Notes under the pieces: generated by a model
The model's input: the letters and a program-made list of their open reading frames with translations, nothing else
The model's database searches: none
What the model was told of the DNA's origin: nothing
Part shown: positions 1 to 64,000 of the stretch, piece after piece
Layout: the number at the start of each line of letters is the position of its first letter
Numbering within the stretch: the first letter of the stretch is position 1
Source of the DNA: a virus
DNA: 64,000 nt
Direction: 5' to 3' (one strand)
Virus record (IMG/VR): IMGVR_UViG_3300027763_000036
Location: 49,522 to 113,521 of that record
Position numbers and translations under genes: made by a program

Positions 1-879
1 ATATTAGAGGTATGTCATGGTAGAGTAAAACTACCAGATGATTTTTATGTATTTAACTTTGCATTTGTTTGTGGAAATTATGAACAGCATGCAGGTTATG
101 GACCAATGGCATCAGGGACTCATATTATGGAAGTTCCTTATCAAGAAGTTCCATCTACTGTAGATGTATGTGCTCCACCAACAGTAAACTGTAGAACATG
201 TAATTCTAATCCATGTAACCAAACTGCAGCATGTAGTCTTAATCATCCAATAGTAGATCCAATACCTACAGAGTATGATCCTTTAAATCCTTATGGTAAC
301 ACATGTGTTGCTCCTAGAGTATTTATGAACTGTAAAGGAGAAAAATGGGAACTTGTTCAAGTAATGAATAACTCCGGTTCAAGTGTTACTAGAGTTTATA
401 GAGATCTTTTGCCATTAAGAATGAAGGCAAGTCAAGAAATAGAATGTGATTGTCCAAATCTTTATTGGAATGCTGCAAACGAGGGATGGATTAAAGGAGG
501 ATTTTTATTTACAACATTTCAAACAGGAAGAGTATATTTAAACTACCAAGGTCAAATGGAAGATGATAATGGAAACTTAATGGTTCCGGATCATGATCTT
601 TTAAATGAATACTATGAGTATGCACTAAAAGCTAGAATCTTTGAAAACTTATATTTAAATGGAGAGGATGTAGCACAAAGAATGCAACTTGTAGAACAAA
701 GACTTAAAGCTGCAAGAAACAATGCATTAAGTGTAGTTAATACTCCAAACTTTAGAGAGTTAGAGCAAATGTGGTGGACAAATAGAAAAGCTATGTACGG
801 TAAGTACTATTCTATGTTTCAAAGTTATTCACCTAATGCAGGATATTATAGAAATATAACTGGTAATAGAATTATATAA
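1..879 (+). CDS. Tail ring / tail tubular protein (crAss-like ring protein, P22 gp4-like), 5'-truncated by window edge
   Basis: Frame is open from base 1 (ILEVCHGRVKLPDDF...) to the ATG at 106. 'GRVKLPDDF' and 'VYLNYQGQMEDDNGNLMVPDH...YYEYALK' resemble crAss-like ring proteins. Cys-rich insertion; lies immediately upstream of the muzzle-type gene. Confidence 0.65.
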   Translation: MLEVCHGRVKLPDDFYVFNFAFVCGNYEQHAGYGPMASGTHIMEVPYQEVPSTVDVCAPPTVNCRTCNSNPCNQTAACSLNHPIVDPIPTEYDPLNPYGNTCVAPRVFMNCKGEKWELVQVMNNSGSSVTRVYRDLLPLRMKASQEIECDCPNLYWNAANEGWIKGGFLFTTFQTGRVYLNYQGQMEDDNGNLMVPDHDLLNEYYEYALKARIFENLYLNGEDVAQRMQLVEQRLKAARNNALSVVNTPNFRELEQMWWTNRKAMYGKYYSMFQSYSPNAGYYRNITGNRII

Positions 880-3800
880 TGGGTAAAGAAATTCAAAATA
901 CTAGTCAAACAGTAACTAATAGTTTTTCAAAAGGTCTTAATAAAGATACAGACCCTTCATTTGTAGAATCTGGATTGTGGACACATGCTAGAAACATGGT
1001 TAACAATACAGATGAAGGTAACTTAGGTACATTAACTAATGAGGACTCAAACTATCTCTGTGGAACAAGTGGTGAAACCATGCAGGGTGAGAAAGATATT
1101 ATTGGATTAATACATCTCTTTGCTGATAAGTGGGTAGTCTTTACTGTTGCTAATGTTAATGGAAAACCTGTTAACTCTGAGATTGGTTTATATGAAGAAG
1201 ACTTCTGTAGGTATAGACCAATTGTTTCTGCACCATGTTTAAACTTTAGTAATTTACATCTTATAACTGGTGGATCAAGACAGAAGGGAGATTGTAGATG
1301 GGAAGTTTATTGGGTTGATGGAAATAACGTGGATAGGTATATGGATGTTGGTGATCCTAAAACTTGGCCAGATCCTAATTTTGTTTGGGGAGGTTCTGAT
1401 CAATCAGTAGCTGGTGCCAATTATAATTACTATTTAGATAATAATGGAAATACAGTTCTTTGGCCAATAACTGCTTGGGAACAAAAATGTTTACCAACAA
1501 ATTGTCATATATGTTTTGACACTAATCAACTAGACTGTGATAAAATAAGATTAGCATCTCTTGTTAAAACTCCATGTGTAGAATTATCTATTGCACCTGG
1601 TACAGGTACATTAGAAAATGGAACATACTTTGCAATTGTAGCTTATACAATTAATACTCAGAAAGTAACCAACTATTTTTCTCCAAGTAATTTACAACCG
1701 GTATATACTGAAAGAAATTTATCACAAGGATCTTTACAATTAAATTTAGATTTAGATACAGATAACTTTCAGCAGTTTGAACTTGTAATAGTAGCATCTA
1801 TAAATGAAAATGTTATTGCAAAAAAGATTGGATATTATTCTACATCACAAACAACAATTCTATTAGATGATATCCCACTTACATTAGAGACTATTCCATT
1901 AAGTTTAATTACCATTCAGAATCCTGTGTATGAAACATCTGATCAAATGGTTAATGTTAATCAGTACTTATTAAGGATAGCTCCTAAATCTAAATTTGAT
2001 TTTAACTATCAGCCATTAGCAAATTTAATTAATACCGAATGGGTTTCTGTTGAATATCCAGAAGATTATTATATTAAAGGTGGATCAAAGACTGGATATC
2101 TTAGAGATGAAGTATACTCATTCTTTATACGTTGGGTATATAATACAGGAGATAAATCTGCTTCTTATCACATTCCAGGTAGAGCAGCTGAACCATATAC
2201 ATTTGTTGCACCTAATGGAACTACACAAACTTTATTAGACACTGCATCTTATACAGATATAAATAGTTTTGCAGATGACATAAGACTTTGGCAAACTATA
2301 AATACAGCAACTCAAACTGGTGTATTTTTAATTAATAATCCAATATTACCAGATGGAGGAAAAGTATTAGCATTTGGTAAAATGGGATATTGGGAGTCAA
2401 CAGAATTATATCCACCTAATCAACCAGAAGTTTGGAATTCAAGTTCTCAATGTTGGACAGGAACTACAAATCCAAATTATGATTTATGTGGTACACCAAT
2501 AAGACACCATAAGTTTCCTGATAATGCTTTATCATCTGAAACATATCACTTTAGAGTAGACAATGCAAACTTTGTAGCTAATCCTTCTGATGGTAAAAAA
2601 TATATTAGAATCATGAGTGTTAGATTTAATGGAATCATTTATCCAAAAGATAATGATGGAAATCCAATACCAGGAATAGTTGGTTATGAAATTCTAAGAG
2701 GGTCAAGAGAAGGTAATCAAAGTATAGTAGCTAAAGGTATGATTAATAACTTTAGAGATTATGAAATACAAGGTCAGTCAAAAGGTAATAGAAAAGGGTT
2801 GTACGCAAACTATCCATTTAACTGTAGTATTCCTTTAGGTAATACATTGACACCAACTGATCATGATTATAGATTTAATGATCCATTTATTAAACCAGTA
2901 ACTATAAATTCACAAGGAAATGAAACTTTTGTAAATCAGTTTATACCTGAAAATTTATTAACATTTACTTCTCCAGATACAAGTTTTAGAAATCCATTTT
3001 TAAATCAAACTGAGTTAAAAATATATGGAAGTTTAGAAGGAAACTCAACACATGCATTTGTAGTTCCTAATAAACATCCAGAAAATAAATTAATGAGTGA
3101 TGAAGCATTTTATATTTCTGTTATAGTTGGTTTAGGTAATGCTCTTTTAAATTTATTAGGAAAACAAGAAATGCATACACAAGCAACTCCTGATTTTCAA
3201 GCACCTTATCAAAAATATCCACAATGGAATATAGCAGCTGGTCCAACAGGAGGAACAACAGGTGCTACATTTGATTTAGACGCATTTACAGTTAATGCAG
3301 CCTCAAGTACTTATAATAATTATGTAACTCAAATGCAAAATTATTTTACATTGGGTGGACAATTAAATGCAGCATTAACCGGAGCATTAACATTACAGGA
3401 TATTTATGATACAACATCTCAAACATATGCTAATATAGGATTATCTACTCCACAAGTAATCGTAACAGATTATACAGCAGCAACTGTATTTAACAATCTT
3501 GGTTTAAATCCAGTTGTAACTGGAGCTATAAATGTTGCTATACAAATACCCTATTACTTTGCAGAAGGATTTAATACTACACTAAGAGTAATACAAGCAT
3601 TCTTACCATTTAGACAGTATGCATTACAATCTCTTGCCCATGGTTTCTATGCAAGGTTTGTTCCTCCTGTAAATAGTTTCTTAAAAAGATTTAGTTTAAA
3701 GGATGGATTTTATTTAACAGATAGTAATCAAGAAGTTCCTGATTATTTAAATGGCCTTGGTGGATTTGAAAGATATTCAATAAATAATCTTAATAGAACT

Positions 3801-6371
3801 AAGACAGTATTTTTAAGAACTGCTGCACCTAATAATTTAAATCCGCTTACTGCTCCTGTTATTGGTCCAAGATTGGTTGGAACATATGCGGCTGGTGTTT
3901 TACAACCAGGTAACCAAGAAGATAACACATTAATTAATCTTGGTAAAGCTGTATCTGCTTCATTAGGTGGAGGTATGGCGTTTGACAATGAAACAAGATT
4001 TAATAGTTTTATAGCTAATATTGCTAGTCATTATGTTGGATTAAAATATAATGTACAAAATCAATATGGACAATTAGAAAGTATTAAACAAGTTGTTGCT
4101 ACATCATGTGAAGTTAGATTTGATAAAAATAGTATTTATGATCCAGCAACAAATCCTGATGGAGATGTTTCAATTGTAACAACATCAGCTTTTTGTGGTC
4201 CAACTACTAGTCCTACACAAGTTCAACATACTATATTATTACCAACACAACCAATCTTTGGTGGAGATACTTATATAAACAGATTTACAGAAAAGAATAC
4301 AATGCTATTCTTTTACAATTGGTTATATAATCTTCCTGATGGCACTCCTTGGAATTATGCTTTATATAATAATATTCCAACAGCAAGATACTGGATGAAC
4401 TCTCAACCATATTCTAAAGATGAGAATGTATTATTTGGAGGAGGTATTAACCCTTTATCTATAATTCAAGGATTATTTAATAGTAATCCAAACTTTGGTA
4501 CAGGACCAACTCCTAGAGGTTATTATAATTTAGATAATGATAATTATGATAGACAAACCGATCAAGAAACTGGAGCAGGTTCCTTCCCTAGAGGTTATGA
4601 TGGATTCATGTCTGTTAAAAATTCTTATTTCTATCTAGCTAATTCAGGTGTTAGAGATTTCTTTGTAGAGAGTAATGTACTTGTAGATTTTAGATCTCAA
4701 GGAACTTTCCAATATGAACAGCCATATATACCATATCAGTATACAGATATGCGGCAGTTATTTGATATGAATCCAGAAGTAATTACTAAAGGTAACTTCT
4801 ATAACTATGATTACTCATTAAGTGTTACTAAGTTCTTTACACAATATCTTTCTGCAGGATCTTTACAAGGATTAACATATAATCCTTATGTAGCTGAATT
4901 ATGTTTTACATATTATCCTAACAGAGCATTATATTCGTTATATCAAGATGATGAATCATATGACAATAACTGGTTAATTTATTTACCATTAAACTATGTA
5001 CAGTTTAATGATAGAATAACTACAGTTAAACCTGTAGGGATGAGTGGTATGTTATTTACATTTCCAACTACGGGTCCTTTATTCTATCAAGGTGTGGATC
5101 AATTAACTACAAACTTGGGTAAAAAAGTTACTATAGGTGACGGAGGTTTATTTTCTAACCCGCCTTCATCAGCAGCTAATTCAGATGCTCCATTTGAATA
5201 TGGTTCATCACAAAATATTAGATCAGTAATTTATTCTCCCGCAGGACTTTACTATGTATCAATGAATCAAGGAAAGATATTTTCATATGGAGAAGGAATT
5301 AAAGAAATATCTCAGAATGGTCTTAAGTGGTGGTTTACATTATTTTTACCATATAAGCTTACAGAGGACTTCCCAGATTTTCCACATATAGATAATCCAG
5401 TAGCTGGTATTGGTATACAATCAATGTATGATAGCAGAAACTCATTATTATATTTTAGCAAAAAAGATTATCAGTTAAAACCTAACTTAGGTAAAGTAAT
5501 ATATAGTCCTACTATTAACAGATTTATTTATTCTGGTGTTAAATATCAACTAGGAGATCCAGCAATATTTGATGATGCATCTTGGACAGTAAGTTATGAT
5601 CCTAAGATGAATGTGTTTATTAGTTATCATGACTGGCATCCTGATTTAGCTTTCTCATCTAAAGAAACTGTATTTACTGTAAAGAATAATACTATCTGGA
5701 AACACAATGACACATGTACAGATTTTAATAACTATTATGGTATTCAATATCCTTTTGAGATAGAGTATCCTATAAATACTGGTCAATCACCTACAGTTAT
5801 TAAATCATTTGAATATATTCTTGAGGCTTACAGATATTCTCATCTTAATTGTGTAGATCAGTTCCATGTTCTAGATGCAAACTTTAATCAAGCTGTGGTA
5901 TCTAACACAGAACAAGTATCTGGATATTTAAACTTAAATATATTCCCTAAGAACAACATTACTCTTTCACTTGATTATCCAAAACTAAATCAATCTAACT
6001 TATCTTCATTTGATATTTTATTCTCAAAAGAAGAAAACAAATATAGATTCAACCAGTTCTGGGATATTACAAAAGATAGAGGAGAGTTTCCAATAGGATC
6101 AGATTATCCTCCAACAGGACAACTTATTCCTGGAACTACACAGTTATTAGGTAACTATGCAGATCAAGTTATTTGGAATACACAACCTAACGGTTATATC
6201 AAAACTTTAAATGCAAATAACTTGAATTACAATAAACCTGAAATGCAAAGAAAAAGATTTAGACATTATCTTAATTATCTATTCTTGTCAAAACTTGCAA
6301 CACCAGAAGAAAGAGATATTAACTTTATCCTTAAGATAATAAATAGTAAGAATCAAGCATCATATAGATAA
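879..6371 (+). CDS. Tail stabilisation / muzzle protein (crAss-like, P22 gp10-like beta-propeller)
   Basis: 1830 aa, beta-rich. N-terminal 'NSFSKGLNKDTDPS...WTHARN', 'GYLRDEVYSF', 'PIRHHKFP', 'IFGGDTYINRF', C-terminal 'WTVSYDP...SYHDWHPD' are typical of crAss-like muzzle proteins. TAATG-coupled to the ring gene. Confidence 0.7.
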   Translation: MGKEIQNTSQTVTNSFSKGLNKDTDPSFVESGLWTHARNMVNNTDEGNLGTLTNEDSNYLCGTSGETMQGEKDIIGLIHLFADKWVVFTVANVNGKPVNSEIGLYEEDFCRYRPIVSAPCLNFSNLHLITGGSRQKGDCRWEVYWVDGNNVDRYMDVGDPKTWPDPNFVWGGSDQSVAGANYNYYLDNNGNTVLWPITAWEQKCLPTNCHICFDTNQLDCDKIRLASLVKTPCVELSIAPGTGTLENGTYFAIVAYTINTQKVTNYFSPSNLQPVYTERNLSQGSLQLNLDLDTDNFQQFELVIVASINENVIAKKIGYYSTSQTTILLDDIPLTLETIPLSLITIQNPVYETSDQMVNVNQYLLRIAPKSKFDFNYQPLANLINTEWVSVEYPEDYYIKGGSKTGYLRDEVYSFFIRWVYNTGDKSASYHIPGRAAEPYTFVAPNGTTQTLLDTASYTDINSFADDIRLWQTINTATQTGVFLINNPILPDGGKVLAFGKMGYWESTELYPPNQPEVWNSSSQCWTGTTNPNYDLCGTPIRHHKFPDNALSSETYHFRVDNANFVANPSDGKKYIRIMSVRFNGIIYPKDNDGNPIPGIVGYEILRGSREGNQSIVAKGMINNFRDYEIQGQSKGNRKGLYANYPFNCSIPLGNTLTPTDHDYRFNDPFIKPVTINSQGNETFVNQFIPENLLTFTSPDTSFRNPFLNQTELKIYGSLEGNSTHAFVVPNKHPENKLMSDEAFYISVIVGLGNALLNLLGKQEMHTQATPDFQAPYQKYPQWNIAAGPTGGTTGATFDLDAFTVNAASSTYNNYVTQMQNYFTLGGQLNAALTGALTLQDIYDTTSQTYANIGLSTPQVIVTDYTAATVFNNLGLNPVVTGAINVAIQIPYYFAEGFNTTLRVIQAFLPFRQYALQSLAHGFYARFVPPVNSFLKRFSLKDGFYLTDSNQEVPDYLNGLGGFERYSINNLNRTKTVFLRTAAPNNLNPLTAPVIGPRLVGTYAAGVLQPGNQEDNTLINLGKAVSASLGGGMAFDNETRFNSFIANIASHYVGLKYNVQNQYGQLESIKQVVATSCEVRFDKNSIYDPATNPDGDVSIVTTSAFCGPTTSPTQVQHTILLPTQPIFGGDTYINRFTEKNTMLFFYNWLYNLPDGTPWNYALYNNIPTARYWMNSQPYSKDENVLFGGGINPLSIIQGLFNSNPNFGTGPTPRGYYNLDNDNYDRQTDQETGAGSFPRGYDGFMSVKNSYFYLANSGVRDFFVESNVLVDFRSQGTFQYEQPYIPYQYTDMRQLFDMNPEVITKGNFYNYDYSLSVTKFFTQYLSAGSLQGLTYNPYVAELCFTYYPNRALYSLYQDDESYDNNWLIYLPLNYVQFNDRITTVKPVGMSGMLFTFPTTGPLFYQGVDQLTTNLGKKVTIGDGGLFSNPPSSAANSDAPFEYGSSQNIRSVIYSPAGLYYVSMNQGKIFSYGEGIKEISQNGLKWWFTLFLPYKLTEDFPDFPHIDNPVAGIGIQSMYDSRNSLLYFSKKDYQLKPNLGKVIYSPTINRFIYSGVKYQLGDPAIFDDASWTVSYDPKMNVFISYHDWHPDLAFSSKETVFTVKNNTIWKHNDTCTDFNNYYGIQYPFEIEYPINTGQSPTVIKSFEYILEAYRYSHLNCVDQFHVLDANFNQAVVSNTEQVSGYLNLNIFPKNNITLSLDYPKLNQSNLSSFDILFSKEENKYRFNQFWDITKDRGEFPIGSDYPPTGQLIPGTTQLLGNYADQVIWNTQPNGYIKTLNANNLNYNKPEMQRKRFRHYLNYLFLSKLATPEERDINFILKIINSKNQASYR

Positions 6372-9300
6372 TGAAAAAATCTTTTAAAAAATATGAAGTG
6401 GCAGGTTTACCTGGAGGACCAAATGAATTAAAAAGATTCACTAACGGATTTATTATATCTGAGAGAGGTCAATGGGATTATCCCGGACAACCTACAGCAG
6501 TACCAACTCCTTCTGGTAGAATTACTACTGAAGGAGTAGAAGATGATCTAGTGGGTATTGATAATTTAGGTAACACACAATACATGTCTCCTGATAATGA
6601 ATATCAGTTTGAAGGAGATATGGTATATGAAATACCACAAGCAAAAAAAGGAGGAAGCAAGAAACCATCTAAAAAGTTCTCAAAAAGTCTGATGGCTAAG
6701 AATAGATTATTTGCAAAAAATCCTTTACTTAAAAAATCAAAGTCTGTTAAGAATAAAATCTTTGATCCTTATTCCCCATACTTTCAACCAGGAGGAGAAA
6801 CTTATAATCAGTTACCTTCAAGATACGGAGATGCTTTAAAAAACTTTGTGTATCCTGAAGTAGTTGATTCATCTGAAGAAACAGGTTATGATGCAGCATT
6901 AGGGGTTATTAAACAAAATCCAAATGACCCTATTGCAAATGTAAATAATCCTTGGTGGTATGAACATGAGTTAATGCATCATTTACAAAATCAAGCTGGA
7001 GGAATGAGTACATATGGCGCAGTTGGTTTAAGACCAAATCCTTATGTAGCTTCAGATGAAGCAATAGGTTCTTACTATGATAGAAGAGGGTCAGAATTTG
7101 AAACAGAATTAAATAGAATTTTAGAAGAAAATCCAGATATATTAGAAGAAGAAGCATATGCAAGAGCTGAAGAAGATTTATATAACAATCCAACAACTAC
7201 AGAAGGTGAAGCAAGAAACTATGAAGGATACATAGAAGCTGGTAATCCATCTATCTTCCCAAAAAAACAACAAGATGGCGGAATAATTTTAGATCTTACA
7301 GAAGATCGAATAGAAGAATATAGAAAAGGTGGATACATAGTAGAAGAAATAAATGATTATAAAAAAGGTGGTGCATTACTTACTAAGAAAGTAACATGTA
7401 AAAAATGTGGTTGGACATGGGATGCTGCAGATGGTGGTAATGATCTTACTACTTGTCATAAATGTGGTGGTCAAGGATTAATACATGCACAAACTGGAGG
7501 ATATATAAATGACATTTCTATACCTACATTAACTAGAATGCAACCTGGTGGACCAGTTCCTGAATCTACATATACTCCAATTGATCCAAACTTCTTATCT
7601 GCAAATCCTGATACATATTCTCAAATTGTAAATAAACCTGAAGTTACATCAGAAAGACAAGCTTCAGATATTGGTAAATTAAGAGCAGAGTATCGTGATA
7701 AAAATTCAATGGATAAATTTTTAGATGAAAAGAAAAGACAATATTTAAAAAAGAATAAGGGATTAAATAAAGCTGCTGGAGTTACTATGGAAAATTTTCC
7801 AGAAGATGTTCTTCAAAACTTTACAAATGAGTATAATTATAAAACAAATAATTATGCTGTAAATAAACTTGGTAAGAAAGAAGGATGGAATCCTAAAAGA
7901 AGAGGTGAGTGGGTGGATGAATTAACACCGGGAGAAAAAGATGCTGTTGCTGAATCTAAATATGGATCTAAACTACAACCTAGTTATTGGTCAAGATCAT
8001 TAGCTGGTGTACAAGAACTTGGTAATGCAGCAATTAAATTATTACCGGGAAAACAAGGTGATGTCTTAAAATATAATATCCCAGGACTTACTAAAAAGGA
8101 ACAAAAAGAAATAGCAGAATCAAAAATAGGAGCTCTTGAAACTTTAGCTCCAATGGATATACCAGGAGCAGCAATAGCTAATTTAGTTAAGAATACTGGA
8201 TTATCTACAGGATCAGATTACAAAGAACAGGCTAATGCTTTAGCAGGAGAAAAAATGGCTAATGTATCTGATACAGAAGCAATGGCATTTAATCCATTAA
8301 CTTATGCAGGATTAGAGTCTTTACCTGAACTTGGAGTAAACTTAGCAAGAGGTATTGGTAAAGGTGCAAGCAAGCTTGAAAGGTTTGTTAAAAATGCAAG
8401 GGATATGGAGAAAATATCTAAAGCATATAGTCCCAATCTTACAAAAATGGGCTTCTCATTCTCATCATCTAAACCAGCAGTTGATTTTGTAGGACCAATG
8501 AGAGCACCAGCACATGCTGTTAGTGATGTTCTATCAGGTTTGAAAAATAGAGGGACAAAATGGGATAAAGTTGGTGCAAAAGGAGAAGAACTTTTACATC
8601 CTGATATGATTAATTATCATGGAACATATGCTGGAAGACCAATTGTTGAAGTAAGAATGCCAGATGGTACACCAGAGTTTTTTTATAAATCTTCTGGATG
8701 GGCTGGAAAAGAAGGTGCTGGTTTAAAAGGAACTACAGAAGGACAATGGCAAGTATTTGGAGGATTTAGTGACGTACCAAATACTAAAGATTGGTTTATT
8801 AAAGATGCAGGTTATAAAGATTATTATGGTAGTAACACATTTAAAGGTATGGCTGAAAATCTTGATAATGCTTTAATACAAAAGCTTGGTTTTCAAAATA
8901 CTGATGAATTGGATAATGCAATTAATTTTCAAAATAGATTTGGAAATGTAGATTCATACACACCAATAAGAAAATATGGTGGTACAGCCGCTAAATATGG
9001 ATACTCTGTTGGAAATCTTATAAGAAAAGATAAAGGGGGTGCTGTTAGTGGTACTCAAGGTTTAACAGCTGATTTCTCACAGAGACTTACTCAAATGATT
9101 CTAGATGCTAGATCACAAGGTATAGACTTAGGTGTTGGTTCAGGATATAGATCATATGAAAAACAAAAGAGACTTTGGGAACAAGCTCTTAAGAAATATG
9201 GATCTCCTGAGAAAGCAAGAAAATGGGTAGCTCCTCCGGGAGGGTCATTTCATAATAAAGGTCTTGCAGTTGATTTACATTCAAGTGGAAATGCATTAGG

Positions 9301-9775
9301 TAAAGAAAAAAATGCCAAAGCCACAGAATGGGCACATGCTAATGCTAAGAAGTATGGTTTACATTTTAGAATGGGGCATGAGCCTTGGCACATTGAACCT
9401 ATAGAGAAAACTAAATCAAGTTCTGAGAAAGAAAATGAACATGATCATTCAGATCAAGAAGAGTATGAGCAAATGATTGCAGATAAAAATATGGAGTTTG
9501 AGTTAAAACAAAAAGAATTAGCAGAAAGAGAAAGAAAGTTACATGATGATGATTATAGTAATTGGGAACCTGCTAAAAAAGAAGTTGTAGATCCAAGACA
9601 AGAAATGTTAGATGATTATGCAAAGGTGATTGCTCCAAGCAATCAAAACCTTTTTGAACTCTATACAGCTAATCTTCAAGGTCAAATGAAAAAGGGAGGA
9701 TTTATTATGGAATTAACTGATAAAGAAATTGAAAGATATAGAAAAGGAGGATTTATTATAGAAGAACTTGATTAA
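6371..9775 (+). CDS. Multidomain virion protein: HExxH zincin-like module, Zn ribbon, unknown domain and C-terminal M15B (VanY-like) peptidoglycan peptidase
   Basis: HELMH (6965-6979) plus TEGEAR; CKKC...CHKC; SGYRS..Q...APPGGSFHNKGLAVD...KYG...EPWH (about 9140-9391) is the M15B signature. Modules are separated by xxxGG motifs. Confidence 0.75.
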   Translation: MKKSFKKYEVAGLPGGPNELKRFTNGFIISERGQWDYPGQPTAVPTPSGRITTEGVEDDLVGIDNLGNTQYMSPDNEYQFEGDMVYEIPQAKKGGSKKPSKKFSKSLMAKNRLFAKNPLLKKSKSVKNKIFDPYSPYFQPGGETYNQLPSRYGDALKNFVYPEVVDSSEETGYDAALGVIKQNPNDPIANVNNPWWYEHELMHHLQNQAGGMSTYGAVGLRPNPYVASDEAIGSYYDRRGSEFETELNRILEENPDILEEEAYARAEEDLYNNPTTTEGEARNYEGYIEAGNPSIFPKKQQDGGIILDLTEDRIEEYRKGGYIVEEINDYKKGGALLTKKVTCKKCGWTWDAADGGNDLTTCHKCGGQGLIHAQTGGYINDISIPTLTRMQPGGPVPESTYTPIDPNFLSANPDTYSQIVNKPEVTSERQASDIGKLRAEYRDKNSMDKFLDEKKRQYLKKNKGLNKAAGVTMENFPEDVLQNFTNEYNYKTNNYAVNKLGKKEGWNPKRRGEWVDELTPGEKDAVAESKYGSKLQPSYWSRSLAGVQELGNAAIKLLPGKQGDVLKYNIPGLTKKEQKEIAESKIGALETLAPMDIPGAAIANLVKNTGLSTGSDYKEQANALAGEKMANVSDTEAMAFNPLTYAGLESLPELGVNLARGIGKGASKLERFVKNARDMEKISKAYSPNLTKMGFSFSSSKPAVDFVGPMRAPAHAVSDVLSGLKNRGTKWDKVGAKGEELLHPDMINYHGTYAGRPIVEVRMPDGTPEFFYKSSGWAGKEGAGLKGTTEGQWQVFGGFSDVPNTKDWFIKDAGYKDYYGSNTFKGMAENLDNALIQKLGFQNTDELDNAINFQNRFGNVDSYTPIRKYGGTAAKYGYSVGNLIRKDKGGAVSGTQGLTADFSQRLTQMILDARSQGIDLGVGSGYRSYEKQKRLWEQALKKYGSPEKARKWVAPPGGSFHNKGLAVDLHSSGNALGKEKNAKATEWAHANAKKYGLHFRMGHEPWHIEPIEKTKSSSEKENEHDHSDQEEYEQMIADKNMEFELKQKELAERERKLHDDDYSNWEPAKKEVVDPRQEMLDDYAKVIAPSNQNLFELYTANLQGQMKKGGFIMELTDKEIERYRKGGFIIEELD

Positions 9776-9825
9776 ACTTATTAAGTTTAAACACTATGTT
9801 TTTATTTATTATATTTATATTATAG
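9772..9825 (+). promoter_or_regulatory. Putative late promoter: palindrome TTAAACTTA-T-TAAGTTTAA plus TATATTTATATTATAG
   Basis: Perfect 9-bp inverted repeat at 9772-9790 and AT box at 9810-9825. The same arrangement and spacing recur at 15740-15794. Confidence 0.55.
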
Positions 9826-9834
9826 CGCGTTATA

Positions 9835-12800
9835 ATGAAAAGAAAAGTAAGAATTTATAAAGACCCATTTGGGCAAGGTGGTTATATAAACAAGACTGCT
9901 CAGTGGTTAAGAAAAGCACAAGAAGGTGCTGAAACAGGGATGACTCCTGTAACTGCTGGTATCATGCAACAAATGCAACCTGCTCAACAGCAAATGATGC
10001 AACAGCAACAACCACAACAAGATCCACAAGAACAAATCTTACAAGTTGTAGTTGCATTAGCTCAACAAGGAAAAGGAGAAGATGAGATTAAAGATTACTT
10101 GTTAACTAATGTTTATGGTTTTGAGGAAGGGTCTCAAGAGTATGCTGCATATGAGCCACAAATATTAGACTTTGTATCTGCTGTGTTTGAAAGATCTGCA
10201 CCAGAGGAAGAAGAACAAGCAGTAACAAATGAACCTATAGAAGATATTGTTGCAGATACAAGTGTTGAAGATACATCAGAAGAAGATGGTAACTATGATC
10301 AAATGATCAATGACATTATTTATGATGATGAGGATCAAGAAGCTAGATATGGAGGTGTTCCAAATAAAAGATCTTATGTCAACAAATTAATAAGACAACT
10401 TAAGAAAGCTCAGAAAGGGGATCAAGTAGAAGAAGCTAACACAGCTAATGTAAGAGGAACTGAAGATAACCCTACAAGTGATGCTCCTGGAAATAAAAAT
10501 CCATTTATCTCAGGAGTAAAAGGACAAGCTGAGAATCATTTCTATAAACAACAAGCGGAGCAAATGTATAACAATCAGTTTGGTCAAGGTATGCCTCAAG
10601 CAGGTATGTCTCAACCACAAGATGATATGGATTATGCTCAACGCGGAGGTTGGAGAATGAGAAGAGCTAATAGAAAAATGTTTGGTACTCCAAATTTACC
10701 AATGGGAGTTACATCATCTAAATATTCTTTTGGTCCATTGGGTGGAGTTAGATCTGCAGAGATGCAGTTTAATCCACTTATGATGGCTTCTATGTTTCCT
10801 ATGATGACATTCCCAGGAATGGGAGGAAGTTCATCATGGGGATATAATGAACCTTACAGAAAAACTACAAAAGGAAGACTTGTTACTGAAAAGATTGCAA
10901 GTACTGTAAATAATAAATCTATAGAAGATGTAGCTAATGATACTGATTCTGATGCAGCTAATAAATCTGCAGAACCAAAAAAAGATACTGCAATTCCAAA
11001 TGCAGATGGGACAGTTACAGTAGATACTAGTGGAGAAGGTGCTTCTAGCACTACTCCAGGAACAACTCCAAATACTGGTGGCGGTACTGGGCCAGTTCCT
11101 ATTGACGGTGCAAGACAAGCCATGGAGCTTAGAAATAAGAAAGATAAATGGGGTAGATCGCGAGCTGATAAATGGTATGGTTTTGATCCAGCTACAAAAA
11201 AATGGACACTTACTGCTGCACCAGACTGGTATAAAGAACCATCTAAGAAAAGTAGATGGAGTAATGTTACTATGAAAAAAGATTCTTGGGGAAGAAATGA
11301 AGATAGCAAGTGGTATGGTTATGATTCTAAAAAGAAAAAATATACTGAGGGTCCAAATAAAGGAAAAACAACAACACAAGTAAAAAATAAACTAGAAGAT
11401 CAAAAAAATAAAGAGCTTATTAAAAAATTTCCAAAACTAAAAGAGCAAATAGAATATGACTCATGGTATAAAAATGCTAGTGGTACTGATAGAGTATTAG
11501 GATTATTAGGTTTTGGTCCAAGTGATCCAAGTTTTCGTGGTGGTTTTACAGATGATGATGCTCTATCATATGTAACACCAATGGGAATTAAAGGAGCAAC
11601 TGAAGCATTTAAATTAACTCCCGCAGCAGAAAGAATTTTAAGGGGTGAAAGATTAAATATTGGTTCAGGAATGGCTGCTAGTTTTAGAGATCCTAAAGCC
11701 CAACAAGCTGCAAATGCTATTTATAAAAACTTTTACAAGTCAGTTAGATCTGCACCAAAAGGTTTACCAGAACCTCCTCCAGGAACACAATTAAAATTTA
11801 ATTTTGCAGCCGGTGGATTTGTAAATAATCCTATGCAAGATCAATTTGGAAATCTTCAGAAGTTTATATATGGTGATCAGGTAGATGATCAAATGCTGGA
11901 AAATTTATATCAACCACCAATTAATCAATCTGACTTAGACTACTCTGATTCTGAAGATCCATCAGATCCATACTTTAAAAAACATGGTGGTCTTCACAGA
12001 TTTGATGGAACTACTAATAGTCAAACTAATCCTACAAATGCTCCAAAAACATATACTCAAGAAGAGTTAGACAAGATGCTTGCTGAAAAACAAAAGTCTT
12101 GGGAAACTGATTATCAAAAAAAATATAATCAGCAGATGCAAGGTCAACAACAAATGATGCAAGGGTTTGGTGGTTATGGTGCAGCAGGTTATAATCCTTA
12201 TGATAGTTATTCTGCTTGGAGTTCAAGAGGTAACTATGGAGGATTTGGTCCTATGGCAAGTACTGGTCTTTTAGGAGCTGCTGGTAATTTAATTAAAGGT
12301 TTTGGTAGAGGTCCAAGTACATATGGTCCTGCAGGAAATCCATTGCAATATGCAGCTACTGCTGCCCAAATTACCAAGTCAGGAATGCTACCTACAGGAA
12401 TGAAATACTCTAAAGAAAAAGCAGAAGGTTTCCTTGGTAAATTAGGATTGAAGAATGATAAAGTTTGGACTCTTGATTATGCTACACCAGAACAAATAAA
12501 AGCTGGTGCAATACCTGGTGCACAAGGAACTGCACCTGGTACTAATCAAAATACTTCAAACATGTCCGGTAGAGATAGAAGAATTAATAGAAGAGATGAG
12601 AGATTAAATAGAAATACTCCTGCTGAAGCTGATGCTTATCAATTTACAGGTACTCTTACCGGATCTCCAGTAACATATGCAAAAGAGCCTTTATCTAATG
12701 AAGAGATGTTAAAGTCTCAAGGAAAAATGTGGGATGAAAAACAACAGAAATGGGTTACTGGTTCTGCACCAACAAAAAATACTGAGATGGCATATGGTGG

Positions 12801-13425
12801 ATTTATTCCAGATTATATGGCTTATGGTGGAGACTTGCCTACTGCTGATAATGGAATTAATTTTTCTACCGTGTCTTATGAGGGTAATCCAGTTATAGGT
12901 GTTGAAGAAAGTCCAACATGGGGAGCAATGCAATATTTCAATCAAAATCAGAATATTAAAAATCCTGATGCTGATAAGTTTAAAAATTATACCATAGAAC
13001 CAGAAGGTGAAGATTTAACAGATTGTACATATGAACAAAAACTAGATCCAACAAGTAAGTGTTATGAACCTCAAACTGCTCAGTTAAAAATTAAAGAGGA
13101 AAAGGGCAAAATGGATCCTACTAAACTTTCTAGAGGTGTGTTAGATTTTGGAGCTAATCTTGCAGATGCTCAAGATTATATGACTGAAAGAAGAACTAAG
13201 TATATTCCTGGAATGACAGAGTTTGCAATGGGTGAAAAACAAGATGCAGAAGAAAGAATAAATAAAGGTGAGTGGAATGCAAGAACTGGTAAAGAAGGTA
13301 TACAAGGTTTTGAAGGTGTAATAAGAAAGGGTGGTTCTATTAAAAGTAAAAAATCAAAAGCTAGTGGTCATAAAATAAACATAAGTGACTTTCAAGATTT
13401 AATGAGATTGGCTGGTTTAAAATAA
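9835..13425 (+). CDS. Low-complexity internal virion (cargo) protein with xxxGG repeats
   Basis: 1196 aa with Q/M-, G- and acidic-rich tracts, two KD(K/S)WGR..KWYG(F/Y)D repeats, and motifs ARYGG, AQRGG, FAAGG, KKHGG, MAYGG x2, IRKGG. Located in the virion gene block. Confidence 0.55.
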   Translation: MKRKVRIYKDPFGQGGYINKTAQWLRKAQEGAETGMTPVTAGIMQQMQPAQQQMMQQQQPQQDPQEQILQVVVALAQQGKGEDEIKDYLLTNVYGFEEGSQEYAAYEPQILDFVSAVFERSAPEEEEQAVTNEPIEDIVADTSVEDTSEEDGNYDQMINDIIYDDEDQEARYGGVPNKRSYVNKLIRQLKKAQKGDQVEEANTANVRGTEDNPTSDAPGNKNPFISGVKGQAENHFYKQQAEQMYNNQFGQGMPQAGMSQPQDDMDYAQRGGWRMRRANRKMFGTPNLPMGVTSSKYSFGPLGGVRSAEMQFNPLMMASMFPMMTFPGMGGSSSWGYNEPYRKTTKGRLVTEKIASTVNNKSIEDVANDTDSDAANKSAEPKKDTAIPNADGTVTVDTSGEGASSTTPGTTPNTGGGTGPVPIDGARQAMELRNKKDKWGRSRADKWYGFDPATKKWTLTAAPDWYKEPSKKSRWSNVTMKKDSWGRNEDSKWYGYDSKKKKYTEGPNKGKTTTQVKNKLEDQKNKELIKKFPKLKEQIEYDSWYKNASGTDRVLGLLGFGPSDPSFRGGFTDDDALSYVTPMGIKGATEAFKLTPAAERILRGERLNIGSGMAASFRDPKAQQAANAIYKNFYKSVRSAPKGLPEPPPGTQLKFNFAAGGFVNNPMQDQFGNLQKFIYGDQVDDQMLENLYQPPINQSDLDYSDSEDPSDPYFKKHGGLHRFDGTTNSQTNPTNAPKTYTQEELDKMLAEKQKSWETDYQKKYNQQMQGQQQMMQGFGGYGAAGYNPYDSYSAWSSRGNYGGFGPMASTGLLGAAGNLIKGFGRGPSTYGPAGNPLQYAATAAQITKSGMLPTGMKYSKEKAEGFLGKLGLKNDKVWTLDYATPEQIKAGAIPGAQGTAPGTNQNTSNMSGRDRRINRRDERLNRNTPAEADAYQFTGTLTGSPVTYAKEPLSNEEMLKSQGKMWDEKQQKWVTGSAPTKNTEMAYGGFIPDYMAYGGDLPTADNGINFSTVSYEGNPVIGVEESPTWGAMQYFNQNQNIKNPDADKFKNYTIEPEGEDLTDCTYEQKLDPTSKCYEPQTAQLKIKEEKGKMDPTKLSRGVLDFGANLADAQDYMTERRTKYIPGMTEFAMGEKQDAEERINKGEWNARTGKEGIQGFEGVIRKGGSIKSKKSKASGHKINISDFQDLMRLAGLK

Positions 13426-13431
13426 AGAAAG

Positions 13432-15744
13432 ATGAACAAAAGACTAACAAGACTTCCTAAAGCAAGAACTGGATACCAAGTAAGAGGTTCATTAGCAAAT
13501 GATGTACCTGCTTTTGGTGGAGCAGATTATAATGCTTACATGGGTATAGCAAGTCCACAGGTAAGAAAAACTATGGGAGCTGTGCCTAGAGAAGAAGCAA
13601 ATTTAGAAGCTGAAGGTGGAGAAACATTAGTAGGAGATCTTGATGGCTCTACATTCCCATCTTTCTTTCATATAAAAGGACCAAGACACTCTGCTGGTGG
13701 AGTTCCTATGAACTTACCAGATGACACATTTATCTTCAGTGATACAGCATCTATGAAGATAACTGATCCTAAGATCTTAAAGATGTTTAATAAGTCACCT
13801 AAGAAAGGTGGTTATACTCCAGCAGAACTATCTAAAGGTTATGACATAAATAAATATAGAAAAACTTTGCAAGATCCTGAAGCCAATAAGATGGAAAAGA
13901 AGACTGCAGAGATGATGATTAAAAACTATGTTATGAAGCTTGGTGCATTAGCTATTGCACAAGAATCTAAAAAAGGTTTTCCTCAAGGTATCCCTGTTAT
14001 AGCTAAACCTTATATGGAGGCTAATAAAATTACAGAAGCTGATTTAATGCCTGAAGTTGCTAAACAACAAGAAGAGCAACAACAGATGATGGCTCAACAA
14101 CAAGGTGCACCACAAGAACAGATGGGAGAAGCACCTGAGCAAATGCCATCTGGAGAACCAGTAGCACAACCTTCTATGGAGGAAGATATGCAAATGCCAC
14201 CACAGATGTCACCTGAGCAAATGCAACAAGCACCAATGGCTATGTATGGTATGGAGATGGGAGGCTATGATATGCCATTTGCTGCATATGGTATGGCTAT
14301 GGGAGCTAATTCTAGTAACTATATGGGAAGGACTAAAAACATTGTTGGTAGTGGTCCATTCTTAAATCGTGAGATGGCTAAAGAAGGACTTATTGTTGGT
14401 GGTATGTTAGGTATGCCGGTAATAATGAGTGGTGGAGGTTACATAGATAAGTATCCAGGTGGTGGACAAAAGAAAACTAAGGAACAATTGCAAAAAGAAA
14501 TTGATGCAAAAAAATATAAGGACAACACTAAAAAGGTTAAGGAATTTGAAAAAGATGTTGATGTTTTTGAAGTAGATGGTAAAAAGATTGGAGCAAGAGG
14601 TACATCAGATGAACAAAATAAAAATTTAACATATAACAAAAGAAAAAATCCTTATGTGTATGATAAAGGTAAAGAAGAAGCCTATATAAAAAGCCTTTGT
14701 GAAAGAATGAAAAATGGAGACTTAAAAGGTTATACTGTTGATGATCTTGTAAAAAAGAATTTAATTGTTGCAGCTGCAGGTTCAAAATTAGCAGGATGTG
14801 AAACTAAATCTGAAAGTGATGTAACAGAATTCTTTGAATTAGAAGATACTCCAGAAACTCCAGGTGAAGTAGAAAAATGTTATTGTACAGATCCAGAAAC
14901 TGGTAAAGAAGTTGAAGTAGCTCTTACTAATGGTAAGTGTGAATGTGAAGAAGAAGTAAGTGGTGGCGGAGGTTATGGAGCTCAAGCTCAACCTTGGCAA
15001 ATACCAATGCAATGGACTCCGCAAGATGAAAGAAATCTAGCAACAGCTATGAGAACTAGAACTGGTATTGAATATCCTACAGCTATGACATATCAGTATC
15101 CTGAAGTAGAACTAGCTAAAGAAGAATGGTTATCTAAAGTACAAGGTCTTCAGGGACAGGCTGCTAAGAATTTAGATGTGTTATCTGGAACAGCAGGGTC
15201 ATCTAATGCTAAACAAGCTACAGCAGCTTCATTACAAGGAGATGTTGCAGAAGGTATTGTAAATGCTATTGCTAGTACTCAAGCAAGAAATGTTGGTACA
15301 GAGAATCAAGAAAGATTGACAAACTATCAAGGTGATGTAGCTGAAGGATTAAATAGACAAGGTATACTTAACCAGTATATGGATAAAGTAGGTGCAGTTG
15401 AAAATAATTATAGGGGAGAGTTAAATGCTAAAGATGCCTTAACTGCTCAAATGATTAATCAAGGAGATACTAATGCAGCTAATATATACAATCTACAAAC
15501 TGAACAATACGGTATAGATCCAAGAACTGGTAAACAAATATTTAAGACTGGTAAACCAATAGAACCAGAACAACAAGGACAAGATATGATTGCATATGCT
15601 AAAGAACTAGAGGCTTCACATTTACCAGAGGATGTTCAAGAATTAATTCTAAAACAAAGATTCTCTAGGTATGGAGGCCCTGTCTTACAAATGGGTGGAA
15701 TGGTATATGGAGACATGGTTTATCCTTTCTATTACTATGAATAA
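13432..15744 (+). CDS. Internal virion cargo protein (crAss cargo protein 1-like)
   Basis: 'NLEAEGGET...IKGPRHSAGGVP...FIFSD' matches a domain I recognise from crAss-like internal proteins. Q/M-rich linker, small Cys cluster, helical Q/N/A-rich C-terminus. Confidence 0.6.
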   Translation: MNKRLTRLPKARTGYQVRGSLANDVPAFGGADYNAYMGIASPQVRKTMGAVPREEANLEAEGGETLVGDLDGSTFPSFFHIKGPRHSAGGVPMNLPDDTFIFSDTASMKITDPKILKMFNKSPKKGGYTPAELSKGYDINKYRKTLQDPEANKMEKKTAEMMIKNYVMKLGALAIAQESKKGFPQGIPVIAKPYMEANKITEADLMPEVAKQQEEQQQMMAQQQGAPQEQMGEAPEQMPSGEPVAQPSMEEDMQMPPQMSPEQMQQAPMAMYGMEMGGYDMPFAAYGMAMGANSSNYMGRTKNIVGSGPFLNREMAKEGLIVGGMLGMPVIMSGGGYIDKYPGGGQKKTKEQLQKEIDAKKYKDNTKKVKEFEKDVDVFEVDGKKIGARGTSDEQNKNLTYNKRKNPYVYDKGKEEAYIKSLCERMKNGDLKGYTVDDLVKKNLIVAAAGSKLAGCETKSESDVTEFFELEDTPETPGEVEKCYCTDPETGKEVEVALTNGKCECEEEVSGGGGYGAQAQPWQIPMQWTPQDERNLATAMRTRTGIEYPTAMTYQYPEVELAKEEWLSKVQGLQGQAAKNLDVLSGTAGSSNAKQATAASLQGDVAEGIVNAIASTQARNVGTENQERLTNYQGDVAEGLNRQGILNQYMDKVGAVENNYRGELNAKDALTAQMINQGDTNAANIYNLQTEQYGIDPRTGKQIFKTGKPIEPEQQGQDMIAYAKELEASHLPEDVQELILKQRFSRYGGPVLQMGGMVYGDMVYPFYYYE

Positions 15745-15794
15745 ACTTTTAAGGTTTATTAAACTTAGAAAATTTTAATATATTTATACTATAG
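15740..15794 (+). promoter_or_regulatory. Putative late promoter, second copy: AATAAACTTT-T-AAGGTTTATT plus TATATTTATACTATAG
   Basis: 10-bp inverted repeat with 1 mismatch centred at 15750. The AT box at 15779-15794 is 15/16 identical to the copy at 9810, with the same 29-nt centre-to-box spacing. Confidence 0.55.
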
Positions 15795-15805
15795 AATAGA
15801 ACATT

Positions 15806-18800
15806 ATGGCAACTTATACGGCAGCCACATTTATACCGCAATTACAACCTTATCAGCCTGATCTGAATTTGTATGCTAATTTAATACAGAATAAACAGAC
15901 TCAGTATGATTCAAATTGGAAGTCATTAAATAAAATATATGGTCAGTATTTTTATGCAGATCTTACAAGAGAAGATAATGCAAAAAAGAAAGACTATCTA
16001 TTAGATCAAATTAATTTTAATGTAGGAAGACTTGCGGGCCTTGATCTTTCTTTACAACAAAATGTAGCTCAAGCTACTCAAGTATTTAAACCTTTCTATG
16101 AAGACAAGGCTTTAATGAAAGATATGGCTTGGACAAAAAACTATAACTCACAAATTGGGACAGCTCAAGCATTACAAGGTTCAGCAGATGAAAAAAGAAG
16201 AGCTGAGTTTTGGGATACAGGTATGAGACAGCTTCAATACAAAAGAGATGAGTTTAAAGAAGCTACTGCAGATAAAGCTATGGGTATGGAGAATGTATTA
16301 TATACTCCATATGTAAATGTTGAAGGAAAAGCTTTTGATCTTGCAAAACAATATGGTGATATTAAAACTGTAAAGTGGTCAGAAGATGGTAGATACATGA
16401 TTACTAAAACAAATGGTGAACCATTGGAAGAACCTTTACAACATTTATTTGAAGCTAACCTAGGAAATGATCCACAAGTTCAAGCTATCTATCAAACACA
16501 AGCATATGTAAATAGAAAAGATTATGCTTACTCTAATGCTGCTCAGTTTAATGGAGATAAGAATGCTGCAGAGATGAAGTATCTTGAGAATAACTTTAAT
16601 ATACTTAAAGGACAATCAGAAAAAAGATATAAGAATATAGAAGCTGCTGCAAATGTATATGACAGTAAGATAAAAGATTTAGAAGCTCAAATTAAAAATG
16701 GTACAGCTGGACCAAATGCTAAAAATATGCTTGCCGCATATACTGAAGGAAGAGACATTAATAATTCAGTATTAGAAAGAGCTAAGAAAGATTATGACTC
16801 TATGAGTAGTGGAGAATCTAAAACTGCTACAACAAGTACTGGATTTAAAAATCCTTATGGAGATATAGAGTCTTTAAGATATAAAGTTGATAATGGTATG
16901 GCATCATTATTAATGCAAAAAGATTTGGATGAGGCAGCTCATTCATTAGCACTTAGAAACTCTAGTGAAGAATATAAAGCAGATCCATACGCTGTTATGG
17001 AACAGAGGCAAAGATATGCTTTACAGTTAGCAGAATATAAAAGTAAACTTGAAAGAAAAAATGATTTAGATGCAGCTAAGATAGAAGCAGGTACTCACTA
17101 TGAAGATGACCAAGGAAATGTTGTTCCTGTGGAAAGTCAAAATATAGTTACAACAGAACAGAATGATAAAGGTAATGTAACTGATGTTGTAAACTTTAAA
17201 GAGAAAAGTAGAGAAATATCAAATTTGACTAAGCAAGAATATCTTGATCCTTTCTTTAATTCTAGTTTTGCTATTATTGGTAAAGCTTTATCAACCGGAA
17301 AAATGTCTCAGAAAACTGCGGCATATATTCTTGGATATAGCAAAGACAAAAAAATTACTGCACAAGAGTTTATTAATAAGTACACTAAATATGGTGACTC
17401 TTGGTTAAGAAAATATGTTGGACAAGATGGAATTAAAAGTATCCATAATAGAATGGATACTTGGGTTTCTAAAAATAGAGAGTTAAGTTTATTTAATCAA
17501 GATGGTCAGAAGACTCAAGATTATATAAACTATGTTAACGGTAGTGTAAAAGCTAATGACTATATGTTATATCTTGAATCTGATCAAAAGTTTAGAAAAG
17601 ATTCTGCAAAAGGCATTGAAAAATCTTTAATGAAAGATGGCTATCAATATGCTTATTTATTGTATGATGATAAAGGAAACTTGAGAAGTGAAAAAGAGTT
17701 TTTAAATCAACTAAAAAGTAAAAATATTGTATCTAGTAATACATTGGATATATATAAACAAAAGATTTTAACAGATACAAAATATAGAAAAGAACTAGAA
17801 AAATTAGCTAAAGAAAAAGGTGACAAAGGATTTTTAAGTTTTCTGTCACAATTAACTCCTGTAACAGGTCTAGCTAATCAAATCTATAATTATGCATCTG
17901 GTTCAAAAGGAAGTTTTGCTGCAAATAATGCATATTATGCTAAACAAATTGGAAACTTTTTAAAAAACGTAGGTCCTGGAAACTGGCTTGATAATTTTAT
18001 TGAAGGAAAAATTCTAGAAGATGTTGATTATAAAACTTTAGTAAATGCTGCTGGTAAAAGATATAGTAATTCAAATATTGTAAAAGCTAATCCTGCTAGA
18101 CTTTCGTTAGGTCCTATAGATAAAGGTACGGGATTATTTACAGTAGGTTCTTCTGCAATTACAGTTAATCCAAAAGGAATGTCAGCAGGTAAAGCACACT
18201 TTGGTGAAGCAATTAATGCTCTAAGTAATTTTGATTGGGGTGGTGCAGATGTGTTTACATTTGGGAATCTTACTAAAGATAATTATGATAAAGCTAAAGG
18301 TATGCAATCCTCAAGAGCTGCACAAGGACAAAAGCTTCTTTCAGACTTAATGTTAGACTTTGAAAAGGCTCAACAAAAAGGCGGTAAAACAAAACTATCA
18401 CAATTTAAATTAAAAGTTTCACCTATTGCTGGTGGATCAAGTAAGTTATCAAGTATTACTATTGTTCCAAATAAAGAATGGTTGGATCAATATTTATCAA
18501 CTAATAAAGAAACACCTAATAATTTACTTACAGCTACTGAATATAAAAGTGCATTAACAAATGGTTTGACTTTTATAATGAATAGCAGTAAATTAAATAA
18601 TGTTACAATGTATAAACAATCATATACATCTCCAATGGCATCTTATGTTGAGTCTTTTGGTAAGTATGAACTTAATAATATTGGCGGTGATCCAATGAAA
18701 AGATATGTTGTAACTCCAAATACATATGGTACTGGAGATTATATTACAACTGTATATTATCCTAAATACAATCCAAATACTGGAGAAATTGAACAAGCAA

Positions 18801-18928
18801 AAGAAGTAGTTAATACAGGTATACAAGGAGGATTACTAGAAAGCAATAGAGATCAAATGATAAACTTTCTTAATCAAAATGATGACCATATTAACTACTT
18901 ACATAACAACTATTATCAAGGAGAATAA
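15806..18928 (+). CDS. Ejection/cargo protein (crAss-like)
   Basis: 1040 aa with N-terminal 'QPYQPDLNLYANLIQNKQTQYD', helical, no Cys seen. First gene of the giant cargo-gene series. Confidence 0.6.
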   Translation: MATYTAATFIPQLQPYQPDLNLYANLIQNKQTQYDSNWKSLNKIYGQYFYADLTREDNAKKKDYLLDQINFNVGRLAGLDLSLQQNVAQATQVFKPFYEDKALMKDMAWTKNYNSQIGTAQALQGSADEKRRAEFWDTGMRQLQYKRDEFKEATADKAMGMENVLYTPYVNVEGKAFDLAKQYGDIKTVKWSEDGRYMITKTNGEPLEEPLQHLFEANLGNDPQVQAIYQTQAYVNRKDYAYSNAAQFNGDKNAAEMKYLENNFNILKGQSEKRYKNIEAAANVYDSKIKDLEAQIKNGTAGPNAKNMLAAYTEGRDINNSVLERAKKDYDSMSSGESKTATTSTGFKNPYGDIESLRYKVDNGMASLLMQKDLDEAAHSLALRNSSEEYKADPYAVMEQRQRYALQLAEYKSKLERKNDLDAAKIEAGTHYEDDQGNVVPVESQNIVTTEQNDKGNVTDVVNFKEKSREISNLTKQEYLDPFFNSSFAIIGKALSTGKMSQKTAAYILGYSKDKKITAQEFINKYTKYGDSWLRKYVGQDGIKSIHNRMDTWVSKNRELSLFNQDGQKTQDYINYVNGSVKANDYMLYLESDQKFRKDSAKGIEKSLMKDGYQYAYLLYDDKGNLRSEKEFLNQLKSKNIVSSNTLDIYKQKILTDTKYRKELEKLAKEKGDKGFLSFLSQLTPVTGLANQIYNYASGSKGSFAANNAYYAKQIGNFLKNVGPGNWLDNFIEGKILEDVDYKTLVNAAGKRYSNSNIVKANPARLSLGPIDKGTGLFTVGSSAITVNPKGMSAGKAHFGEAINALSNFDWGGADVFTFGNLTKDNYDKAKGMQSSRAAQGQKLLSDLMLDFEKAQQKGGKTKLSQFKLKVSPIAGGSSKLSSITIVPNKEWLDQYLSTNKETPNNLLTATEYKSALTNGLTFIMNSSKLNNVTMYKQSYTSPMASYVESFGKYELNNIGGDPMKRYVVTPNTYGTGDYITTVYYPKYNPNTGEIEQAKEVVNTGIQGGLLESNRDQMINFLNQNDDHINYLHNNYYQGE

Positions 18929-18930
18929 AT

Positions 18931-21900
18931 ATGGCAGAGCAAGAATTATTTGATCCTCTAGATCCACTAGGACCAGAGTATGGAAGAATAAATCAACCTA
19001 TACCAGATGCAAAAGGTTTATCTGCATTTGAAGGAGATTTAATTGATATGCCAAAAGCTAACATTCCCACAAGGAATGAATCTTTTTTTCCATCTATTGC
19101 AAATATTGAAAATTTAAATAGACCTAACAGAGAGATTAAACATAATCTTGTTAAGACTAATGCTGTTAACCCTAGTATCCCAAAGAAGCCTATTGATATA
19201 AATCAATATAATAAGTCTACTAGTCAGTATATTCAATCTTTTTTTCAAGCTAATCAGGATAAAAATAACTATGCTAAAATCTATTCATATAATGCTGGAC
19301 CAGATGGTAATGCATTCTATAAAAGATATGCTGCATATGGACAAAAGAAATTTGATGAAGTTGGTTTCTCTCCACTAAGAGATAATGAAGCAAACTTTAA
19401 TGCCAATACAACAAAATGGGAAAACTTCTCTACAATGATGGCGCATTCTTTTATTCCATTATTTACAAGAGGTTTTGTTTCTGGTCCTAAGAGTTTAGGT
19501 AAAATGCTAACAGGAGATTTTACCTCTGGAGATTTAGAAGATGCAAGAGCTTATGAAGAAGCAGCTGCTATAGGTAACTCAAGTAAAGGTGGCATTTTTG
19601 GTTTTGTTAATAATACTGTAATGAACTTTGGTTATACTGCAGGTATTATTGGTGAAGCTGTAGCAGAAGAAGCTGCAGGAGCATTATTAGCTGCACCAAC
19701 AGGTGGTAGTAGTTTAATTGCAACTACTGCAAATAACTTATTAAAAATTCCAAAACTGTTTAAAGGATTAAATTCAGCAAAGAAAGGTTATGATGCTGTA
19801 AGAAAAACATTGAAACTTACTGAATCCGTAAGTGGTGCAAGAAATTTCTGGAATGCTGCAAGATCATCTGAGTTTTTAAAGTCAAGTGTTCAAGCATTAA
19901 ATCCTTTGGAAAATACAATGCATGCATTTAGAGGTTTTAAACAAGCTGATAATTTAACTGACATGGCTATCTTATCAAAAACTGCTGGTGGATTCTACAG
20001 AGATGTTAGAAAAATAAACATGGCACTATCTGAGGCTAGACTAGAAGCTGGTATGGTGGAGAATCATGTTTATGATAAGCTTTATAATGAAGCATACATA
20101 GCAAATAATAATGAAGTACCTAATAATAAAGAGCTTGCTGAAATTGAGAAACAAGCTAAGGATGCTTCTTATGAAACTTTACTAGAGAATACAGCATTAA
20201 TATATGTAAGTAATGGTATTACATTTCACAATATTACTGGACCTAAAGGTGGTATAAGAAACTTTATTAAATCTACTACAGATGACATATATGATATTGC
20301 ATCAAGAGAGGGTAGTAAGAACTTTGGTAAAATAGGTAAAGTTGTTTATGATAGAGCGGCAAAGAAGTTTGCTATTGAAAAAAACAATTTAAAAACTTTA
20401 GCTAAAGGTTGGTTAAAAAATCCAGTATATAAATCTGTTGGAAACACCGTAGGTTACTTTAAGGCTAACTTTACAGAAGGTATTCAAGAAAACTTACAGG
20501 AAACAATTGCGGAAGCTAATGAAAGATATTTTCTTGATAGCTATAAAAGCCCTACTCTTCAGACCATGCTTTACTCTAGAGCAGCAATGCGTGCTATCAA
20601 TAGAGATAAGTTAGATTATTTCAGTGAGTCATGGGCAGAACAAAATCCTTTTACAGCAAAAGGTGCTGAAACATTTGCTTCTGGTTTTTTTATGGGGACT
20701 CTTGCGGGACCGTTAAACAGTGCAGTTCCTTTTCTTAGTTCTAACTGGAATAGAATGTTCCATAAAGAACAATATCAAAAATGGAAAGAGGCTCAAACAA
20801 CTGTTGCTCAAAATTTAGTTAGCCAACTGAATGATATGGATCTTGGAACTTTTATGTCAGAGGAAATGCAAAATCTTGGAGCTCAAGATTTAGTAGGTGC
20901 TTTAAGAGCAAGAGAAAATAAAAAAGCAGGATTAGATAGTGAAGTAGAATCTTATATATCACAAGTTCAGAAATTAAAAAATACAGGTACCTTTGGTATA
21001 TTTAAAGAAAAACTTGAAGGATTAAAAGAACTTACTGATGAAGAGTTTGCTGATGCTGTAAATATTGATTTAGAAAAAGTTCCTAAATATAGAACCCGTA
21101 TTGATAAATCTATAGCTAGATTAGATAAGATAAAAGGCCTATATGAAAGAGTGGAAAAAAAATTTCCTAATCCTATTAGTAACATAGATGATTTAGATAA
21201 AAATGATCCTAACTATGAAGAAAAAAAACTTTTAGGGAATGCTTGGAATTTAGCTACAAGAAATATGGTTTTCTTCAATGAGACCTATGATGATATACTT
21301 GAAAGAAGAGCAAAGATAGATGCAAAGTTTAATTCTAACCCTAAGTTTCAAAAGATAGATAATAAACAAAGAAATCTTTTATTCAACCCTCTTGTGCCAG
21401 AAGGACAGTTTAGTAAAGACTCTGGAGACATGGTTGAGGAAATTGACATATTAAAAAAAGAATTAGCACTAGAAAAAGAGTTAGGTAAAAATTCTAATAA
21501 GATAAAAGGTCTTGAAGAAAAAATAAAAATTACTACTGACTATGTAGAGAAGTTTAAGAATTTTGATTTATTCTTTAATAGAAGCGGATACATAGAAAAG
21601 TATGCTGAGGATATTAAAAAAGCAACTGGTAAAGATGCTACTTCAGAAGAGATAATGGAATATATGGATTCTGATCTTGGAGGAAGTTTAGATGAAAACA
21701 ATCCAACTGGGCAAAGAATTATTTCTGAGCTAAGAGACTCTTACAAAAACTATCTTAAAACTTTAGGTAAACAAAAAGGTGAGGATATATTCAGTGAAGA
21801 TCTAGATCTTACATTTGAAGCATTAATGGATTACTATAAACTTGGTCATGAGAAAGTAAACATTGCAAAATATGTAGAGCTATTTAATGACTCAGATGCT

Positions 21901-24900
21901 TTCTTAGATATAGTAAGAAGGAATACTGATTGGATGAGAGTTCAAAATGGTAGAAGAGTAAAGTATTTTGAAGATCTAATTAGATCTGAGATGGATAAAG
22001 TAAGAGCTAACGCATTACTAAATTCATTAGCTGATAAAGGCTTGTACATGAGTCTTGAGGATATGGGGAACTATATGAATAATGGTATTCCGCCTAAAGA
22101 GATTTTTAACAATATTACTAAAGAAATATATAGAATAGGTGATCCTAAGTATGCTGAGATCTATCAAGAATATTTTCAAAAAAATGATGATTTAAAGTCT
22201 GATTTAAACCCTAGAAAAACAGGAATTTTAGATGATGCATATCAAAAACAAATTGATGATTTTGAAGCTAAGAAACAAGAAGAGATAGATAAGCTTGAAA
22301 AGAAACCTACAAGAAGAGAGACTGGAGAAGTAAAAGGTAAAGATCGGAATAAAACTTTTTCAGCTACTGAGGCAAGTAATCAATTAGCTAATAATGAATA
22401 TGTAGAACTTAAGATTAACAAAGACTCAGAGCCAATAGTATTATTCAAAGATGCTGAAGGTAATATTCACATGGATGATGTTGATGGAGAACTTGTAGAT
22501 GTTAGAGATATAAAAGATAGATTCTTAGAAGGAAAAAGATATGTAGTAGAAATGCTACCAGATCCATTAGAGGTAGAAAGAATTACAAATGTCTACAATG
22601 CTAAAATAGAGGGTGTGTTTAAAGCATATGCTGCAGATAAAGATTCTGTAGATCTTGAAGTTCCATATGAAGAAGTTACTCAAGAAAGTAATCTTAATAC
22701 ACCTGACTTAATTGATTTTAGAAATTCTTTATATGTAGCATATCAAGAAGAGTATGTTGAAAATCTTTCTGCAGAACAACAAGAAGCTTTGTTAGAAGAT
22801 TCTGACTTAGATCAAGAAACATTTGAGAAGTGGTATTCTTTGCCTGAAAATAAAAAATACTTTGATGAGTATAATAATGAAAACAGACCAGCTATCTCAG
22901 AAAAGGAAACTGTCCTTAGTGTTAATGGGGTTACTGTAGATACTAAGAACAGAACCCTTGAACAATTATTTGAGATTAGAAATACACTTGCAGATAAGTT
23001 AACTATAGCAAATGAAGATATAGAGCTTCTAGATGATGAGACTGAAAAAGAAGAAAAGAAACAAGCACAAAAAGTAATAGATGCTTTAGCTTTAGATTTA
23101 AAAAATCTTAATGTTATTATTGCAGCAAGACAGTTTGCAAAATATCCAGAGGAAATAAAAGATTCTGTAAGAAGTATCCAAAAGTTATTTAAAGCCCAGG
23201 ATAAAGTTGAAAGAGTAACGCTTACAGAAGATGATGAAGTAACAGGATTAAAGAAAGGACAAAAAGCATATAGAGTAAATGGGAAGATTCATAGAAGAAT
23301 GACCCAAGCTATGCATGATGTTATTGATCAAAAATATGAGTATAAAGGACAAGAAGATGTAGATACTGTATTCAATCAAACAATAGGTAAGAATGGTTTA
23401 AATCCAGCTTCTGCAAAAGAGTTTGTAGATAGATTAAGAATACTTGCCGAAGATGATAAAAAGCTTCCAGGAACAAATAAAATATTCTTTGATAAGTTAC
23501 AAGATCAGTTATTGGTATTACCATCTAGAACTGTTGAACAGATTAAACTTGAAAATCAAAAGTCTGAAATATTAACTAAAGCAGATAAAGAAAAAGATGC
23601 TGCTAAGAAAGAAGCATTATATGAGCAAGCTGTAGAAATTCAAAATAAAATTGATGGTGTTACAGCTCCTGTTTCTACAGATGCTAAAGCTGATATAGAA
23701 AGAAAGTCTGGTGAGTCTGTAAAAGACTTTATGGAAAGACTATTTTCTAATAATTATTTTACGGAAGTATCTGGAAAACAAATATTTAGTTTAACACAAG
23801 GAAGATGGGGAGTTATTGTTAATATAGATGGTGTACAGGTACCTTTTTATCAATCTACTTCTGGTACAGATACTAAAGTAAAAGGTCAGTGGTATCCGTT
23901 TTTTGGAGATCAAGGTAATTGGGTTATAAAAGGTAATAGTGATGATTCTAATATAGGATATGGTTTCAAAGCTATACAAGATGTACAATCTTTTTTAAAT
24001 AATAATATAAAAGAAACAGATGCTATAGCCTTAAGTGGTATTATATCTAAAGAAGTTCTTCAAAATCAAAGTTCATTAAGAATGTTAGATGAATCCAAAA
24101 TAAAAGGTAATGAAAAAATATCTTTAAATAAAGAAGCAACTGCAGAAAGATTAGCTAGTGTAGCAGGTTATTCACTTGAAGAAGGAAGAAAAACTAAATC
24201 AGATTCAGAATTATTTCAGTTAGCATCTAAAAAAATATTTGCAGAACTAGCTTCTTTAGGTACAGCAGAAACAGTTGCTAAAGATAATTTTGATATTGCT
24301 ACCAAGAAGAACGGTATTAAAGATATAACAGATGTATTCTTTGCAGAACAATCTTATCAAGATGGTAGAGATGCAGGTGATTTCTTTGACTTAGCTAAAG
24401 ACTATTTAGAGTCTGGTAAAAAACCAGAGTTTAATGAAAACATAATTACAAGAGAAGCATATGATAATTTAATAGGAGTTTTAGATCCAATTAAAAGTAA
24501 GATAGAGTCTGGAGAACTATATATTGTAGGTAGAGATCTTGTTGTATATGATTCAGATATAGACCTTGGTAATGATAGAAGAGATAGAATAGCTGGGGAA
24601 ATTGACCTTATCTTAGTTGATAAAGATGGTATTTATGTTTTAGATATTAAATCTGGGGAAGCATCTAAATTTCTAAACTTTAATAATTTAAGTAGTAAAC
24701 AAAAGATATTTAGCAAAAGGAATGAGTATACTCTTCAAACAGCTGGATATGCTACTATGTTAGAAAGAATGATAGATAGAAGAGTAGCTGGTCTAGCTAT
24801 GCTTCCTATACAAAGAGCATCTAATAAAGAAACAAACCAAGTAATTGAAGTTAAGAAACCTATAAATCCTGATCTCTATGAAGAAATTAATTACAAAAGA

Positions 24901-26427
24901 GATGCAGACGGGAATATAATTCTTAGTAAAGAAATAGATCCAAAAACTGGTAAGCCATTTAATGAAAAACAATTTGAAAAAACTAAAAAGAAATACAAGT
25001 ATGATTTCTTAGTTCCTTTATATAGAGAATCTGTACAAGAAGAAATAGATAAGTTGTTTGGTAAAAAAGAAGGTAAACTTGCCCCGGGAGCTAAGAGAAC
25101 TTTATCACGTAGATATAGTTTATTTAGAAGTGCTTTAGAACAGATTACTGATGAGGAGAGTAAAGCAAACATAGATAAAATTAGAAGAGCTGAAAAACTT
25201 ATAAATGATGCTGTTGAGAAAGATGGAATAATTATACCAGATGATATTGCTAATCTACTTGCACAAAAGAAACAAGCACTAAGAGCTTATACGGGTAAAG
25301 AAGTTATTAAAAGTATAATTAAAAAATATAAAGAAGATTTATCTGACACAGAGAAAAAAGTAAAAGATCAAAAAGAAGCACTGGAAAAAATAACTAGTAA
25401 TATTTCATTTGATGATATAGATAAATCTAAACTTGAAGATGGTACTGATTTCATAGAAGAGCAATTAGCAAAAGATAAAGACTTTGCATTTTACTATAAA
25501 AAGCATGATGACTTTAAGGAAGAAGATTCTAAAGATGCTGCTGAAGTTCAAAAATTAACTATCTTAACAATGAAGGCATCTAGATTATTAACAGATCAAG
25601 ATATAGAAGATGACTTAATTGATGAGCTTACAATGGCTGATGCTTCTGAGTTAATACATGAAGGAGTTAAAAGAATTCAGTATTTAAAAACTGAAACTAC
25701 AGATAATAAAACTCTCAAGGAATTAAAAGATTATCAATCCAAAATTTCTTTGCTTACTAGAACAATAGGCCTTAATACAAATAATCTTAATATTTTAGAG
25801 ACTCTTGAAGCAGCAGAGTTTAATGCAGAACAAGGACTTATGGATCTAGCTTATGAGCAGATATCTAAAAAAATTCAGAATCTTGAGGATGAGTTAAATA
25901 GAAACTATACTAAACCAAGTCGTAGGACAGATATTAATAAAGAGCTTGTTAATTTTAATAAATTCAAAGAAGCACTAGCTCTTGCTTATGAGATACCAAT
26001 AGATATATTTGAAAATATAGTAGAAGAAGAGGAGGAAGTAATAGAAGATGAGTATGATAATGTAATTAAAGTAGGGGATACAGTTTATTCTAGAACTGGT
26101 ACTGATACAACACCATATACAGTAAAAGAAATTACTCCTAAAAATTATATTCTTAAAGATCCAAAAGGTAAAGAAATATCAGTTGAAATTAGTAAATTTG
26201 ATGAACAATACATAACAGAAAGTGAGATGAATGCTGGTGAAACTACACCTCCGGGATACAATCCTACAGAAGGTGAAAAATCTGTAATGCAAGAAAGCCA
26301 AATGTCAGTAGATGATTTCTTAAGAAAAGCTGAAGAAGATAAGGCTAAAGCTTACCAGGAAGGAGTTAGCAATACGCTTGCTCAAAATAGAGAGAACTTA
26401 TTAAATAAAACAAAAGACTGTCCATAA
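18931..26427 (+). CDS. Giant virion ejection protein with PD-(D/E)xK nuclease-like domain
   Basis: 2498 aa. Hydrophobic/Gly-rich segments and 'EGIQENLQE' in the N-terminal third; 'IAGEIDLILVDKDGIYVLDIKSG...YTLQTAGY' (about 24590-24760) is a RecB/Cas4-like nuclease motif set. Single Cys, penultimate residue. Confidence 0.7.
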   Translation: MAEQELFDPLDPLGPEYGRINQPIPDAKGLSAFEGDLIDMPKANIPTRNESFFPSIANIENLNRPNREIKHNLVKTNAVNPSIPKKPIDINQYNKSTSQYIQSFFQANQDKNNYAKIYSYNAGPDGNAFYKRYAAYGQKKFDEVGFSPLRDNEANFNANTTKWENFSTMMAHSFIPLFTRGFVSGPKSLGKMLTGDFTSGDLEDARAYEEAAAIGNSSKGGIFGFVNNTVMNFGYTAGIIGEAVAEEAAGALLAAPTGGSSLIATTANNLLKIPKLFKGLNSAKKGYDAVRKTLKLTESVSGARNFWNAARSSEFLKSSVQALNPLENTMHAFRGFKQADNLTDMAILSKTAGGFYRDVRKINMALSEARLEAGMVENHVYDKLYNEAYIANNNEVPNNKELAEIEKQAKDASYETLLENTALIYVSNGITFHNITGPKGGIRNFIKSTTDDIYDIASREGSKNFGKIGKVVYDRAAKKFAIEKNNLKTLAKGWLKNPVYKSVGNTVGYFKANFTEGIQENLQETIAEANERYFLDSYKSPTLQTMLYSRAAMRAINRDKLDYFSESWAEQNPFTAKGAETFASGFFMGTLAGPLNSAVPFLSSNWNRMFHKEQYQKWKEAQTTVAQNLVSQLNDMDLGTFMSEEMQNLGAQDLVGALRARENKKAGLDSEVESYISQVQKLKNTGTFGIFKEKLEGLKELTDEEFADAVNIDLEKVPKYRTRIDKSIARLDKIKGLYERVEKKFPNPISNIDDLDKNDPNYEEKKLLGNAWNLATRNMVFFNETYDDILERRAKIDAKFNSNPKFQKIDNKQRNLLFNPLVPEGQFSKDSGDMVEEIDILKKELALEKELGKNSNKIKGLEEKIKITTDYVEKFKNFDLFFNRSGYIEKYAEDIKKATGKDATSEEIMEYMDSDLGGSLDENNPTGQRIISELRDSYKNYLKTLGKQKGEDIFSEDLDLTFEALMDYYKLGHEKVNIAKYVELFNDSDAFLDIVRRNTDWMRVQNGRRVKYFEDLIRSEMDKVRANALLNSLADKGLYMSLEDMGNYMNNGIPPKEIFNNITKEIYRIGDPKYAEIYQEYFQKNDDLKSDLNPRKTGILDDAYQKQIDDFEAKKQEEIDKLEKKPTRRETGEVKGKDRNKTFSATEASNQLANNEYVELKINKDSEPIVLFKDAEGNIHMDDVDGELVDVRDIKDRFLEGKRYVVEMLPDPLEVERITNVYNAKIEGVFKAYAADKDSVDLEVPYEEVTQESNLNTPDLIDFRNSLYVAYQEEYVENLSAEQQEALLEDSDLDQETFEKWYSLPENKKYFDEYNNENRPAISEKETVLSVNGVTVDTKNRTLEQLFEIRNTLADKLTIANEDIELLDDETEKEEKKQAQKVIDALALDLKNLNVIIAARQFAKYPEEIKDSVRSIQKLFKAQDKVERVTLTEDDEVTGLKKGQKAYRVNGKIHRRMTQAMHDVIDQKYEYKGQEDVDTVFNQTIGKNGLNPASAKEFVDRLRILAEDDKKLPGTNKIFFDKLQDQLLVLPSRTVEQIKLENQKSEILTKADKEKDAAKKEALYEQAVEIQNKIDGVTAPVSTDAKADIERKSGESVKDFMERLFSNNYFTEVSGKQIFSLTQGRWGVIVNIDGVQVPFYQSTSGTDTKVKGQWYPFFGDQGNWVIKGNSDDSNIGYGFKAIQDVQSFLNNNIKETDAIALSGIISKEVLQNQSSLRMLDESKIKGNEKISLNKEATAERLASVAGYSLEEGRKTKSDSELFQLASKKIFAELASLGTAETVAKDNFDIATKKNGIKDITDVFFAEQSYQDGRDAGDFFDLAKDYLESGKKPEFNENIITREAYDNLIGVLDPIKSKIESGELYIVGRDLVVYDSDIDLGNDRRDRIAGEIDLILVDKDGIYVLDIKSGEASKFLNFNNLSSKQKIFSKRNEYTLQTAGYATMLERMIDRRVAGLAMLPIQRASNKETNQVIEVKKPINPDLYEEINYKRDADGNIILSKEIDPKTGKPFNEKQFEKTKKKYKYDFLVPLYRESVQEEIDKLFGKKEGKLAPGAKRTLSRRYSLFRSALEQITDEESKANIDKIRRAEKLINDAVEKDGIIIPDDIANLLAQKKQALRAYTGKEVIKSIIKKYKEDLSDTEKKVKDQKEALEKITSNISFDDIDKSKLEDGTDFIEEQLAKDKDFAFYYKKHDDFKEEDSKDAAEVQKLTILTMKASRLLTDQDIEDDLIDELTMADASELIHEGVKRIQYLKTETTDNKTLKELKDYQSKISLLTRTIGLNTNNLNILETLEAAEFNAEQGLMDLAYEQISKKIQNLEDELNRNYTKPSRRTDINKELVNFNKFKEALALAYEIPIDIFENIVEEEEEVIEDEYDNVIKVGDTVYSRTGTDTTPYTVKEITPKNYILKDPKGKEISVEISKFDEQYITESEMNAGETTPPGYNPTEGEKSVMQESQMSVDDFLRKAEEDKAKAYQEGVSNTLAQNRENLLNKTKDCP

Positions 26428-29400
26428 TGATAACATGTAGCATTAATAATATTGAAATTGTAAAGGCTTTATATGCAGATGTAAGTGGTGCTCTAAAGAA
26501 AGCTCAAGATTCTAAAAAAGACTTTGATCATAAGGACTATATGAAAAAGTTATTCAAAGATCTTTCTGAACAATCATCACCAGAAGTAGCTGCTAAATAT
26601 TTACAGTCTGTACCAAAAATAATCATTGATGCACAAAACAATTATTTTGAAGATCTTTTTGTTAATCTAAATGCTTTAAGTAAACTAAATCAAGATTTTA
26701 AAAATTCTGACACAGGTGTCACAGCTGTAATTAAAGAATTAGGTGATACTTCTAATCTTGGTGAAAAAAAAGATAATTTACAGAATAAAAAAAATAATTC
26801 GATTAATTTAAATCAAAATCCTGTAGCACCAAAACCAGTAGTAAGATTACCACAAAGATTTAGAACATTAACTCCTTTTGGTGGTACTTTACAATCTTAT
26901 ATTAAGATTGATCCAAATTTAAAAGAACAATCTATTACTCCTGAAAGTATAAATCAGGAGTTACTCTATATGATTAGAACCTTTGATAAGATTAAAGAAA
27001 TTCAAAATACTACTGATACACTTAATGGAGTTGTTTATGATGGAGTAAAACTTCACTTTAAGTCTATTACTCTTAGTGCATATGATAAGCCTGAAAATCA
27101 AAAATATTTAGATGCAGATACTAAAGCTTTAATTGCTAAATCAGCAAGTATAATTAATCAAGGTACAGCTCCAAAAGATGTTGTTCAAATAACTGAACTT
27201 CCTATACTTTTATTAAGTGATATAGATGGTAATGTTCTTTATTTTGATAATAATGGAAACATAACTACTGAAGATTCTGGTAAGCCAGTATATCAGTTTA
27301 TGAGAACTGTTAGAAAAGATGGAAATACTTTTTCTGTTACTAATAGATATAATACTGAAGACTTACTAATTACTCCTGAAGATTTTGCAGATGCAACATA
27401 TGATGAAGCTATAGATGGTCCAAAAGATAAATATTTAGTATCTGTAAAAGAAATGATGCAAAAAGAAATGTCAGACTTATATGACATTCAACAAAGAGTA
27501 ATTTCTGGACAAGAGATGATACTTCCTATTACAGGAATTAGTAATGGTATACCCGCAAATTTGTCTGCTACAAAAATAACTTTGAGCAACTTATTAAATT
27601 TGCCAACACTAAATGCAAATCCTATTGGTGTAATTAAAACAATTAGAACAATACCTATTGCACAAGATGGATTTAATACTGGTTCAGCTTTTATTCAGTT
27701 GAATGGTAATAAATTTTTTATTGAAAGACCTTTAATAACACAAGACTTAGCAGTTGAGATTGCTGATGTTTTAACTAATCCTAATATTTCTAATGCTGCA
27801 AAACAAGAATATACAGATCAGTTTTTAAAGGGATACTCCACAAATAATTCAAGTAAAAAATTTACCTTAATATATTCTAAAAATGGTAAATCAATTTACT
27901 TTAATATGTTTGAAAAGTTTTATCAAACAGATCCAAAAGATATAAAAGAAAAACTAGACTTACACTCCTCATATTTAAAAACATTAGATCAATCACAAAT
28001 TGATAAGTATAAGGAAACAATTATAAAGTATTTAACTAAAGAAGGGACTAAAGCTAATCAAGGAAGAATAAATATAATATTTCAAAATGCAGCTTTAGAG
28101 AGTGGTAAGTACACAAGGTTAAATGATGCTGGTACTGGATTTAATAGAAATGCTGATTATCATACTTTCCTTACAACTACAGATTCTGAAATTTCTTTAA
28201 CTAATGCTGATCCTGGATTCTATAATTATGTAGTTAATTTTACAACATTTGATACACCTGTTGGAGAGTTTATTAATGCTGAGAAGAATGAAAAAGATTC
28301 TAAGCTTATAGATGCTGAGTTAAATAGAGTAATTGGAAATGCATTATCAAACGAATATAAGGCTAAAGTTAAACAAGAAGATCCTACTCAACAAAGACCT
28401 TATGATAGTTTTTTAGTCACTAGATACTTAAGAGATCAGATATCTACTGTCTATAACAAATCACAGAGCAAAACTTTTGTGCAAGGTCTTATAGATGCAT
28501 TAAAGGGTCCGTTATATAGTTACTTGCATTTACGTGACGCACAAATAAAGATTCTTCAGGACAAATTAAATATAACTAATTTCCAAACTGTTACACCTGC
28601 ACCAACTGCTAAGCCTCCTGTTCAAGAGGAAATAGTAGATGTAATAGAAGTTCTAGGAGCAGAATCTCCACAAGACAATACTGTAGTTAATAGAATATTT
28701 AATGAAGATACTACAGAAGATGATAGTATATTTTTTGATAGAGCTGGTATTAAAAAAGAGTTTATTAATCCATTAAAAATTGTACAAGCTAAGATATGGT
28801 GGAATAGTAAAAAAATGGAGCCAATGAGAAAACTCATAGAGTTTGACCGTATGCTTAACATTGTAAACTCAGATAGTTATGCAAGATTTATTGTAGCTGG
28901 AGCTACTCTTGCTGACACAGGTACATTAGGTACTATATTAGTTAATAAAGAGAAAGGTACAGTATTTCAAAACCTTACAATTTATCATGAGGCATGGCAC
29001 GTATTCTCTCAGTTGTTCTTAACTAAAAAACAAAAGTCAGATTTATATAACGAGCTACTCAATTATACAGATGCTAAAGGAAATACTCCTTATGCAAAGA
29101 TGAGTCTTAGAGAATTAGAGGAGATGCTTGCAGAAGATTTCCGTAACTATGTTAAAACAGGTAAAGCAAAACAAGGTGCTCAAAAAAGAAATAGTTTATT
29201 CAGAAAAATAGTTGAGTTCTTAAAACAACTATTTGGTAAAGTATTAAAGAAATTTAAAAAACAAGAAATTGTAATTAATAGTCTTAACTCGCCAATGGCA
29301 GCAAGATTATTTAATGAATTATACATAGGAGAATTTAATAAGTATTCTCCTAGTATAACTAATCAAATGTTTACTAAGCTAGATAGAGGACCAAGACAAA

Positions 29401-32400
29401 TTGAATATCCATCACAAGATGCACTATCTCCTGGAGATGGTATGACAGTGGTATCTTCTATTGATAATTTCTTTGCTGAAGAAGTAGATAAATTATATCA
29501 ACAAAGAAAAGCTAAAGGAGAAGACAGAAAAGAAATTAGCTTATCTGTAATAAAGAGTCCTGCACAAAAAGAAGAGTTATATAAGAGAGCACGCAAAAGA
29601 TTTGAAACTGTTCTTGCTCAAGAGCAAGCTAAACTTAGAGCTGTAGAAGGCATAGCAGATTTCAATACCTTAGATACTTTAGAAGAGATTGAAAGCAATG
29701 CTTTTGCTATAATGAAAAATGAGGTATATGACAAAGAAGGAAAGTTGATCCCGGAGAAATCAGGAAAAGACAAATATTTCTTTTTAACATCTCAGGTTAC
29801 AAACTTTGATAATCTATCTGCTTCAACTAAAAAAGGAGAAAGAGTAAGGGGAGAAGACTATAAAGATACTATTAGAATTGTTGGTGATTTTTATAAGCAC
29901 AAAACAATTAAGAAAGATGGAAGAAGCATAGATATTGTTTTAGTAACAAGACCTCAAGATGCACAAACCCAATTTGATAACTATCTAAAAGGAAATGTAT
30001 GGGATGAATCATCTAAGAAATGGATTCAAGATGCAGGTGGTGCAAAAATCTTTACAAGAATTGAGAAAAAACCTATAGTAGATAAAGCTAAGATAGATCA
30101 AACTCAAGAAGAGATAAGAGATAATGTAAGAGTATTAGAAACTACTCTTAAAAACTGGGGTGATGAGAAGAGTGGTATTGTACAATACCATATGCAAAAT
30201 ACAGACTTTGATGTTGCTAAAAGAAGATATAGTGTTGATGGAGAATTACTTCCTGAGATAGAAGAATTAAAAGAAGATAGTAAAGGTGAGGTAAAAGATG
30301 AATCAGAAAAAGACCTAGAAAATGACGGAGGCTTAGGACAGGGTAATGAAGGTACTGGAGATGTATCTTTACAACAAACAATGAGCAAAGAAACTATATT
30401 TGTTTTAAAGACATTGTTTAAAGTAAACTCTGATGGTACTATTCCAACAGATAGATTTGGAATTAAACAAAGAGCGGATTTTAGTAAAACATTTGCTATA
30501 GTTGCAAAAACTATTGGTGGTATTCGTGATAGACAAAAGGCTTATGAAAAATTAAGATTAGAGTCTGAAAAGTTTCCAGAGCTAAAACAATTGTTTGAAA
30601 CTAAGTTTCCTAATCCAAATAAGTCAGGAGCTACTGTTAATACATTTGAATTTGACTTAGCTAGAAACTTTTTCCAAGATTTTGGTAAACCACATATTGA
30701 TTATTTACAACTCTATGGTTACTATGATAAAGAAGTTGTAAATGATGCAGAAAGATATAACCTAAACTTTGTAGTAAAAGAATCTGACTTAGCAATAGAT
30801 AACTTACTAAATAAATGGTCAAACAACTTTGCAACTCTTAAGGGAAATAAATATATCAATGTATCAAGAGATAATATAAGAAGTTTAAAGTTAGCTGACG
30901 TTGTAAAAGATTTTAAATCAAAATCAACTAGTGAATTAGATTTAGCTAAGCAAATTGAGTTTGCTAAAGTATTGGGTATTGAGCTTCAGAATAATGATAA
31001 TGTTAAATCTGAGCTTGAAAGATCTGCATACTATGGTTTACCGTACATATTCAAAATAGTAAATTCAATAAATAATATTGAGCAAGGGTCTGTTGAAAAA
31101 GCTTTATCTAAAGAAAAATCTAGACTTGTAAGTAACTTTAAAGAAAACCCACTTAAGGTTTTAACAGATGGTTTTAGTGGATCTTTAATAGGTGATAAGG
31201 GAACCGTAAAACAATTAACTCAGTTAAAAAGATTAGCAGAGTTACAAACTACATATGGTTATGATAGTTCAAGTACTGCTATAATTAGATCTAACCAAAA
31301 CGTTGGTTATAAGGAAGTTAACTGGAGTTCTGGTCATGCAAGAGCATATGCATTAAATGAAGTAGAGAATTTTAATCAGCTTTGGGAAGATCCAAGATAT
31401 AACTACATGTCACATCTTAATCCTGAGATAAACACTCATGTTAGACATTTAAAAATCATATCTTCTTTATTCCCTAATTTAGAAAAGAAAAGTGAAAATA
31501 CTTCAGTAAAATTCTTTGCACAAGATGGATTTGCCATTACAGATGAAAGAGGTGACAGTAGTGGTAATACAACTACTGAGTTAGATCCATTATCTAAATT
31601 TATATTTGAATTTCATTCATTTAGTTTAGCTGGTGTAGCTGAACTACCAAGAACATCTGAAAAGAAATTCTCATGGGGCTTTAAAGTAGACGGAGGTATA
31701 AACCATCCAGATGTTAATTTTGAATCTGCAAAAGATCCAAATCTATATATTGACATTGACATGTTCAAAACTGTAGCTGGAGAACAATACGCAAGAGCTG
31801 GGTTTTTATATGGATATATTCAAGGTGAGTTTGATAGAATTAAAAAGTTCAGAGGTCCAGAAAAAGAAAAGTATTTAAACTTTACTGGGTATAATGAGCC
31901 TGTAATTGAAGATGGTGAAAAAATGTTTTCCGGACAAACCTTTGTAGCATTCAAAGGGGTGTTAAGTGAAGGAACAAAAAAGAGGTTATACGCATTAGCA
32001 GATCAACAAGCAGACATAGAAATCTTAGACTATGTTAAAAATGTTGATAAAGAACTTGGTAAAATGATCAAGGATGATATAACAACATTCTTCAATGAAA
32101 AAACAAATGAGATTAAAGAACTTTACTTTAATAAAATTCCTTACATATCTAGATCATTACTTGAGAAGTTTGGTATAGATAAGGAGTCTCTTAAAGATGA
32201 AGAAGTATTTAAATCTTATTTAGCAAAACCAGAGATCGTAAATGCTTTACTTAAAGCTTATACATATAATGACTTTATCCATAAATATGAGACAAGCATT
32301 ATTATGTTTGGAGATCATGCTCAATGGAATCACGGAAAAGAGGATTGGTCAAAAAGAATTCCTGGACTTACTTCAGATGGTATTGGTTTTATGTTTGATA

Positions 32401-35400
32401 ATCAAACTCAAAACTTTATAAATGATGTATTCAATAAAGAAACATATGCTTCTAAATTAACTGAGAAAGAAGGTAATAAAATAAACTATAATACTTTTCA
32501 GTTTAGTGAAAAAATGAATGCAGCAGTTATAAAAGATGCTGAAAGAAGTTCTATATATGTTGATGATTATGAAAAAATGTGGGAGAAAGACTATCTAAAA
32601 AGATTTAGTCCAGAAGTTGCAAAAGAAAAAGCAGCAGCAGATGCTAAGCCCTACAGAGAAATGAAAGAGTCAGATGGTATTGCATTTGTCACATTAGATG
32701 CATACCGAACACTTAAGAAAGTAGGAAGAGGTTGGAGTTTGGGTGAAGATGCACTTTATAAGAAAATTATAAATGGTGAAGAAATATCAAGTAAAGATGT
32801 AAAAGAGTTCTATTCTATTTTCAAGTTACATTATTTTGGAACAATAGAAAATGATTTATTACCTGTGACTGGTATGTTTAAGTTTTCGGTTATGCCAATT
32901 ATACCTGGAGTAAATGCAATTCCAGGTAATGAGCTTGATAAGCTTCACAAAAAAATGATGAGACAAAATACTCAGCTTGTTTTGTTTGCATCCGGTTCAA
33001 AAGGGTCACATATAACTTCAGATGGTAAAACAGATAATATTTATACTAATAAAGAAGATAAATATATTAATACTGAAGTAGATGAAAAAGGTAATGATGT
33101 ATTTCAGTTTACTAAAAATCCATTCTACTTAGCTAACTTTAAAGAGGTTACTGTAATGAATAACTCTTTTAAAGAACATCTTCCAATAGCTACACAAACA
33201 AGAGCTATTACAATAGATAATTTATTTGAAGATGGAGATTTAAAAAATCCAGACAATAAACCTTTTGTAGATGAGTACACAAATACAATCCGTGAATACT
33301 CTAAAGTATTAAAAGAAGATTTATTAAATGGATTAGGAATTGAGCTTATAGATGGTAGAGTAATTGGTGACTTTACAAGGTTTGTTGAGATTATTAGGGA
33401 TGAGATGTCTCAAAGAGATACCCCACCACATTTAATTAAACTAGTAAATACCAATCTTAAGGGACAAATTGCAATGGATTTATCATTGCATCCTGAATCA
33501 GATAGTATTGAAAAATTACTTGTTAGTTTAATTCAAAGAGGAGTTATTAAACAACAAACTAAAGGTGAGCCATTAGTTCAATCTCCAGCAACATTTACAA
33601 ATGGTATTTGGGATACACCATATTTAGATCTTACAGAATTAAAAGAAATACAAAAGTATTTAGGAACTAATACTCTTCCTTTCTATTTAGCAAATGGAGA
33701 AACTAGAACTGAAGAAATGAAAGTTGCTATTGCCTTACAAGGAGACTTTAGAAACTTACTTAATGCTAATGATCTAGAAGGAAATAAGATTGAGACTATT
33801 GAAAGATTAAATCAGTTGATAAAGAATCCTAAGTGGTTTGCAAAAAATAAAAAGTCATTAACATTGTTCGGGCCTAGAATCCCTAATGATGCACATAACA
33901 CTATTGAGGCAGCTACCGTTTGGCATTTCTTACCAGAGTCATTTGGTAATACTATTATTACACCAACTGAGATTGTAGCAAAAGCAGGTTCTGACTTTGA
34001 TGGGGATAAGTTATTTATGTCCATGCCTAATATAGACAGTGAAGGAAACTTTATTAATAAAGGAGTAGAAAACTTTGACAAAGTTTTAGAAGAGACTAAA
34101 GAACTTGAGAAGAAAAAGAAACTTCCTAAAGATAGACCTACTTCTAAACAGATAATTGAACTACAGAAAAAGTATTTACAGAACAGATACTTACAAGCAT
34201 CTGTAGAAATATTAATGCTTCCTGAAAATGCTATAACATTAACTAAGCCTAATGGTACATATCTAGTAGATAGATATGAGGAAAATGTAACAGAATTTAG
34301 AACAGGATATGATAAGTTTAAAAATGTTGGTGGAAGACCATCTGATGTAAACACAAAAGGTGTAAAGATTCCAAATACGTCAAACCATTTTACAGCAGGA
34401 TATAACCTTTATGTACATGATGCAAACTTATCACTTGAACCATCACTAGGTATTTTAGCAAAACTTACCAAGTCTATTCCTATGTATAAAGCTGCTGGTG
34501 CAAAAATGCCAGCAACATATAATGCAGGTATCACACTAAAGGTTCCATTAGATGTTAGATTTAATAAGAATATTACAGTAAATTCTAAAGGTGAAACTGT
34601 TATATCTATTGGTGCTGAAAATAATGTGGCTGGTGAAAATATTTCTGACACAACTTCTCACTCATTACAAGGGGTATTGGATAGAGCTAAAGCTACATTC
34701 CCATTTGAATTAAAGTTGGTTCCAGAAGCAATGGATGTTTATGGTTATCTAACAAGAGCAGGGGTAGATCAAGAACAAATAGTTTACTTGCTTAATCAAC
34801 CACTAGTATCTCAGTATCTTGATTTACAAAAGATAAATGAGTCTTCTATAAACAATGCTTTGTTTGGAAAGCAGAAAAAATTTATGATTTCTCAAAATTT
34901 GTTTATTGAAAATCTTAAGAAGACTTTAACTGAAGATCAATTAAAAAGGCTGGTTCTTGAGATAAATAAAAATAAACTTGCCGCTATAATGAAATCATTA
35001 CCTGAAGACTTAGAACTTCAAGTAATTATTCCTCGTAAAGAGGGTGTTTATACTGTGGCTGCTTTAAGAAATCAATTAAATGCTTTTGTAAAAACTGGTG
35101 AAGGAATAAATCCTAATTCTATTTCATCTATTTTGATAGAGTTACCGGATGAAACAAAAAAAGAAATTTATAGTTATGTTGTTCCTACTTTTGATAAAGC
35201 TGGATATTTATTGAGCCAAGGAAATGCATATTTCTTAATTGATTATATTGCAAAAAACAAACTTGCTAATAAAGATGAAATTCAAACATCTGATTTGGTA
35301 GATATAATGAAGAAACAAGATTCATCTAGCTTAAAAGCACTGATGATCTTTGCACATTATGTTGAATTAGAGAGACAGTATTCAAGAATGAATGATCTTG

Positions 35401-38400
35401 AAAAATCATTTACTCCGGATACTGCAAAAGTTTCTACTACTCAAGAAGCAATAATTAGAAAGAAAAAATATAAAACTTTCTTTAGTGCAATACAAACTAA
35501 TGTTCCAGAATATTTAAAACAATCAGAAGAAATAGATCAAGATTTCTTAAATAAGTTAATGAATGAATCTGTTGTATCTTCATTAATATTTGATGATTTA
35601 ACAATTGATTTATTAAAACCATTATTTCAAACTAAACTTGATGATGTCATTGTTAATTATATAGATGATGCATTAAAAGAAAATAGAGGAGAAATTTCTA
35701 ATGCTTTTGGTGTGGGTGCTGATGGAAGAGCTGAGTTCATAAGACAGTATGGAAATACTTTAGTAAACTTTATATATCAAAACTATTTATCATATTCTTC
35801 TGATGCAACTGGTAAGTTAGCAAATTATCCAGAAGCAATCAATGGTAAAGAAGTAGTGGTAGATAATACTATGGATGTTCTTGTAAAAATTGAAGAAGAT
35901 AAAATTCTTATAAACACTAGAATTATTGAATTTGATTTTGCAAATAAATCTTTCTTGGAAAATAATGATACTGAAGCAGCTTATGTAAACAGAAATTATG
36001 ATACTTTTAAAGTAGGTCAAGATCCATTTAAAAATCTAAGATCTTTCTATAGATATCATATTGAGTTAGCTCTATTAGAAGAAAATAATTCAATAGACAC
36101 ATTAGCAGATAGTGAATATTATTATTTTGGACAAATGGTTGCAAAAAATGATGGTAATATAGAACGAGCATATATTCAGTATATATCTGAAAGAGCACTA
36201 TCAAATAGTTATAACCCATATTATATCATGGGTAGAACTAAATATAGTTATACCAACAACGTATTAGAGTTAATTGATTCATTGGAAAATTACCCAGCAC
36301 TATTTGATAGATTCCCAATCCTTACTCAAATTTCTCCACAAAGAAACAGAGAAGGATTTAGAATAATTAGATTGAATAATAGATCAGATGTAAAAGGAGC
36401 ACTAGCTCAAGACTACTACAATCAGATTAGACAGCTTGGAGATATCTCTATCCAAAAATTAGATAACCCAAGTAACAATCCTGTAATTACATCTAAGGAT
36501 AAAAGAATAAGTGAGATATTTAATTTATTCTCAATCATGATGTACTATCAGCATGGTGTAGGTAAATCAGGAACAAGCTTTAATAGTGCTTTAGATTCAT
36601 CTCAATTTAAAGATATTATCATGCCTTCTACACAGGCGTTTATGGGTAATTACATTAATCCAAGTAAAACTTCTAGAGAAGAAATACAATCATTATTAAA
36701 TGCTGTATATCAACAAACTGTTTCTAGACAGAGGTTTAAAATAATGTTAGGTACTAAGAATGAATATGCAAATGCAGACATAGAAGCTATAGCAAATGAA
36801 CTTGATAAAAAAAGAACAGAAGGAGAAATAGAAGAGTTTGATGAGGATGAAGGTTCACAAAAGATTCCTTCAGAATTTAAAAAAGGTGAGAAACTTATTT
36901 TAGATGAAGATGTTAAAGCATTTAAAAGATATTTGATATCATCTAATGGAGTTAAGCCTTCTAAGTTTACAACTGTACAAACTAAGTTTTCAGAGTTCTA
37001 TAATGGTAGACAACAGGGTATGCCAAATACTGCTGCCTGGATGCTTAATAGCTCTAATCTATATGACATGGTAGAAATAAGTCAAGACTCTGACTTATTA
37101 GGTATTGTATACTATGAAAATGTAGATCTAGAAACAGGATACCAAATGATTAAAAAGGGTGAGGGTCCTACTCAACCTACTGGAGTTAAAGAAGTTATTA
37201 AAAATGAAAAAGGACTGATTATAATTAATAATGCAATTCCTTTACAAAAAACTCAACAAATAGTAAATGATAGTAAAAAATTTATAGAAGAAACTTCTTT
37301 TAAACAAACAGGTGGTTCAGTATCTTGGGGTTATGGAATGCAATGGATAAGATCAGCCGGATTAACAGCAAAACAAAAAGAAGGTGTTGTAATTGGTAAA
37401 CAGATAGGTGGTCAAGAAGTAACTCAAGAAATGGTAAATGATCTTATTGCTGGAGTTGACCCTAAAAAAATAAAAGGTTTACCATTATATGTATATACTA
37501 TTTATGACAAAAATGGTAATAGGTTACCTAATATACCAAGTGACATAATACTAACATTGCAAGAACAAGGAATTGATTTATCTCAATATGATGCTAGTTA
37601 TAATTCTGTATATGATAAGAATGACAAAGGTAGTTTAATTGTACATCAAGATAATACTGAGTTTAATACTTCACCAATTATTACTGTTTCTTTGGGTAGA
37701 CCAATGAAATTTATTACATATCAATTAAAAGATTCTAATAATTATAGTTTTGGTACTAATTCTAAAAATAAATATGAATTAACCTTAAATACTATTTCTA
37801 ATAAACTTGTATCTCAAAAGCTTGCTCCTGAATTAAAAAGACAAAAAAATTTTAGAGGTGATGAAGTTATAGCATATGGTGAATTAACTCCTGGAAATTT
37901 AGCTAAATATGCTAAAATGGTAGGAATGGAATCTGAAGCATTAGATGTTTTAGCAAATTCAATAGAAAAAATTGAAGAACATATGTTAACAAATGGTGCA
38001 GTTTTAGTTTTTTCTAATGAAAATAGAAATGTGTTTCATGAGATTATTTTTGATGAGGAAACAGATAAATTACCAATGCCTCAAGGTTTTCCTGATTTAA
38101 CAATAAATAAATCTTATACAGGGATGGGCAGACCAGATAAAATGGTTAATACAAGAGATTATAGGGTTGTATTAACTTTAAGAAAAGTAACTGGTGCTAC
38201 TGTTAATAATATTGATATACAAAAACTTACATCTACTCAACCTACTAAAACACTTACTACTCAAGATTCTGAAAACATATACTCTCAATTAGGCACTTTA
38301 ACTTCAAATATTGTCATATCCAATATAAAAACTAAAGATGGTAAGTATGATAGGACCGCTAATATAAAAGAAGCAAAAGTTAAAGGTAGAGTGTACACTA

Positions 38401-39743
38401 TGGAAGTAGATAGTGATGTAAAAAGCTTCTCAAATCCTTGGGCTAGTTTTAATAGAAAAGGAACAATTAAAACAAATTCTACAAAAGAAGCTGTTTTAAA
38501 TTACATTGATTGGCTTACTACAGATAAATTTATAAATGTTAAACCAGAAAGAAGAGCTTTTATTTTAGATATTTTAAAATCTGGTAAATTAAAAGGAAGA
38601 CAACTTCAATATTATGCTGAATTAGGAGAGCCATCTCATGCTACAGCTTTAGATTATTTAATTAATAAATATAACTGGGGGCAACCTACGTCAACATCTA
38701 AAACACCAGTATTTGATTCTCTTCCTGGTAAATCTACTACACCTACTATGACTTATGCTGGTATAGGAAGTAGACAAACACCACAAGAAGCTCTTGATCT
38801 TATGCCTCAAATTGCTAAGTATCTTGATAATTTAGGTTATACATTAAGAAGTGGTGCAGCAGAGGGTGCAGACACAGCTTTTGAAAAAGGTGCAACAAAA
38901 AAAGAAATATTTAAAGGATTTGACAGAACAGGTCAAAGAGAAATAAATGTTGCTAATGAAATACATCCTGATCTTCAGGGTGCTATGAATGCATCTAAAT
39001 CTAAAAAAATAAAATCAAGATTAGCTGAAGGTGCAACACAAGAAGAAGCTGAAAAATCAGGTGAAAGATCTGCATGGGCTGTTCAAAACTTAATGGCAAG
39101 AAATACTAATCAAATATTTGGTGTTAATTTAGATACACCGGTAGATTTTGTATTGTTCTGGGCACAAGAAATTCCTGGTTCAATTAGACCAAAAGGTGGT
39201 ACAGGACAAGCTGTAGAAATGGCTAGAAGAAAAGGTATACCTACTATTAATTTAGCAGATAAAAATTGGAGAGAACAACTTAAAGCTGTACTTTCTAATA
39301 AACCATCTACTCAACCTACTGAAGTTAAACCAGGTGGAGAACAATCTTCTATCAATGATGACATGGCTGAGTACACTAAACTTGTTGAACAAAACAACGG
39401 AGCTCAACCAAAAACATTTACTGTAGGTACAAGAACTTGGACTCTTAATAAATTTGGTAACTATGACTGGTCTGACCCAACAACTGGGCAAATCTACATG
39501 AGAAACATTAACATGGAGACTGGAGTAGCTGTACCTGAACCATTAATGAATGAGCCTGTAGATCCGGCATTAGTAGAAGAAAGCTTAAACTTTATAAATA
39601 GTAATAGAAAATTATTAGCTTTGGATCATAAACTTGCTGATATGGGTATTGATATAAATGATTTCCTTAAGCAAGTAGAGCAAATAAAAACAATGGAAGA
39701 TTATTTCAAAGCTAAAAAAACAATAGATAAGTTATGTCAATAG
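26427..39743 (+). CDS. Giant virion-packaged single-chain (two-barrel) RNA polymerase polyprotein with zincin and C-terminal accessory domains
   Basis: 4438 aa. HEAWH...EEMLAEDF zincin (28986-29000); 'GPRIPND' and 'AGSDFDGDKLF' (DFDGD at 33993-34007) as in crAss-like/phi14:2 vRNAP. C-terminal AlkB-like, DUF4326-like and SLOG-like domains. Confidence 0.88.
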   Translation: MITCSINNIEIVKALYADVSGALKKAQDSKKDFDHKDYMKKLFKDLSEQSSPEVAAKYLQSVPKIIIDAQNNYFEDLFVNLNALSKLNQDFKNSDTGVTAVIKELGDTSNLGEKKDNLQNKKNNSINLNQNPVAPKPVVRLPQRFRTLTPFGGTLQSYIKIDPNLKEQSITPESINQELLYMIRTFDKIKEIQNTTDTLNGVVYDGVKLHFKSITLSAYDKPENQKYLDADTKALIAKSASIINQGTAPKDVVQITELPILLLSDIDGNVLYFDNNGNITTEDSGKPVYQFMRTVRKDGNTFSVTNRYNTEDLLITPEDFADATYDEAIDGPKDKYLVSVKEMMQKEMSDLYDIQQRVISGQEMILPITGISNGIPANLSATKITLSNLLNLPTLNANPIGVIKTIRTIPIAQDGFNTGSAFIQLNGNKFFIERPLITQDLAVEIADVLTNPNISNAAKQEYTDQFLKGYSTNNSSKKFTLIYSKNGKSIYFNMFEKFYQTDPKDIKEKLDLHSSYLKTLDQSQIDKYKETIIKYLTKEGTKANQGRINIIFQNAALESGKYTRLNDAGTGFNRNADYHTFLTTTDSEISLTNADPGFYNYVVNFTTFDTPVGEFINAEKNEKDSKLIDAELNRVIGNALSNEYKAKVKQEDPTQQRPYDSFLVTRYLRDQISTVYNKSQSKTFVQGLIDALKGPLYSYLHLRDAQIKILQDKLNITNFQTVTPAPTAKPPVQEEIVDVIEVLGAESPQDNTVVNRIFNEDTTEDDSIFFDRAGIKKEFINPLKIVQAKIWWNSKKMEPMRKLIEFDRMLNIVNSDSYARFIVAGATLADTGTLGTILVNKEKGTVFQNLTIYHEAWHVFSQLFLTKKQKSDLYNELLNYTDAKGNTPYAKMSLRELEEMLAEDFRNYVKTGKAKQGAQKRNSLFRKIVEFLKQLFGKVLKKFKKQEIVINSLNSPMAARLFNELYIGEFNKYSPSITNQMFTKLDRGPRQIEYPSQDALSPGDGMTVVSSIDNFFAEEVDKLYQQRKAKGEDRKEISLSVIKSPAQKEELYKRARKRFETVLAQEQAKLRAVEGIADFNTLDTLEEIESNAFAIMKNEVYDKEGKLIPEKSGKDKYFFLTSQVTNFDNLSASTKKGERVRGEDYKDTIRIVGDFYKHKTIKKDGRSIDIVLVTRPQDAQTQFDNYLKGNVWDESSKKWIQDAGGAKIFTRIEKKPIVDKAKIDQTQEEIRDNVRVLETTLKNWGDEKSGIVQYHMQNTDFDVAKRRYSVDGELLPEIEELKEDSKGEVKDESEKDLENDGGLGQGNEGTGDVSLQQTMSKETIFVLKTLFKVNSDGTIPTDRFGIKQRADFSKTFAIVAKTIGGIRDRQKAYEKLRLESEKFPELKQLFETKFPNPNKSGATVNTFEFDLARNFFQDFGKPHIDYLQLYGYYDKEVVNDAERYNLNFVVKESDLAIDNLLNKWSNNFATLKGNKYINVSRDNIRSLKLADVVKDFKSKSTSELDLAKQIEFAKVLGIELQNNDNVKSELERSAYYGLPYIFKIVNSINNIEQGSVEKALSKEKSRLVSNFKENPLKVLTDGFSGSLIGDKGTVKQLTQLKRLAELQTTYGYDSSSTAIIRSNQNVGYKEVNWSSGHARAYALNEVENFNQLWEDPRYNYMSHLNPEINTHVRHLKIISSLFPNLEKKSENTSVKFFAQDGFAITDERGDSSGNTTTELDPLSKFIFEFHSFSLAGVAELPRTSEKKFSWGFKVDGGINHPDVNFESAKDPNLYIDIDMFKTVAGEQYARAGFLYGYIQGEFDRIKKFRGPEKEKYLNFTGYNEPVIEDGEKMFSGQTFVAFKGVLSEGTKKRLYALADQQADIEILDYVKNVDKELGKMIKDDITTFFNEKTNEIKELYFNKIPYISRSLLEKFGIDKESLKDEEVFKSYLAKPEIVNALLKAYTYNDFIHKYETSIIMFGDHAQWNHGKEDWSKRIPGLTSDGIGFMFDNQTQNFINDVFNKETYASKLTEKEGNKINYNTFQFSEKMNAAVIKDAERSSIYVDDYEKMWEKDYLKRFSPEVAKEKAAADAKPYREMKESDGIAFVTLDAYRTLKKVGRGWSLGEDALYKKIINGEEISSKDVKEFYSIFKLHYFGTIENDLLPVTGMFKFSVMPIIPGVNAIPGNELDKLHKKMMRQNTQLVLFASGSKGSHITSDGKTDNIYTNKEDKYINTEVDEKGNDVFQFTKNPFYLANFKEVTVMNNSFKEHLPIATQTRAITIDNLFEDGDLKNPDNKPFVDEYTNTIREYSKVLKEDLLNGLGIELIDGRVIGDFTRFVEIIRDEMSQRDTPPHLIKLVNTNLKGQIAMDLSLHPESDSIEKLLVSLIQRGVIKQQTKGEPLVQSPATFTNGIWDTPYLDLTELKEIQKYLGTNTLPFYLANGETRTEEMKVAIALQGDFRNLLNANDLEGNKIETIERLNQLIKNPKWFAKNKKSLTLFGPRIPNDAHNTIEAATVWHFLPESFGNTIITPTEIVAKAGSDFDGDKLFMSMPNIDSEGNFINKGVENFDKVLEETKELEKKKKLPKDRPTSKQIIELQKKYLQNRYLQASVEILMLPENAITLTKPNGTYLVDRYEENVTEFRTGYDKFKNVGGRPSDVNTKGVKIPNTSNHFTAGYNLYVHDANLSLEPSLGILAKLTKSIPMYKAAGAKMPATYNAGITLKVPLDVRFNKNITVNSKGETVISIGAENNVAGENISDTTSHSLQGVLDRAKATFPFELKLVPEAMDVYGYLTRAGVDQEQIVYLLNQPLVSQYLDLQKINESSINNALFGKQKKFMISQNLFIENLKKTLTEDQLKRLVLEINKNKLAAIMKSLPEDLELQVIIPRKEGVYTVAALRNQLNAFVKTGEGINPNSISSILIELPDETKKEIYSYVVPTFDKAGYLLSQGNAYFLIDYIAKNKLANKDEIQTSDLVDIMKKQDSSSLKALMIFAHYVELERQYSRMNDLEKSFTPDTAKVSTTQEAIIRKKKYKTFFSAIQTNVPEYLKQSEEIDQDFLNKLMNESVVSSLIFDDLTIDLLKPLFQTKLDDVIVNYIDDALKENRGEISNAFGVGADGRAEFIRQYGNTLVNFIYQNYLSYSSDATGKLANYPEAINGKEVVVDNTMDVLVKIEEDKILINTRIIEFDFANKSFLENNDTEAAYVNRNYDTFKVGQDPFKNLRSFYRYHIELALLEENNSIDTLADSEYYYFGQMVAKNDGNIERAYIQYISERALSNSYNPYYIMGRTKYSYTNNVLELIDSLENYPALFDRFPILTQISPQRNREGFRIIRLNNRSDVKGALAQDYYNQIRQLGDISIQKLDNPSNNPVITSKDKRISEIFNLFSIMMYYQHGVGKSGTSFNSALDSSQFKDIIMPSTQAFMGNYINPSKTSREEIQSLLNAVYQQTVSRQRFKIMLGTKNEYANADIEAIANELDKKRTEGEIEEFDEDEGSQKIPSEFKKGEKLILDEDVKAFKRYLISSNGVKPSKFTTVQTKFSEFYNGRQQGMPNTAAWMLNSSNLYDMVEISQDSDLLGIVYYENVDLETGYQMIKKGEGPTQPTGVKEVIKNEKGLIIINNAIPLQKTQQIVNDSKKFIEETSFKQTGGSVSWGYGMQWIRSAGLTAKQKEGVVIGKQIGGQEVTQEMVNDLIAGVDPKKIKGLPLYVYTIYDKNGNRLPNIPSDIILTLQEQGIDLSQYDASYNSVYDKNDKGSLIVHQDNTEFNTSPIITVSLGRPMKFITYQLKDSNNYSFGTNSKNKYELTLNTISNKLVSQKLAPELKRQKNFRGDEVIAYGELTPGNLAKYAKMVGMESEALDVLANSIEKIEEHMLTNGAVLVFSNENRNVFHEIIFDEETDKLPMPQGFPDLTINKSYTGMGRPDKMVNTRDYRVVLTLRKVTGATVNNIDIQKLTSTQPTKTLTTQDSENIYSQLGTLTSNIVISNIKTKDGKYDRTANIKEAKVKGRVYTMEVDSDVKSFSNPWASFNRKGTIKTNSTKEAVLNYIDWLTTDKFINVKPERRAFILDILKSGKLKGRQLQYYAELGEPSHATALDYLINKYNWGQPTSTSKTPVFDSLPGKSTTPTMTYAGIGSRQTPQEALDLMPQIAKYLDNLGYTLRSGAAEGADTAFEKGATKKEIFKGFDRTGQREINVANEIHPDLQGAMNASKSKKIKSRLAEGATQEEAEKSGERSAWAVQNLMARNTNQIFGVNLDTPVDFVLFWAQEIPGSIRPKGGTGQAVEMARRKGIPTINLADKNWREQLKAVLSNKPSTQPTEVKPGGEQSSINDDMAEYTKLVEQNNGAQPKTFTVGTRTWTLNKFGNYDWSDPTTGQIYMRNINMETGVAVPEPLMNEPVDPALVEESLNFINSNRKLLALDHKLADMGIDINDFLKQVEQIKTMEDYFKAKKTIDKLCQ
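37168..39329 (+). repeat. Dispersed direct repeat CTACTCAACCTACT (encodes TQPT) at 37168-37181, 38233-38246, 39307-39320; degenerate CAACCTAC at 38682-38689
   Basis: Read directly. Copies 1 and 3 share 22/23 nt (CTACTCAACCTACTG[G/A]AGTTAAA); copies 2 and 3 share 17 nt exactly (CATCTACTCAACCTACT). Confidence 0.85.
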
Positions 39744-42700
39744 GTAGTTGTCCAAATGTAAATAGTCAAGAATGGAAAGATATACTTGAACTAAATAATG
39801 GTAATGTTGAAAGAGCCAGAGAAGAATGGGATCTTCTTTATGGTTTTGATCAATCATTAAATAGTGATCCAGATTTATCTGATATTCCTGTAGAAGTTTT
39901 TGAAGATGAAACTGTAGATGAATTCATAGAAGAGCCAACTTTTGATAGAGCTCTTAAAAAAGTAAAAATCTTTTTAAAGACAAAACAATATGAACTAAAT
40001 AGAAAAAAAGTTCAGAATCAAAAAGCAAAACAAGCGGCATTAGCAAGAATCATTAAGAACTTAAATGAACTTGAAGGAGTAGAAGCTATTAATGCTTTTA
40101 TTGAACATGCTTATACAGAAGGCATGGAGACAAGAAAGCTATTAAATGAAGCTCTAAAAAGAAGTAGAGAAGGAACAATTGATAGTAAAGAACTTTTGGA
40201 TATCTTGTCTGCTGCTAATCAGTTTGCTAATGGTTATAGTATATTAGATGAAATAAGCAAAGAAGATATTGACAGATACTTTTCTAAACCTGTTGCATCA
40301 AATAAACCTGAGTCAGAATTAACACCTCAAGATAAATTAACAAGAGCTATTGCTAATAGAAATAATATTAGAACAGTATTTGATGAAAAAGTAATAGATG
40401 TAATTGCTGAGACTCTAGTTGATTATAGATCTACAAGAGGTACATTAACTATTCAAGAAAATATAAAAGCTTTTGAAGAAAGAATAGAAAATGCTAGAAA
40501 TGATACATCTTTAACTGATAAAGCAAGAGCAAGAGTATTAGAAAATAATGAGAAGCAACTAGCAAAGTGGAAAGCACTTATGTTAGATAAAGAATCATTA
40601 GGTAATTTGTTAAGAGAAACATCTAAGAATGAAAATATATTTGATGCTTATCTTAATCCATTAATAAGTTCAGGAGATGCTCCTTTATCTTTATTTGCTA
40701 AGATGATTAAAACTCAGTTTGAAAGCACAAAAGTTGAAGATATCCAAGAAAGAAATCAAGGTGTAGACCAGCTTAAAGAATTTGCTAGTAAAACAGGTAG
40801 GGGTTTTAGTAATGTTGCAAAATTAAATGAAGGCTTATATGAGTTTTTGGAGATTGCAAGAAGAGATGTTAGAGGTAAAGTAATTAGAGATCCAAAAACA
40901 GGTGAGGTAGTTATTGATAAGGTAGTTTCTTTTGTTCAAAAATATGACATGAACAAATATCAACAAGCTGAACGAGAGTTTTATAAAAATAATCCTAAAC
41001 CAAAACTTAAAGAAGATGCATCTGATATAGAAAAAAAGCAATATAATGATGCATTGGATGATTGGTATAAAACAAGAAACAGATGGTATAAAGCTAATAC
41101 ACAGCCCAAGTCTCAAGAAGAGATAAACAAAATAAAAAATGAGAAAGAAAAAGATTATATTCAAGGTATTATAACAAATGAAGAATACCAAGAGTGGTTA
41201 AAACGCGTAGAGCGTGATACAAAAAGGGGTAAAGAATTTTATGGGGAGCTTGCAGAACCTAATAATAGTTACTTAAATAATAACTGGTTAAATTTATATG
41301 ATAAAGACGGCAAGCCAAAAAATGCAGAAGGTTTGTATCACAAATATCTTGTAGATAAATATCTTGCTGCTCAAGAATTATTACCGGATGGTCAGAGAAG
41401 AGGATACATATTACCATCTATAGAGATGGATGAAGCAGAAAGACTACAAAGATTTGGTGTAAAAGCTACTGTTAAAAGTAGAGTCTCTGAAACATTTAGA
41501 AGAAAGAAATATGATCAAGAATTATTTGGAGAGGAAGCTGGTCAAACAGAAGAGATAGATAGAAATGTTTATGGTGTAGGTAGTTCTTCAGGGGAGAAGT
41601 TTGATATTATCCCAACTTACTTTACACAATTCATGGATGCTGATGATGTTACTGTAGATTTATTATCTTCAGTTTTAAGGTTTGATGCAATGGCTAGAAG
41701 ATACAATGCATTAAATGAAGTTCAGTCAGAGATATATGCTTTCCAAAAAGTAATTGGTAATAGAAAGATTGCTGCCAAAGACAGTAAGGGTAGACCTGTA
41801 ATGGATGCTTTTGCAAAGAAGATGGGTTATGAGGAATACATAAAAGAAAATGGAATGGATTATTCATCTTTTCATGTTAATGAGTTTATTAATATGGTTA
41901 TTAAAGGTGAATCACAAAAATCACAGCAATTTATGAATGTAGAGTTATCTAAAATAACTAATACATTAATTTCTGTATCTGCAATTACTACTCTTTCAAT
42001 GGACTTACTCAAGGGTGTTGCTAATAATTTACAAGGTAATATTCAGCTTGTTATTGAATCAGCTGGTTCTGAGTTTTTTAGTTTAAAGAATTATGGAAAA
42101 GCCAAAGCAGTTTATTTATCTAAAGTTGGTGGATGCATATCAGACTTTGGTAAGCCATATGCAGAAAGTTGGTTAGGTGGTTTAATTGATTACTATGATG
42201 CTATACAGGGTCAGTTTAAAGATGAATACGGTAGAGATGTTTCTGCTACTGTAGCTCAAAAACTTTTCAGAACTAATACTCTTTTCTGGAATCAGCACTT
42301 TGGAGAACATGAGGTACAAGTTACAGCCATGTTAGCATTAATGGATGCTACAAAAGTTATTGATAAAGAAACTGGAAAAGAAATTTCCCTACTTCAGGCG
42401 CATGAAAAATATGGAACATTCTTATTTGATGTTGTTACAGATGAGAATGGTAATAAAACTAAAAACTATAAAGTTCAAATTAGAGCTAACAAGACATTAG
42501 AAAACCCAGAAGGTGATCTTATAGATTTTGATGAGAAGCAAAGAATAGAACACACAAATATACTACATGCATTAAATAAAAGAATGCATGGTGTATACAA
42601 TGACTTTGATAAATCAGTACTTCAGAAATACTCTGCTGGTAGATTAGTAATGATGTATAGAAAGTTTATGGTTCCTGCTGTAAAAAGAAGATACAAGAAT

Positions 42701-43285
42701 CTTGGTTTTGATGATGAGCTTGGTACAGCAACTGAAGGTATATATCAGACATTCTATAGAACATTAATGAAAGATGTTAGAACATATAAGTTCAATGTTA
42801 CTAAACAGTGGGCTACTTATACTCCTTTTGAGAAAGCACAAATAAGAAAAGTTGTTGCTGAGTTAACTATAATTGCAGGCTTTATGGCCTTAATACTTGC
42901 TTTATCAGCATTAGGTGGTGGAGATGGAGATGATGAAGAAAATGCAATTAAGAAAAGTTGGATGTATAACTTTATGCTATATGAGGCAATAAGGATGAGA
43001 TCAGAAACTATTCAGTTCTTACCTGGAGTTGGTCTTAGAGATTGGTATAGAACTGTAAAGTCTCCATCAGCAATGACAGGAACATTAGATAGATTCATTA
43101 GATTCTCTAATCAGTTTTTCTTTACTTGGGATCCAGAGAAATTAAATTATGAAAGAGATCAAGGAGTTTGGAAGAAAGGAGACAATAAGTCTTGGGCTTA
43201 TTTCTTAAAGCTTATGGGTTATTCAGGATACACTCTTACCCCAGGAGAAGCAGTGAAAGCCTTTGAAGGTACATACAATAGATAG
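39734..43285 (+). CDS. Large virion ejection protein with C-terminal transmembrane helix (crAss-like)
   Basis: 1183 aa. N-terminal 'CPN...EW'; 'MHGVYN', 'MMYRKFM', TM-like 'VVAELTIIAGFMALILALSALGG' and 'RMRSE' as in the last crAss-like cargo gene. Confidence 0.65.
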   Translation: MSIGSCPNVNSQEWKDILELNNGNVERAREEWDLLYGFDQSLNSDPDLSDIPVEVFEDETVDEFIEEPTFDRALKKVKIFLKTKQYELNRKKVQNQKAKQAALARIIKNLNELEGVEAINAFIEHAYTEGMETRKLLNEALKRSREGTIDSKELLDILSAANQFANGYSILDEISKEDIDRYFSKPVASNKPESELTPQDKLTRAIANRNNIRTVFDEKVIDVIAETLVDYRSTRGTLTIQENIKAFEERIENARNDTSLTDKARARVLENNEKQLAKWKALMLDKESLGNLLRETSKNENIFDAYLNPLISSGDAPLSLFAKMIKTQFESTKVEDIQERNQGVDQLKEFASKTGRGFSNVAKLNEGLYEFLEIARRDVRGKVIRDPKTGEVVIDKVVSFVQKYDMNKYQQAEREFYKNNPKPKLKEDASDIEKKQYNDALDDWYKTRNRWYKANTQPKSQEEINKIKNEKEKDYIQGIITNEEYQEWLKRVERDTKRGKEFYGELAEPNNSYLNNNWLNLYDKDGKPKNAEGLYHKYLVDKYLAAQELLPDGQRRGYILPSIEMDEAERLQRFGVKATVKSRVSETFRRKKYDQELFGEEAGQTEEIDRNVYGVGSSSGEKFDIIPTYFTQFMDADDVTVDLLSSVLRFDAMARRYNALNEVQSEIYAFQKVIGNRKIAAKDSKGRPVMDAFAKKMGYEEYIKENGMDYSSFHVNEFINMVIKGESQKSQQFMNVELSKITNTLISVSAITTLSMDLLKGVANNLQGNIQLVIESAGSEFFSLKNYGKAKAVYLSKVGGCISDFGKPYAESWLGGLIDYYDAIQGQFKDEYGRDVSATVAQKLFRTNTLFWNQHFGEHEVQVTAMLALMDATKVIDKETGKEISLLQAHEKYGTFLFDVVTDENGNKTKNYKVQIRANKTLENPEGDLIDFDEKQRIEHTNILHALNKRMHGVYNDFDKSVLQKYSAGRLVMMYRKFMVPAVKRRYKNLGFDDELGTATEGIYQTFYRTLMKDVRTYKFNVTKQWATYTPFEKAQIRKVVAELTIIAGFMALILALSALGGGDGDDEENAIKKSWMYNFMLYEAIRMRSETIQFLPGVGLRDWYRTVKSPSAMTGTLDRFIRFSNQFFFTWDPEKLNYERDQGVWKKGDNKSWAYFLKLMGYSGYTLTPGEAVKAFEGTYNR

Positions 43286-43297
43286 TGAAGAAACCAT

Positions 43298-43329
43298 AAA
43301 AAAAAGGGGGATTATCTTTTCCCCCTTTT
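43298..43329. terminator. Bidirectional intrinsic terminator between the convergent virion and replication modules
   Basis: AAAAGGGGGA-ttatcttt-TCCCCCTTTT hairpin with A/T runs on both sides. Confidence 0.8.
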
Positions 43330-43503
43330 AACTTTTTTAAGTTTACTTACATCAATTCCTACAAGATCACTTGTGTCAAGTTTAAACTTACCAAGTGTAC
43401 CTTCTTTATCTTTGCTTACAAGAACATAGCTATTGTTTTCTGAAACATAGTTGATATACAGTTCCTGACCGTTAAATTCAATTTTCATTTTGTTTTTTTT
43501 CAT
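43312..43503 (-). CDS. Hypothetical protein (63 aa)
   Basis: Overlaps the end of the upstream MazG-like gene; its stop lies within the terminator. Confidence 0.55.
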   Translation of the reverse strand: MKKNKMKIEFNGQELYINYVSENNSYVLVSKDKEGTLGKFKLDTSDLVGIDVSKLKKVKRGKR

Positions 43504-43888
43504 ATGATTGGTTTATAAATTTACTAAGATTTGGTTTAAAATACTCGGGTCCTTTTAATATTTTTCCATCTTCTCTAAGAATAGGTTGTCCGTCTGGACC
43601 CAACTTACTCATGTTACTAGCTTGTATCTCATTGAAGACATCTATTATTATATCTTGCATACCATGTTTTAGAATAGTACCGCAGAGAATATATAACTGA
43701 TCTCCAAGAGCATCACCTATTTCTACAAGAGAGTTTTTCTCACAAGCTTCTAGGTATTCATCATTTTCTTCTTTCATTAGAGCATGTCTTAACACATACT
43801 CGCTCTGCTCAAGTGGTTGTGGCCACTTACCATCTTTTTGTTTGAATGCTTTGTGGAACTCAGCCACAGCTTTTAATTGTTCTTTCAT
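43478..43888 (-). CDS. MazG-like / PRA-PH family all-alpha NTP pyrophosphohydrolase
   Basis: EENDEYLEA...EIGDALGD, 'SNMSK', 'DGKILKGP' motifs. Confidence 0.85.
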   Translation of the reverse strand: MKEQLKAVAEFHKAFKQKDGKWPQPLEQSEYVLRHALMKEENDEYLEACEKNSLVEIGDALGDQLYILCGTILKHGMQDIIIDVFNEIQASNMSKLGPDGQPILREDGKILKGPEYFKPNLSKFINQSYEKKQNEN

Positions 43889-43899
43889 GTTGTAAAATT

Positions 43900-43931
43900 A
43901 AAAAAAAAGGGGACAACTTGCGTCATCCCCT
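43900..43931 (-). terminator. Intrinsic terminator (GCAA tetraloop)
   Basis: Minus strand GGGGATGAC-GCAA-GTTGTCCCC followed by a T run. Confidence 0.75.
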
Positions 43932-43963
43932 CTCTTATACTTCAAAATTGGGAATTGAAGGTC

Positions 43964-45172
43964 TTAGAAAAAGTCTGATGAATCATCATCATTATCTTCT
44001 TCAATATTGAAAATTAAATCATCAAAGTTAGCTTCACTAGTAAACTCTTGATTTGCTATATCTAATTCTGCTTGATCTCTTTCTTCAGGAGAAACCTCTA
44101 GACTCATAAAAGAAGCATTGTCACCCATATACACTTGATTTTCATCTGGAGCATAAGTAGGTGCGTCATCTTCATCTGATTCTAATGGTAAATTCATCCA
44201 ATCATTTAGATCTTCTTCATCTTCTGGATCTTCAGTGTAGTTATTAACAACTTCATTGTGAAAATCTATTGCTTCAAAAGTATTCCCAGCAGGGTCAGTA
44301 TAAGTTATTTGAGTTGCCTCAGCTTCTTTAGCCTCTTCTTCAGCTATTACATCAAAGATAGTTATCTGATTAGGATTAACTAAAGTTTCTGTAGCTTCAA
44401 TAACTTCTTCCTCTTGAGGTGCAACTACAGGAATTACCTGTGCAGGTGCACTGCACTGTTGGAAATTATTTACAGTAGAAATAAAATAATGCAAGACTCT
44501 TTGATCTTCCATCCAAGTCTTAGGATGTGAATGCTGTAATGCAATAGTCACAAAGTTATAGAATGCCCACAAACTATTGCTATCAGCATAAACATGACTT
44601 GGTCTATCCATTTGTTGTCTTATAATACTAGCCTGCTCTGTAGTAAGAATCTGATACTCCGCAAATAGGATACCTAGTAGCTGAGCTTGTTTTCTCTTAT
44701 TTAGAGTAATGCCCTTCATAGATTCTTTATCAGAACATAGCTGATTATAATACATGTGAGCATTAGCTATTTGATCTTGTATGGTTTTAACTGTCTCTTC
44801 ATCTGCAGTACCAGTATGTTTACGAGCCCAGCTTCCCATATCTCCACATACCATAGTAGTACCTGTTAGATTAATATAACCACCCACACCACACTTGAAT
44901 CTTACTTGTTTGTTATAACTGTTTGTCCATGCAAACATCATAGATAGCTCAGGGTCATTATTAAAATTTAATTTATAAATCCCATGAGCAATATTCCCGT
45001 CAGCAGTACATCTGTACTCTTCACTAACAACTCCAAAACCTGCAGCAGCAAGCTCAGTATATACATAATCCATTACGGATTGGTGACTAATTACAGTGTA
45101 AGTAGCACCATGATTTGGTAAAGGCACACTAACTAAGTGCGCCTTTGTACATTCAGCAATTTTCTTTGGCAT
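43964..45172 (-). CDS. DUF932-like protein with long acidic C-terminal tail
   Basis: 'TYTVISH', 'NSYNKQ..F..G', 'SLWAFYNFVT' motifs; last ~150 aa strongly D/E-rich. Confidence 0.6.
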   Translation of the reverse strand: MPKKIAECTKAHLVSVPLPNHGATYTVISHQSVMDYVYTELAAAGFGVVSEEYRCTADGNIAHGIYKLNFNNDPELSMMFAWTNSYNKQVRFKCGVGGYINLTGTTMVCGDMGSWARKHTGTADEETVKTIQDQIANAHMYYNQLCSDKESMKGITLNKRKQAQLLGILFAEYQILTTEQASIIRQQMDRPSHVYADSNSLWAFYNFVTIALQHSHPKTWMEDQRVLHYFISTVNNFQQCSAPAQVIPVVAPQEEEVIEATETLVNPNQITIFDVIAEEEAKEAEATQITYTDPAGNTFEAIDFHNEVVNNYTEDPEDEEDLNDWMNLPLESDEDDAPTYAPDENQVYMGDNASFMSLEVSPEERDQAELDIANQEFTSEANFDDLIFNIEEDNDDDSSDFF

Positions 45173-45174
45173 AA

Positions 45175-47073
45175 TTAAAATAAACTAAGTTGTGTTATAA
45201 TAGGCTCAAGATCTCTTATTTCTTTATTGATCTTGTCCAAATAATAATCATAATTAATATCATACTCACTAAAAGGTTTATCCTTATAGTCTATCATTAG
45301 AGTCTGCATCCATTTGCCAGCCTCAATTTGTATTTCCCTGTTGTCAGTATTGTTCTTCTTAATCACCTTACTACCTGTGTTAGATATAAAATATCTGATA
45401 GTGTGTTGTAATTTCTCTATAGAATAATCCCCGTCAGAAACCTTATGCTCATAGAACGACCAGTCCCCTTTGATCTTTACTCCACCACAAAAATCAAATA
45501 TATTTGTGACAGATTTAATATAATCTTCGGGCTTAATACCATCTACAAAATAAGCATGTATTGCTCTAGGAATTACAAGAAAACTCTTGTTCTTATGCAT
45601 AGCAAGATTAGCAAACTCAAACCTACCCTTACATTTAGATTTACCATCTTCTGTAATAGCAATGTAATTATTTACATCACCTAGGATAATCTTAGAATAC
45701 TTATCATGCTCCAGCTGTAGATTGGTTAGCTTCTCCCATCTTCTGCAGATTTCCATATACTTATCTTCATACTGTTTAGGGATCATTGTCTCCAAACCAT
45801 CTGTATTCTGCATAAGTGGTAAAGCATTTGGAATCTCTTCACAAATCATTTCATACAACATAGTAAGACTAAGCTGACCATTGATAGTGATTCTCATAGT
45901 AAACTCTGGGTCATACAAGAAACTGTTCTCATCATTAGATAAACCATAGGTGGAATTCAAGATAATCTTGTACACATAATTCTTCGGGTCTTTCTTAGGA
46001 ATCTTTTTCCTTTCCTCAAAGAACCATTCATACAGATTACAAAATTCTTCTTTAGGTAAATGTGCAGGAGCCCACTTATTTCTAATAGCTAGATTAGGAT
46101 AGAAACTAGTAACATCAGATGTCATTATTATCATCTCCTGATTAGTTTCATATACTTTAGTAGACCGTGCACCATGAACACCACCAAGACCAAAGTCTGT
46201 CTGTACACCTTTATACCTTACAGAATATTTAAAACCACCTTTAGTTTCACCCGGATATATAACAACATCCTGAAACTTCTTCAAAAGATTTTGAAAAGTA
46301 GCTGTCTTAAATTCTATATAAGGTAGTATAATATCACGGACTGTGATCTTTAACCTGTTAGTTCTCATCTGTCTGAGCTCATATTTCTTAATTCCAGTTT
46401 GCTTACTAAGAAACAATAAAAACAACTCCTTAGATATTCTTGGTTCAGATGCTGAGTATAAATCTATTCCATACTCATCTGTTAATTGTCTCCGCAGATC
46501 TATCTGATCTTTACACAGAAACATGATCTGCTTAGTAGATTTGACATCATTAATACAGTATCTGATTATCTCAGGTATTTGTTCTGTAGTAACTTCAGTA
46601 GTATGATGGATAGGCATATCAATAATATTGTGCCAGTCCATAGTATACTGTATCCACTTTAAGCTAGATCTTTTTGCATTGTTGTCCCAATGGTTTAGTT
46701 TAAATACATCAAGTTGTCTGATGCTTAGGTCCTTGGGAGAATACTCCTGAAACTCACCATTGTTACTTCTATTAATTACATCTTGTGCTTTTCTATAAAT
46801 AAATCTAGCAATAGTATCACCAGATTGCTCAAGAAGCTGCTCTTTATTTCTTAAGATGTGCTCAGTGATTTGGCTATCAAATCCAATACCATTAAAACTT
46901 ACATGCCATTCATCATATGCAATGTTCCTTTCTAGAAAAGTTACCAGTTCTAGAATCTCATTCTTGCTTTCATGAATAGTAAAGATTATTGGCTCTTCAG
47001 ATTTTACCCCCTCAAAGACTGCTATGAAACAAGAGCATAAAGTTTCATAATCCATTACATAGTGCTGTCTCAT
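45175..47073 (-). CDS. polB: DNA polymerase family B
   Basis: Exo I DYET, Exo II FNGIGFD, Exo III YCINDV; polymerase motifs SDVTSFYPN, KIILNSTYG, QNTDG. Confidence 0.93.
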   Translation of the reverse strand: MRQHYVMDYETLCSCFIAVFEGVKSEEPIIFTIHESKNEILELVTFLERNIAYDEWHVSFNGIGFDSQITEHILRNKEQLLEQSGDTIARFIYRKAQDVINRSNNGEFQEYSPKDLSIRQLDVFKLNHWDNNAKRSSLKWIQYTMDWHNIIDMPIHHTTEVTTEQIPEIIRYCINDVKSTKQIMFLCKDQIDLRRQLTDEYGIDLYSASEPRISKELFLLFLSKQTGIKKYELRQMRTNRLKITVRDIILPYIEFKTATFQNLLKKFQDVVIYPGETKGGFKYSVRYKGVQTDFGLGGVHGARSTKVYETNQEMIIMTSDVTSFYPNLAIRNKWAPAHLPKEEFCNLYEWFFEERKKIPKKDPKNYVYKIILNSTYGLSNDENSFLYDPEFTMRITINGQLSLTMLYEMICEEIPNALPLMQNTDGLETMIPKQYEDKYMEICRRWEKLTNLQLEHDKYSKIILGDVNNYIAITEDGKSKCKGRFEFANLAMHKNKSFLVIPRAIHAYFVDGIKPEDYIKSVTNIFDFCGGVKIKGDWSFYEHKVSDGDYSIEKLQHTIRYFISNTGSKVIKKNNTDNREIQIEAGKWMQTLMIDYKDKPFSEYDINYDYYLDKINKEIRDLEPIITQLSLF

Positions 47074-47297
47074 ATCTTTCTAAATAAGCCTTCCATGATT
47101 GGATCAAGTAATTTCTTAGTACTTAAATTCACATATGTTTCTGCAGGCATTTTAGCCTCACATTTACTACAGTGCTCAATCCTTATTGAATGAGTAGGAC
47201 TACAACATTGACAGTCAATTGGAAAACTAAAATAGGTAATTCTTAATGGACCTTCTTCTTCGCAATATTTGCAAGGTCCCCATGGTATACTTCCCAT
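47070..47297 (-). CDS. Small Cys-rich (Zn-binding) protein
   Basis: CKYC, CQCC..H, HCSKC in 75 aa; overlaps the polB start. Confidence 0.6.
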   Translation of the reverse strand: MGSIPWGPCKYCEEEGPLRITYFSFPIDCQCCSPTHSIRIEHCSKCEAKMPAETYVNLSTKKLLDPIMEGLFRKI

Positions 47298-47332
47298 AAT
47301 ATTTGTGTTCAGTTAAGCTGTTTCCCCGTGTA

Positions 47333-47364
47333 TAAAAATAATGGGGCAACCTAAGCCACCCCAT
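47333..47364 (-). terminator. Intrinsic terminator
   Basis: Minus strand ATGGGGTGGC-TTAG-GTTGCCCCAT then TATTTTT. Confidence 0.65.
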
Positions 47365-47375
47365 CGTGACCTAAA

Positions 47376-47738
47376 TTACTTAGATTTTGTTTCTTCAGTC
47401 ATGAAAGACTTGTAGTTAAATTTCTTGGCGTTAATTGCAAAATGTTCTACTATCTCTGTGATAGCTTCAGCATTCTCAATATAAAACTCCTGAAATACTT
47501 CAATCTTATGTCTGTCTTGTTTAGTACCTTTTGATCCGGTTACTACTTGTCCATACTCATCTAACTTAGGAAGCATATGTAAAGTATGCTTTGTAGTTTT
47601 AGAGATAATTACAAATACCTTTGTTCCCGGGTCAAAGATACATTCTACATAAGGACAATTATCCGCAATAGGGATAAGCCTAAAGGTTTGATTTTCTTGC
47701 CAGCTTGACTGAACTAGCATCATTGATTTTTCACTCAT
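47376..47738 (-). CDS. Hypothetical phage protein (120 aa)
   Basis: Clean ORF with A-rich leader; 'FRLIP...CPYVECIFDP' resembles a family I recall from crAss-like replication blocks. Confidence 0.65.
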   Translation of the reverse strand: MSEKSMMLVQSSWQENQTFRLIPIADNCPYVECIFDPGTKVFVIISKTTKHTLHMLPKLDEYGQVVTGSKGTKQDRHKIEVFQEFYIENAEAITEIVEHFAINAKKFNYKSFMTEETKSK

Positions 47739-47760
47739 TTTTTTGGTTTTTTAATTATTA

Positions 47761-47768
47761 CAAATTTA
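47761..47768 (-). promoter_or_regulatory. Possible Bacteroidota sigma-70 -7 element (TAAATTTG)
   Basis: Matches TAnnTTTG, 23 nt upstream of the ATG at 47738. Confidence 0.35.
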
Positions 47769-48332
47769 CTCTAGAATTTTTATATTTTGCAAATCTGCCA
47801 CCTGAATTAATAAACTTTCTTTATCAATATCAGTTTTAGTACACAATTCCCCCACTTCTTTTAGCAAATTTGGCTCAACACCCAACAGCTCTGCATATCT
47901 ATCATACCACTTGTTTGGGTACAAAAAGCTATGCACATACACATAGTTTCCACTATTCTTTTCAAAGAAATCTAGAATTTTGTTTTTAATTTTATTGTCA
48001 AATTTACTGAACTTTCCTTCAATAAACATTTGCCAATTATCTTTCTGATCTGAAAAATCAAATATAAATACACTGCTATTTTCATTTACTTTTACGTAAT
48101 CATATAATCTTGAGTGCTTTAATAAAACATTAGTTTCAAAGTTTTTATACTCTTCATCTTTTCTTGTTTTATACATGCACACCAACTTCATATCCTCGGG
48201 AGAATATTTTCCATTCCAGCTGATGTATGTTTCATCTGGAGTTACACTTGTCCCTCTTTTAATTCCCAAGAGCGGATATAAGAATATCTTGGACTTTTGA
48301 AAGTATTTACTATACAGTGCATTAATTACCAT
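47766..48332 (-). CDS. Hypothetical protein (188 aa)
   Basis: Tightly packed ORF downstream of the nuclease gene. Confidence 0.7.
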   Translation of the reverse strand: MVINALYSKYFQKSKIFLYPLLGIKRGTSVTPDETYISWNGKYSPEDMKLVCMYKTRKDEEYKNFETNVLLKHSRLYDYVKVNENSSVFIFDFSDQKDNWQMFIEGKFSKFDNKIKNKILDFFEKNSGNYVYVHSFLYPNKWYDRYAELLGVEPNLLKEVGELCTKTDIDKESLLIQVADLQNIKILE

Positions 48333-48337
48333 AATTT

Positions 48338-49357
48338 TTACAATTTTACATTACCCATAATTAAATCATATGGCAGTGTAAAGTCTTTGTTTTCATAATG
48401 ATACTTTGCCATATCCATTATGTCATCAAAGTCTTGTTGCCATATGGCCATTGTCTCTGCTGAGACTTGGAATGGATAAGCTTGGTTGTATTTGTCTATT
48501 ACTATAAAAGTAAAATACAACTTCCACTCTTCCAGATCAGGTAAGTCTTTTAGAAATTTATGAAACACAAGTTTCTCATATACCACGGCTTGTAACCAAT
48601 ACTTGTAATACTGCACAGAGTCCGGGAATTCTAAAAGAGATTTACCCGTTGTCTTAAGGTCATTAATAAAGACTGTCTTAGATTCTTTATCTATTACAAG
48701 ATTGTCTATAATTCCCTTAAAACCATAAGGTAGATAATTTACATCTATATTTACAAGCAACTCACTGTAAACTTCTAGATGAGTATCTTCCTCTGTCCTG
48801 TCAAGTTGTAGTAGCTGTCTAATTTCCGGATTGGATTTTAGAACAATAACACCTTCTCTACAGCCACTTAGAGTAGGTTCATCAACCACTAGCTTGTCTT
48901 GACTTTCTTTTAAGAACTGAAAGTAATTTTTGTTTTCTTCTGTGAGTATCTTATCAAGTCTCTGTTGGTCTGTCTTGAGTGTCTGATAAAGATTAGCTGT
49001 AAGTAGCTCTGTGAGTATATCTGCTGAATAGTCTTCCAAAGATAGTGTATTATTTTCTACTGACAAGTGTATCTTGAAAATATTATCAATAATTTTTTTC
49101 TGACTATCAGTTGGTTGTTTTCCCGGGAGGCTTGTAAAATAATCATCATACTTTTCCTCTTCAAATAAGAGACAGTGCAGAACCCTACCTGCTACCAGAT
49201 GGGGTCCCACAATGTCTTCTCTTTTCTTGAGCACATAATGATTATAGAATGCCACGGGAGAATAAAGAAGTTTACTCAGACTACTATAGCTGAAATAAAA
49301 CTTCTCTTTGTAAAACTTCTCTAGTTCCTCAGAACCAGTCAAGGTCATTTCCGCCAT
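48338..49357 (-). CDS. PD-(D/E)xK exonuclease (RecB/Cas4/ExoVIII-like)
   Basis: 'FSYSSLS', 'GRVLHCLL', 'FKGIIDNL', 'INDLKTT', 'YWLQAVVY'. Confidence 0.85.
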   Translation of the reverse strand: MAEMTLTGSEELEKFYKEKFYFSYSSLSKLLYSPVAFYNHYVLKKREDIVGPHLVAGRVLHCLLFEEEKYDDYFTSLPGKQPTDSQKKIIDNIFKIHLSVENNTLSLEDYSADILTELLTANLYQTLKTDQQRLDKILTEENKNYFQFLKESQDKLVVDEPTLSGCREGVIVLKSNPEIRQLLQLDRTEEDTHLEVYSELLVNIDVNYLPYGFKGIIDNLVIDKESKTVFINDLKTTGKSLLEFPDSVQYYKYWLQAVVYEKLVFHKFLKDLPDLEEWKLYFTFIVIDKYNQAYPFQVSAETMAIWQQDFDDIMDMAKYHYENKDFTLPYDLIMGNVKL

Positions 49358-50594
49358 TACTTTCTTCTATTTGATTGTTATTTGATTCTACTTCAGGGGT
49401 CTCCTGTTCTTGACTTAACTCTTCTTCTGTTGCTATTAACTCTGTCTTAAAGTCATTTGTTTTAATATCAGTTAATACAGCTTCTAGAAGTTCATCTGGT
49501 ATTATTTCATCTATCATGTGCATTATTTCTTTCAACTGACTTGTGACCTCAAGATTTTCTTCTGGTTCAGGATTAATTAAATTTAGAGAAGATATATTAA
49601 GCTTATCAAGATACTCTTGTTTGATTGTAACTTCTTTAACTTCAAATACATGATCATAATTAATACCTCCGTGAATAGAATAAGTATACTCTTTATACAA
49701 TCTCTTGATCATATCTACAGTAAGTAAACCCTTGTCATCAATGATTTTAACAATCGTCTCTGCATTTCTGTTACCAATATCTCTTGGAAGCCAATTAAAA
49801 TAACTAAGCATTGATTTAAAGTTTACATGATTCCTAGTATGAGAGTTACTGATCTCATGAGAATAATTGCTCAATAGCATTTGCAGATAAAGAACACTTT
49901 TTTCATAATGAGAGTTTGCCATAATTTCCATAGCAAGAACATGATTATCATTATCTGAGCTTTCAAACATATTTTTCAATTGCTGAAAAACCTCTTCATC
50001 TATTATAGTAGAATCATCACCATTGATATTAGTAATTAACTCTGTCTCATTATAAATTGGTTTACCCTGTATTGCATTATATGTATCTGAATGTTCTTCA
50101 TCAACAGCATATATATAACCACTGTTATAGTGATTATGCGCATTGCGGGCTAGACAATTTCTCATGTCTGACCAATCTGAACAAATTTTAGTACAACCTG
50201 ATGCATGAAGAGCTGTTTCTAACTTTTCAATATAATATTCATCCTTACAAATCTCTTTGACATTATTAAGAATAACTTCTGCATCTGCAATATAATACCA
50301 ATTAGAACCTGTCATCTTGCCCATACTGCTTTTACCACTGAATATAACATTGGCTTTTGCTGGATCTCTGACAACTCTAATACCAAGATTTAAAGTTAAA
50401 TCTTTTAGTTTTACCCGGGGAATATTTACGCCAGGTAGTAAATATATCATGTCTCCTTGTTTAGGAACATATCCTTTTGAATTTACAAAATCCGGAACAT
50501 CTGTTCCTAGTCCTTCTATAATTTTTACATTGAATCCACTGATATGGTCATGGTTATTATCACCACTTAATTCTATATGAACGTATTTTTCCAT
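49329..50594 (-). CDS. Hypothetical protein (BRCT-like segment, M..S.D.DN motif, acidic tail)
   Basis: Start reassigned to ATG 50594 because 50636 lies in a hairpin. 'IRVVRDPAKANVIF' is BRCT-like (weak). Confidence 0.6.
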   Translation of the reverse strand: MEKYVHIELSGDNNHDHISGFNVKIIEGLGTDVPDFVNSKGYVPKQGDMIYLLPGVNIPRVKLKDLTLNLGIRVVRDPAKANVIFSGKSSMGKMTGSNWYYIADAEVILNNVKEICKDEYYIEKLETALHASGCTKICSDWSDMRNCLARNAHNHYNSGYIYAVDEEHSDTYNAIQGKPIYNETELITNINGDDSTIIDEEVFQQLKNMFESSDNDNHVLAMEIMANSHYEKSVLYLQMLLSNYSHEISNSHTRNHVNFKSMLSYFNWLPRDIGNRNAETIVKIIDDKGLLTVDMIKRLYKEYTYSIHGGINYDHVFEVKEVTIKQEYLDKLNISSLNLINPEPEENLEVTSQLKEIMHMIDEIIPDELLEAVLTDIKTNDFKTELIATEEELSQEQETPEVESNNNQIEESNGGNDLDWF

Positions 50595-50613
50595 AATTGT
50601 CTTATAAAGATTA

Positions 50614-50633
50614 GGGGAAGTATTATCTTCCCC
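50614..50633 (-). terminator. Hairpin / possible terminator after the AAA ATPase gene
   Basis: GGGGAAG-tattat-CTTCCCC; weak T tract. Confidence 0.45.
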
Positions 50634-50692
50634 CATCTTAGTTATTAATTTGTTTGATGTTTGACTAAAGGGGTAACTGTTCTATCACTGTT

Positions 50693-51862
50693 TTAGCTGA
50701 TAGCCATCTTCACCACATTAGTATTCTGCATGAGTTTAGCAAACTTCACTTTGTTGCCATTTACAATCTCTTTGACCATATAATATCTTAAGTCATTTGT
50801 AAATGCTTCACAGTCTGTAGTAAGCTTAGCTAATCTGTCAATAATAGGTTGAGCAATAGAACCTTTCTCAGCAATAGTAAGTGAATAATTCACCAATCTG
50901 GTTGCAATTACACTTGAAATATCTGCTCTAAATTCATCATCCTTACCAACTGCACTTGTCAAAGCTCCCATTACATATACTTCATCCTTATTAAGAATAT
51001 CATCCGGAGAGATAATCTTATCTAGTTTATTATTAATAAACATAGTAAACATAGAACTAAAGTCATTACCAACAGAACCCTCACCAATCATTTGGATTAG
51101 TGGAAGATCATCCTCAAACTTTGGAATAGAACTAATAGCATTAAAGAACGTAGTAATAGCTCTTGGATTAACTCTTTGAGTTACAAGCTCTGGGTGCATC
51201 AACATAAAGTTAATACATCTACCATCTATCCCTGCATTCTCTGCCCACTTAGCCCATACATTAACATCATACTTCATCTCTACAGAAATAAATCTAGTCT
51301 TCTGAGCCACATCCAAAGAAGTAACATTATAGTCACCATTGTCTGGATTAGTAGTCAAGATTACATGCCAGTTCTTAGGTAGCTTCCAAGAAACATATTC
51401 TTGTCTATCTAAGATCTCCATAGTAGCTTGCATAAATCTGTGGTCTGCACGAGTATAGTCATCCAATACCAAGAAGCCTCCTTCACCCTTACCTTGAATC
51501 CACTCCGGAGCAGCATGAGCCATTCTCTTATCTACAACAGTAAACTTAGCATTAAGAGCTCCTTGAATTTGAGCTTCAGTTATCCAACGCTCTTTACCTT
51601 CTTGATTTCTTACTAAGAATTCTTTAACAGGAAAACCAACTAAGTCACCCAATTCTTCTATCTGAGATAAATTAAGCTTTACTACATCCATGTTAAGTTC
51701 TTTACCTAACTGCATGATAGCTGAAGTCTTACCAAGACCGGCATCACCTTCAATATTGATTGCCACTGGAATTTTTCCTTGGCTTTGGATATACTGGTTA
51801 TTTGCAACCATATGGCGGATAAATCCTTTTAACTCTTCTACGTTTAATTGTACTGTGTTCAT
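50693..51862 (-). CDS. MoxR-like AAA+ ATPase
   Basis: Walker A GDAGLGKTS, 'GDLVGFP', Walker B LVLDDYTRA, sensor 'LTTNP', 'NPRA'; adjacent vWA gene. Confidence 0.85.
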   Translation of the reverse strand: MNTVQLNVEELKGFIRHMVANNQYIQSQGKIPVAINIEGDAGLGKTSAIMQLGKELNMDVVKLNLSQIEELGDLVGFPVKEFLVRNQEGKERWITEAQIQGALNAKFTVVDKRMAHAAPEWIQGKGEGGFLVLDDYTRADHRFMQATMEILDRQEYVSWKLPKNWHVILTTNPDNGDYNVTSLDVAQKTRFISVEMKYDVNVWAKWAENAGIDGRCINFMLMHPELVTQRVNPRAITTFFNAISSIPKFEDDLPLIQMIGEGSVGNDFSSMFTMFINNKLDKIISPDDILNKDEVYVMGALTSAVGKDDEFRADISSVIATRLVNYSLTIAEKGSIAQPIIDRLAKLTTDCEAFTNDLRYYMVKEIVNGNKVKFAKLMQNTNVVKMAIS

Positions 51863-51873
51863 AGTTTTTCTTT

Positions 51874-53052
51874 TTATAGTTCTAATTTAATTACATGACC
51901 TGGTAAATCTTCATTCATATGTGATCTCTCTGATAAAACCCACAGGACACGTCCTTTTGGTTTTACAGATGTATAACACTCACCATCAGTAAAATACACC
52001 AGGCTTGTATATTTTTTTTGGTTAGCATTATAATAATCTAGGACTGGATCAAACTCAGTCCCACCTCTACCTTTTACATTTAATTCATTCTTACCTTTGT
52101 ATTCTTCTATAGAATTAATACTAGTATCACATTGAACTATTGTAATATCTACTCCAGCTTTATAGATATGATGTATCTCATTCATAAACTCAGTTAACTC
52201 TGCATTACTTACAGAACCTGAAGTATCAATGGCCAACAACATATGCTGTTTCATTTTAATTTTAAGGCCAGGATTTTCATCATACCTTCTATTTTCTTTT
52301 CTTCTAATCTTCTTAGTAAATACTTTAGTACTTGTACCAGAAAATCTTCTCACATAACTTCTCCAATCAAACTTAGGTCTAACTATTTCTTCAATAATTA
52401 TAACACCTTCTATCTCACCTGGAACATTCCCGCGCTTCTTAATAGTTTGTTCTTTAGCATCTGATAAAACTTTTTGTAATTGCTTCTCAATTAGTTTTTT
52501 CTCAGCTTCACTAAGATCTTCAAACTCTTCCCATGTACTATGATCAGGAATATTTCCGCTGTCTATGTTGTCTAGCAACTTATCCATCTCTTCATTTCCA
52601 CAAGTACCATCCTTGTCCTTCTCATCTTTAAGCTGTTGTAATTTATCATAATAATATCTACAACCTGCTTTAATATCAAGATCAAGATCTTCATAGTTAT
52701 TTATATCTATACCTCCATCTGGCAAATATTCTGGATCAATATACTGATTGATCTCCATGTCCATTGCAACATTAGCAAGTTTCTTGTCCCTAAAAGAACC
52801 AAAACTTACTAGATGTCCAAAGGCAATATGCAATAACTCATGCTTGAGTAATCCCATTTGATGTTTCTCACTAAGACTTGCCCAAAACTCTTCATTGATA
52901 GCCAACTGATAGTTGATACCATTCTTACTTACACCTGCCGTAGGAAGATCTTTTCTCCATATCTTATTAAGCATAATAAGAAAGAACCCATAATAGGGCT
53001 CTTTTAACATTAGCTCTTTACTAATTTTACTTAGACTCTGCTGTTTGTCCAT
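51874..53052 (-). CDS. DUF2201-type metallopeptidase-like + vWA domain protein
   Basis: HELLH motif; MIDAS DTSGS; 'GRGGTEF', 'YFTDG'. Confidence 0.88.
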   Translation of the reverse strand: MDKQQSLSKISKELMLKEPYYGFFLIMLNKIWRKDLPTAGVSKNGINYQLAINEEFWASLSEKHQMGLLKHELLHIAFGHLVSFGSFRDKKLANVAMDMEINQYIDPEYLPDGGIDINNYEDLDLDIKAGCRYYYDKLQQLKDEKDKDGTCGNEEMDKLLDNIDSGNIPDHSTWEEFEDLSEAEKKLIEKQLQKVLSDAKEQTIKKRGNVPGEIEGVIIIEEIVRPKFDWRSYVRRFSGTSTKVFTKKIRRKENRRYDENPGLKIKMKQHMLLAIDTSGSVSNAELTEFMNEIHHIYKAGVDITIVQCDTSINSIEEYKGKNELNVKGRGGTEFDPVLDYYNANQKKYTSLVYFTDGECYTSVKPKGRVLWVLSERSHMNEDLPGHVIKLEL

Positions 53053-53446
53053 CTTTTAGTTTTATGTTTATTTCAAATTTATCAGCGGGATACCCCATCT
53101 GACCTAAAAAGCCAATCATATTCTCAGTAAACAATTCCATAAAAAGTTCTATAGATTGATTACTTGCTTTGTTTGTTGTCATAGCAGATAAACAAGCTCC
53201 AGTACTTAACTGATGTCCATCTGTAGTATCACTTAAAGCATTTCCAATAGCTTTTGTGCACTGTGGACATTCTAATTTCCAAAGAGTATATTCTGTATTA
53301 CCAAACTTATATAAAGTTATAAGTTCACCAATATAATCTTCTACATTTACTTTTTTAAGAGATTCAAATGCAATAGTAGCATTATCTTTATCTGCAGAAC
53401 GTAACATGTTCAATAGATTCTTTGTTTCTTCTTTGTTAAAAATCAT
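53027..53446 (-). CDS. Hypothetical protein (139 aa, M..S.D.DN motif)
   Basis: Coupled to its neighbours; N-terminal 'LLNMLRSADKDNATIA'. Confidence 0.65.
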   Translation of the reverse strand: MIFNKEETKNLLNMLRSADKDNATIAFESLKKVNVEDYIGELITLYKFGNTEYTLWKLECPQCTKAIGNALSDTTDGHQLSTGACLSAMTTNKASNQSIELFMELFTENMIGFLGQMGYPADKFEINIKLKDGQTAESK

Positions 53447-53787
53447 TAGTCTTCAATTTTTAAAGTTTTAATCATCCATTCTGTAGGTGTATTTATATTA
53501 TCCACCCATTCTTTTGCAGTAGGAATATATCCATTGCAATCCTCTTTTACATGTTGTTCTCCAACATATCTTGTATATACAGTTTTACCATCTGAGTTGA
53601 CAAAAGACCTTCCAAATATCTTTTCACATTCAAATATTCCTTCACTGTGGTGTCTGAACATTCTATGCTTACTGTGTCCAATCCAAGCCTTAGTTTCATC
53701 AAACCATTCATGAATCTTTATGTACTCAATTGGAAAACCTCCCCACTTTCTAGCAGAAGATTTTGCATGTTCCCAGGGATGTGACAT
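53446..53787 (-). CDS. DUF6915-like His-rich protein
   Basis: 'HPWEHAKSSARKWGG...IHEWFDETK...HRMFRHHSEGIFECE...GEQHVKED'. Confidence 0.75.
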   Translation of the reverse strand: MSHPWEHAKSSARKWGGFPIEYIKIHEWFDETKAWIGHSKHRMFRHHSEGIFECEKIFGRSFVNSDGKTVYTRYVGEQHVKEDCNGYIPTAKEWVDNINTPTEWMIKTLKIED

Positions 53788-54176
53788 TAGTCTAAAGTTT
53801 GATTAATTAAATTACCTCTATGACCAAAAGATTCTGTTTTGGTATAATTTATATTATTATGTATTAGATACTCCCCAGAAGGTATTTTAATATACATATC
53901 ACCAAATCCACCATCATTATTCCACCAATCTTCTATATCACTTAAGATTTTTTCAGAAGCAAAATCTTCTATGTTCTGGTAGATATCTCTACCAACATCT
54001 CTTAAATTTTGTCTTTTGTGATAGTTTATTTCATTAAAATCATTAACTGGTTCTGTAGTATATTCAATGTACTCTATTGCACCGGAGTCTCCTCCACCTG
54101 AATAATATATGTAAAGACCTGTAATATCAAGGTCAGCCATCTGTAATAGAAGGCCTGTCATATTGTTTTCTGTCAT
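53787..54176 (-). CDS. DUF6878-like protein
   Basis: 'YSGGGDSGAIE' and 'DWWNNDGGFG'; coupled to the DUF6915-like gene. Confidence 0.7.
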   Translation of the reverse strand: MTENNMTGLLLQMADLDITGLYIYYSGGGDSGAIEYIEYTTEPVNDFNEINYHKRQNLRDVGRDIYQNIEDFASEKILSDIEDWWNNDGGFGDMYIKIPSGEYLIHNNINYTKTESFGHRGNLINQTLD

Positions 54177-54178
54177 AG

Positions 54179-54604
54179 TTATTTAGTTTTGTAAAATCTG
54201 CCAAGAATATTGGCATTTAAAAAATCATCTTTCTCAAGTACCTCATATACAAACTGGTACTTTGTTTCTTGATATGTAAGCTCTGCAGCTGTAGAACATA
54301 TCCTTAATATCTCTCTATGGATAATAATACCATTCTTATGTGCCTCTTTTAAATCTTGGTTACTACTATAATAATTCTTATAGTCTAACTTAGATTCCCT
54401 GGTATATTTCTTTAGTCTTCCATCTGTTAATTCTGCAATGGCTTTTTTACCCATCTTTTTTTTAACAGACTTATAAAAGTTTTTCTTACCAATGTATCTT
54501 ACACACTTACTATCTATAATAGCAGTCATCATATAAATAAATCCAATAGCTCCTTCTGGAATCATTGAATCTTTAAAAGTAACTTTATTATAAATCCAAC
54601 TCAT
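54179..54604 (-). CDS. GIY-YIG family endonuclease
   Basis: GFIY...RYIGKK, 'YYSS', 'REIL', 'TYQE', 'NANI.GRF'. Confidence 0.75.
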   Translation of the reverse strand: MSWIYNKVTFKDSMIPEGAIGFIYMMTAIIDSKCVRYIGKKNFYKSVKKKMGKKAIAELTDGRLKKYTRESKLDYKNYYSSNQDLKEAHKNGIIIHREILRICSTAAELTYQETKYQFVYEVLEKDDFLNANILGRFYKTK

Positions 54605-55581
54605 AATACTTCTTTTAAAAGTGGCAATAAAACATTTCTGGTTTTCTCTACACCGTGTTTTTCTATTGAATCTGATAAATCCTTTTCTAAGTTTAATACT
54701 ATGTAATTAAAGCCATACTTAAGTTTATACTTCTCAGCTGCTCTAATCCCGGGCTCATCATTATCAAATAAAACACAAACACCCTTATACTTAGAACTTA
54801 TGTTACTCATAATATTTTCTGGTATCATAGTGTTTTCACTATCCGGTGCAATAGACTCAGAATTACTAATCTTCAATTTGTTATAAGCCATTAAATCTTT
54901 AAGAGATGATGTTATAATCAAATATGGTTTATCATAAGTTAGTTGTTCAGATCCCTGAATATAATCTCTAACTTTAATAAATTTACTGTCTTTTACCTTG
55001 GGCTGATAAATCTTATAGAGTGTACCATCATCTTTAAAATACCCGTACACATAGTTACCTTTGATAGTTATACTAGATAAAACATCATTTTCATCAGTCT
55101 TTTCCATAATATAATATTCAAGAGGAACTACATTGTATTTGGATAACAATCTAGAACCAATATTATATTTCATCCAGTATTTCTGGTCAAGAGTATTCCA
55201 GTGGCGCATTTCATAATCAGTAACTTTAAATTTACTGTGTTGTTTATAAGACTTTATAGGATTAAAACCATTGTTTAAAACATATTGGTTATAGTCTTCT
55301 ATAATCTTATAACTTGCGGAACCTCTAGTAGGTAAATTAAATAGACTTTGGACAAGAGCAATAGAATCACCACCATTACCTGAAGAAAAATCTTTAAACT
55401 TATAGATATTATTTCTGTCAATATAAATACACATAGAAGGTGTCTTCTCTCGTGGATTAAATACTGACTTCATTTTAATATCTTGTCCTGTAAGCTTTTC
55501 TGTTAGGTTAAGATAATGTTCAAATGCCCATTCTCTTGGGACATCAGCTAAATCATATATTAAATTCTTTGTAGAAATCAT
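54601..55581 (-). CDS. DNA primase (crAss-type, TOPRIM)
   Basis: 'EKTPS', 'FKDFSSGNGGD', 'KIYQP', 'ITSSLKD', 'FDNDEPG', 'KDLSD'. Confidence 0.85.
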   Translation of the reverse strand: MISTKNLIYDLADVPREWAFEHYLNLTEKLTGQDIKMKSVFNPREKTPSMCIYIDRNNIYKFKDFSSGNGGDSIALVQSLFNLPTRGSASYKIIEDYNQYVLNNGFNPIKSYKQHSKFKVTDYEMRHWNTLDQKYWMKYNIGSRLLSKYNVVPLEYYIMEKTDENDVLSSITIKGNYVYGYFKDDGTLYKIYQPKVKDSKFIKVRDYIQGSEQLTYDKPYLIITSSLKDLMAYNKLKISNSESIAPDSENTMIPENIMSNISSKYKGVCVLFDNDEPGIRAAEKYKLKYGFNYIVLNLEKDLSDSIEKHGVEKTRNVLLPLLKEVL

Positions 55582-55600
55582 AGCAACCCAAGTTAAGTAA

Positions 55601-55627
55601 ATAAAGGGGTAATTACAACCCCTTTAT
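55601..55627 (-). terminator. Intrinsic terminator after the SSB-like gene
   Basis: ATAAAGGGGT-aattaca-ACCCCTTTAT hairpin. Confidence 0.65.
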
Positions 55628-55637
55628 CTAGGAGTTG

Positions 55638-56330
55638 TTAATCTAAATTAAAATCTGAAGATGTTCTACCTGGTGTTGAAAAATCATCATCATCATCACC
55701 AAAGTTATCTACTGGCTTTACCTCAAGTTTTTTAAGATATTTTGCTTCATCATATTTAAGAATTCTATCAGAACCTTCATTCCCATAAGCATACTTGTTG
55801 TTTTCTGCTTTTGGTAACCACATATCATATGCAGTATAGCCAGACTTATTTTCATATTCCTTACCGGCAATACAAAAATCTAGATACTTATCTTTAAGTG
55901 GGGCATTGTTACTAAAGTTCTTTACAAAATCTTCAATTGTATTAAACTTGTTATCCTGCTCTTCAAACCAGCTCATTATTCCAGTTGTTTTAGACAAGTT
56001 AGCTAAGAACATCATCAAAGATCTATCTCTTTGAATTTTAATTCCAGACTTTGTTTGTCCATCAGCATATGCATATTGACTAGCTTTTACTCTACCAATC
56101 TGACCCTTATATCTTCCTTTGCTTTCATCATCTTTATCAATCAGAAAACCTTCAAATCCGTCAATTGGTTCTGTCTCAACATTTAGTACTAAGTGTTTTG
56201 CACCATCAATAAATTGAAAGTCTTCTAACACAATACTGTTGATTCTTAACTTGTGGTTTCCTGGGGCAATAGTTTTTGCCATTCCACCACCACCATTCTC
56301 ATTTACTAGATCTTTTGTACTTAAACCCAT
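55638..56330 (-). CDS. Putative single-stranded DNA-binding protein
   Basis: Between Sak4-like and primase genes; 'IAPGNHK' start and acidic aromatic C-terminal tail (DDDDDF...DFNLD). Confidence 0.55.
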   Translation of the reverse strand: MGLSTKDLVNENGGGGMAKTIAPGNHKLRINSIVLEDFQFIDGAKHLVLNVETEPIDGFEGFLIDKDDESKGRYKGQIGRVKASQYAYADGQTKSGIKIQRDRSLMMFLANLSKTTGIMSWFEEQDNKFNTIEDFVKNFSNNAPLKDKYLDFCIAGKEYENKSGYTAYDMWLPKAENNKYAYGNEGSDRILKYDEAKYLKKLEVKPVDNFGDDDDDFSTPGRTSSDFNLD

Positions 56331-56344
56331 TTTGTTTGTTTTTA

Positions 56345-57064
56345 TTATTTATACACTTTATTCCAGTAAGTCTTTAACTTACCATCTTTCATCTCAGAAA
56401 TTATTATTTCTTCATTTTGCAAGTGCTCTGGCCTTGCACCACAAGTCACTTCTTCATTAGTTTTAAAGCTAAGAATAGTTTCATTACCCTTTCTATACAT
56501 ATAACCAATTGCATCTGCGTTAGCACATATTAGAGATTTTATTTTACCCGTCAAATCTATGTTTGCAGACATAACCATCTCTCCTTTATCATCTACCTGC
56601 TTGTCTTTAATATGACCAGATAAAATAATATGGGGAGCTAAGGTATCAATAAAATCTAAAACTTGAAAGAATGCTTGCCTAACATATAAGTAACCCGCAC
56701 CATTAGGTAATGTAAGAATACTGTCTCCAGAATAATTCTTACCCATTGGCGTTTGTTTATATAAGTTAATTGCAAGTGGCATAACCATATCTTCCAAAGC
56801 TGTCACAGTATCAATAGTAATATATTGATATGGATAACCAGCTTCTTTGATTGCTTTGCCAACTTCTTTTAGCTCCTGAAGATTATTAGCTTTGACTTTC
56901 ATGGCTTCAACATAGTCTGCACCATTTTCTAAATCAATAATTAAATTATCATCAAGACCTGCAAATGCAGTTGTCTTACCTGTTTTAGGCTTTGAATACA
57001 CAATTAATCTTTTAGGATTAACCCTGTTAGCTTTTACTTTTTTAGTTGGAAGTACTATACCCAT
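56345..57064 (-). CDS. Sak4-like AAA_24 ATPase (ssDNA annealing/recombination)
   Basis: YSKPKTGKTT, 'IDLENG', 'IDTVT', 'ADAIGY'. Confidence 0.85.
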   Translation of the reverse strand: MGIVLPTKKVKANRVNPKRLIVYSKPKTGKTTAFAGLDDNLIIDLENGADYVEAMKVKANNLQELKEVGKAIKEAGYPYQYITIDTVTALEDMVMPLAINLYKQTPMGKNYSGDSILTLPNGAGYLYVRQAFFQVLDFIDTLAPHIILSGHIKDKQVDDKGEMVMSANIDLTGKIKSLICANADAIGYMYRKGNETILSFKTNEEVTCGARPEHLQNEEIIISEMKDGKLKTYWNKVYK

Positions 57065-57065
57065 T

Positions 57066-57641
57066 TTACTTTAATTTTTGTGCTAGTTTTTGAAAACCTT
57101 CAGCAATTTGCAAAAGAATGCTACTTACATCTTCATCAGTTTCTTGAGTCTTAAGTTTAGAAACAAACTCTTCTTCAAAATCTGGAAACACACTTATCTT
57201 CTTTTGTTCTTTTGGTTCTTCAGTTCTCTGTGACTCATAGATATTGTAAGGAATTTCTTCAGACCCTTTGTTTACACAAACAAGTTCTGAAGTTGGAATA
57301 ACATATGCAGAATACTCCTCGCCTCTAGAATTTGTAGAAGTTTTAACTTCATACTCTTCCTTAAAATAGGGATTGTATCTATACTTGAATAGTGGTCTCT
57401 CCCAAAACATAGGAACCATGTTTGTCTCAGCTCCTCTTCCATCTCTCTCAATGTCCACTAATTCTACATAGATATCAGCACCCTTATTTAATTCATTCTC
57501 AAAAAACTGAATCTGTCTTCCAAACTTACCTTTGCTATAAAAGGCAGTCTTAGCTGTAAACTGATAACCTCCTTTTAGTTTTTCTAAAAACTTAGAGTGA
57601 ATTCCCATCAACTCTTTTTCTTTTTCTCTTCTGTTATACAT
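57066..57641 (-). CDS. Hypothetical protein (191 aa)
   Basis: Tightly packed ORF in the replication operon. Confidence 0.7.
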   Translation of the reverse strand: MYNRREKEKELMGIHSKFLEKLKGGYQFTAKTAFYSKGKFGRQIQFFENELNKGADIYVELVDIERDGRGAETNMVPMFWERPLFKYRYNPYFKEEYEVKTSTNSRGEEYSAYVIPTSELVCVNKGSEEIPYNIYESQRTEEPKEQKKISVFPDFEEEFVSKLKTQETDEDVSSILLQIAEGFQKLAQKLK

Positions 57642-57652
57642 AATTTTTAATT

Positions 57653-58627
57653 TTAATGCGATGATGTGGGTGGTGCATCAACCTCTACAATTCTCATTAC
57701 TGTACTGTCCAATCTATAAAAGTTCATACCCATAAAACCATTTCTTGATTTTAATATGTGAAATATTAAAAGATCTGGGTCATTAATGATATACTTCTCT
57801 GGACCATAGAATTTAATTCTCCTATTAAAAGGACGGTTAATACCAAGCACTACATCTGCATGTTGTAATAAAGCATCAGAACCATATAAATCAGAATCTA
57901 GAATATAGTTCCCATATGTACCATCTTTAGCTCTCTCTATAGTTTCAACATTTCTGTTTAACTGACTAAGAACTAAGAATGCCACAGGAAACTTCTTCTT
58001 CATTTCTGTAAGGCCTTCCCCTAAACCATAAAGCATCTCAAACTTATCCTTCTGCCCCTTGCCAACTCTAAATAAAGCTGAGTGATCTATAGTAACTAAA
58101 GTATTAGTAAAACCATCTTCTGTTTTATACTTCTCCATATAAGCATGAATAGTAGCACACATCTCATCCACTGTACATGGATCATACACCACATCTACTA
58201 AATCATGTTTTTCTGTACTCTCATAAAACTGAACACACTTTTGAAAAATACCTTTGTCCACAGGTTTTTCCTTACTCATCAGAGTGTTATAATCAGAACC
58301 TACATTCATAGACAATTTTCTAATACCATTTGTCTCATCTAGCATCTCAAACTGAAACTTTAATACTCTGAACTTTTGGTCAGGATTAATCTTTATGACA
58401 TCATTAACCAATTGTTCCATAAATAAAGTCTTACCAGTTCCTGGTCTTGCGCCAACAACTGTAATAGTTCTCCATTCTAGACCATCACAAAAAGCATTAT
58501 TAAAATTCACCCAAGCTGTCTTCAATGATTTTAATTCACCATTGTGTCTAGCTTTCATTTTATAGAGAGCTTTTTTAAGAGCGTCTCTTTCACTTACAGC
58601 CTTTAAAGGGCTTGCATTATTATACAT
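57653..58627 (-). CDS. dnaB: DnaB-like replicative helicase (RecA-fold motor domain only)
   Basis: GARPGTGKT, 'FEM', 'IDH', 'LSQLNR', 'QHADVV', 'KSRNG'; 324 aa, no N-terminal domain. Confidence 0.88.
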   Translation of the reverse strand: MYNNASPLKAVSERDALKKALYKMKARHNGELKSLKTAWVNFNNAFCDGLEWRTITVVGARPGTGKTLFMEQLVNDVIKINPDQKFRVLKFQFEMLDETNGIRKLSMNVGSDYNTLMSKEKPVDKGIFQKCVQFYESTEKHDLVDVVYDPCTVDEMCATIHAYMEKYKTEDGFTNTLVTIDHSALFRVGKGQKDKFEMLYGLGEGLTEMKKKFPVAFLVLSQLNRNVETIERAKDGTYGNYILDSDLYGSDALLQHADVVLGINRPFNRRIKFYGPEKYIINDPDLLIFHILKSRNGFMGMNFYRLDSTVMRIVEVDAPPTSSH

Positions 58628-58637
58628 ATTATATAGA

Positions 58638-58826
58638 TTAATTTTCCGGAGTACCTTCTATTGAAGTTTGAATTCTTTCATATAGATAATGAGACAAAGT
58701 AATTATAGCTTCTATAGCTACATACTGTAAAATGCTCACTTCTACAATGTAATTGTTAATTATTAGATACAAACACGCACTCCCAATAATCCCAATAAGT
58801 AACTTTTTTAAATTTATATGTATCAA
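58638..58826 (-). CDS. Small membrane protein (2 hydrophobic helices)
   Basis: LLIGIIGSACLYLII and ILQYVAIEAIITL. Confidence 0.55.
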   Translation of the reverse strand: MIHINLKKLLIGIIGSACLYLIINNYIVEVSILQYVAIEAIITLSHYLYERIQTSIEGTPEN

Positions 58827-59410
58827 AATAGTCTTTCTTTAATAAATATTATTTCATCATCAGGTTTGTTTAAAATCATTTCACAATAATCAGCTAAATC
58901 TGAGTCCCAAGTTTTATCAGTGCTTTGTTTCCTTACAAAATATTGAGATGTTCTCATATACTGGTAATTTACCTGTCTGTACTCTAAAACATATTTGTTT
59001 GTAGCTAGTAAAATTGTTTCCCATTCATAATCATAATTTTCAAAGAACCATCTAAATGCATTTTCTAAGTTTTTGGGATTAGATCTTGCATACTTACCAC
59101 TAGACAATTTTATACTAGGAAATATATCAGAATATTTCTTTATATTATCATCAAAATTATCTCCTAGTAAGTTTTTAGATGTTTTCTTTTTGGATCTCTT
59201 AAAGAATCCATCAATCTCAGTAGTAAAGATAATACTTTTATCTGTTAATGTCAAGTCTTCATTTATCCAATTTTCAGATATCAGTCTCTTTGTTTCTAAC
59301 TCCTTGTTTACAAATGAACATGGGATTATTTTATTCTTTATACAATGTAAAACATAATAACTATTGGGGGTTATATCTTCCCTAACAAATTTTAAAAATA
59401 TATCTTCCAT
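58823..59410 (-). CDS. Hypothetical replication-associated protein (possible initiator or helicase loader)
   Basis: Likely start ATG 59410 (MEDIF). 'FPSIKL...ILLATNKYV...YMRTSQYF' resembles phage replisome-organiser C-termini; located upstream of dnaB. Confidence 0.5.
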   Translation of the reverse strand: MEDIFLKFVREDITPNSYYVLHCIKNKIIPCSFVNKELETKRLISENWINEDLTLTDKSIIFTTEIDGFFKRSKKKTSKNLLGDNFDDNIKKYSDIFPSIKLSSGKYARSNPKNLENAFRWFFENYDYEWETILLATNKYVLEYRQVNYQYMRTSQYFVRKQSTDKTWDSDLADYCEMILNKPDDEIIFIKERLF

Positions 59411-59411
59411 A

Positions 59412-60125
59412 CTACCAATTAATATTATATCCTGTTGTTTCTGCAACCAGATGCTGCACCTTTAAAAATGCATTATCTGAATTCCATTCTCTCTGCTTGT
59501 TGTAAGCTGCACTTGCCGGATGGCTTGCAAATACTTGGTGATTATTATCTCCAACATATTCTGCCCACTCTTGTGCTTTTTTACCCAGGTAAAGATATGT
59601 AAGTTCTTTCTTATTATGATTAAGATGGTCAAATAAAAATCCAACAAATCCTTCCCATACATGATAGTGCTTTCCTATTTTACCCACCTCAGTTGTGAGA
59701 GATGTATTAAGCATTAGTATACCTTGGTTTGACCATCTGGTTAAATTAACATCTGTAGATAAATGCTCACCATTATAGATAGTTCTATTAATTTCATCTA
59801 GCATATACCGTAGACTAGGTTGTAATGCATTTGTTTTACTACAACTAAATGCAATACCATCTGCTACACCTAATGTAGGATATGGATCTTGGCCCACAAC
59901 AACTAACTTTAATTCATCATAAGGACATTCTTCAAATGCTCTGAATACATCTTTCAATCCTGGAGTAAATCTTTCCCCACTGCTTGACATCCTATACAAT
60001 CTAGTAAGTAGCTCTTCAAAATCACTACTAAATATATAAGATTTAAAAACACTGCCCCAGCCACTTGGTTCAAGTTTATCAAATATTTTTTGTTTAAAAC
60101 TATCAATTTCTAATTCTATATTCAT
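59412..60125 (-). CDS. ung: Uracil-DNA glycosylase, family 1
   Basis: VGQDPY, GIAFS, PSLR, WSNQGILMLN, HP motifs. Confidence 0.92.
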   Translation of the reverse strand: MNIELEIDSFKQKIFDKLEPSGWGSVFKSYIFSSDFEELLTRLYRMSSSGERFTPGLKDVFRAFEECPYDELKLVVVGQDPYPTLGVADGIAFSCSKTNALQPSLRYMLDEINRTIYNGEHLSTDVNLTRWSNQGILMLNTSLTTEVGKIGKHYHVWEGFVGFLFDHLNHNKKELTYLYLGKKAQEWAEYVGDNNHQVFASHPASAAYNKQREWNSDNAFLKVQHLVAETTGYNINW

Positions 60126-60132
60126 TTTTTAC

Positions 60133-60140
60133 TATATTTG
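60133..60140 (+). promoter_or_regulatory. Possible Bacteroidota -7 element TATATTTG
   Basis: TAnnTTTG match ending 17 nt before ATG 60157, in a divergent intergenic gap. Confidence 0.4.
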
Positions 60141-60156
60141 TTAAAAGATTAATATT

Positions 60157-60474
60157 ATGGCTATCAAGGTAAAAGAAATAAAAGATGATGCTTTAATTGA
60201 TATTAAAGTTAACAAGAACTTTTATTTAATGTCCAAGGATGCTTTGTACACTATTTTCAAACACTTACTAAGTAATGAAAGTGAAAAAGAAAATCTACAA
60301 AACATTCTTACTAAACAGTTCAATGATCTCACAGAGTTTGAGAGAGCATTCTATACTCTGACTCTTCTTGTATCTGAAATAGAGAAACAAGTACAGGCAG
60401 ATAGTAATTTATACACTGAGAAGGAAGTTCCTGAACCAGGAGACCCTGACTATGTTGAACCTAAGCAAGGTTAA
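60157..60474 (+). CDS. Hypothetical protein (105 aa)
   Basis: Opposite strand to its neighbours, typical codon usage, own putative promoter. Confidence 0.7.
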   Translation: MAIKVKEIKDDALIDIKVNKNFYLMSKDALYTIFKHLLSNESEKENLQNILTKQFNDLTEFERAFYTLTLLVSEIEKQVQADSNLYTEKEVPEPGDPDYVEPKQG

Positions 60475-60835
60475 TATTTAGATCTCTACCTATTTCAATA
60501 GCAGATTCAATTGCCATTGCTAGTTCATCTTTACTACATTCTTTAAAAGACTTGCAATACTCTGTTTCTCCAACATCATAGCATAATCCTGCATGTTGTT
60601 TAACTATAGTTTTCATTTCCTCAAAAGTATAGCCCGATTCTTTAGCTAATTCCCTAATGCAGGCATGTATTTTAGCCAGTTGTGCCAAGCTATGATCTGT
60701 ACTTGTTAGATCAATAAACATATTTACTTCTTGCCCTTCAGCAAGCTTTTCAATAAATAATTTGTAATTTAATTTTGATTTAACATCAGGATAGATTAAT
60801 TTTCCATCCTGTTTTACTAGCTTTACGGTAAACAT
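60461..60835 (-). CDS. NinB/Orf-like recombination protein
   Basis: 'SLAQLAKIHACIRELA...GYTFEEMK...KSFKECSKDEL...IE' fits the NinB pattern. Confidence 0.55.
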   Translation of the reverse strand: MFTVKLVKQDGKLIYPDVKSKLNYKLFIEKLAEGQEVNMFIDLTSTDHSLAQLAKIHACIRELAKESGYTFEEMKTIVKQHAGLCYDVGETEYCKSFKECSKDELAMAIESAIEIGRDLNINLA

Positions 60836-60866
60836 ATTGATTATTTTATTATATTATTATGTACTT

Positions 60867-61892
60867 ATGGAACAAAAGTTATCTAAAAACGCTAAAGAGA
60901 CTACTAAAATTATTTTAGAATATCTCGAAAAATTTCCAAATTCTCCTACCAAAACTCTGGCAAGAAAAGTCTATTCTGAAAATACCGGATTCTTTACCAC
61001 ACTTACAAATGTATATGATAGAATTAGATATTATAGAGGTCAAAGTGGAACTTTGCACAGAAAGCATTTAAAAAATAAAGAATTCCAAAAAGAACTTAAA
61101 GTAAAAGTAATGCAAAATTTTGTATCCTTGCCTACATCCTTATCAGAAAAGAGAGGAACATTTACATTTCCCACAGGATGTAGAAAACTTGGTGTTATTG
61201 GTGATCTACATATTCCTTATCATGATGAAGATGCTATAGAAACTGCTTGTGATAAAATGGAAGCAGAAGAAGTAGATAGCATCCTAATCAATGGAGACTT
61301 ATTAGATTTCTATCAACTTTCTTTCCATGAAAAGGACCCAAGAAAGATTCACTTTAAAAATGAAATAGAAGCAGGTAAACAGTTCTTTGAGTACATGCGC
61401 TCTAGATTTCCTGGCATTCCTATTTATTTTATACCAGGTAATCATGAAAACAGGTTTGAAAGATATCTCAGAATAAAAGCATCTGAGTTACTTGACATGG
61501 ATGAATTCAGGTTAGATGTAATCTTACATGTTGCAGAATACAAAATAGAGTATCTTCCATTTAGAACCAAAGTTATCTTTGGTGACTTCCTTATAGAACA
61601 TGGTGATAAGATTCCTGGAGCAGGCGGTGTAGTACCAGCAAGAACTGCTTTAATGAGACTTAAGACTAATTGTATTGTAAATCACTTTCACAAAAGTTCC
61701 CAAAGCTCACAAAGAGTTTATGGAACTGGTGAGTCTAGTACAATAAGAGCATACAGTCTTGGATGTTTATGTGAACTAGCTCCAGATTACATGGAAATTA
61801 ATGAGTGGAACCATGGCTTTGCTATACTAACAAAAAAAGATAACTTAGTATCTGTAAGTAATTATAAAATTGAAAATAACACCATTATTTAA
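60867..61892 (+). CDS. Calcineurin-like metallophosphoesterase with N-terminal HTH-like region
   Basis: DLHIPYHD, GDLLD, GNHE, HGD, HFH motifs; likely start ATG 60867 (MEQKLS). Confidence 0.88.
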   Translation: MEQKLSKNAKETTKIILEYLEKFPNSPTKTLARKVYSENTGFFTTLTNVYDRIRYYRGQSGTLHRKHLKNKEFQKELKVKVMQNFVSLPTSLSEKRGTFTFPTGCRKLGVIGDLHIPYHDEDAIETACDKMEAEEVDSILINGDLLDFYQLSFHEKDPRKIHFKNEIEAGKQFFEYMRSRFPGIPIYFIPGNHENRFERYLRIKASELLDMDEFRLDVILHVAEYKIEYLPFRTKVIFGDFLIEHGDKIPGAGGVVPARTALMRLKTNCIVNHFHKSSQSSQRVYGTGESSTIRAYSLGCLCELAPDYMEINEWNHGFAILTKKDNLVSVSNYKIENNTII

Positions 61893-62203
61893 TGTTTTTA
61901 GCAATTGAATTTCGGGATAAAGAAGGGCCTTATATTGAGCACTTAAATATTACTCATATTACAAGGACTTCATTTGTTAACTCAATGAATCCTGATGCAG
62001 GTACTAGAATCCATTTAAGGACAGGAGAAGTATTAACCACTCCTGTACCTATGGACATTTTACAATCTGAGATTGATGATTGTTTTAAATCATCAGCTGC
62101 ACTAATTTTGTTTAATTTATTAGCTGAAAAAGCAAGAGCATCAGTAGTTACTAGTGACGCTGATACCCTTGATGAACAGCAACCTGGATCAGGTGCTCTA
62201 TAG
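61892..62203 (+). CDS. Hypothetical protein (103 aa)
   Basis: TAATG-coupled to the phosphoesterase gene. Confidence 0.65.
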   Translation: MFLAIEFRDKEGPYIEHLNITHITRTSFVNSMNPDAGTRIHLRTGEVLTTPVPMDILQSEIDDCFKSSAALILFNLLAEKARASVVTSDADTLDEQQPGSGAL

Positions 62204-62411
62204 CAGATTTATTTAATTCTGATTTAGTATCCCAATCAAAGTTAAACACTTTCCATTCATCATCTAAACTTTCATCATTTGCTGATGAAATTAAACTTAA
62301 TCCTGGTAATAAGTCTAATACGTAATAATAGTAATCATAGCCATTCTGGCTTTCACTATCTTTGACTTCTACTTTATCAAAGCCAAAGTCAATTAATTCT
62401 TGTTCTTTCAT
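62151..62411 (-). CDS. Hypothetical protein (86 aa)
   Basis: 'LIDFGF' start typical of small Bacteroidota-phage proteins; 53-nt convergent overlap. Confidence 0.65.
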   Translation of the reverse strand: MKEQELIDFGFDKVEVKDSESQNGYDYYYYVLDLLPGLSLISSANDESLDDEWKVFNFDWDTKSELNKSAIEHLIQVAVHQGYQRH

Positions 62412-62941
62412 TTTTCTGCCATTGTTTGCATAAACACAGTATGATTCAAGATTTCAAAAGCATATGTATGATTTAAATCTTTATATGCTTCATTCTCTTT
62501 AGAATATAGTCCGTGTTTTTTGATTCTTAAATCTCTTAGATTCTGTATGCTTAATGTTACTATAGCAAGATTGTCTCCATCTTCTGATTTCATCATGCTT
62601 ATGATGTTTCTTATTTCAGCATCATTTAGATAATCATACTTCTTTAGTAACATTAACTCAGCCATATATACAAAAGGGCGGAATTCATCCTTCTTATGTC
62701 CTTTATGGTACATATGCCATAAATAGTTCAGATTACCATCTGCACCATCAGTAATATTATAATGTTCTTCGGCAATTGCTGCCACAAGTTTTAGCATTTC
62801 TTTTGTATCTCTCATAAGTTTTAGTTTTATACTTAATTGTGTTTCAAGGTATGATGCTATCATGAAGTTTTCTAATGTCTTCAATATATCTGGATTTGTT
62901 CCATAATATATATTCAATGTTTCTTCCTCTCCAAGAATCAC
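62408..62941 (-). CDS. Hypothetical protein (M..S.D.DN motif); true start may be internal (MRDTKE)
   Basis: ORF track; 'IISMMKSEDGDNLAIV'. Confidence 0.55.
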   Translation of the reverse strand: MILGEEETLNIYYGTNPDILKTLENFMIASYLETQLSIKLKLMRDTKEMLKLVAAIAEEHYNITDGADGNLNYLWHMYHKGHKKDEFRPFVYMAELMLLKKYDYLNDAEIRNIISMMKSEDGDNLAIVTLSIQNLRDLRIKKHGLYSKENEAYKDLNHTYAFEILNHTVFMQTMAEK

Positions 62942-63159
62942 TTATCAAGGTTTATCTGATTATCTTCTAATATCTCAAAAAACTTATTCCGGATTCTTTC
63001 TACCATATCCCATTCTTTTTCATCAAGTTCTTCATACTTCCAGAGTGTTCTGAGCTCTTGAGATATTTCCCATAGAGCATTATACATTTTACTCCCTTGT
63101 GTAGCAAACTCAAATTCTGCTTGATCCTCTGGTAGGTTAAATTCTATTGTTGCTTTCAT
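62938..63159 (-). CDS. Small phage protein (MKATIEFNLPED family)
   Basis: Likely start ATG 63159; 'MKATIEFNLPEDQ.EF' is a small-phage-protein start I recognise. Confidence 0.7.
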   Translation of the reverse strand: MKATIEFNLPEDQAEFEFATQGSKMYNALWEISQELRTLWKYEELDEKEWDMVERIRNKFFEILEDNQINLDK

Positions 63160-63209
63160 ATCATTTCTATTTAAGTAATGGGGCAACTTTTACCCCTTAT
63201 TATTAATTG

Positions 63210-63486
63210 ATTTGTTAAAGGTTTCCCTGTAGTATTGTTAGCAGTTATTTTGCCCACTCGTGCATACAGTCAGTAAATGCACATTTATAGCCTGTTTTTG
63301 TTTTTATGTATTCATCTCTACCATCACAGAGTGGGCAAACCACCACTTTGTTACTGCTAACATCAAATAAAAACAATATAAGGTCGTATGCTCTATCTTT
63401 AGTTATTGCCTTGTTGTCAAGGTCAGTCAAAATTGACTGTAATTGTTCCATATTCTATTTGTTAAAGGTTTCTTTATAGTATTGTT
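63210..63486. repeat. 30-nt direct repeat (63210-63239, 63457-63486; 27/30 identical) flanking the 68-aa gene
   Basis: ATTTGTTAAAGGTTTCCCTGTAGTATTGTT vs ATTTGTTAAAGGTTTCTTTATAGTATTGTT; encodes QYYxETFNK on the minus strand. Confidence 0.8.
63245..63451 (-). CDS. Small Zn-ribbon protein
   Basis: CPLC...CAFTDC.HEW. Confidence 0.6.
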   Translation of the reverse strand: MEQLQSILTDLDNKAITKDRAYDLILFLFDVSSNKVVVCPLCDGRDEYIKTKTGYKCAFTDCMHEWAK

Positions 63487-63655
63487 CTCCATCTTCATGG
63501 TCCCCAGTCCATTCACAATCGTTATAAGCATTTACAATCTGCTCTTTCTCCATCTCTTTTGCTTGTTCTATTAAATAATTATTCGGTGGTAAATCAAGCA
63601 TTTCTACCAACCACTCTACTGCTGTTTTCATCTTACTTCTTTTTAAATTGTTCAA
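63455..63655 (-). CDS. Small protein of the 'TAVEWL...AKEMEKEQI...QYYxETF' family
   Basis: Motifs read directly; likely start at MKTAVEW (63631). Confidence 0.7.
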   Translation of the reverse strand: MNNLKRSKMKTAVEWLVEMLDLPPNNYLIEQAKEMEKEQIVNAYNDCEWTGDHEDGEQYYKETFNK

Positions 63656-63869
63656 ACCATTTCTCTAATAGTTTTGGGTTAGAAACTTTATTGTTTAAAA
63701 CTTGCCCACTTAAATCATAAAGCAATTGATAAACTTCTTCCTCACTATACATTCTTTCTGCTTGCCATTTAGCACCAGCTATAAATGCTTCATATGATGC
63801 TGCTTCAGATACTAATGTACAGTCATTTGCATAATTTTCAGCAGCTTCTTCAAGTGTTTCTTTTTTCAT
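63633..63869 (-). CDS. Small protein of the 'ETLEEAA...GAKWQAERMYSEEEV...WFEQFKKK' family
   Basis: Motifs read directly. Confidence 0.7.
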   Translation of the reverse strand: MKKETLEEAAENYANDCTLVSEAASYEAFIAGAKWQAERMYSEEEVYQLLYDLSGQVLNNKVSNPKLLEKWFEQFKKK

Positions 63870-63887
63870 TCTATTCTGATTTAAAGG

Positions 63888-64000
63888 TTAATAATTATTA
63901 TCCCCACAAATAGTACATTCAAAATGAGTATCTGATGTATATTTTCTTTCTGATAATGGATGATAACATTTCTTCTGCTCCTTCTCCATTGCTTTGGCTT
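63888..64000 (-). CDS. Partial small protein: AKAMEKEQ followed by a CxH...CxxC Zn-finger-like tail
   Basis: Manual translation: ...AKAMEKEQKKCYHPLSERKYTSDTHFECTICGDNNY*; runs off the window end. Confidence 0.55.
   Translation of the reverse strand, partial: AKAMEKEQKKCYHPLSERKYTSDTHFECTICGDNNY

Follow-up and report, generated by a model that had tools for sequence, protein, structure and literature searches.

Gly-Gly (GG) dipeptides were found to mark the seams at which zincin-like, Zn-ribbon, VanY, SLT, ART, and HAD-like modules are exchanged between a large cargo protein of an uncultured crAss-like phage and its relatives. The phage is represented by a 113-kb IMG/VR record (97%-complete genome), of which a window of 64,000 nucleotides was analyzed. 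The pattern is widespread and resembles a joint left uncut, or a docking handle, more than a protease site. The best reading, to which we would give an even chance, is that these GGs serve as hinges or adaptors that stay uncut within a cargo protein of the mosaic, "polyvalent" type.

The three ORFs that carry the motif were present as given in the preliminary description, at 6371-9775 (1134 aa, here named P0001), 9835-13425 (1196 aa, P0002), and 13432-15744 (770 aa, P0003), all on the + strand. CrAss_Ring_1 and crAss_MUZ Pfam matches lie directly upstream, the latter in the muzzle protein gene at 879..6371 (+ strand, E=6e-28), and ORFs of 1040, 2498, 4438, and 1183 aa lie downstream. The three genes are placed between the ring/muzzle genes and the genes for giant vRNAP-type proteins, and the gene order of muzzle, cargo, and giant proteins is the same as that of crAss001 gp44-gp50. 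Muzzle homologues with 35-80% identity were located 5' of every P0001-like gene (loci L001-L008 and L013-L016). Since the muzzle gene anchors the identity of the genes behind it, P0001 to P0003 are most likely cargo (ejection) proteins that would be carried in the particle and injected. The positional counterparts in Cellulophaga phage phi17:2, gp041 and gp042, are annotated as "virion structural protein" and "tail protein", respectively.

Every pentapeptide and coordinate in the motif list of the preliminary description was confirmed, and enrichment was observed against both the rest of the proteome and shuffled sequences. The density of GG was 15.2 per 1000 aa in the three cargo proteins and 3.8 in the rest of the 113-kb proteome, while GG[FY][IV] occurred 8 times in the cargo proteins, which make up a tenth of the residues, compared to 4 times in the rest. 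Within-protein shuffles, in which the Gly content of 10% was preserved, gave an expectation of 31.7 GGs for the three proteins, compared to 47 observed (p=0.0024). The excess was greater for the extended forms [QKR]xGG (19 observed, 5.8 expected), GGx[IVF] (15 and 3.5), and [FYMW][QKR]xGG (6 and 0.8). For single proteins the excess of plain GG was modest only, with p = 0.047 (1134 aa), 0.27 (1196 aa), and 0.0075 (770 aa). The signal resides in sequence context and position, and it is confined to the three genes that follow the muzzle gene. An extended consensus was derived from 171 distinct GG contexts, with an aromatic residue or Met at P5 in 34% (12% expected), Q/K/R at P4 in 50% (18% expected), and a hydrophobic residue at P2' in 49% (28% expected); P4 was hydrophobic in only 15%.

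The position of the motif was compared with the breakpoints in 62 non-redundant P0001 relatives, which range from 632 to 1968 aa and have the N-terminus in common. Abrupt homology breakpoints were found within 5 aa of a GG in 57-60% of cases, compared to about 9% by chance, and GG is for this reason taken as the marker of module-exchange seams. This applied to both block ends (427/753; null mean 70, maximum of 500 randomizations 93) and block starts (275/458; null mean 42, maximum of 500 randomizations 59). GG was also the most enriched of the dipeptides at breakpoints, being present in 588/1032 windows compared to 94 expected (z about 53). When distinct junction types were counted, GG was near about 54% of them, and seams without GG also occur. 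The ends of ungapped BLAST blocks had given a weaker signal because small indels also terminate blocks, and these were replaced by the abrupt-junction test. The preliminary description had made its case depend on a relation between the motif and domain borders in homologues, and this relation holds, since the breakpoints cluster at GG. The family was found to comprise 62 distinct architectures on one constant N-terminus, with GG-delimited segments reappearing in different orders. The identified payload families were VanY, SLT, ART-PolyVal (L003 homologue), and DUF6782, together with a HAD-like DxDxT motif.

In P0001 itself (all features on the + strand), the constant N-terminal region (aa 1-142; 6371..6796) is 80-96% identical across 71 proteins spanning 632-1968 aa, and the SPYFQPGG at its end is the first of the variable seams. 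The invariant columns of a 46-sequence alignment all fall at aa 108-141, with the exception of G889, and the SPYFQxGG peptide is followed by at least 10 different modules across the family. The next module is zincin-like (aa 143-304; 6797..7282), lies between FQPGG and QQDGG, and has the HExxH sequence HELMH at aa 199 with acidic residues downstream. It transfers as a single unit with the L001 homologue (modules I+J). No Pfam match and no PDB sequence match was obtained for this module, and P0001 homologues gave weak DUF6782 matches below the cut-off. It is followed by the first copy of a strand-helix-GG-strand mini-domain (7259..7363; HMM score 59.9, profile A2), which contains QQDGG and YRKGG, and by a Zn-ribbon module with two CxxC (aa 335-377; 7373..7501), which is flanked by YKKGG and AQTGG and has weak zinc-ribbon Pfam matches (E about 0.01). 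The linker peptide YINDISIPTLTRMQPGG (7502..7552; module D, found in 6 homologues) corresponds to the recurrent seam ISVPSLTRMxxGG, after which payload is inserted; in minimal family members a linker of this type joins both mini-domains directly. The payload modules at aa 395-871 (7553..8983) are mostly helical and end in RKYGG. No family match was obtained for them in family searches, and their AF2 model was of low confidence. A second linker peptide, ending in YGYSVGNLIRKDKGG (8984..9040), recurs in L002, L003, and L007 and family-wide, where it precedes at least 4 different modules. It leads into a VanY / M15 peptidoglycan peptidase module (9041..9415), which was assigned by Pfam PF02557 at aa 898-1008 (E=8e-21; 74.7 bits compared to a cut-off of 25). 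The second copy of the mini-domain, with MKKGG and YRKGG inside, forms the extreme C-terminus (9677..9772; HMM score 60.0). Only the VanY domain gave tblastn matches when P0001 was compared to cultured phages. An AF2 model of the whole protein from the 46-sequence mosaic alignment had a mean pLDDT of 43, too poor for domain borders.

The placement of GG at module borders, as claimed in the preliminary description, stood for the zincin-like module, the Zn ribbon, and the N-terminal edge of the VanY/M15 module (from aa 891), but some GGs are internal. These were PPGGS in the VanY core, QNQAGG in the HExxH module, CxxCGG in a knuckle of the Zn ribbon, and YRKGG within the mini-domain; the last GG is situated 7 residues before the C-terminus.

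The mini-domain is about 27 aa long, is previously undescribed, and gave 781 cluster matches (clusters at 50% identity). About a third of the P0001 GGs are in it or at its edge. It is usually paired, bracketing payload, and often C-terminal; the minimal family members have two copies in tandem, and in others payload is inserted between the copies. It forms the C-terminus in about two thirds of the P0001 family, about a third ending in another C-terminal module, and in 117/142 further matches. In diverged copies the second GG is replaced by QG, NG, SG, or AG, while G-[YFW]-I-V-E is kept. An AF2 model of a tandem copy showed two successive strand-helix-(GG)-strand units, and the pLDDT of these repeats was 65-75. 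A Foldseek search with this model gave nothing at E <= 0.001, the weak rows being mostly ferredoxin-like and not significant. From sequence and model, several of the GGs are predicted to be internal structural turns of the mini-domain. At L015/L016 two consecutive cargo genes carry the mini-domain, which is considered a candidate cargo handle.

P0002, the second cargo protein (9835..13425, + strand), is rich in Q/M/G/Y low-complexity sequence and has [AR][YF]GG and KAQxG motifs. A match to the PHROG category "scaffolding" (E = 8e-5) was over a Q-rich stretch. P0003, the third (13432..15744, + strand), carries the leader RLPKARTG at its N-terminus, and SRYGGPVLQMGG is conserved close to the C-terminus; Q/M/G/Y-rich low-complexity tracts were also present in it. 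In the families of both proteins the GGs are for the most part conserved, and GG is found at the end of large insertions. The motif [PRK][KQ]A[KQR]xG occurs 4 times in P0001-P0003 and nowhere else in the 113-kb proteome, and it was located at residues 9-15 in several different cargo proteins.

The closest structurally studied counterpart is crAss001 gp45, which is likewise the first gene after the muzzle gene, has 12.6% Gly and 21 GGs, and has four [AR][YF]GG motifs resembling those of P0002 and P0003. It differs in being without enzyme modules and without the mini-domain. Homology was not detected, leaving a likeness at the motif level, as BLASTP of P0001-P0003 against gp45 gave E >= 0.4 and hhalign of the P0002 and P0003 families gave probabilities of 0.6% and 0.2%. 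Cryo-EM has shown short gp45 segments bound to the tail ring, muzzle, and portal, and the protein was interpreted as a single chain spanning the tail barrel to the capsid, with threading and ejection proposed to proceed N to C (Bayfield et al. 2023; PMC10172136; PDB 7QOG and others); the GG motif is not mentioned in that paper. Residues 425-552 were reported as traced (PMC10172136), and by sequence this range begins at AFGG and contains three GGs, although it represents one folded domain in the virion and not the state after ejection. The reported crAss001 virion gel bands include 85 and 100 kDa, listed as sizes without band-to-protein assignment in the text; the predicted 90.8 kDa of full-length gp45 is near both. 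The [AR][YF]GG motifs were within 10 aa of 3/4 borders of the ring- and portal-docked segments (p about 0.002; post hoc, with small n), but the association of all GGs with segment borders was not significant (p = 0.18-0.26), and the motifs themselves are mostly outside resolved density.

The families C5, C48, C39, S78, S77, S49, and ClpP are not encoded in the 97%-complete genome; neither is a prohead protease family, and no clan CE match was obtained with PF00770 and PF02902. The only C39 match, at the C-terminus of the 2498-aa protein (11 bits, E = 0.02), was rejected as spurious, as the last 299 residues lack a catalytic Cys/His dyad, their sole Cys lying close to the end and His occurring once. 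The earlier statement that no GG-specific protease is visible misses the zincin-like module of P0001 and a DUF2201_N metallopeptidase with a VWA-like domain at 51874..53052 (- strand; PF13203 E=4e-17, PF09967 E=1e-16, PF18894 E=1e-6). The latter gene adjoins a MoxR-like AAA gene (50693-51862), and the window contains no other candidate for a free-standing protease. A further HExxH is present in the 4438-aa giant protein. All of the protease candidates are zincin-like.

P0001 is proposed to be a hyper-mosaic "polyvalent" protein: behind a constant N-terminus comes a variable series of modules that fold independently, and a few conserved adaptor peptides with the ending [FYM]-[QK]-x-Gly-Gly link these modules to one another. 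The Gly-Gly would be an uncut joint that interrupts secondary structure and serves as a hinge insulating neighboring modules, so that any left-hand piece could be fused to any right-hand piece. Such a jointed chain could be kept in an extended state and threaded through the channel of portal and tail. Counting against a hinge are the residues before GG, which are conserved across distant lineages, the linker peptides, which are the best-conserved parts of the protein (unusual for flexible linkers), and the zincin-like domains in the same proteins, as such domains have been proposed to auto-process polyvalent proteins (PMC5512222). Since a passive hinge needs no conserved residues before GG, something probably recognizes these peptides.

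If the recognizing partner were a protease, P0001 would be a true polyprotein, as the preliminary description had suggested. [FYM][QK]xGG and [AR][YF]GG would then be cleavage sites, and the zincin-like module in cis, or a phage or host protease in trans, would cut behind GG or immediately in front of it, either within the capsid or once the protein has been ejected, freeing the enzymes. An extended, sequence-specific motif conserved across lineages and positioned exactly at seams is in keeping with this, but the P4 residue is polar (Q/K), whereas adenain requires a hydrophobic P4, and none of the protease families listed above is encoded. HExxH modules in P0001 and about half of its relatives, together with the DUF2201_N metallopeptidase and the HExxH of the 4438-aa protein, could supply the activity, and a precedent exists in the proposed zincin processing and in P1 DdrB, which is processed (PMC5512222); however, GG-jointed members without any HExxH (e.g., P0045 and P0058) occur. 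Furthermore, cuts in the VanY core, the mini-domain, or the Zn knuckles would destroy function, a cut at the last GG would free merely 7 residues, GG degenerates to xG in diverged mini-domains, the traced range of gp45 crosses three GGs, and crAss001 virion gels have bands close to its full-length mass. Polyprotein processing is so far unsupported and is considered unlikely, and we infer that the joints probably remain uncut.

The partner could instead be a docking site, in line with the packaging signal offered as an alternative in the preliminary description. The GG adaptors, the PKAQxG leader, and the mini-domain would then be short linear motifs that load and position the cargo by binding repeated sites on the portal, the muzzle, and the tail rings or inside the capsid, with GG as part of the epitope or its end. 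Indirect support is given by the restriction of the motifs to cargo proteins, by the leader and the mini-domain being common to different cargo proteins, and by the [AR][YF]GG motifs at the edges of docked gp45 segments. The C-terminal position of the mini-domain is not obligatory, however, and the all-GG border test was not significant; this reading is considered unlikely. Finally, GG could be without function and simply result from low-complexity linkers rich in Gly or from recombination hot spots at the DNA level. The Gly content of about 10%, the low-complexity tracts of P0002 and P0003, and the unremarkable plain GG count of the 1196-aa protein would fit, but this reading was largely refuted by the breakpoint tests and the composition-matched shuffles, and GGs are kept across homologues at 40-60% identity. 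A DNA-level cause was likewise rejected, as Gly codons at GG sites are the same as elsewhere, linker repeats within the window are 70-79% identical in DNA, and alternative partners at joints have only about 6-12 nt in common. It is regarded as very improbable that the GGs serve nothing. SD-like AAAGGAGG strings were also dismissed as an explanation because the gene starts here have no SD.

In a more far-reaching proposal, which we rate as rather improbable, the cargo of a broad crAss-like clade would follow a peptide grammar (a PKAQxG leader, a mini-domain in two copies, and in each seam an adaptor of the type phi-[QK]-x-GG or [AR][YF]GG) read by a putative partner. In its strongest version embedded zincins, or a new protease with specificity for GG or Q-x-G-G, would cut the joints after ejection. 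The virion would in that case inject a genuine polyprotein, which would come apart in the host to give free enzymes.

Gly-Gly at a functional boundary is shared with the GG-protease systems (adenain C5, pS273R / Ulp1 C48, and C39). Adenain, ASFV pS273R, and Ubl proteases cleave after GG; the difference here is that no such protease is encoded and that P4 is polar. The double-glycine leaders are similar in that an amphipathic helix precedes GG, as in ELTDKEIERYRKGG, although the hydrophobic register of this helix presumably differs by one residue from that of bacteriocin leaders. In polymorphic toxins, pre-toxin motifs (VENN in CdiA, PxxxxDPxGL in Rhs) mark the exact exchange point of variable modules, as GG does here. 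Those proteins have only one seam, located in front of a C-terminal toxin, and the Rhs seam is autoproteolytic, whereas P0001 has many seams and interior exchange.

The polyvalent proteins (Iyer, Burroughs, Anand, de Souza, Aravind 2017; PMC5512222) have 2-15 functionally unrelated domains per polypeptide, including peptidoglycan hydrolases, ART, and zincin-like peptidases (the zincin-like MPTase hub is in about 36% of members), are delivered with DNA, and have extremely variable architecture. P0001 matches this class in combining VanY, HExxH, and Zn-ribbon modules, and its relatives in having SLT, ART-PolyVal, DUF6782, and HAD-like modules. The GG joints, adaptor peptides, paired mini-domain, and constant N-terminus behind a muzzle gene are absent from that description, and the words "linker" and "glycine" do not occur in its full text. 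Podovirus ejection proteins (T7 gp16, P22 gp4/gp20 class; PMC8954989) are also internal virion proteins with partly unfolded channel passage, peptidoglycan-degrading domains, and mosaic conservation. They differ in having few fixed domains and no combinatorial cassettes, and no conserved GG joints have been reported for them.

Crassvirales are among the most abundant phages, and the loading, storage, and injection of their cargo are largely open questions. A conserved joint grammar would explain how injected enzymes are freely swapped (62 architectures on one N-terminus), and GG joints would offer a simple rule for finding where modules begin and end in the thousands of giant phage proteins that have no annotation. 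Since related flavors of the motif occur in cultured crAss001 and Cellulophaga phi17:2 / phi4:1, the cut-or-uncut question is testable on material that is already available, and perhaps on mass-spectrometry data already collected. QxGG was found in phi17:2 gp041/042 and in the L015 cargo, and [AR][YF]GG was found in crAss001 gp45.

The record spans 113.5 kb and is 97% complete, and the window forms its final 64 kb. Genes for a tail ring-1 protein (positions 1-879) and a crassvirus muzzle protein (879-6371), both assigned by Pfam, are followed by those for proteins of 1134 aa (P0001, 6371-9775), 1196 aa (P0002, 9835-13425), and 770 aa (P0003, 13432-15744) and then by ORFs of 1040, 2498, 4438, and 1183 aa, in that order. 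This gene order was the same as that of crAss001, in which the muzzle (gp44) is followed by the cargo proteins gp45 and gp46 and the virion RNA-polymerase giants gp47, gp49, and gp50 (Bayfield et al. 2023, PMC10172136). The closest cultured relatives by muzzle similarity (about 27% identity) were Cellulophaga phages phi17:2 and phi4:1. From the gene order and the muzzle similarity, P0001 to P0003 were deduced to be the positional counterparts of the crassvirus cargo (ejection) proteins, and they are presumably carried in the virion.

The Gly-Gly (GG) motifs and coordinates listed for these proteins in the preliminary description all proved correct when checked against the sequence, and the motifs were commoner in the three ORFs than among the other proteins of the phage. 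The density of GG was 15.2 versus 3.8 per 1000 residues, a fourfold difference, and GG[FY][IV] was found 8 times in P0001 to P0003 versus 4 times elsewhere, over ten times more sequence. Since the three proteins contain about 10% Gly, shuffling was performed within each protein. The observed numbers also exceeded those expected from the shuffles, with 47 versus 31.7 for GG (p = 0.0024), 19 versus 5.8 for [QKR]xGG, 15 versus 3.5 for GGx[IVF], and 6 versus 0.8 for [FYMW][QKR]xGG. For each protein alone, the enrichment of plain GG was only modest; the signal resides in context and position. No GG enrichment was found in the muzzle and giant proteins of this phage. Among 171 distinct contexts from the P0001 family, P5 before GG was F/Y/W/M in 34% (12% expected), P4 was Q/K/R in 50% (18% expected), and P2' after GG was hydrophobic in 49% (28% expected). 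Two flavors of the motif were distinguished, each limited to the cargo proteins encoded first after the muzzle. QxGG or phi-[QKR]-x-GG occurred 5 times in P0001 (0.4 expected), 5 times in phi17:2 gp041/042 (0.7 expected), and 12 times in the cargo genes of L015, a locus from a distinct crAss-like lineage (1.8 expected), while [AR][YF]GG occurred 5 times in P0002 plus P0003 (0.2 expected) and 4 times in crAss001 gp45 (0.1 expected). Both flavors were absent from the muzzle and polymerase-type giants of this phage, phi17:2, L015, and crAss001.

The same gene block was present in eight viral contigs, with P0001 homologues of 606-1713 aa, and the first 145 residues of P0001 used as a query retrieved 71 proteins of 632-1968 aa that were 80-96% identical over it. 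The family is hyper-mosaic. When its proteins were split after each GG and the pieces clustered, the pieces reappeared in changed order and with changed neighbors. At least 10 different modules followed the peptide ...SPYFQxGG and at least 4 followed ...SVGNLIRKxxGG, and the module beginning E-Q-D-A-M-N-A-M-M was preceded by at least 6 different GG-ending peptides. Abrupt breaks, at which identity of at least 70% on one flank gave way to no recoverable identity beyond, were then scored in 62 nonredundant family members. Block ends fell within 5 residues of a GG in 427 of 753 cases (chance mean 70, maximum 93 in 500 randomizations), and block starts did so in 275 of 458 (42 on average and at most 59 by chance). 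The top enriched dipeptide at breakpoints was GG (588 of 1032 windows, 94 expected), and 148 of the 274 distinct junction types lay near one. Most GGs of the P0002 and P0003 families were kept down to about 40% identity, and insertions of 100-280 aa terminated in ...GG. By these breakpoint statistics GG is tied to module borders in homologues, and the observation of GG motifs at such borders in the preliminary description stands. Some seams lacked a GG, for example, the recurrent one at the C-terminal side of the VanY core, between ...HIEPIE and KSKSSS. Behind this core, P0001 carries a spacer that is acidic and rich in His (...SSSEKENEHDH...), and a long helix is predicted there (9416-9676; aa 1016-1102). 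Homologues in the related loci L003 (10001-14938) and L007 (10001-15142) hold other payloads between the same joints, namely, an SLT/lysozyme module, ART-PolyVal (ADP-ribosyltransferase), and a DUF6782-like zincin, as well as a module beginning E-I-V-S-F-D-F-D-D-T-L with the HAD phosphatase DxDxT signature.

P0001 has 17 GGs, and six of them were located inside or at the edge of a repeated unit of about 27 residues; those among the eleven listed in the preliminary description are QQDGG, YRKGG, YKKGG, MKKGG, and the second YRKGG. This mini-domain consists of a hydrophobic strand, L-[TD]-D-x-E-I-x-x-Y-x-K, GG, and [YFW]-I-[IV]-E-[ED]-phi. It was found in 55 of 62 family members at 1-3 copies each (108 in total), and, when 1.84 billion proteins were searched, its 35-position profile (A2) matched 781 cluster representatives with E <= 0.001, 257 of them at E <= 1e-10. 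The 142 new top matches contained 2-4 copies each, with a copy at the extreme C terminus in 117 and a P0001-like N terminus in 110. In diverged copies the inner GG was replaced by QG, NG, SG, or AG, and G-[YFW]-I-V-E was retained. Minimal members carried the two copies in tandem with ...ISVPSLTRMxxGG between them, and in larger members the payload sits after this peptide. The AF2 model of a 105-aa tandem member predicted strand-helix-(GG)-strand twice with moderate confidence (pLDDT 60 for the whole model, 65-75 within the repeats). Foldseek gave no significant match to the tandem model, and no Pfam or PHROGs model covers the unit. At four further loci a mini-domain protein gene lies directly behind a muzzle homologue (35-47% identity), and in L015 and L016 the mini-domain is present in two consecutive cargo genes.

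A further motif, [PRK][KQ]A[KQR]xG, occurred 4 times in P0001 to P0003 and nowhere else in the proteome of the 113-kb record, and several different cargo proteins have it at residues 9-15. The stretches concerned are 13432-13480 (P0003 aa 1-16), 9835-9930 (P0002 N terminus), and 6635-6655 (P0001 aa 89-95), with those in L015 starting at 13332, 15701, and 17879. Different cargo proteins start with similar versions of a basic leader, M-[KR]-[KR]-x-[KR]-[IV]-..-L-P-K-A-[QR]-x-G, which could be an N-terminal targeting peptide.

The best-supported interpretation, to which we give about an even chance, is that P0001 is a mosaic cargo protein, "polyvalent" as Iyer et al. 2017 (PMC5512222) use the term, and that conserved adaptor peptides ending in an uncut Gly-Gly hinge link its modules. 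Some GGs would be turns within the paired mini-domain framing the payload. The joints may insulate the folding of adjacent modules and accept any combination of neighbors, a tolerance proposed to be the reason for the combinatorial seams, and they would fit a chain kept in extended form and then fed through the portal and tail. A chance or DNA-level cause of the GG pattern was largely excluded and is very improbable. The GGT/GGA mix at GG was the same as at other Gly positions, the gene starts lack a Shine-Dalgarno sequence upstream of 6371, 9835, 13432, and 15806, and the linker repeats within the window were only 70-79% identical in DNA; the signal lies at the protein level. The residues before GG are strongly conserved across distant lineages. 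A passive hinge does not account for this conservation, which keeps two further readings alive. Cleavage of the joints by a zincin-like or other protease, possibly only after ejection, appears unlikely, and a role of the joints as docking or loading epitopes is likewise doubtful.

Regarding cleavage, the whole-genome Pfam search revealed no prohead protease types (Peptidase_S78, S77, S49, or ClpP), no C48 or C5 (clan CE), and no C39; a C39 candidate with a single 11-bit match was rejected, as the region has no catalytic dyad. The remaining candidates were zincin-like: the HExxH module of P0001 (aa 143-304), the HExxH at aa 854 of the 4438-aa giant, a small protein of 148 aa encoded in the genome's first half, and a metallopeptidase of the DUF2201_N family that also has a VWA-like domain and adjoins a MoxR-like ATPase (50693-53052, minus strand). 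The last is the sole free-standing protease candidate in the window, and the same DUF2201_N and MoxR-like AAA pair is also annotated in crAss001 (gp77, "metalloprotease"). Within the P0001 family, only about one in two members had a non-VanY HExxH, and some of those without it have typical GG joints. For crAss001, Bayfield et al. reported no proteolysis, their text being without "proteol," "cleav," or "protease," and detected gp45 peptides by mass spectrometry from the stretch between the two resolved segments (PMC10172136). In the gp45 sequence (MH675552), the reported range 425-552 starts with the A of an AFGG motif and holds three GGs (427, 434, and 447), implying that these bonds are intact in the virion if the chain was traced continuously as the range is reported. 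The virion gel has bands, including those of 85 and 100 kDa, given by size without assignment to proteins, and by size only these are near full-length gp45 (90.8 kDa). Docking is supported by the confinement of the motifs to cargo proteins, by the leader and mini-domain common to different cargo proteins, and by [AR][YF]GG at gp45 segment borders. Segment 214-245 starts four residues past AYGG, and the portal-bound domain ends seven residues ahead of FAYGG; overall, [AR][YF]GG lay within 10 residues of 3 of the 4 borders, for which simulation gave p of about 0.002 in a post hoc test with small n. When all GGs were counted, the association was not significant.

Polyvalent proteins, crassvirus cargo proteins, and domain-level mosaicism of phage proteins have already been described. 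The GG-terminated joint grammar, the two GG flavors that this phage shares with gp45 of crAss001 and with proteins of Cellulophaga phages, the PKAQxG leader, and the paired mini-domain were not found in the literature searched.

Several minor features of the region were also observed. Ahead of 9835 and 15806 there are AT-rich, TATA-like strings (...TATATTATAG...). P0002 (9960-10035, aa 43-67, and 12130-12330, aa 766-830) and P0003 (14060-14290, aa 211-287) contain long low-complexity tracts, Q/M/P-rich and G/Y/F-rich, that resemble prion-like or FG-like sequence. The 4438-aa protein, a single ORF at 26427-39743, is an unusually large predicted virion protein of the polyvalent type, with a 2OG-Fe(II) oxygenase domain at aa 3696-3919 (E=2e-7) and a weak DprA-like match.

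Follow-up and report, generated by a model that had tools for sequence, protein, structure and literature searches.

Paired terminal cysteines point to an end-to-end link between giant cargo proteins of crassviruses

The window analyzed here, a stretch of 64,000 nucleotides (positions 49,522 to 113,521 of the IMG/VR virus record IMGVR_UViG_3300027763_000036), encodes three consecutive giant proteins, designated A, B and C, that are nearly free of cysteine except for one residue at each end facing a neighboring protein. The same distribution is observed across the whole order Crassvirales. This pattern indicates a previously undescribed end-to-end link between the cargo proteins, which is probably a disulfide. 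No published description of such a terminal-cysteine link was found in the literature, and the cysteines of the module proteins are not mentioned in the two studies of the corresponding virions (PMC10172136; 10.1101/2020.03.07.982082).

The features of the locus are presented in Table 1. The gene for the 1040-aa protein ends 2 nt before the start of A; this protein contains no cysteine, and its homologues in L009 and L011 are likewise cysteine-free. The junction between A and B (junction 1) reads TAATG with a 1-nt overlap, while B and C (junction 2) overlap by 10 nt, matching the overlap or translational coupling of the three giant genes stated in the preliminary description. The cysteine positions it gave for A, B and C, and the lack of cysteine in the 1040-aa protein, were exact at every coordinate when re-read. 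Cys2497 is the sole cysteine of A, encoded by TGT or TGC depending on the relative, and Cys801 of C is present in relatives at 63–87% identity and gone at 52%. The nuclease-like region of A was detected with phrog_298 (E 6.9e-6), with Pfam PDDEXK_1/NERD under the cut-off, and the AlkB-like domain of B scored 32.1 bits against PF13532 (cut-off 31.2).

Table 1. Genes, domains and cysteine codons of the cargo locus, in coordinates of the window.
Feature	Position	Strand	Remarks
1040-aa cargo-like protein	15806..18928	+	directly 5' of the chain; no family match
Protein A, 2498 aa	18931..26427	+	counterpart of crAss001 gp47 / phi14:2 g067
PD-(D/E)XK nuclease-like region in A, weak	24568..24840	+	about residues 1880-1970
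Cys2497 codon of A	26419..26421	+	penultimate ('KDCP*'); junction 1, C-side
Protein B, 4438 aa, virion RNA polymerase with accessory domains	26427..39743	+	
Cys4 codon of B ('MITC')	26436..26438	+	junction 1, N-side
HEAWH zincin-like motif in B	28986..29000	+	residues 854-858
DFDGD catalytic motif of RNA polymerase in B	33993..34007	+	residues 2523-2527
AlkB-like 2OG-Fe(II) oxygenase domain in B	37512..38183	+	residues 3696-3919; PF13532
DprA/SLOG-like domain in B	38745..39302	+	residues 4107-4292; phrog_768 E 1.1e-44
Cys4437 codon of B	39735..39737	+	penultimate ('KLCQ*'); junction 2, C-side; overlaps ATG of C
Protein C, 1183 aa	39734..43285	+	counterpart of crAss001 gp49 / phi14:2 g065
Cys6 codon of C ('MSIGSCPN')	39749..39751	+	junction 2, N-side
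Cys801 of C	42134..42136	+	sole internal Cys of the A-B-C chain

The earlier assignment of the 4438-aa protein as a virion RNA polymerase (vRNAP) was correct, given its DFDGD motif and its homology to crassvirus RNA polymerases. Through tblastn, B retrieved 75 crass-like records with 24–29% identity to crassvirus RNA polymerases, and an HMM of B matched crAss001 gp50 (E 1.2e-111) and phi14:2 gp66 (E 1.6e-133). The named crassviruses were reached by the catalytic region only, and megablast and tblastn searches of the phage collection with the N-terminal half of B returned no match. For C, 2319 homologues were identified, with reciprocal phmmer/HMM matches to crAss001 gp49 and phi14:2 g065; a gp49-like partner is thus encoded beside the polymerase, as is characteristic of the Crassvirales vRNAP module. 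The HMM of the A family, representing the window clade, left the A proteins of other families unmatched, except for crAss001 gp47, which was matched over the nuclease region. For this reason, synteny and annotation served to assign the A proteins outside the window clade. PDB sequence searches with A and B gave nothing usable and no solved relative. The module proteins of crAss001 (gp47, gp50 and gp49) and phi14:2 (g067, gp66 and g065) were found in virions by mass spectrometry, and their ejection in a partly unfolded state has been proposed (PMC10172136; 10.1101/2020.03.07.982082). This evidence of packaging covers crAss001 and phi14:2 only.

Together, A, B and C contain 5 cysteines in 8119 aa (0.06%), as compared with 346 in 26,471 aa (1.31%) for the remaining proteome of the 113.5-kb phage. 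At the proteome rate about 106 would be expected (P about 4e-39), so that the cysteine frequency lies far under that of the phage's own proteome, in line with the N4-like precedent for ejection proteins. Four of the five residues fall within the 24 junction-facing terminal positions, at most 6 residues from the junctions (P about 3.8e-10). Across the surveyed homologues, internal cysteines amounted to 0.007% over 757,519 aa.

The terminal cysteines proved to be strongly conserved in Crassvirales. Among 120 A homologues, a cysteine lies 0–3 residues from the C-terminus in 119, usually as the sole cysteine, and in none at the N-terminus; only 2 internal cysteines were observed in 281,297 aa. B homologues carry one at the N-terminus (residue 3–5) in 50/51 cases and one at the C-terminus (0–4 residues from the end), also in 50/51. 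Complete C homologues have a cysteine at residue 2–8 in 115/120 and at the C-terminus in 0/120. Overall, junction-facing termini carry cysteine in 361/371 cases (96–99% per end) and outer termini in 0/299 (0%), with a Fisher P of about 6e-181 that is only descriptive because the surveyed sequences are related; most of the surveyed A and B homologues belong to a single clade, which means that their counts do not represent independent events. This result, which includes non-overlapping gene pairs, excludes that the terminal cysteines are unconserved in homologues. In relatives at 50–95% identity, the terminal signatures 'K-x-C-x*' / 'MITC' + 'KLC*' / 'M-x-G-x-CP' are kept and nothing else, and synonymous changes in and around the cysteine codons indicate selection at the protein level. 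Named phages from three families fit the pattern (phi14:2, crAss001, p-crAssphage, Suoliviridae and Intestiviridae), with phi14:2 containing exactly 4 cysteines in 5398 aa, every one terminal. In crAss001 the junction residues are Cys2339 of gp47 with Cys5 of gp50, and Cys2404 of gp50 with Cys5 of gp49. For one of the genomes, record BK010471 was read in place of NC_024711. The expected cysteine is missing from a few proteins that look complete, for example P0345 and P0296; among genomes with both sides of a junction read, no case was found with a cysteine on one side only.

The preliminary description had cautioned that gene overlap could partly force one of these residues. For the window phage this concern stands: the TG of codon 39735 (TGT) is also part of the next ATG, so that this codon can encode only Cys or Trp, an overlap found in the window clade. 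As a general reading, in which the cysteines are by-products of nucleotide constraint at gene ends or are simply tolerated at disordered termini, it is hardly credible. The C-terminal cysteine of B is kept without gene overlap in phi14:2, crAss001, cr118_1 and cr1_1; the pattern persists in Intestiviridae with 130–170 nt between the genes, and in crAss001 with gp47 on the strand opposite to gp50-gp49, so overlap or coupling of the genes cannot explain it. Together with the synonymous codon variation and the contrast between junction-facing and outer ends, these sequence comparisons already contradict the view that the residues have no function.

The distribution of cysteines also follows the fusion and splitting of the module. 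AB fusions (n=28) have no N-terminal cysteine, while 26 retain the C-terminal one, mostly as a single cysteine in about 4500–4900 aa. BC fusions (Rudgehvirus, p-crAssphage, crAss002 and P0322) keep the N-terminal cysteine alone, with the C-terminal one preserved in the accompanying A protein. ABC fusions (n=15; 4000–5400 aa) possess no terminal cysteine, and 12/15 lack cysteine altogether. The genome context of the fused forms was read at one IMG/VR locus, L024, where a 5242-aa ABC protein with zero cysteines fills the whole A-B-C slot. In the AB protein P0350, no significant local alignment was obtained from which to map the fused junction by residue. The conserved junction cysteines come one per partner, co-occur and are lost together, as would be expected of an inter-chain disulfide clasp. 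In addition, the segment with the zincin HExxH motif lies 3' of the A/B split in the window clade and 5' of it in crAss001; the window segment is homologous to part of crAss001 gp47 (i-E 1.4e-15; BLASTP E 4e-9), and in cr108_1, from the family of crAss001, A and B are fused. Given these differing split positions and the cr108_1 fusion, splits must have originated or shifted on more than one occasion, in every instance together with a cysteine pair. Cysteines on both sides of every split junction, their absence from outer ends and their joint loss on fusion show that the C-terminal cysteine of one protein cooperates with the N-terminal cysteine of the next.

The contact between the two sides was also modeled at junction 1. 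When the C-terminal 150 aa of A and the N-terminal 150 aa of B were modeled together, the complex reached an ipSAE of 0.80, against 0.01 for the best of 3 controls; the 0.80 mark is reached by 58/80 solved complexes and by 2/110 mismatched pairs. The runs share at least 68% of contacts, with a partner pLDDT of at least 73, and since A and B have no solved relative, memory of a known complex by the model is unlikely. The confident predicted interface contains residue 149 of the A segment (Cys2497) and residue 4 of B (Cys4), a statement of membership in the interface and not of an S-S distance.

It is conceivable that each terminal cysteine acts singly, as a tether to the portal, the capsid interior or the DNA end, as a redox sensor, or as a 'cysteine switch' of the zincin. 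Cargo must indeed be held somewhere in the capsid, the HExxH motif lies near junction 1, and the gp45-like cargo of Intestiviridae has a lone near-C-terminal cysteine with no obvious partner. We nevertheless regard this as very improbable, since it explains neither the cysteine-free outer termini (N-terminal in A, C-terminal in C) nor the simultaneous loss of both junction cysteines upon fusion; the zincin segment is kept in fused forms without the cysteines, and the complex model sets the two termini against each other.

Several other candidates were rejected. A split intein or trans-splicing was discarded, as no intein family was found in A, B or C, and the cysteines, 0–3 residues before the C-terminal end or within residues 2–8 at the N-terminal end, leave no room for intein halves. 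A lipoprotein lipobox does not fit the N-termini 'MITCSINN' and 'MSIGSCPNVNSQ', where the cysteine at residues 4–6 has no hydrophobic stretch ahead of it. A metalloprotease cysteine switch was dismissed because ABC and AB fusions retain the zincin-containing segment without the junction cysteine, and a Zn(Cys)4 knot formed from all four termini because exactly two cysteines remain in families where one junction is fused.

Conservation, the fusion/fission pattern and the complex model all support the head-to-tail link of cargo proteins put forward in the preliminary description. We consider a disulfide clasp of a split giant ejected polypeptide the likely full explanation. A, B and C would be pieces of one giant ejected polypeptide of other crassviruses, in the order gp47-like protein, zincin segment, RNA polymerase and gp49-like protein. 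Splitting of the gene would create a new C-terminus and a new N-terminus, each with one near-terminal cysteine; the terminal segments would dock mutually, after which the two thiols would fasten the pieces together head to tail. We infer that the clasp is a disulfide, most likely formed after the particle has left the reducing cytoplasm, and that it is present in the virion. The product would be a single thin thread, about 8100 aa long and equivalent in behavior to the fused form, its pieces being packaged together and leaving the narrow tail in succession. Other cysteines may have been purged to prevent wrong disulfides in the unfolded thread, as in N4-like ejection proteins, and the host cytoplasm would reduce the clasps and free the three proteins. 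In its broadest form, as a redox-cleavable 'pseudo-polyprotein' in which products of 1000–4900 aa are disulfide-clasped into threads of 5000–8000 aa, pulled whole through the tail and reduced by the host to subunits, with joints switching freely between peptide bond and disulfide, the proposal seems to us slightly better than an even bet.

Phage assembly takes place in the reducing cytoplasm, and gut phages live at low oxygen. Any disulfide must accordingly form late, and the same junction pairing might instead be held by a metal ion (Zn, Fe or Cu) or another thiol cross-link. In the metal variant, the thiols together with nearby Asp/Glu/His or a terminal carboxylate or amine would hold the docked termini already in the cytoplasm, where assembly occurs. 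Such a link would account for the entire split/fusion pattern just as well. In front of the C-terminal cysteine there are often acidic residues ('LLDDLNC', 'ELLDDLDC') and, in some Suoliviridae, a His ('HCKGE', 'IHCIKS'); no thioredoxin match was found in the window phage's own genome. We still judge it unlikely, as each junction offers only two cysteines, with freely varying flanks and without a third or fourth ligand conserved across clades, a strict purge of other cysteines is expected where oxidation is both danger and tool, and crAss001 virions do contain disulfides (PMC10172136).

The crAss001 structure raised the question of how a protein mass above half a megadalton, the RNA polymerase included, is packed and delivered through a narrow tail. 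A conserved end-to-end clasp, if true, would let the cargo exit as one thread, in fixed order and equal numbers, and would explain why module gene boundaries shift freely between families. The benefit of the clasp for ejection is hypothetical, given that fused and split forms both exist. Crassviruses are the most abundant phages of the human gut, and the clasp suggests that the redox state of the host could gate the first step of infection. As an annotation rule for giant genes, the terminal cysteine predicts true start codons, for example that of crAss002 gp33.

Among known systems, the closest is the module of crAss001 and phi14:2, which shares with the window phage a homologous DFDxD polymerase, a gp49-like partner, a gp47-like protein with nuclease and zincin segments, and the terminal-cysteine pattern. 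The window phage differs in belonging to a distant, mostly environmental clade, in a polymerase twice as long with AlkB-like and DprA-like domains, and in an A/B split on the opposite side of the zincin segment. Disulfides are also present in the tail and portal vertex of crAss001 virions, in tail hub and ring proteins and the gp57 dimer (PMC10172136). These likewise join separate proteins of a crassvirus particle, but they stabilize a static structure, whereas the proposed cargo clasp would reversibly join mobile, ejected proteins.

In N4-like phages (Schitoviridae vRNAP gp50/gp71, gp72 and gp73), cysteine falls to near zero, compared with a proteome value of about 0.87%, a suppression attributed to passage through the oxidizing periplasm (PMC11445570). 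Here too a giant virion RNA polymerase is ejected into the host and cysteine is suppressed. However, the N4-like polymerase is one cysteine-free polypeptide, resembling the ABC-fused crassvirus form; retained terminal cysteine pairs are not described there, and its T7-like fold is unrelated to the two-barrel crassvirus enzyme. The crassvirus clasp would extend the N4-derived rule of 'no cysteine in ejected proteins' with an informative exception. In AB toxins, such as diphtheria toxin and the clostridial neurotoxins, a single interchain disulfide holds the translocated chain to its partner in a narrow channel, and its reduction in the target cytosol frees the chain. The toxin chains arise when a single polypeptide is nicked, and their disulfide closes a loop, whereas the window system would join separate gene products, three in a row and end to end, inside a phage head.

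The giant cargo proteins A (2498 aa), B (4438 aa, the virion RNA polymerase) and C (1183 aa) of this crAss-like phage are encoded with a Cys-free 1040-aa protein by four large genes in a consecutive run on the plus strand (15806-43285). The virus record is 113.5 kb long and 97% complete, the window being its right-hand 64 kb; all coordinates in the preliminary description are correct. Together, A, B and C contain 5 cysteines in 8119 aa, a roughly 20-fold depletion relative to the remaining phage proteome (1.31% Cys; P about 4e-39). All but one of the five lie within the 24 terminal positions facing junction 1 (A C-terminus and B N-terminus) or junction 2 (B C-terminus and C N-terminus; P about 3.8e-10). 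The single internal cysteine of the chain, Cys801 of C, is kept in relatives at 63-87% identity (residues 799-800 in loci L003 and L004) and is missing at 52% identity (L007) and in most C-family representatives.

Cargo genes and other features, with positions in the window unless another source is named
Feature	Position	Strand	Cysteines
Cys-free protein, 1040 aa	15806-18928	+	none
Protein A, 2498 aa	18931-26427	+	Cys2497
Protein B, 4438 aa	26427-39743	+	Cys4, Cys4437
Protein C, 1183 aa	39734-43285	+	Cys6, Cys801
Cys801 of C	42134-42136
B, zincin-like HEAWH (residues 854-858)	28986-29000
B, AlkB-like and DprA/SLOG-like domains	37512-39302
770-aa protein	13432-15744		six, residues 423-505
809-aa protein, outside the window, upstream	G000:C1:43595-46024		65 (8%)
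L025 gp47, gp45-like cargo	8613-11186
crAss002 (L026) gp30, gp45-like cargo	9505-11178
L021 gene49, gp45-like cargo	4993-7266
crAss002 (L026, NC_055828) gp33, annotated start region	20200-20298
cr108_1 (L020, NC_055878) polymerase gene interruption	20748-21037

Cysteines were also noted in two other proteins of this phage. The cluster in the 770-aa protein includes C-x-C pairs at 483/485 and 503/505, with the paired cysteines retained in homologues (L009, L011); this is probably a metal-binding knot of a virion protein that immediately precedes the Cys-free block. The 809-aa protein, flanked by two neighbours with about 3% Cys, stands at the other end of the scale of cysteine content from the cargo block and is likely a fibre or receptor-binding protein rich in disulfides or metal.

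A DFDGD motif is present at residue 2523 of B, and 75 crass-like phages have RNA polymerases that match the B catalytic region at 24-29% identity. The zincin-like HEAWH is followed further downstream by E...AEDFR, and the AlkB-like and DprA/SLOG-like domains occupy the C-terminal part of B, where relatives carry other domains (YbiA-like PF08719, PF18760, and HD/RelA-like in database protein P0168); this domain swapping makes the C-terminal tail of the polymerase a variable effector rack. A shows a weak PD-(D/E)XK nuclease signal, while C has 2319 homologues in a library of 1.84 billion proteins, including crAss001 gp49 and phi14:2 g065. On this evidence, A, B and C are counterparts of crAss001 gp47, gp50 and gp49, which were detected in virions and have been proposed to undergo ejection in a partly unfolded state (PMC10172136).

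Among IMG/VR relatives at 50-95% identity, A ends in K-x-C-x and B begins MITCSIN at junction 1, B ends in KLC and C begins M-L-G-x-C-P at junction 2, and cysteines elsewhere in the three proteins are very rare. At junction 1, the Cys codons (TGT/TGC) and neighbouring codons (ACA/ACG/ACT) vary synonymously and the last residue of A changes among P, Q and L, which indicates that selection acts on the amino acid. In database surveys, those of A and B being dominated by one clade, 119 of 120 A homologues (34-94% identity) had a cysteine 0-3 residues from the C-terminus, the sole one in 117, with none at the N-terminus and 2 internal in 281,297 aa; B homologues (n=51) had one at residue 3-5 in 50 and 0-4 residues from the end in 50 (12 internal in 210,633 aa). 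For C, one complete homologue was taken from each 50%-identity cluster (n=120): 115 had an N-terminal cysteine at residue 2-8 and none had a C-terminal one (31 internal in 190,577 aa). The few exceptions were mostly truncated-looking proteins or miscalled starts. Pooled across the database proteins, cysteine occurred at 361/371 junction-facing termini versus 0/299 outer termini, bearing out the proposed enrichment across Crassvirales; because the sequences are related, the Fisher test (P about 6e-181) serves only as a description. A pattern without function is considered very improbable.

The pattern extends to named crassviruses, where A proteins outside the window clade were assigned by position and annotation. 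The marine phage phi14:2 (Steigviridae) has exactly four cysteines in 5398 aa: the final residue of g067, residues 3 and 2179 of gp66 (the 2180-aa polymerase), and residue 3 of g065. In crAss001 they are found at Cys2339 of gp47 (2341 aa), Cys5 and Cys2404 of gp50 (2412 aa; plus one internal) and Cys5 of gp49, with gp47 on the strand opposite to gp50-gp49 and no gp50/gp49 overlap. Intestiviridae A proteins end in SCM (p-crAssphage), TCS (Rudgehvirus) or VCS (crAss002), and after a 130-170 nt gap the next protein begins MSC, MAC or MSC, respectively. As terminal cysteines are kept across gaps, on opposite strands and without overlap, neither gene overlap, which the preliminary description raised as a possible partial cause at 39735, nor translational coupling can account for them. 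In crAss002 gp33, the N-terminal cysteine is masked by the annotated start, which should probably be moved 32 codons downstream; the internal ATG there gives MSCTPSNP, fits the N-terminal rule and has an A+T-rich start context. Separately, a single cysteine lies 1-10 residues from the C-terminus of the Intestiviridae gp45-like cargo protein, and another 7-8 residues from the end of the upstream muzzle protein; these may form a further clasp in that family.

Across all split and fused forms, a terminus carries cysteine only if it faces another chain piece. AB fusion is seen in 28 database proteins (4437-4899 aa), in four Suoliviridae and in cr108_1; the database proteins have an N-terminal cysteine in 0/28 and a C-terminal one, usually the sole cysteine, in 26/28, and in AB cases the following C begins MICPN or MSIICPN. 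BC-fused proteins (those of Intestiviridae, and P0322) have the N-terminal cysteine and lack the C-terminal one, and the C-terminal cysteine of A is retained. Both are absent from the 15 ABC-fused proteins (3953-5388 aa), 12 of which contain no cysteine; at IMG/VR locus L024, the single locus giving genome context, the muzzle gene and two small cargo genes are followed by a Cys-free 5242-aa protein that occupies the entire A-B-C slot. A role unrelated to joining neighbours is therefore considered improbable.

The split sites also shift. In the window clade the zincin segment falls within B (about residues 845-914); it lies near the A C-terminus in crAss001 (L016; gp47 residues 2152-2213; i-E 1.4e-15, BLASTP E 4e-9) and in A, preceding the polymerase protein, in p-crAssphage. 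Within Steigviridae, A and B are split in crAss001 and phi14:2 and fused in cr108_1, and between 0 and about 860 aa separate the start of C from its conserved core. These differences show that fissions and fusions occurred repeatedly, and every split is accompanied by a Cys pair. The HExxH segment might process fused forms after entry. The cr108_1 polymerase gene is itself broken inside the catalytic motif (AKAGSD, stop, then the frame resumes) by about 290 nt of non-coding DNA that appears structured and looks like a self-splicing intron, and the annotated CDSs gp54 and gp53 are probably a single protein.

Junction 1 was modelled as a complex, as the preliminary description had proposed, using 150-aa fragments, the C-terminal one of A and the N-terminal one of B, each supplied with an alignment of six sequences. 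The best of three controls scored 0.01 and the A-B pair 0.80 (0.78-0.83 in three runs), a mark reached by 58/80 solved complexes and 2/110 mismatched pairs. Runs agreed in at least 68% of contacts, with partner pLDDT of at least 73, and the confident interface covered fragment residues 94-149 of A, including Cys2497, and residues 4-25 and 42-102 of B, including Cys4. PDB sequence searches found no solved structural relative of A or B, so the score is unlikely to reflect recall of an already solved complex. The model favours docking of the A C-terminus on the B N-terminus and shows no bond. We consider it fairly likely that the near-terminal cysteines clasp the split pieces end to end as a disulfide. 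On the simplest reading, the pieces of a split giant protein would be re-joined head to tail, the termini docking first and the two thiols then locking them, most likely after the particle exits the cytoplasm; cysteines within a few residues of the ends would keep the joint slim enough to pass the tail channel, and cytoplasmic reduction would set the subunits free. The main rival, a metal bridge or another non-disulfide link at the same joint, appears unlikely, though less so than the other alternatives.

Full-text literature searches turned up nothing on cysteines in these crassvirus cargo proteins. The crAss001 paper reports disulfides for the tail and the portal vertex and mass spectrometry of reduced and non-reduced virion samples; it does not discuss disulfides or redox of the cargo proteins (PMC10172136). 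In N4-like ejection proteins, a Cys purge has been explained by their transit across the oxidising periplasm (PMC11445570), which resembles the purge of other cysteines from crassvirus A, B and C. The N4 polymerase, a single chain with no Cys, is the equivalent of the ABC-fused crassvirus form.

Follow-up and report, generated by a model that had tools for sequence, protein, structure and literature searches.

The linkers in the C-terminal tail of a giant crAss-type zincin/virion RNA polymerase (RNAP) protein are probably in-frame joints at which domain cassettes are exchanged, gained, lost and moved, likely by short-homology recombination. The protein is encoded by a single 4438-aa frame in the window, which is the whole stretch of 64,000 nucleotides that was analysed, and 276 giant relatives of it were found. 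The cassettes and the exact copies of the linker lie in the last ~860 aa. The giant ORF is laid out as follows:

26427–39743, + strand: giant ORF, a single 4438-aa frame with a zincin and putative crAss-type virion RNAP body and a C-terminal cassette array
28986–29000, + strand: HEAWH (HExxH), zincin-type metal motif, aa 854–858, recognised by motif alone
33993–34007, + strand: DFDGD, catalytic motif of two-barrel RNAPs, aa 2523–2527, with invariant aspartates
36900–37166, + strand: module X (aa 3492–3580), the last conserved module before the variable array, ending VDLETG...GEGP
37168–37190, + strand: proposed joint R1, CTACTCAACCTACTGGAGTTAAA (PTQPTGVK); the block shared with L007 ends at 37185 and cassette homology to L010 starts at 37187
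37191–38229, + strand: cassette 1, predicted AlkB-like 2OG-Fe(II) dioxygenase, Pfam PF13532 above cut-off
38230–38249, + strand: proposed joint R2, CATCTACTCAACCTACTAAA (STQPTK); L010 homology ends at 38245, inside R2, and L021 homology starts at 38218
38250–38681, + strand: cassette 2, a 145-aa module ending ALDYLINKYNW (DUF4326-like, lead only)
38682–38689, + strand: proposed degenerate joint r, CAACCTAC (QPT); an L007 block starts at 38683, L021 homology ends at 38686, and the jump in a run X4 contig lies here
38690–39303, + strand: cassette 3, predicted SLOG/DprA-like Rossmann module, PHROG 768
39304–39329, + strand: proposed joint R3, CATCTACTCAACCTACTGAAGTTAAA (PSTQPTEVK); the L007 block ends at 39316, L083 homology ends at 39331 and L008/L003 homology starts at 39305
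39330–39740, + strand: terminal module X′, a diverged copy of X with INMETG, ending KLCQ; fixed C-terminal anchor

By its DFDGD motif and the homology of its core, the giant protein is predicted to be a crAss-type virion RNA polymerase. The motif fits DFDxD, the signature of crAss-like virion RNAPs (bioRxiv 10.1101/2020.03.07.982082). Its aspartates D2523, D2525 and D2527 were invariant in the 20- and 12-sequence alignments (A1 and A2), as were H854, E855 and H858 of the HEAWH motif. A tblastn search with the core (aa 1900–2800) matched 76 records, all crAss-like (E down to 7e-21, 21–27% identity). They included Bacteroides crAss phages, CrAssphage and two Cellulophaga phage records (host C. 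baltica), and some were annotated as “putative RNAP catalytic subunit”. PDB sequence and profile searches with the polymerase body returned nothing useful, with no sequence-level match to gp66, and no Pfam or PHROG model matched the zincin region at HEAWH.

The 14-mer CTACTCAACCTACT was found exactly at 37168, 38233 and 39307. These were its only copies at ≤1 mismatch in the whole 113,521-bp virus record, and none was found on the other strand at that threshold. At ≤2 mismatches there were four matches, a number reached by 0 of 100 shuffles (mean 0.64). A 2-mismatch copy at 38734 (TTPT) was considered as a joint and rejected; it is part of the SLOG domain's conserved first strand, and no breakpoint was found there. 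The identity extended to 20 nt between R2 and R3 (95% identical) and to 23 nt between R1 and R3 (96% identical). The three exact copies share the reading frame of the giant ORF, and each is translated as (P/S)TQPT at a module boundary (aa 3582, 3937 and 4295). No other TQPT occurs in the window's ORFs (20,549 aa in total), for which ~0.12 occurrences would be expected from composition. The degenerate copy at 38682 reads CAACCTACG and encodes QPT. BLASTP endpoints from 119 relatives clustered at aa 3580–3590, 3930–3950, 4080–4100 and 4290–4310, which are the four linker positions. Across phages the linker core reads CT ACT CAA CC, then either T or A TCT, then ACT ... GTT AAA, with the peptide (P/S)TQP(S)T..VK. 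An earlier note, made from the letters of the window, had described the three copies at domain boundaries, their extension between copies and the degenerate copy; all were confirmed, the last by the edges of L007, L021 and the X4 contig that fall on it.

Judged from motif and profile matches, the array appears to be composed of AlkB-like dioxygenase, DUF4326-like and SLOG/DprA-like cassettes between the diverged copies X and X′. Nucleotide homology to L007 and to L002/3/8/24 stopped at 37182–37185. The end of module X is conserved across lineages. Cassette 1 matched 2OG-FeII_Oxy_2 (PF13532) at aa 3696–3919 with 32.1 and 35.4 bits (cut-off 31.2). It possesses HQD (3740–3742), H3871 and RxxxxxR in the form RVVLTLR (3913–3919), corresponding to the HxD...H iron triad and the 2OG-binding Arg, and the dioxygenase call of the earlier note is upheld. 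This cassette is not present in L007. For cassette 2 a Pfam search gave no hit at E ≤ 1; its nearest clusters in the ESM Atlas carry DUF4326 (PF14216; score 0.88, 199 shared features), and the label DUF4326-like is a lead only. Cassette 2 is also missing from L007 and was present in 49 relatives, with many different modules after it. Its nucleotide identity was 90% to L021 and 82–84% to L081, L094, L112, L127 and L134.

Cassette 3 (aa 4107–4292) matched the DprA-like/SLOG family PHROG 768 (E 1.1e-44, 180/191 positions covered) and has the glycine-rich nucleotide-binding motifs GIGSR, SGAAEGAD and GGTGQ, in line with the SLOG/DprA-like call made earlier. Since it scored 16.7–21.7 bits against Pfam DNA_processg_A, below the cut-off of 29.6, it is not DprA proper. 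It was 96.8% identical in nucleotides to L007 and 91.5% to L083. The suggestion that X′ is a relative of X was borne out by BLASTP (E 1e-5, 23% identity), and neither module had a Pfam hit. The X′ family (M004 or M024) was last in 32/32 mapped tails, with C4437 invariant. A blastn search of the tail DNA against GenBank phages found no match, and tblastn matched solely free-standing DprA-like/SLOG genes.

The closest relative, L007 (~96.5% nucleotide identity), carries different modules. The blocks that it shares with the window are 33427–37185, 38683–39316 and 39359 onward; a 132-aa module replaces cassettes 1 and 2, and an extra module of ~160 aa follows R3. Every inter-repeat segment had its own nearest relative, with homology edges within the joints. 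The nearest relative was L009/L010 for 37187–38245 (83% nucleotide identity; their body is 43% identical in protein), L021 for 38218–38686 (90%), L083 for 38691–39331 (91.5%) and L008 from 39305 onward. Near-identical pairs that differ solely in their cassettes were also found (L003/L008, 99.7%; L002/L003, 99.8%; L004/L020, 97.8%; L006/L011, 97.6%), and Pfam content differed within such pairs, for example none versus NADAR and ART-PolyVal. The Pfam sets of the 276 giant relatives were very different, with NADAR, ART-PolyVal, PIF1/RecD-type helicase, HD and SprT among the added domains. A greedy module map, covering the 32 of 120 relatives with a recognisable X end, yielded 32 module families in many orders. 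Domain content and order vary among relatives, as the earlier note had anticipated, and cassettes differ even between phages with bodies 96–99.8% identical.

The breakpoints coincided with the repeat, both at the L007 edges (37185, 38683 and 39316) and in the other pairs, where 8/15 were ≤12 nt from CTACTCAACC (null mean 0.56, null maximum 4; 0/5000 random sets reached 8). Breakpoints outside the motif were found at 39358, inside the start of X′, at 20580 in L006 and at 23515 in L004. Selection for intact domains would likewise concentrate surviving breakpoints at linkers. A deletion between repeats was sought in Logan contigs and found in run X4, an independent sample, in a 1566-nt contig (14 differences, 99% identical) that covers 37156–38682 and resumes at 39301. 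The loss is in frame (618 nt, 206 codons) and removes precisely the SLOG cassette, with r at one end and the 5′ edge of R3 at the other. Since this joint shares just four letters (AACC) in window coordinates, the event was not a simple crossover between two full R copies in a genome resembling this one. Uncovered stretches in runs X2–X4 and very short matches of other X1/X4 contigs were left out of the interpretation.

The DNA of the linker is more uniform than its peptide demands. At loci chosen by body homology, TQPT was encoded as ACTCAACCTACT in 13/16 unique independent contexts (0.094 expected) and STSV as TCTACTAGTGTT in 13/15 (0.022 expected). The codon preceding the motif ended in T in 31/31 cases, though its residue varies (P/S/T/A). 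In 1.69 Mb, CTACTCAACC occurred 44 times in the forward and twice in the reverse direction, and its synonymous variants 3 and 2 times. Exact copies of the 20-mer ACTCAAYCATCTACTAGTGT were present in 63 IMG/VR contigs; its in-frame sites separating different cassettes numbered 81, with as many as 5 per ORF. The linker DNA also reaches distant phages: in L057, with a body 26–37% identical, cassettes 62–71% identical to those of the window's clade lie in the N-terminal third and are flanked by the same linker DNA. With the same codons at 13/16 TQPT sites against 9% expected, nucleotide identity goes beyond codon bias. The reading of R as a recombination joint for in-frame gain, loss and reordering of cassettes, which the earlier note had put forward, is thus supported.

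A different reason for the conservation could lie in the protein. The linker might be kept as a flexible Thr/Gln/Pro spacer, or as a cleavage site at which the zincin of the protein itself or a prohead protease releases the cassettes; breakpoints would be found there since others destroy domains, and the DNA identity would be a by-product of frequent recent exchange. We consider this unlikely, though it has points in its favour: the peptide (P/S)TQP(S)T..VK is found repeatedly at the junctions of 120 relatives (~45 TQPT versus ~3 expected), an HExxH motif lies within the same polypeptide, crAss polyproteins are thought to be cleaved, and some breakpoints are outside the motif. TQ[PS] was counted at 32/74 junctions of the 32 mapped tails, but as this pattern is strict the count is not a measure of linker prevalence. 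However, selection on a peptide does not fix synonymous sites, and here one codon string prevailed for both TQPT and STSV, with the preceding T constant, whereas the invariant catalytic motifs of these genes show free variation at their synonymous sites. The variety of tolerated linkers (TQPT, TQPS, TQSS, TEPT and GQPQ) is a poor fit to a strict protease site, and the N4 vRNAP, with a zincin-type domain of its own, is packaged without being processed (Iyer 2017, PMC5512222). The two readings are compatible rather than exclusive. The peptide is also conserved, and a protein-level role as flexible linker or protease site may contribute.

Under the preferred reading, in which the linkers are recombination joints, a crossover between any two of them would give an in-frame product, since all copies share one reading frame. 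The 13-kb gene would therefore stay intact when cassettes are substituted, inserted, removed or relocated. The partners may be co-infecting relatives or copies within one genome. The recombination would most likely depend on short homology, of annealing or RecA type, and is probably not site-specific; two of the phage's own enzymes could act at the linkers:

48338–49357, − strand: Exonuclease VIII-like exonuclease, candidate partner of the annealase (PHROG 412, E 3.8e-17)
56345–57064, − strand: Sak4-like single-strand annealing protein, candidate recombination enzyme (PHROG 124, E 3.7e-29)

We infer that crossing-over in the linker DNA was the cause of the pattern, and that the linkers are more than its trace. 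A length of 14–23 nt is short for efficient homologous recombination, which counts against the joint reading.

Exchange might instead be driven by an enzyme specific to the linker sequence, either a nuclease such as the HNH endonuclease of the phage or a recombinase so far unrecognised, acting on the linker DNA in an integron-like or homing-like manner. The extreme conservation of a 14–23-nt element between bodies sharing 26–37% protein identity would suit such an enzyme, as would the HNH endonuclease gene at 51874–53052 and the palindrome ACTAGT in the long form of the linker. This palindrome is lacking, however, from the short form found in the window. No tyrosine recombinase (PF00589) was detected in the 97%-complete genome, in a search in which every control gave a hit, and no inverted repeats or attC-like hairpins were found at R1, R2, r or R3. 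Crossover points were scattered over the linker (after GGAG, CAACC, CAACCTAC and GTTAAACC) and not placed at a single fixed phosphodiester. A dedicated enzyme therefore seems improbable.

Chance, codon bias or assembly artefact, with ordinary Thr/Gln/Pro linkers in an AT-rich genome and cassette differences arising from chimeric metagenome contigs, is already contradicted: ACT, CAA and CCT are common here (window frequencies 0.49, 0.76 and 0.43) and the comparison sequences are all metagenome assemblies, but arithmetic from these frequencies gives p ~0.004 for three copies with one codon set, the family-wide excess stands against it, and the same architectures were recovered in different samples (L004=L017, L006=L013, L011=L022=L026, L002=L024, L009=L010, L014=L019). 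A single 19.7-kb Logan contig, which may come from the source sample, covers the arrangement seen in the window; the sample comparison was made with Logan contigs and not with reads. The usual word length of assemblers exceeds 14–23 nt, so the repeat alone should not cause chimeras.

A stronger form of the joint reading is possible, but we hold it only tentatively. In it the linker of ~14–27 nt would be a selected, dedicated recombination signal, a “coding-sequence integron”, used preferentially by the annealase and exonuclease of these phages. It would keep a pan-phage pool of cassettes exchangeable in frame across divergent crAss-type bodies, its synonymous sites being held by second-order selection for exchangeability, and the array would be an injected, rapidly re-assortable counter-defence arsenal.

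For phi14:2 gp66, packaging in the virion and translocation into the host have been shown (bioRxiv 10.1101/2020.03.07.982082). By analogy the tail is probably an injected toolkit; the array would enter the host with the polymerase, as gp66 does, and its cassettes would serve early in anti-defence or nucleic-acid repair. Anti-defence or DNA-protection roles had also been proposed in the earlier note, and the cargo probably consists of enzymes for counter-defence or repair and not of toxins.

The usual view is that phages change their counter-defences by acquiring and losing small accessory genes. In the present case single protein domains are exchanged within an essential gene of 13 kb, and every exchange point is marked by a short codon-fixed linker found in at least 63 viral contigs. 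If the linker DNA guides recombination, it offers a simple principle from nature for shuffling domains in frame, which protein engineers could copy, and a sequence tag for cargo domains of crAss-type phages, many of them without a known family. It would also explain why near-identical phages in one lake differ in their enzyme sets, which include AlkB-like, NADAR, ADP-ribosyltransferase and SLOG domains and are probably the first to meet host defences. The idea of polyvalent proteins becomes testable at defined joints. We found no paper describing codon-fixed linker joints in the tail of a phage polymerase.

Polyvalent proteins are phage or plasmid polypeptides with 2–15 conflict-type domains each (Iyer, Burroughs, Anand, de Souza and Aravind 2017, PMC5512222). 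The giant protein resembles them in its size, its many conflict-type domains, a putative zincin-type peptidase motif beside a predicted virion polymerase and its mosaic domain sets; delivery with the DNA has been proposed for them (PMC5512222), and relatives of the window carry the family's own ART-PolyVal domain. One ORF here holds the zincin motif together with predicted RNAP, 2OG dioxygenase, DUF4326-like and SLOG modules. Linkers, AlkB, SLOG, DUF4326 and crAss phages go unmentioned in that paper, where recombinational variability comes up only for a single kinase system with small ORFs beside it (PMC5512222). The present joints differ in being defined at nucleotide resolution, codon-fixed and arranged in series inside one ORF. 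The gp65-gp66-gp67 block of phi14:2 (Drobysheva et al., bioRxiv 10.1101/2020.03.07.982082; Yutin et al. 2021, PMC7886860) is similar in its DFDxD motif and giant size. The crAss-like vRNAP block also shares a zincin-type partner, fused in some phages, and giant co-directional ORFs (PMC7886860; bioRxiv 10.1101/2020.03.07.982082). Neither of these two papers describes a variable cassette tail or its linkers, and the present phage differs in coming from freshwater metagenomes.

The earlier note had likened the array to an integron and to polymorphic toxins. With integrons it shares the logic of exchangeable units on a fixed platform, with a recurring site at each bound, and that part of the analogy stands. 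An integron-type mechanism was rejected, with no integrase in the 97%-complete genome and no hairpins at the joints; moreover, the cassettes are protein domains in one frame and not promoterless genes. In Botstein's modular theory of phage evolution, modules are accompanied by linker sequences. The “His boxes” of T-even tail-fibre adhesins are conserved motifs at which recombination reportedly takes place, according to Tetart et al. 1998. Like these, the present linkers are short conserved coding motifs at which crossovers would shuffle segments of proteins, in frame, among related phages. Unlike them, they separate unrelated enzymatic domains in place of receptor-binding segments of one fold, and their DNA is common to phages with very divergent bodies.

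Polymorphic toxins have a short conserved motif at the junction between a constant body and C-terminal modules that can be exchanged; its DNA is conserved too and supplies the homology for swaps. CdiA-CT follows a VENN motif and Rhs tips follow PxxxxDPxGL. The analogy with CdiA/Rhs held for the conserved junction motif, the (P/S)TQP(S)T linkers being placed before variable modules in the same way, and failed for the accompanying genes. The gene downstream of the giant ORF is conserved (89% to L007), so no cognate immunity gene is present, and neither orphan cassettes nor a further copy of the joint were found in the 113,521-bp record. Two further differences are that several joints in series make whole arrays combinatorial here, and that the variable part is succeeded by X′, a fixed anchor at the C-terminus. 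Polymorphic toxins (CdiA-CT and Rhs; Poole et al. 2011) are nevertheless a closer analogy than integrons.

The source record, a 113,521-bp IMG/VR virus, was 97% complete, and the public runs matching the window most closely were freshwater metagenomes. The features of interest in the window began with a giant ORF and its two motifs:

26427-39743, + strand: giant ORF, a single 4438-aa frame inside a block of co-directional giant ORFs
aa 854-858, + strand: HEAWH motif, invariant in two alignments (20 and 12 relatives)
aa 2523-2527, + strand: DFDGD motif, likewise invariant in both alignments

GenBank matches to aa 1900-2800 were confined to crAss-like phages (E down to 7e-21); two of the records were from Cellulophaga phages, and some of the genes hit carried the annotation RNAP catalytic subunit. 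DFDxD within a giant virion-packaged protein is a signature of crAss-like virion RNAPs, and these phages encode a zincin protein either next to the polymerase or as a fusion with it (bioRxiv 10.1101/2020.03.07.982082). PDB sequence searches with the giant protein returned no match. On its sequence, we classify the protein as a crAss-type virion RNAP with a zincin-type motif. It possessed only two cysteines, residue 4 (26436-26438) and the penultimate residue 4437 (39735-39737), both invariant in the same alignments, and many relatives ended in KLC or KLCQ. The next giant ORF (1183 aa) began 10 nt before the polymerase ORF stop (39734-39743) and, unlike the cassettes immediately upstream, had 89% nucleotide identity with L007, the related phage locus with the closest complete tail.

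The repeat CTACTCAACCTACT was exact at 37168, 38233 and 39307 (R1, R2 and R3), a match count reached by none of the shuffles. These were the only copies in the entire genome, with pairwise similarity extending to 20 and 23 nt. All were in frame and encoded (P/S)TQPT at aa 3582, 3937 and 4295; no other TQPT was found in the window ORFs (20,549 aa; about 0.12 expected). They lay between modules, marking domain boundaries as the earlier note had claimed, with a degenerate copy r, CAACCTAC, at 38682:

between R1 and R2, + strand: cassette 1, AlkB-like 2OG-Fe(II) dioxygenase (Pfam above cut-off; iron and 2OG residues present)
between R2 and r, + strand: cassette 2, a 145-aa module (DUF4326 as a lead only)
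between r and R3, + strand: cassette 3, SLOG/DprA-like (PHROG 768, E 1e-44)

Thus the first and third of the identities proposed earlier were recovered, and the DUF4326-like one stayed a lead. The modules before the first repeat (X) and after the last (X') were diverged copies of one another. BLASTP endpoints of 119 relatives on the giant protein clustered at the four linker positions. The degenerate copy r is a real joint; a second degenerate match, at 38734, was rejected as a joint, being part of the SLOG domain.

Domain content and order varied among relatives, as predicted. Database searches found 276 giant relatives (2,400-6,800 aa) whose Pfam sets differed widely, including AlkB, NADAR, PIF1/RecD-type helicase, ART-PolyVal, cpYpsA, HD, SprT and inteins. 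One module end preceded many different modules across proteins, with a Thr/Gln/Pro/Ser linker patterned as (K)PTQ(P/S)(S/T)T(S)V in between. Roughly mapped, 32 tails resolved into 32 module families arranged in many orders, and an X'-type module was last in every tail. The N-terminal region may hold a second variable site, since two 97%-identical phages (L006:11816-11818 and L011:10323-10685) differed by an insertion of ~360 nt (~120 aa) near residue 610 of the giant protein.

Breakpoints in the DNA coincided with the repeat. Among 68 loci of the family from IMG/VR, L007 was 96.5% identical to the window up to 37185, had 37186-38682 replaced by 396 nt of unrelated sequence, and resumed at 96.8% over 38683-39316. 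Past that block, 483 nt replaced 42 nt, with homology again from 39359 onward. Three of these four block edges fell in R1, r and R3. Each window cassette had its own nearest relative, with homology edges in the joints:

37187-38245: L009/L010, 83% nucleotide identity
38218-38686: L021, 90%
38691-39331: L083, 91.5%
39305 onward: L008, 72%

The polymerase body of L010 had only 43% protein identity to that of the window. In four further phage pairs the bodies were 97.6-99.8% identical and differences were confined to cassettes. With all five pairs pooled, 8 of 15 breakpoints lay within 12 nt of CTACTCAACC, against a mean of 0.56 (maximum 4) for random positions; all 5000 random sets fell below 8. 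Deletion between repeats was also found: a contig from an independent metagenome (run X4) was 99% identical over 37156-38682 and continued directly at 39301, an in-frame loss of 618 nt that was exactly the SLOG cassette. Several assemblies broke shortly before the start of the variable array, within 15-60 nt upstream of R1 (L001 at window 37153, runs X2 and X3 at 37108-37138), as strain-level heterogeneity of the sampled populations would give.

Linker identity at the DNA level might be ascribed to codon bias in a conserved peptide, but it exceeds that bias. The three window copies shared one codon set (p ~0.004 from codon frequencies). Across loci picked by body homology, TQPT was written ACTCAACCTACT in 13 of 16 unique contexts (0.094 expected) and the longer form STSV was written TCTACTAGTGTT in 13 of 15 (0.022 expected). 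The base preceding the motif was T in 31/31 cases although the residue there varied, and in these genes the invariant catalytic motifs showed free synonymous variation. The window's R is a short form of a wider linker, CT ACT CAA CC(T or A TCT) ACT .. GTT AAA. An exact match to the 20-mer ACTCAAYCATCTACTAGTGT was present in 63 contigs of IMG/VR; the 81 sites, up to five per ORF, were without exception in frame between differing modules. A more extreme array than the window's was found in another IMG/VR phage (L112:6565-8951), where a single ORF held the 20-nt linker ACTCAATCATCTACTAGTGT in five exact copies, each separating different modules, including NADAR-like and DUF4326-like ends. In L057, whose body was 26-37% identical to the 276-relative set, three cassettes were 62-71% identical to those of the window's clade, with the same flanking linker DNA. 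In the giant ORF of this distant lineage, the linker-bounded cassettes (8424-9850; spacings 480, 480 and 447 nt) occupied the N-terminal third, not a C-terminal tail.

A protein-level role of the linkers, as flexible spacer or protease site, may coexist with one in recombination. The likeness to integrons suggested earlier held for domain variation and breakpoints at repeats and failed for machinery: no tyrosine recombinase was found in the 97%-complete genome, nor hairpins at the joints. Together with crossover points scattered inside the linker, this argues for short-homology rather than site-specific recombination. With every linker in the same frame, a crossover between any two of them preserves the reading frame. 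The replication module encoded:

48338-49357, - strand: exonuclease VIII-like protein
51874-53052, - strand: HNH endonuclease
56345-57064, - strand: Sak4-like single-strand annealing protein

The Sak4-like annealase and the exonuclease VIII-like protein could act at the joints, and X and the conserved anchor X' offer longer stretches of homology through which whole arrays could be exchanged. The DNA identity of the linkers may reflect selection for exchangeability or may simply follow from frequent exchange.

[quoted passage not shown] The array probably enters the cell together with the polymerase; its targets would be nucleic acids or host defences at an early stage of infection. The model for such co-delivery is phi14:2 gp66 (bioRxiv 10.1101/2020.03.07.982082), to which the window's array is likened along with the polyvalent-protein concept (PMC5512222).
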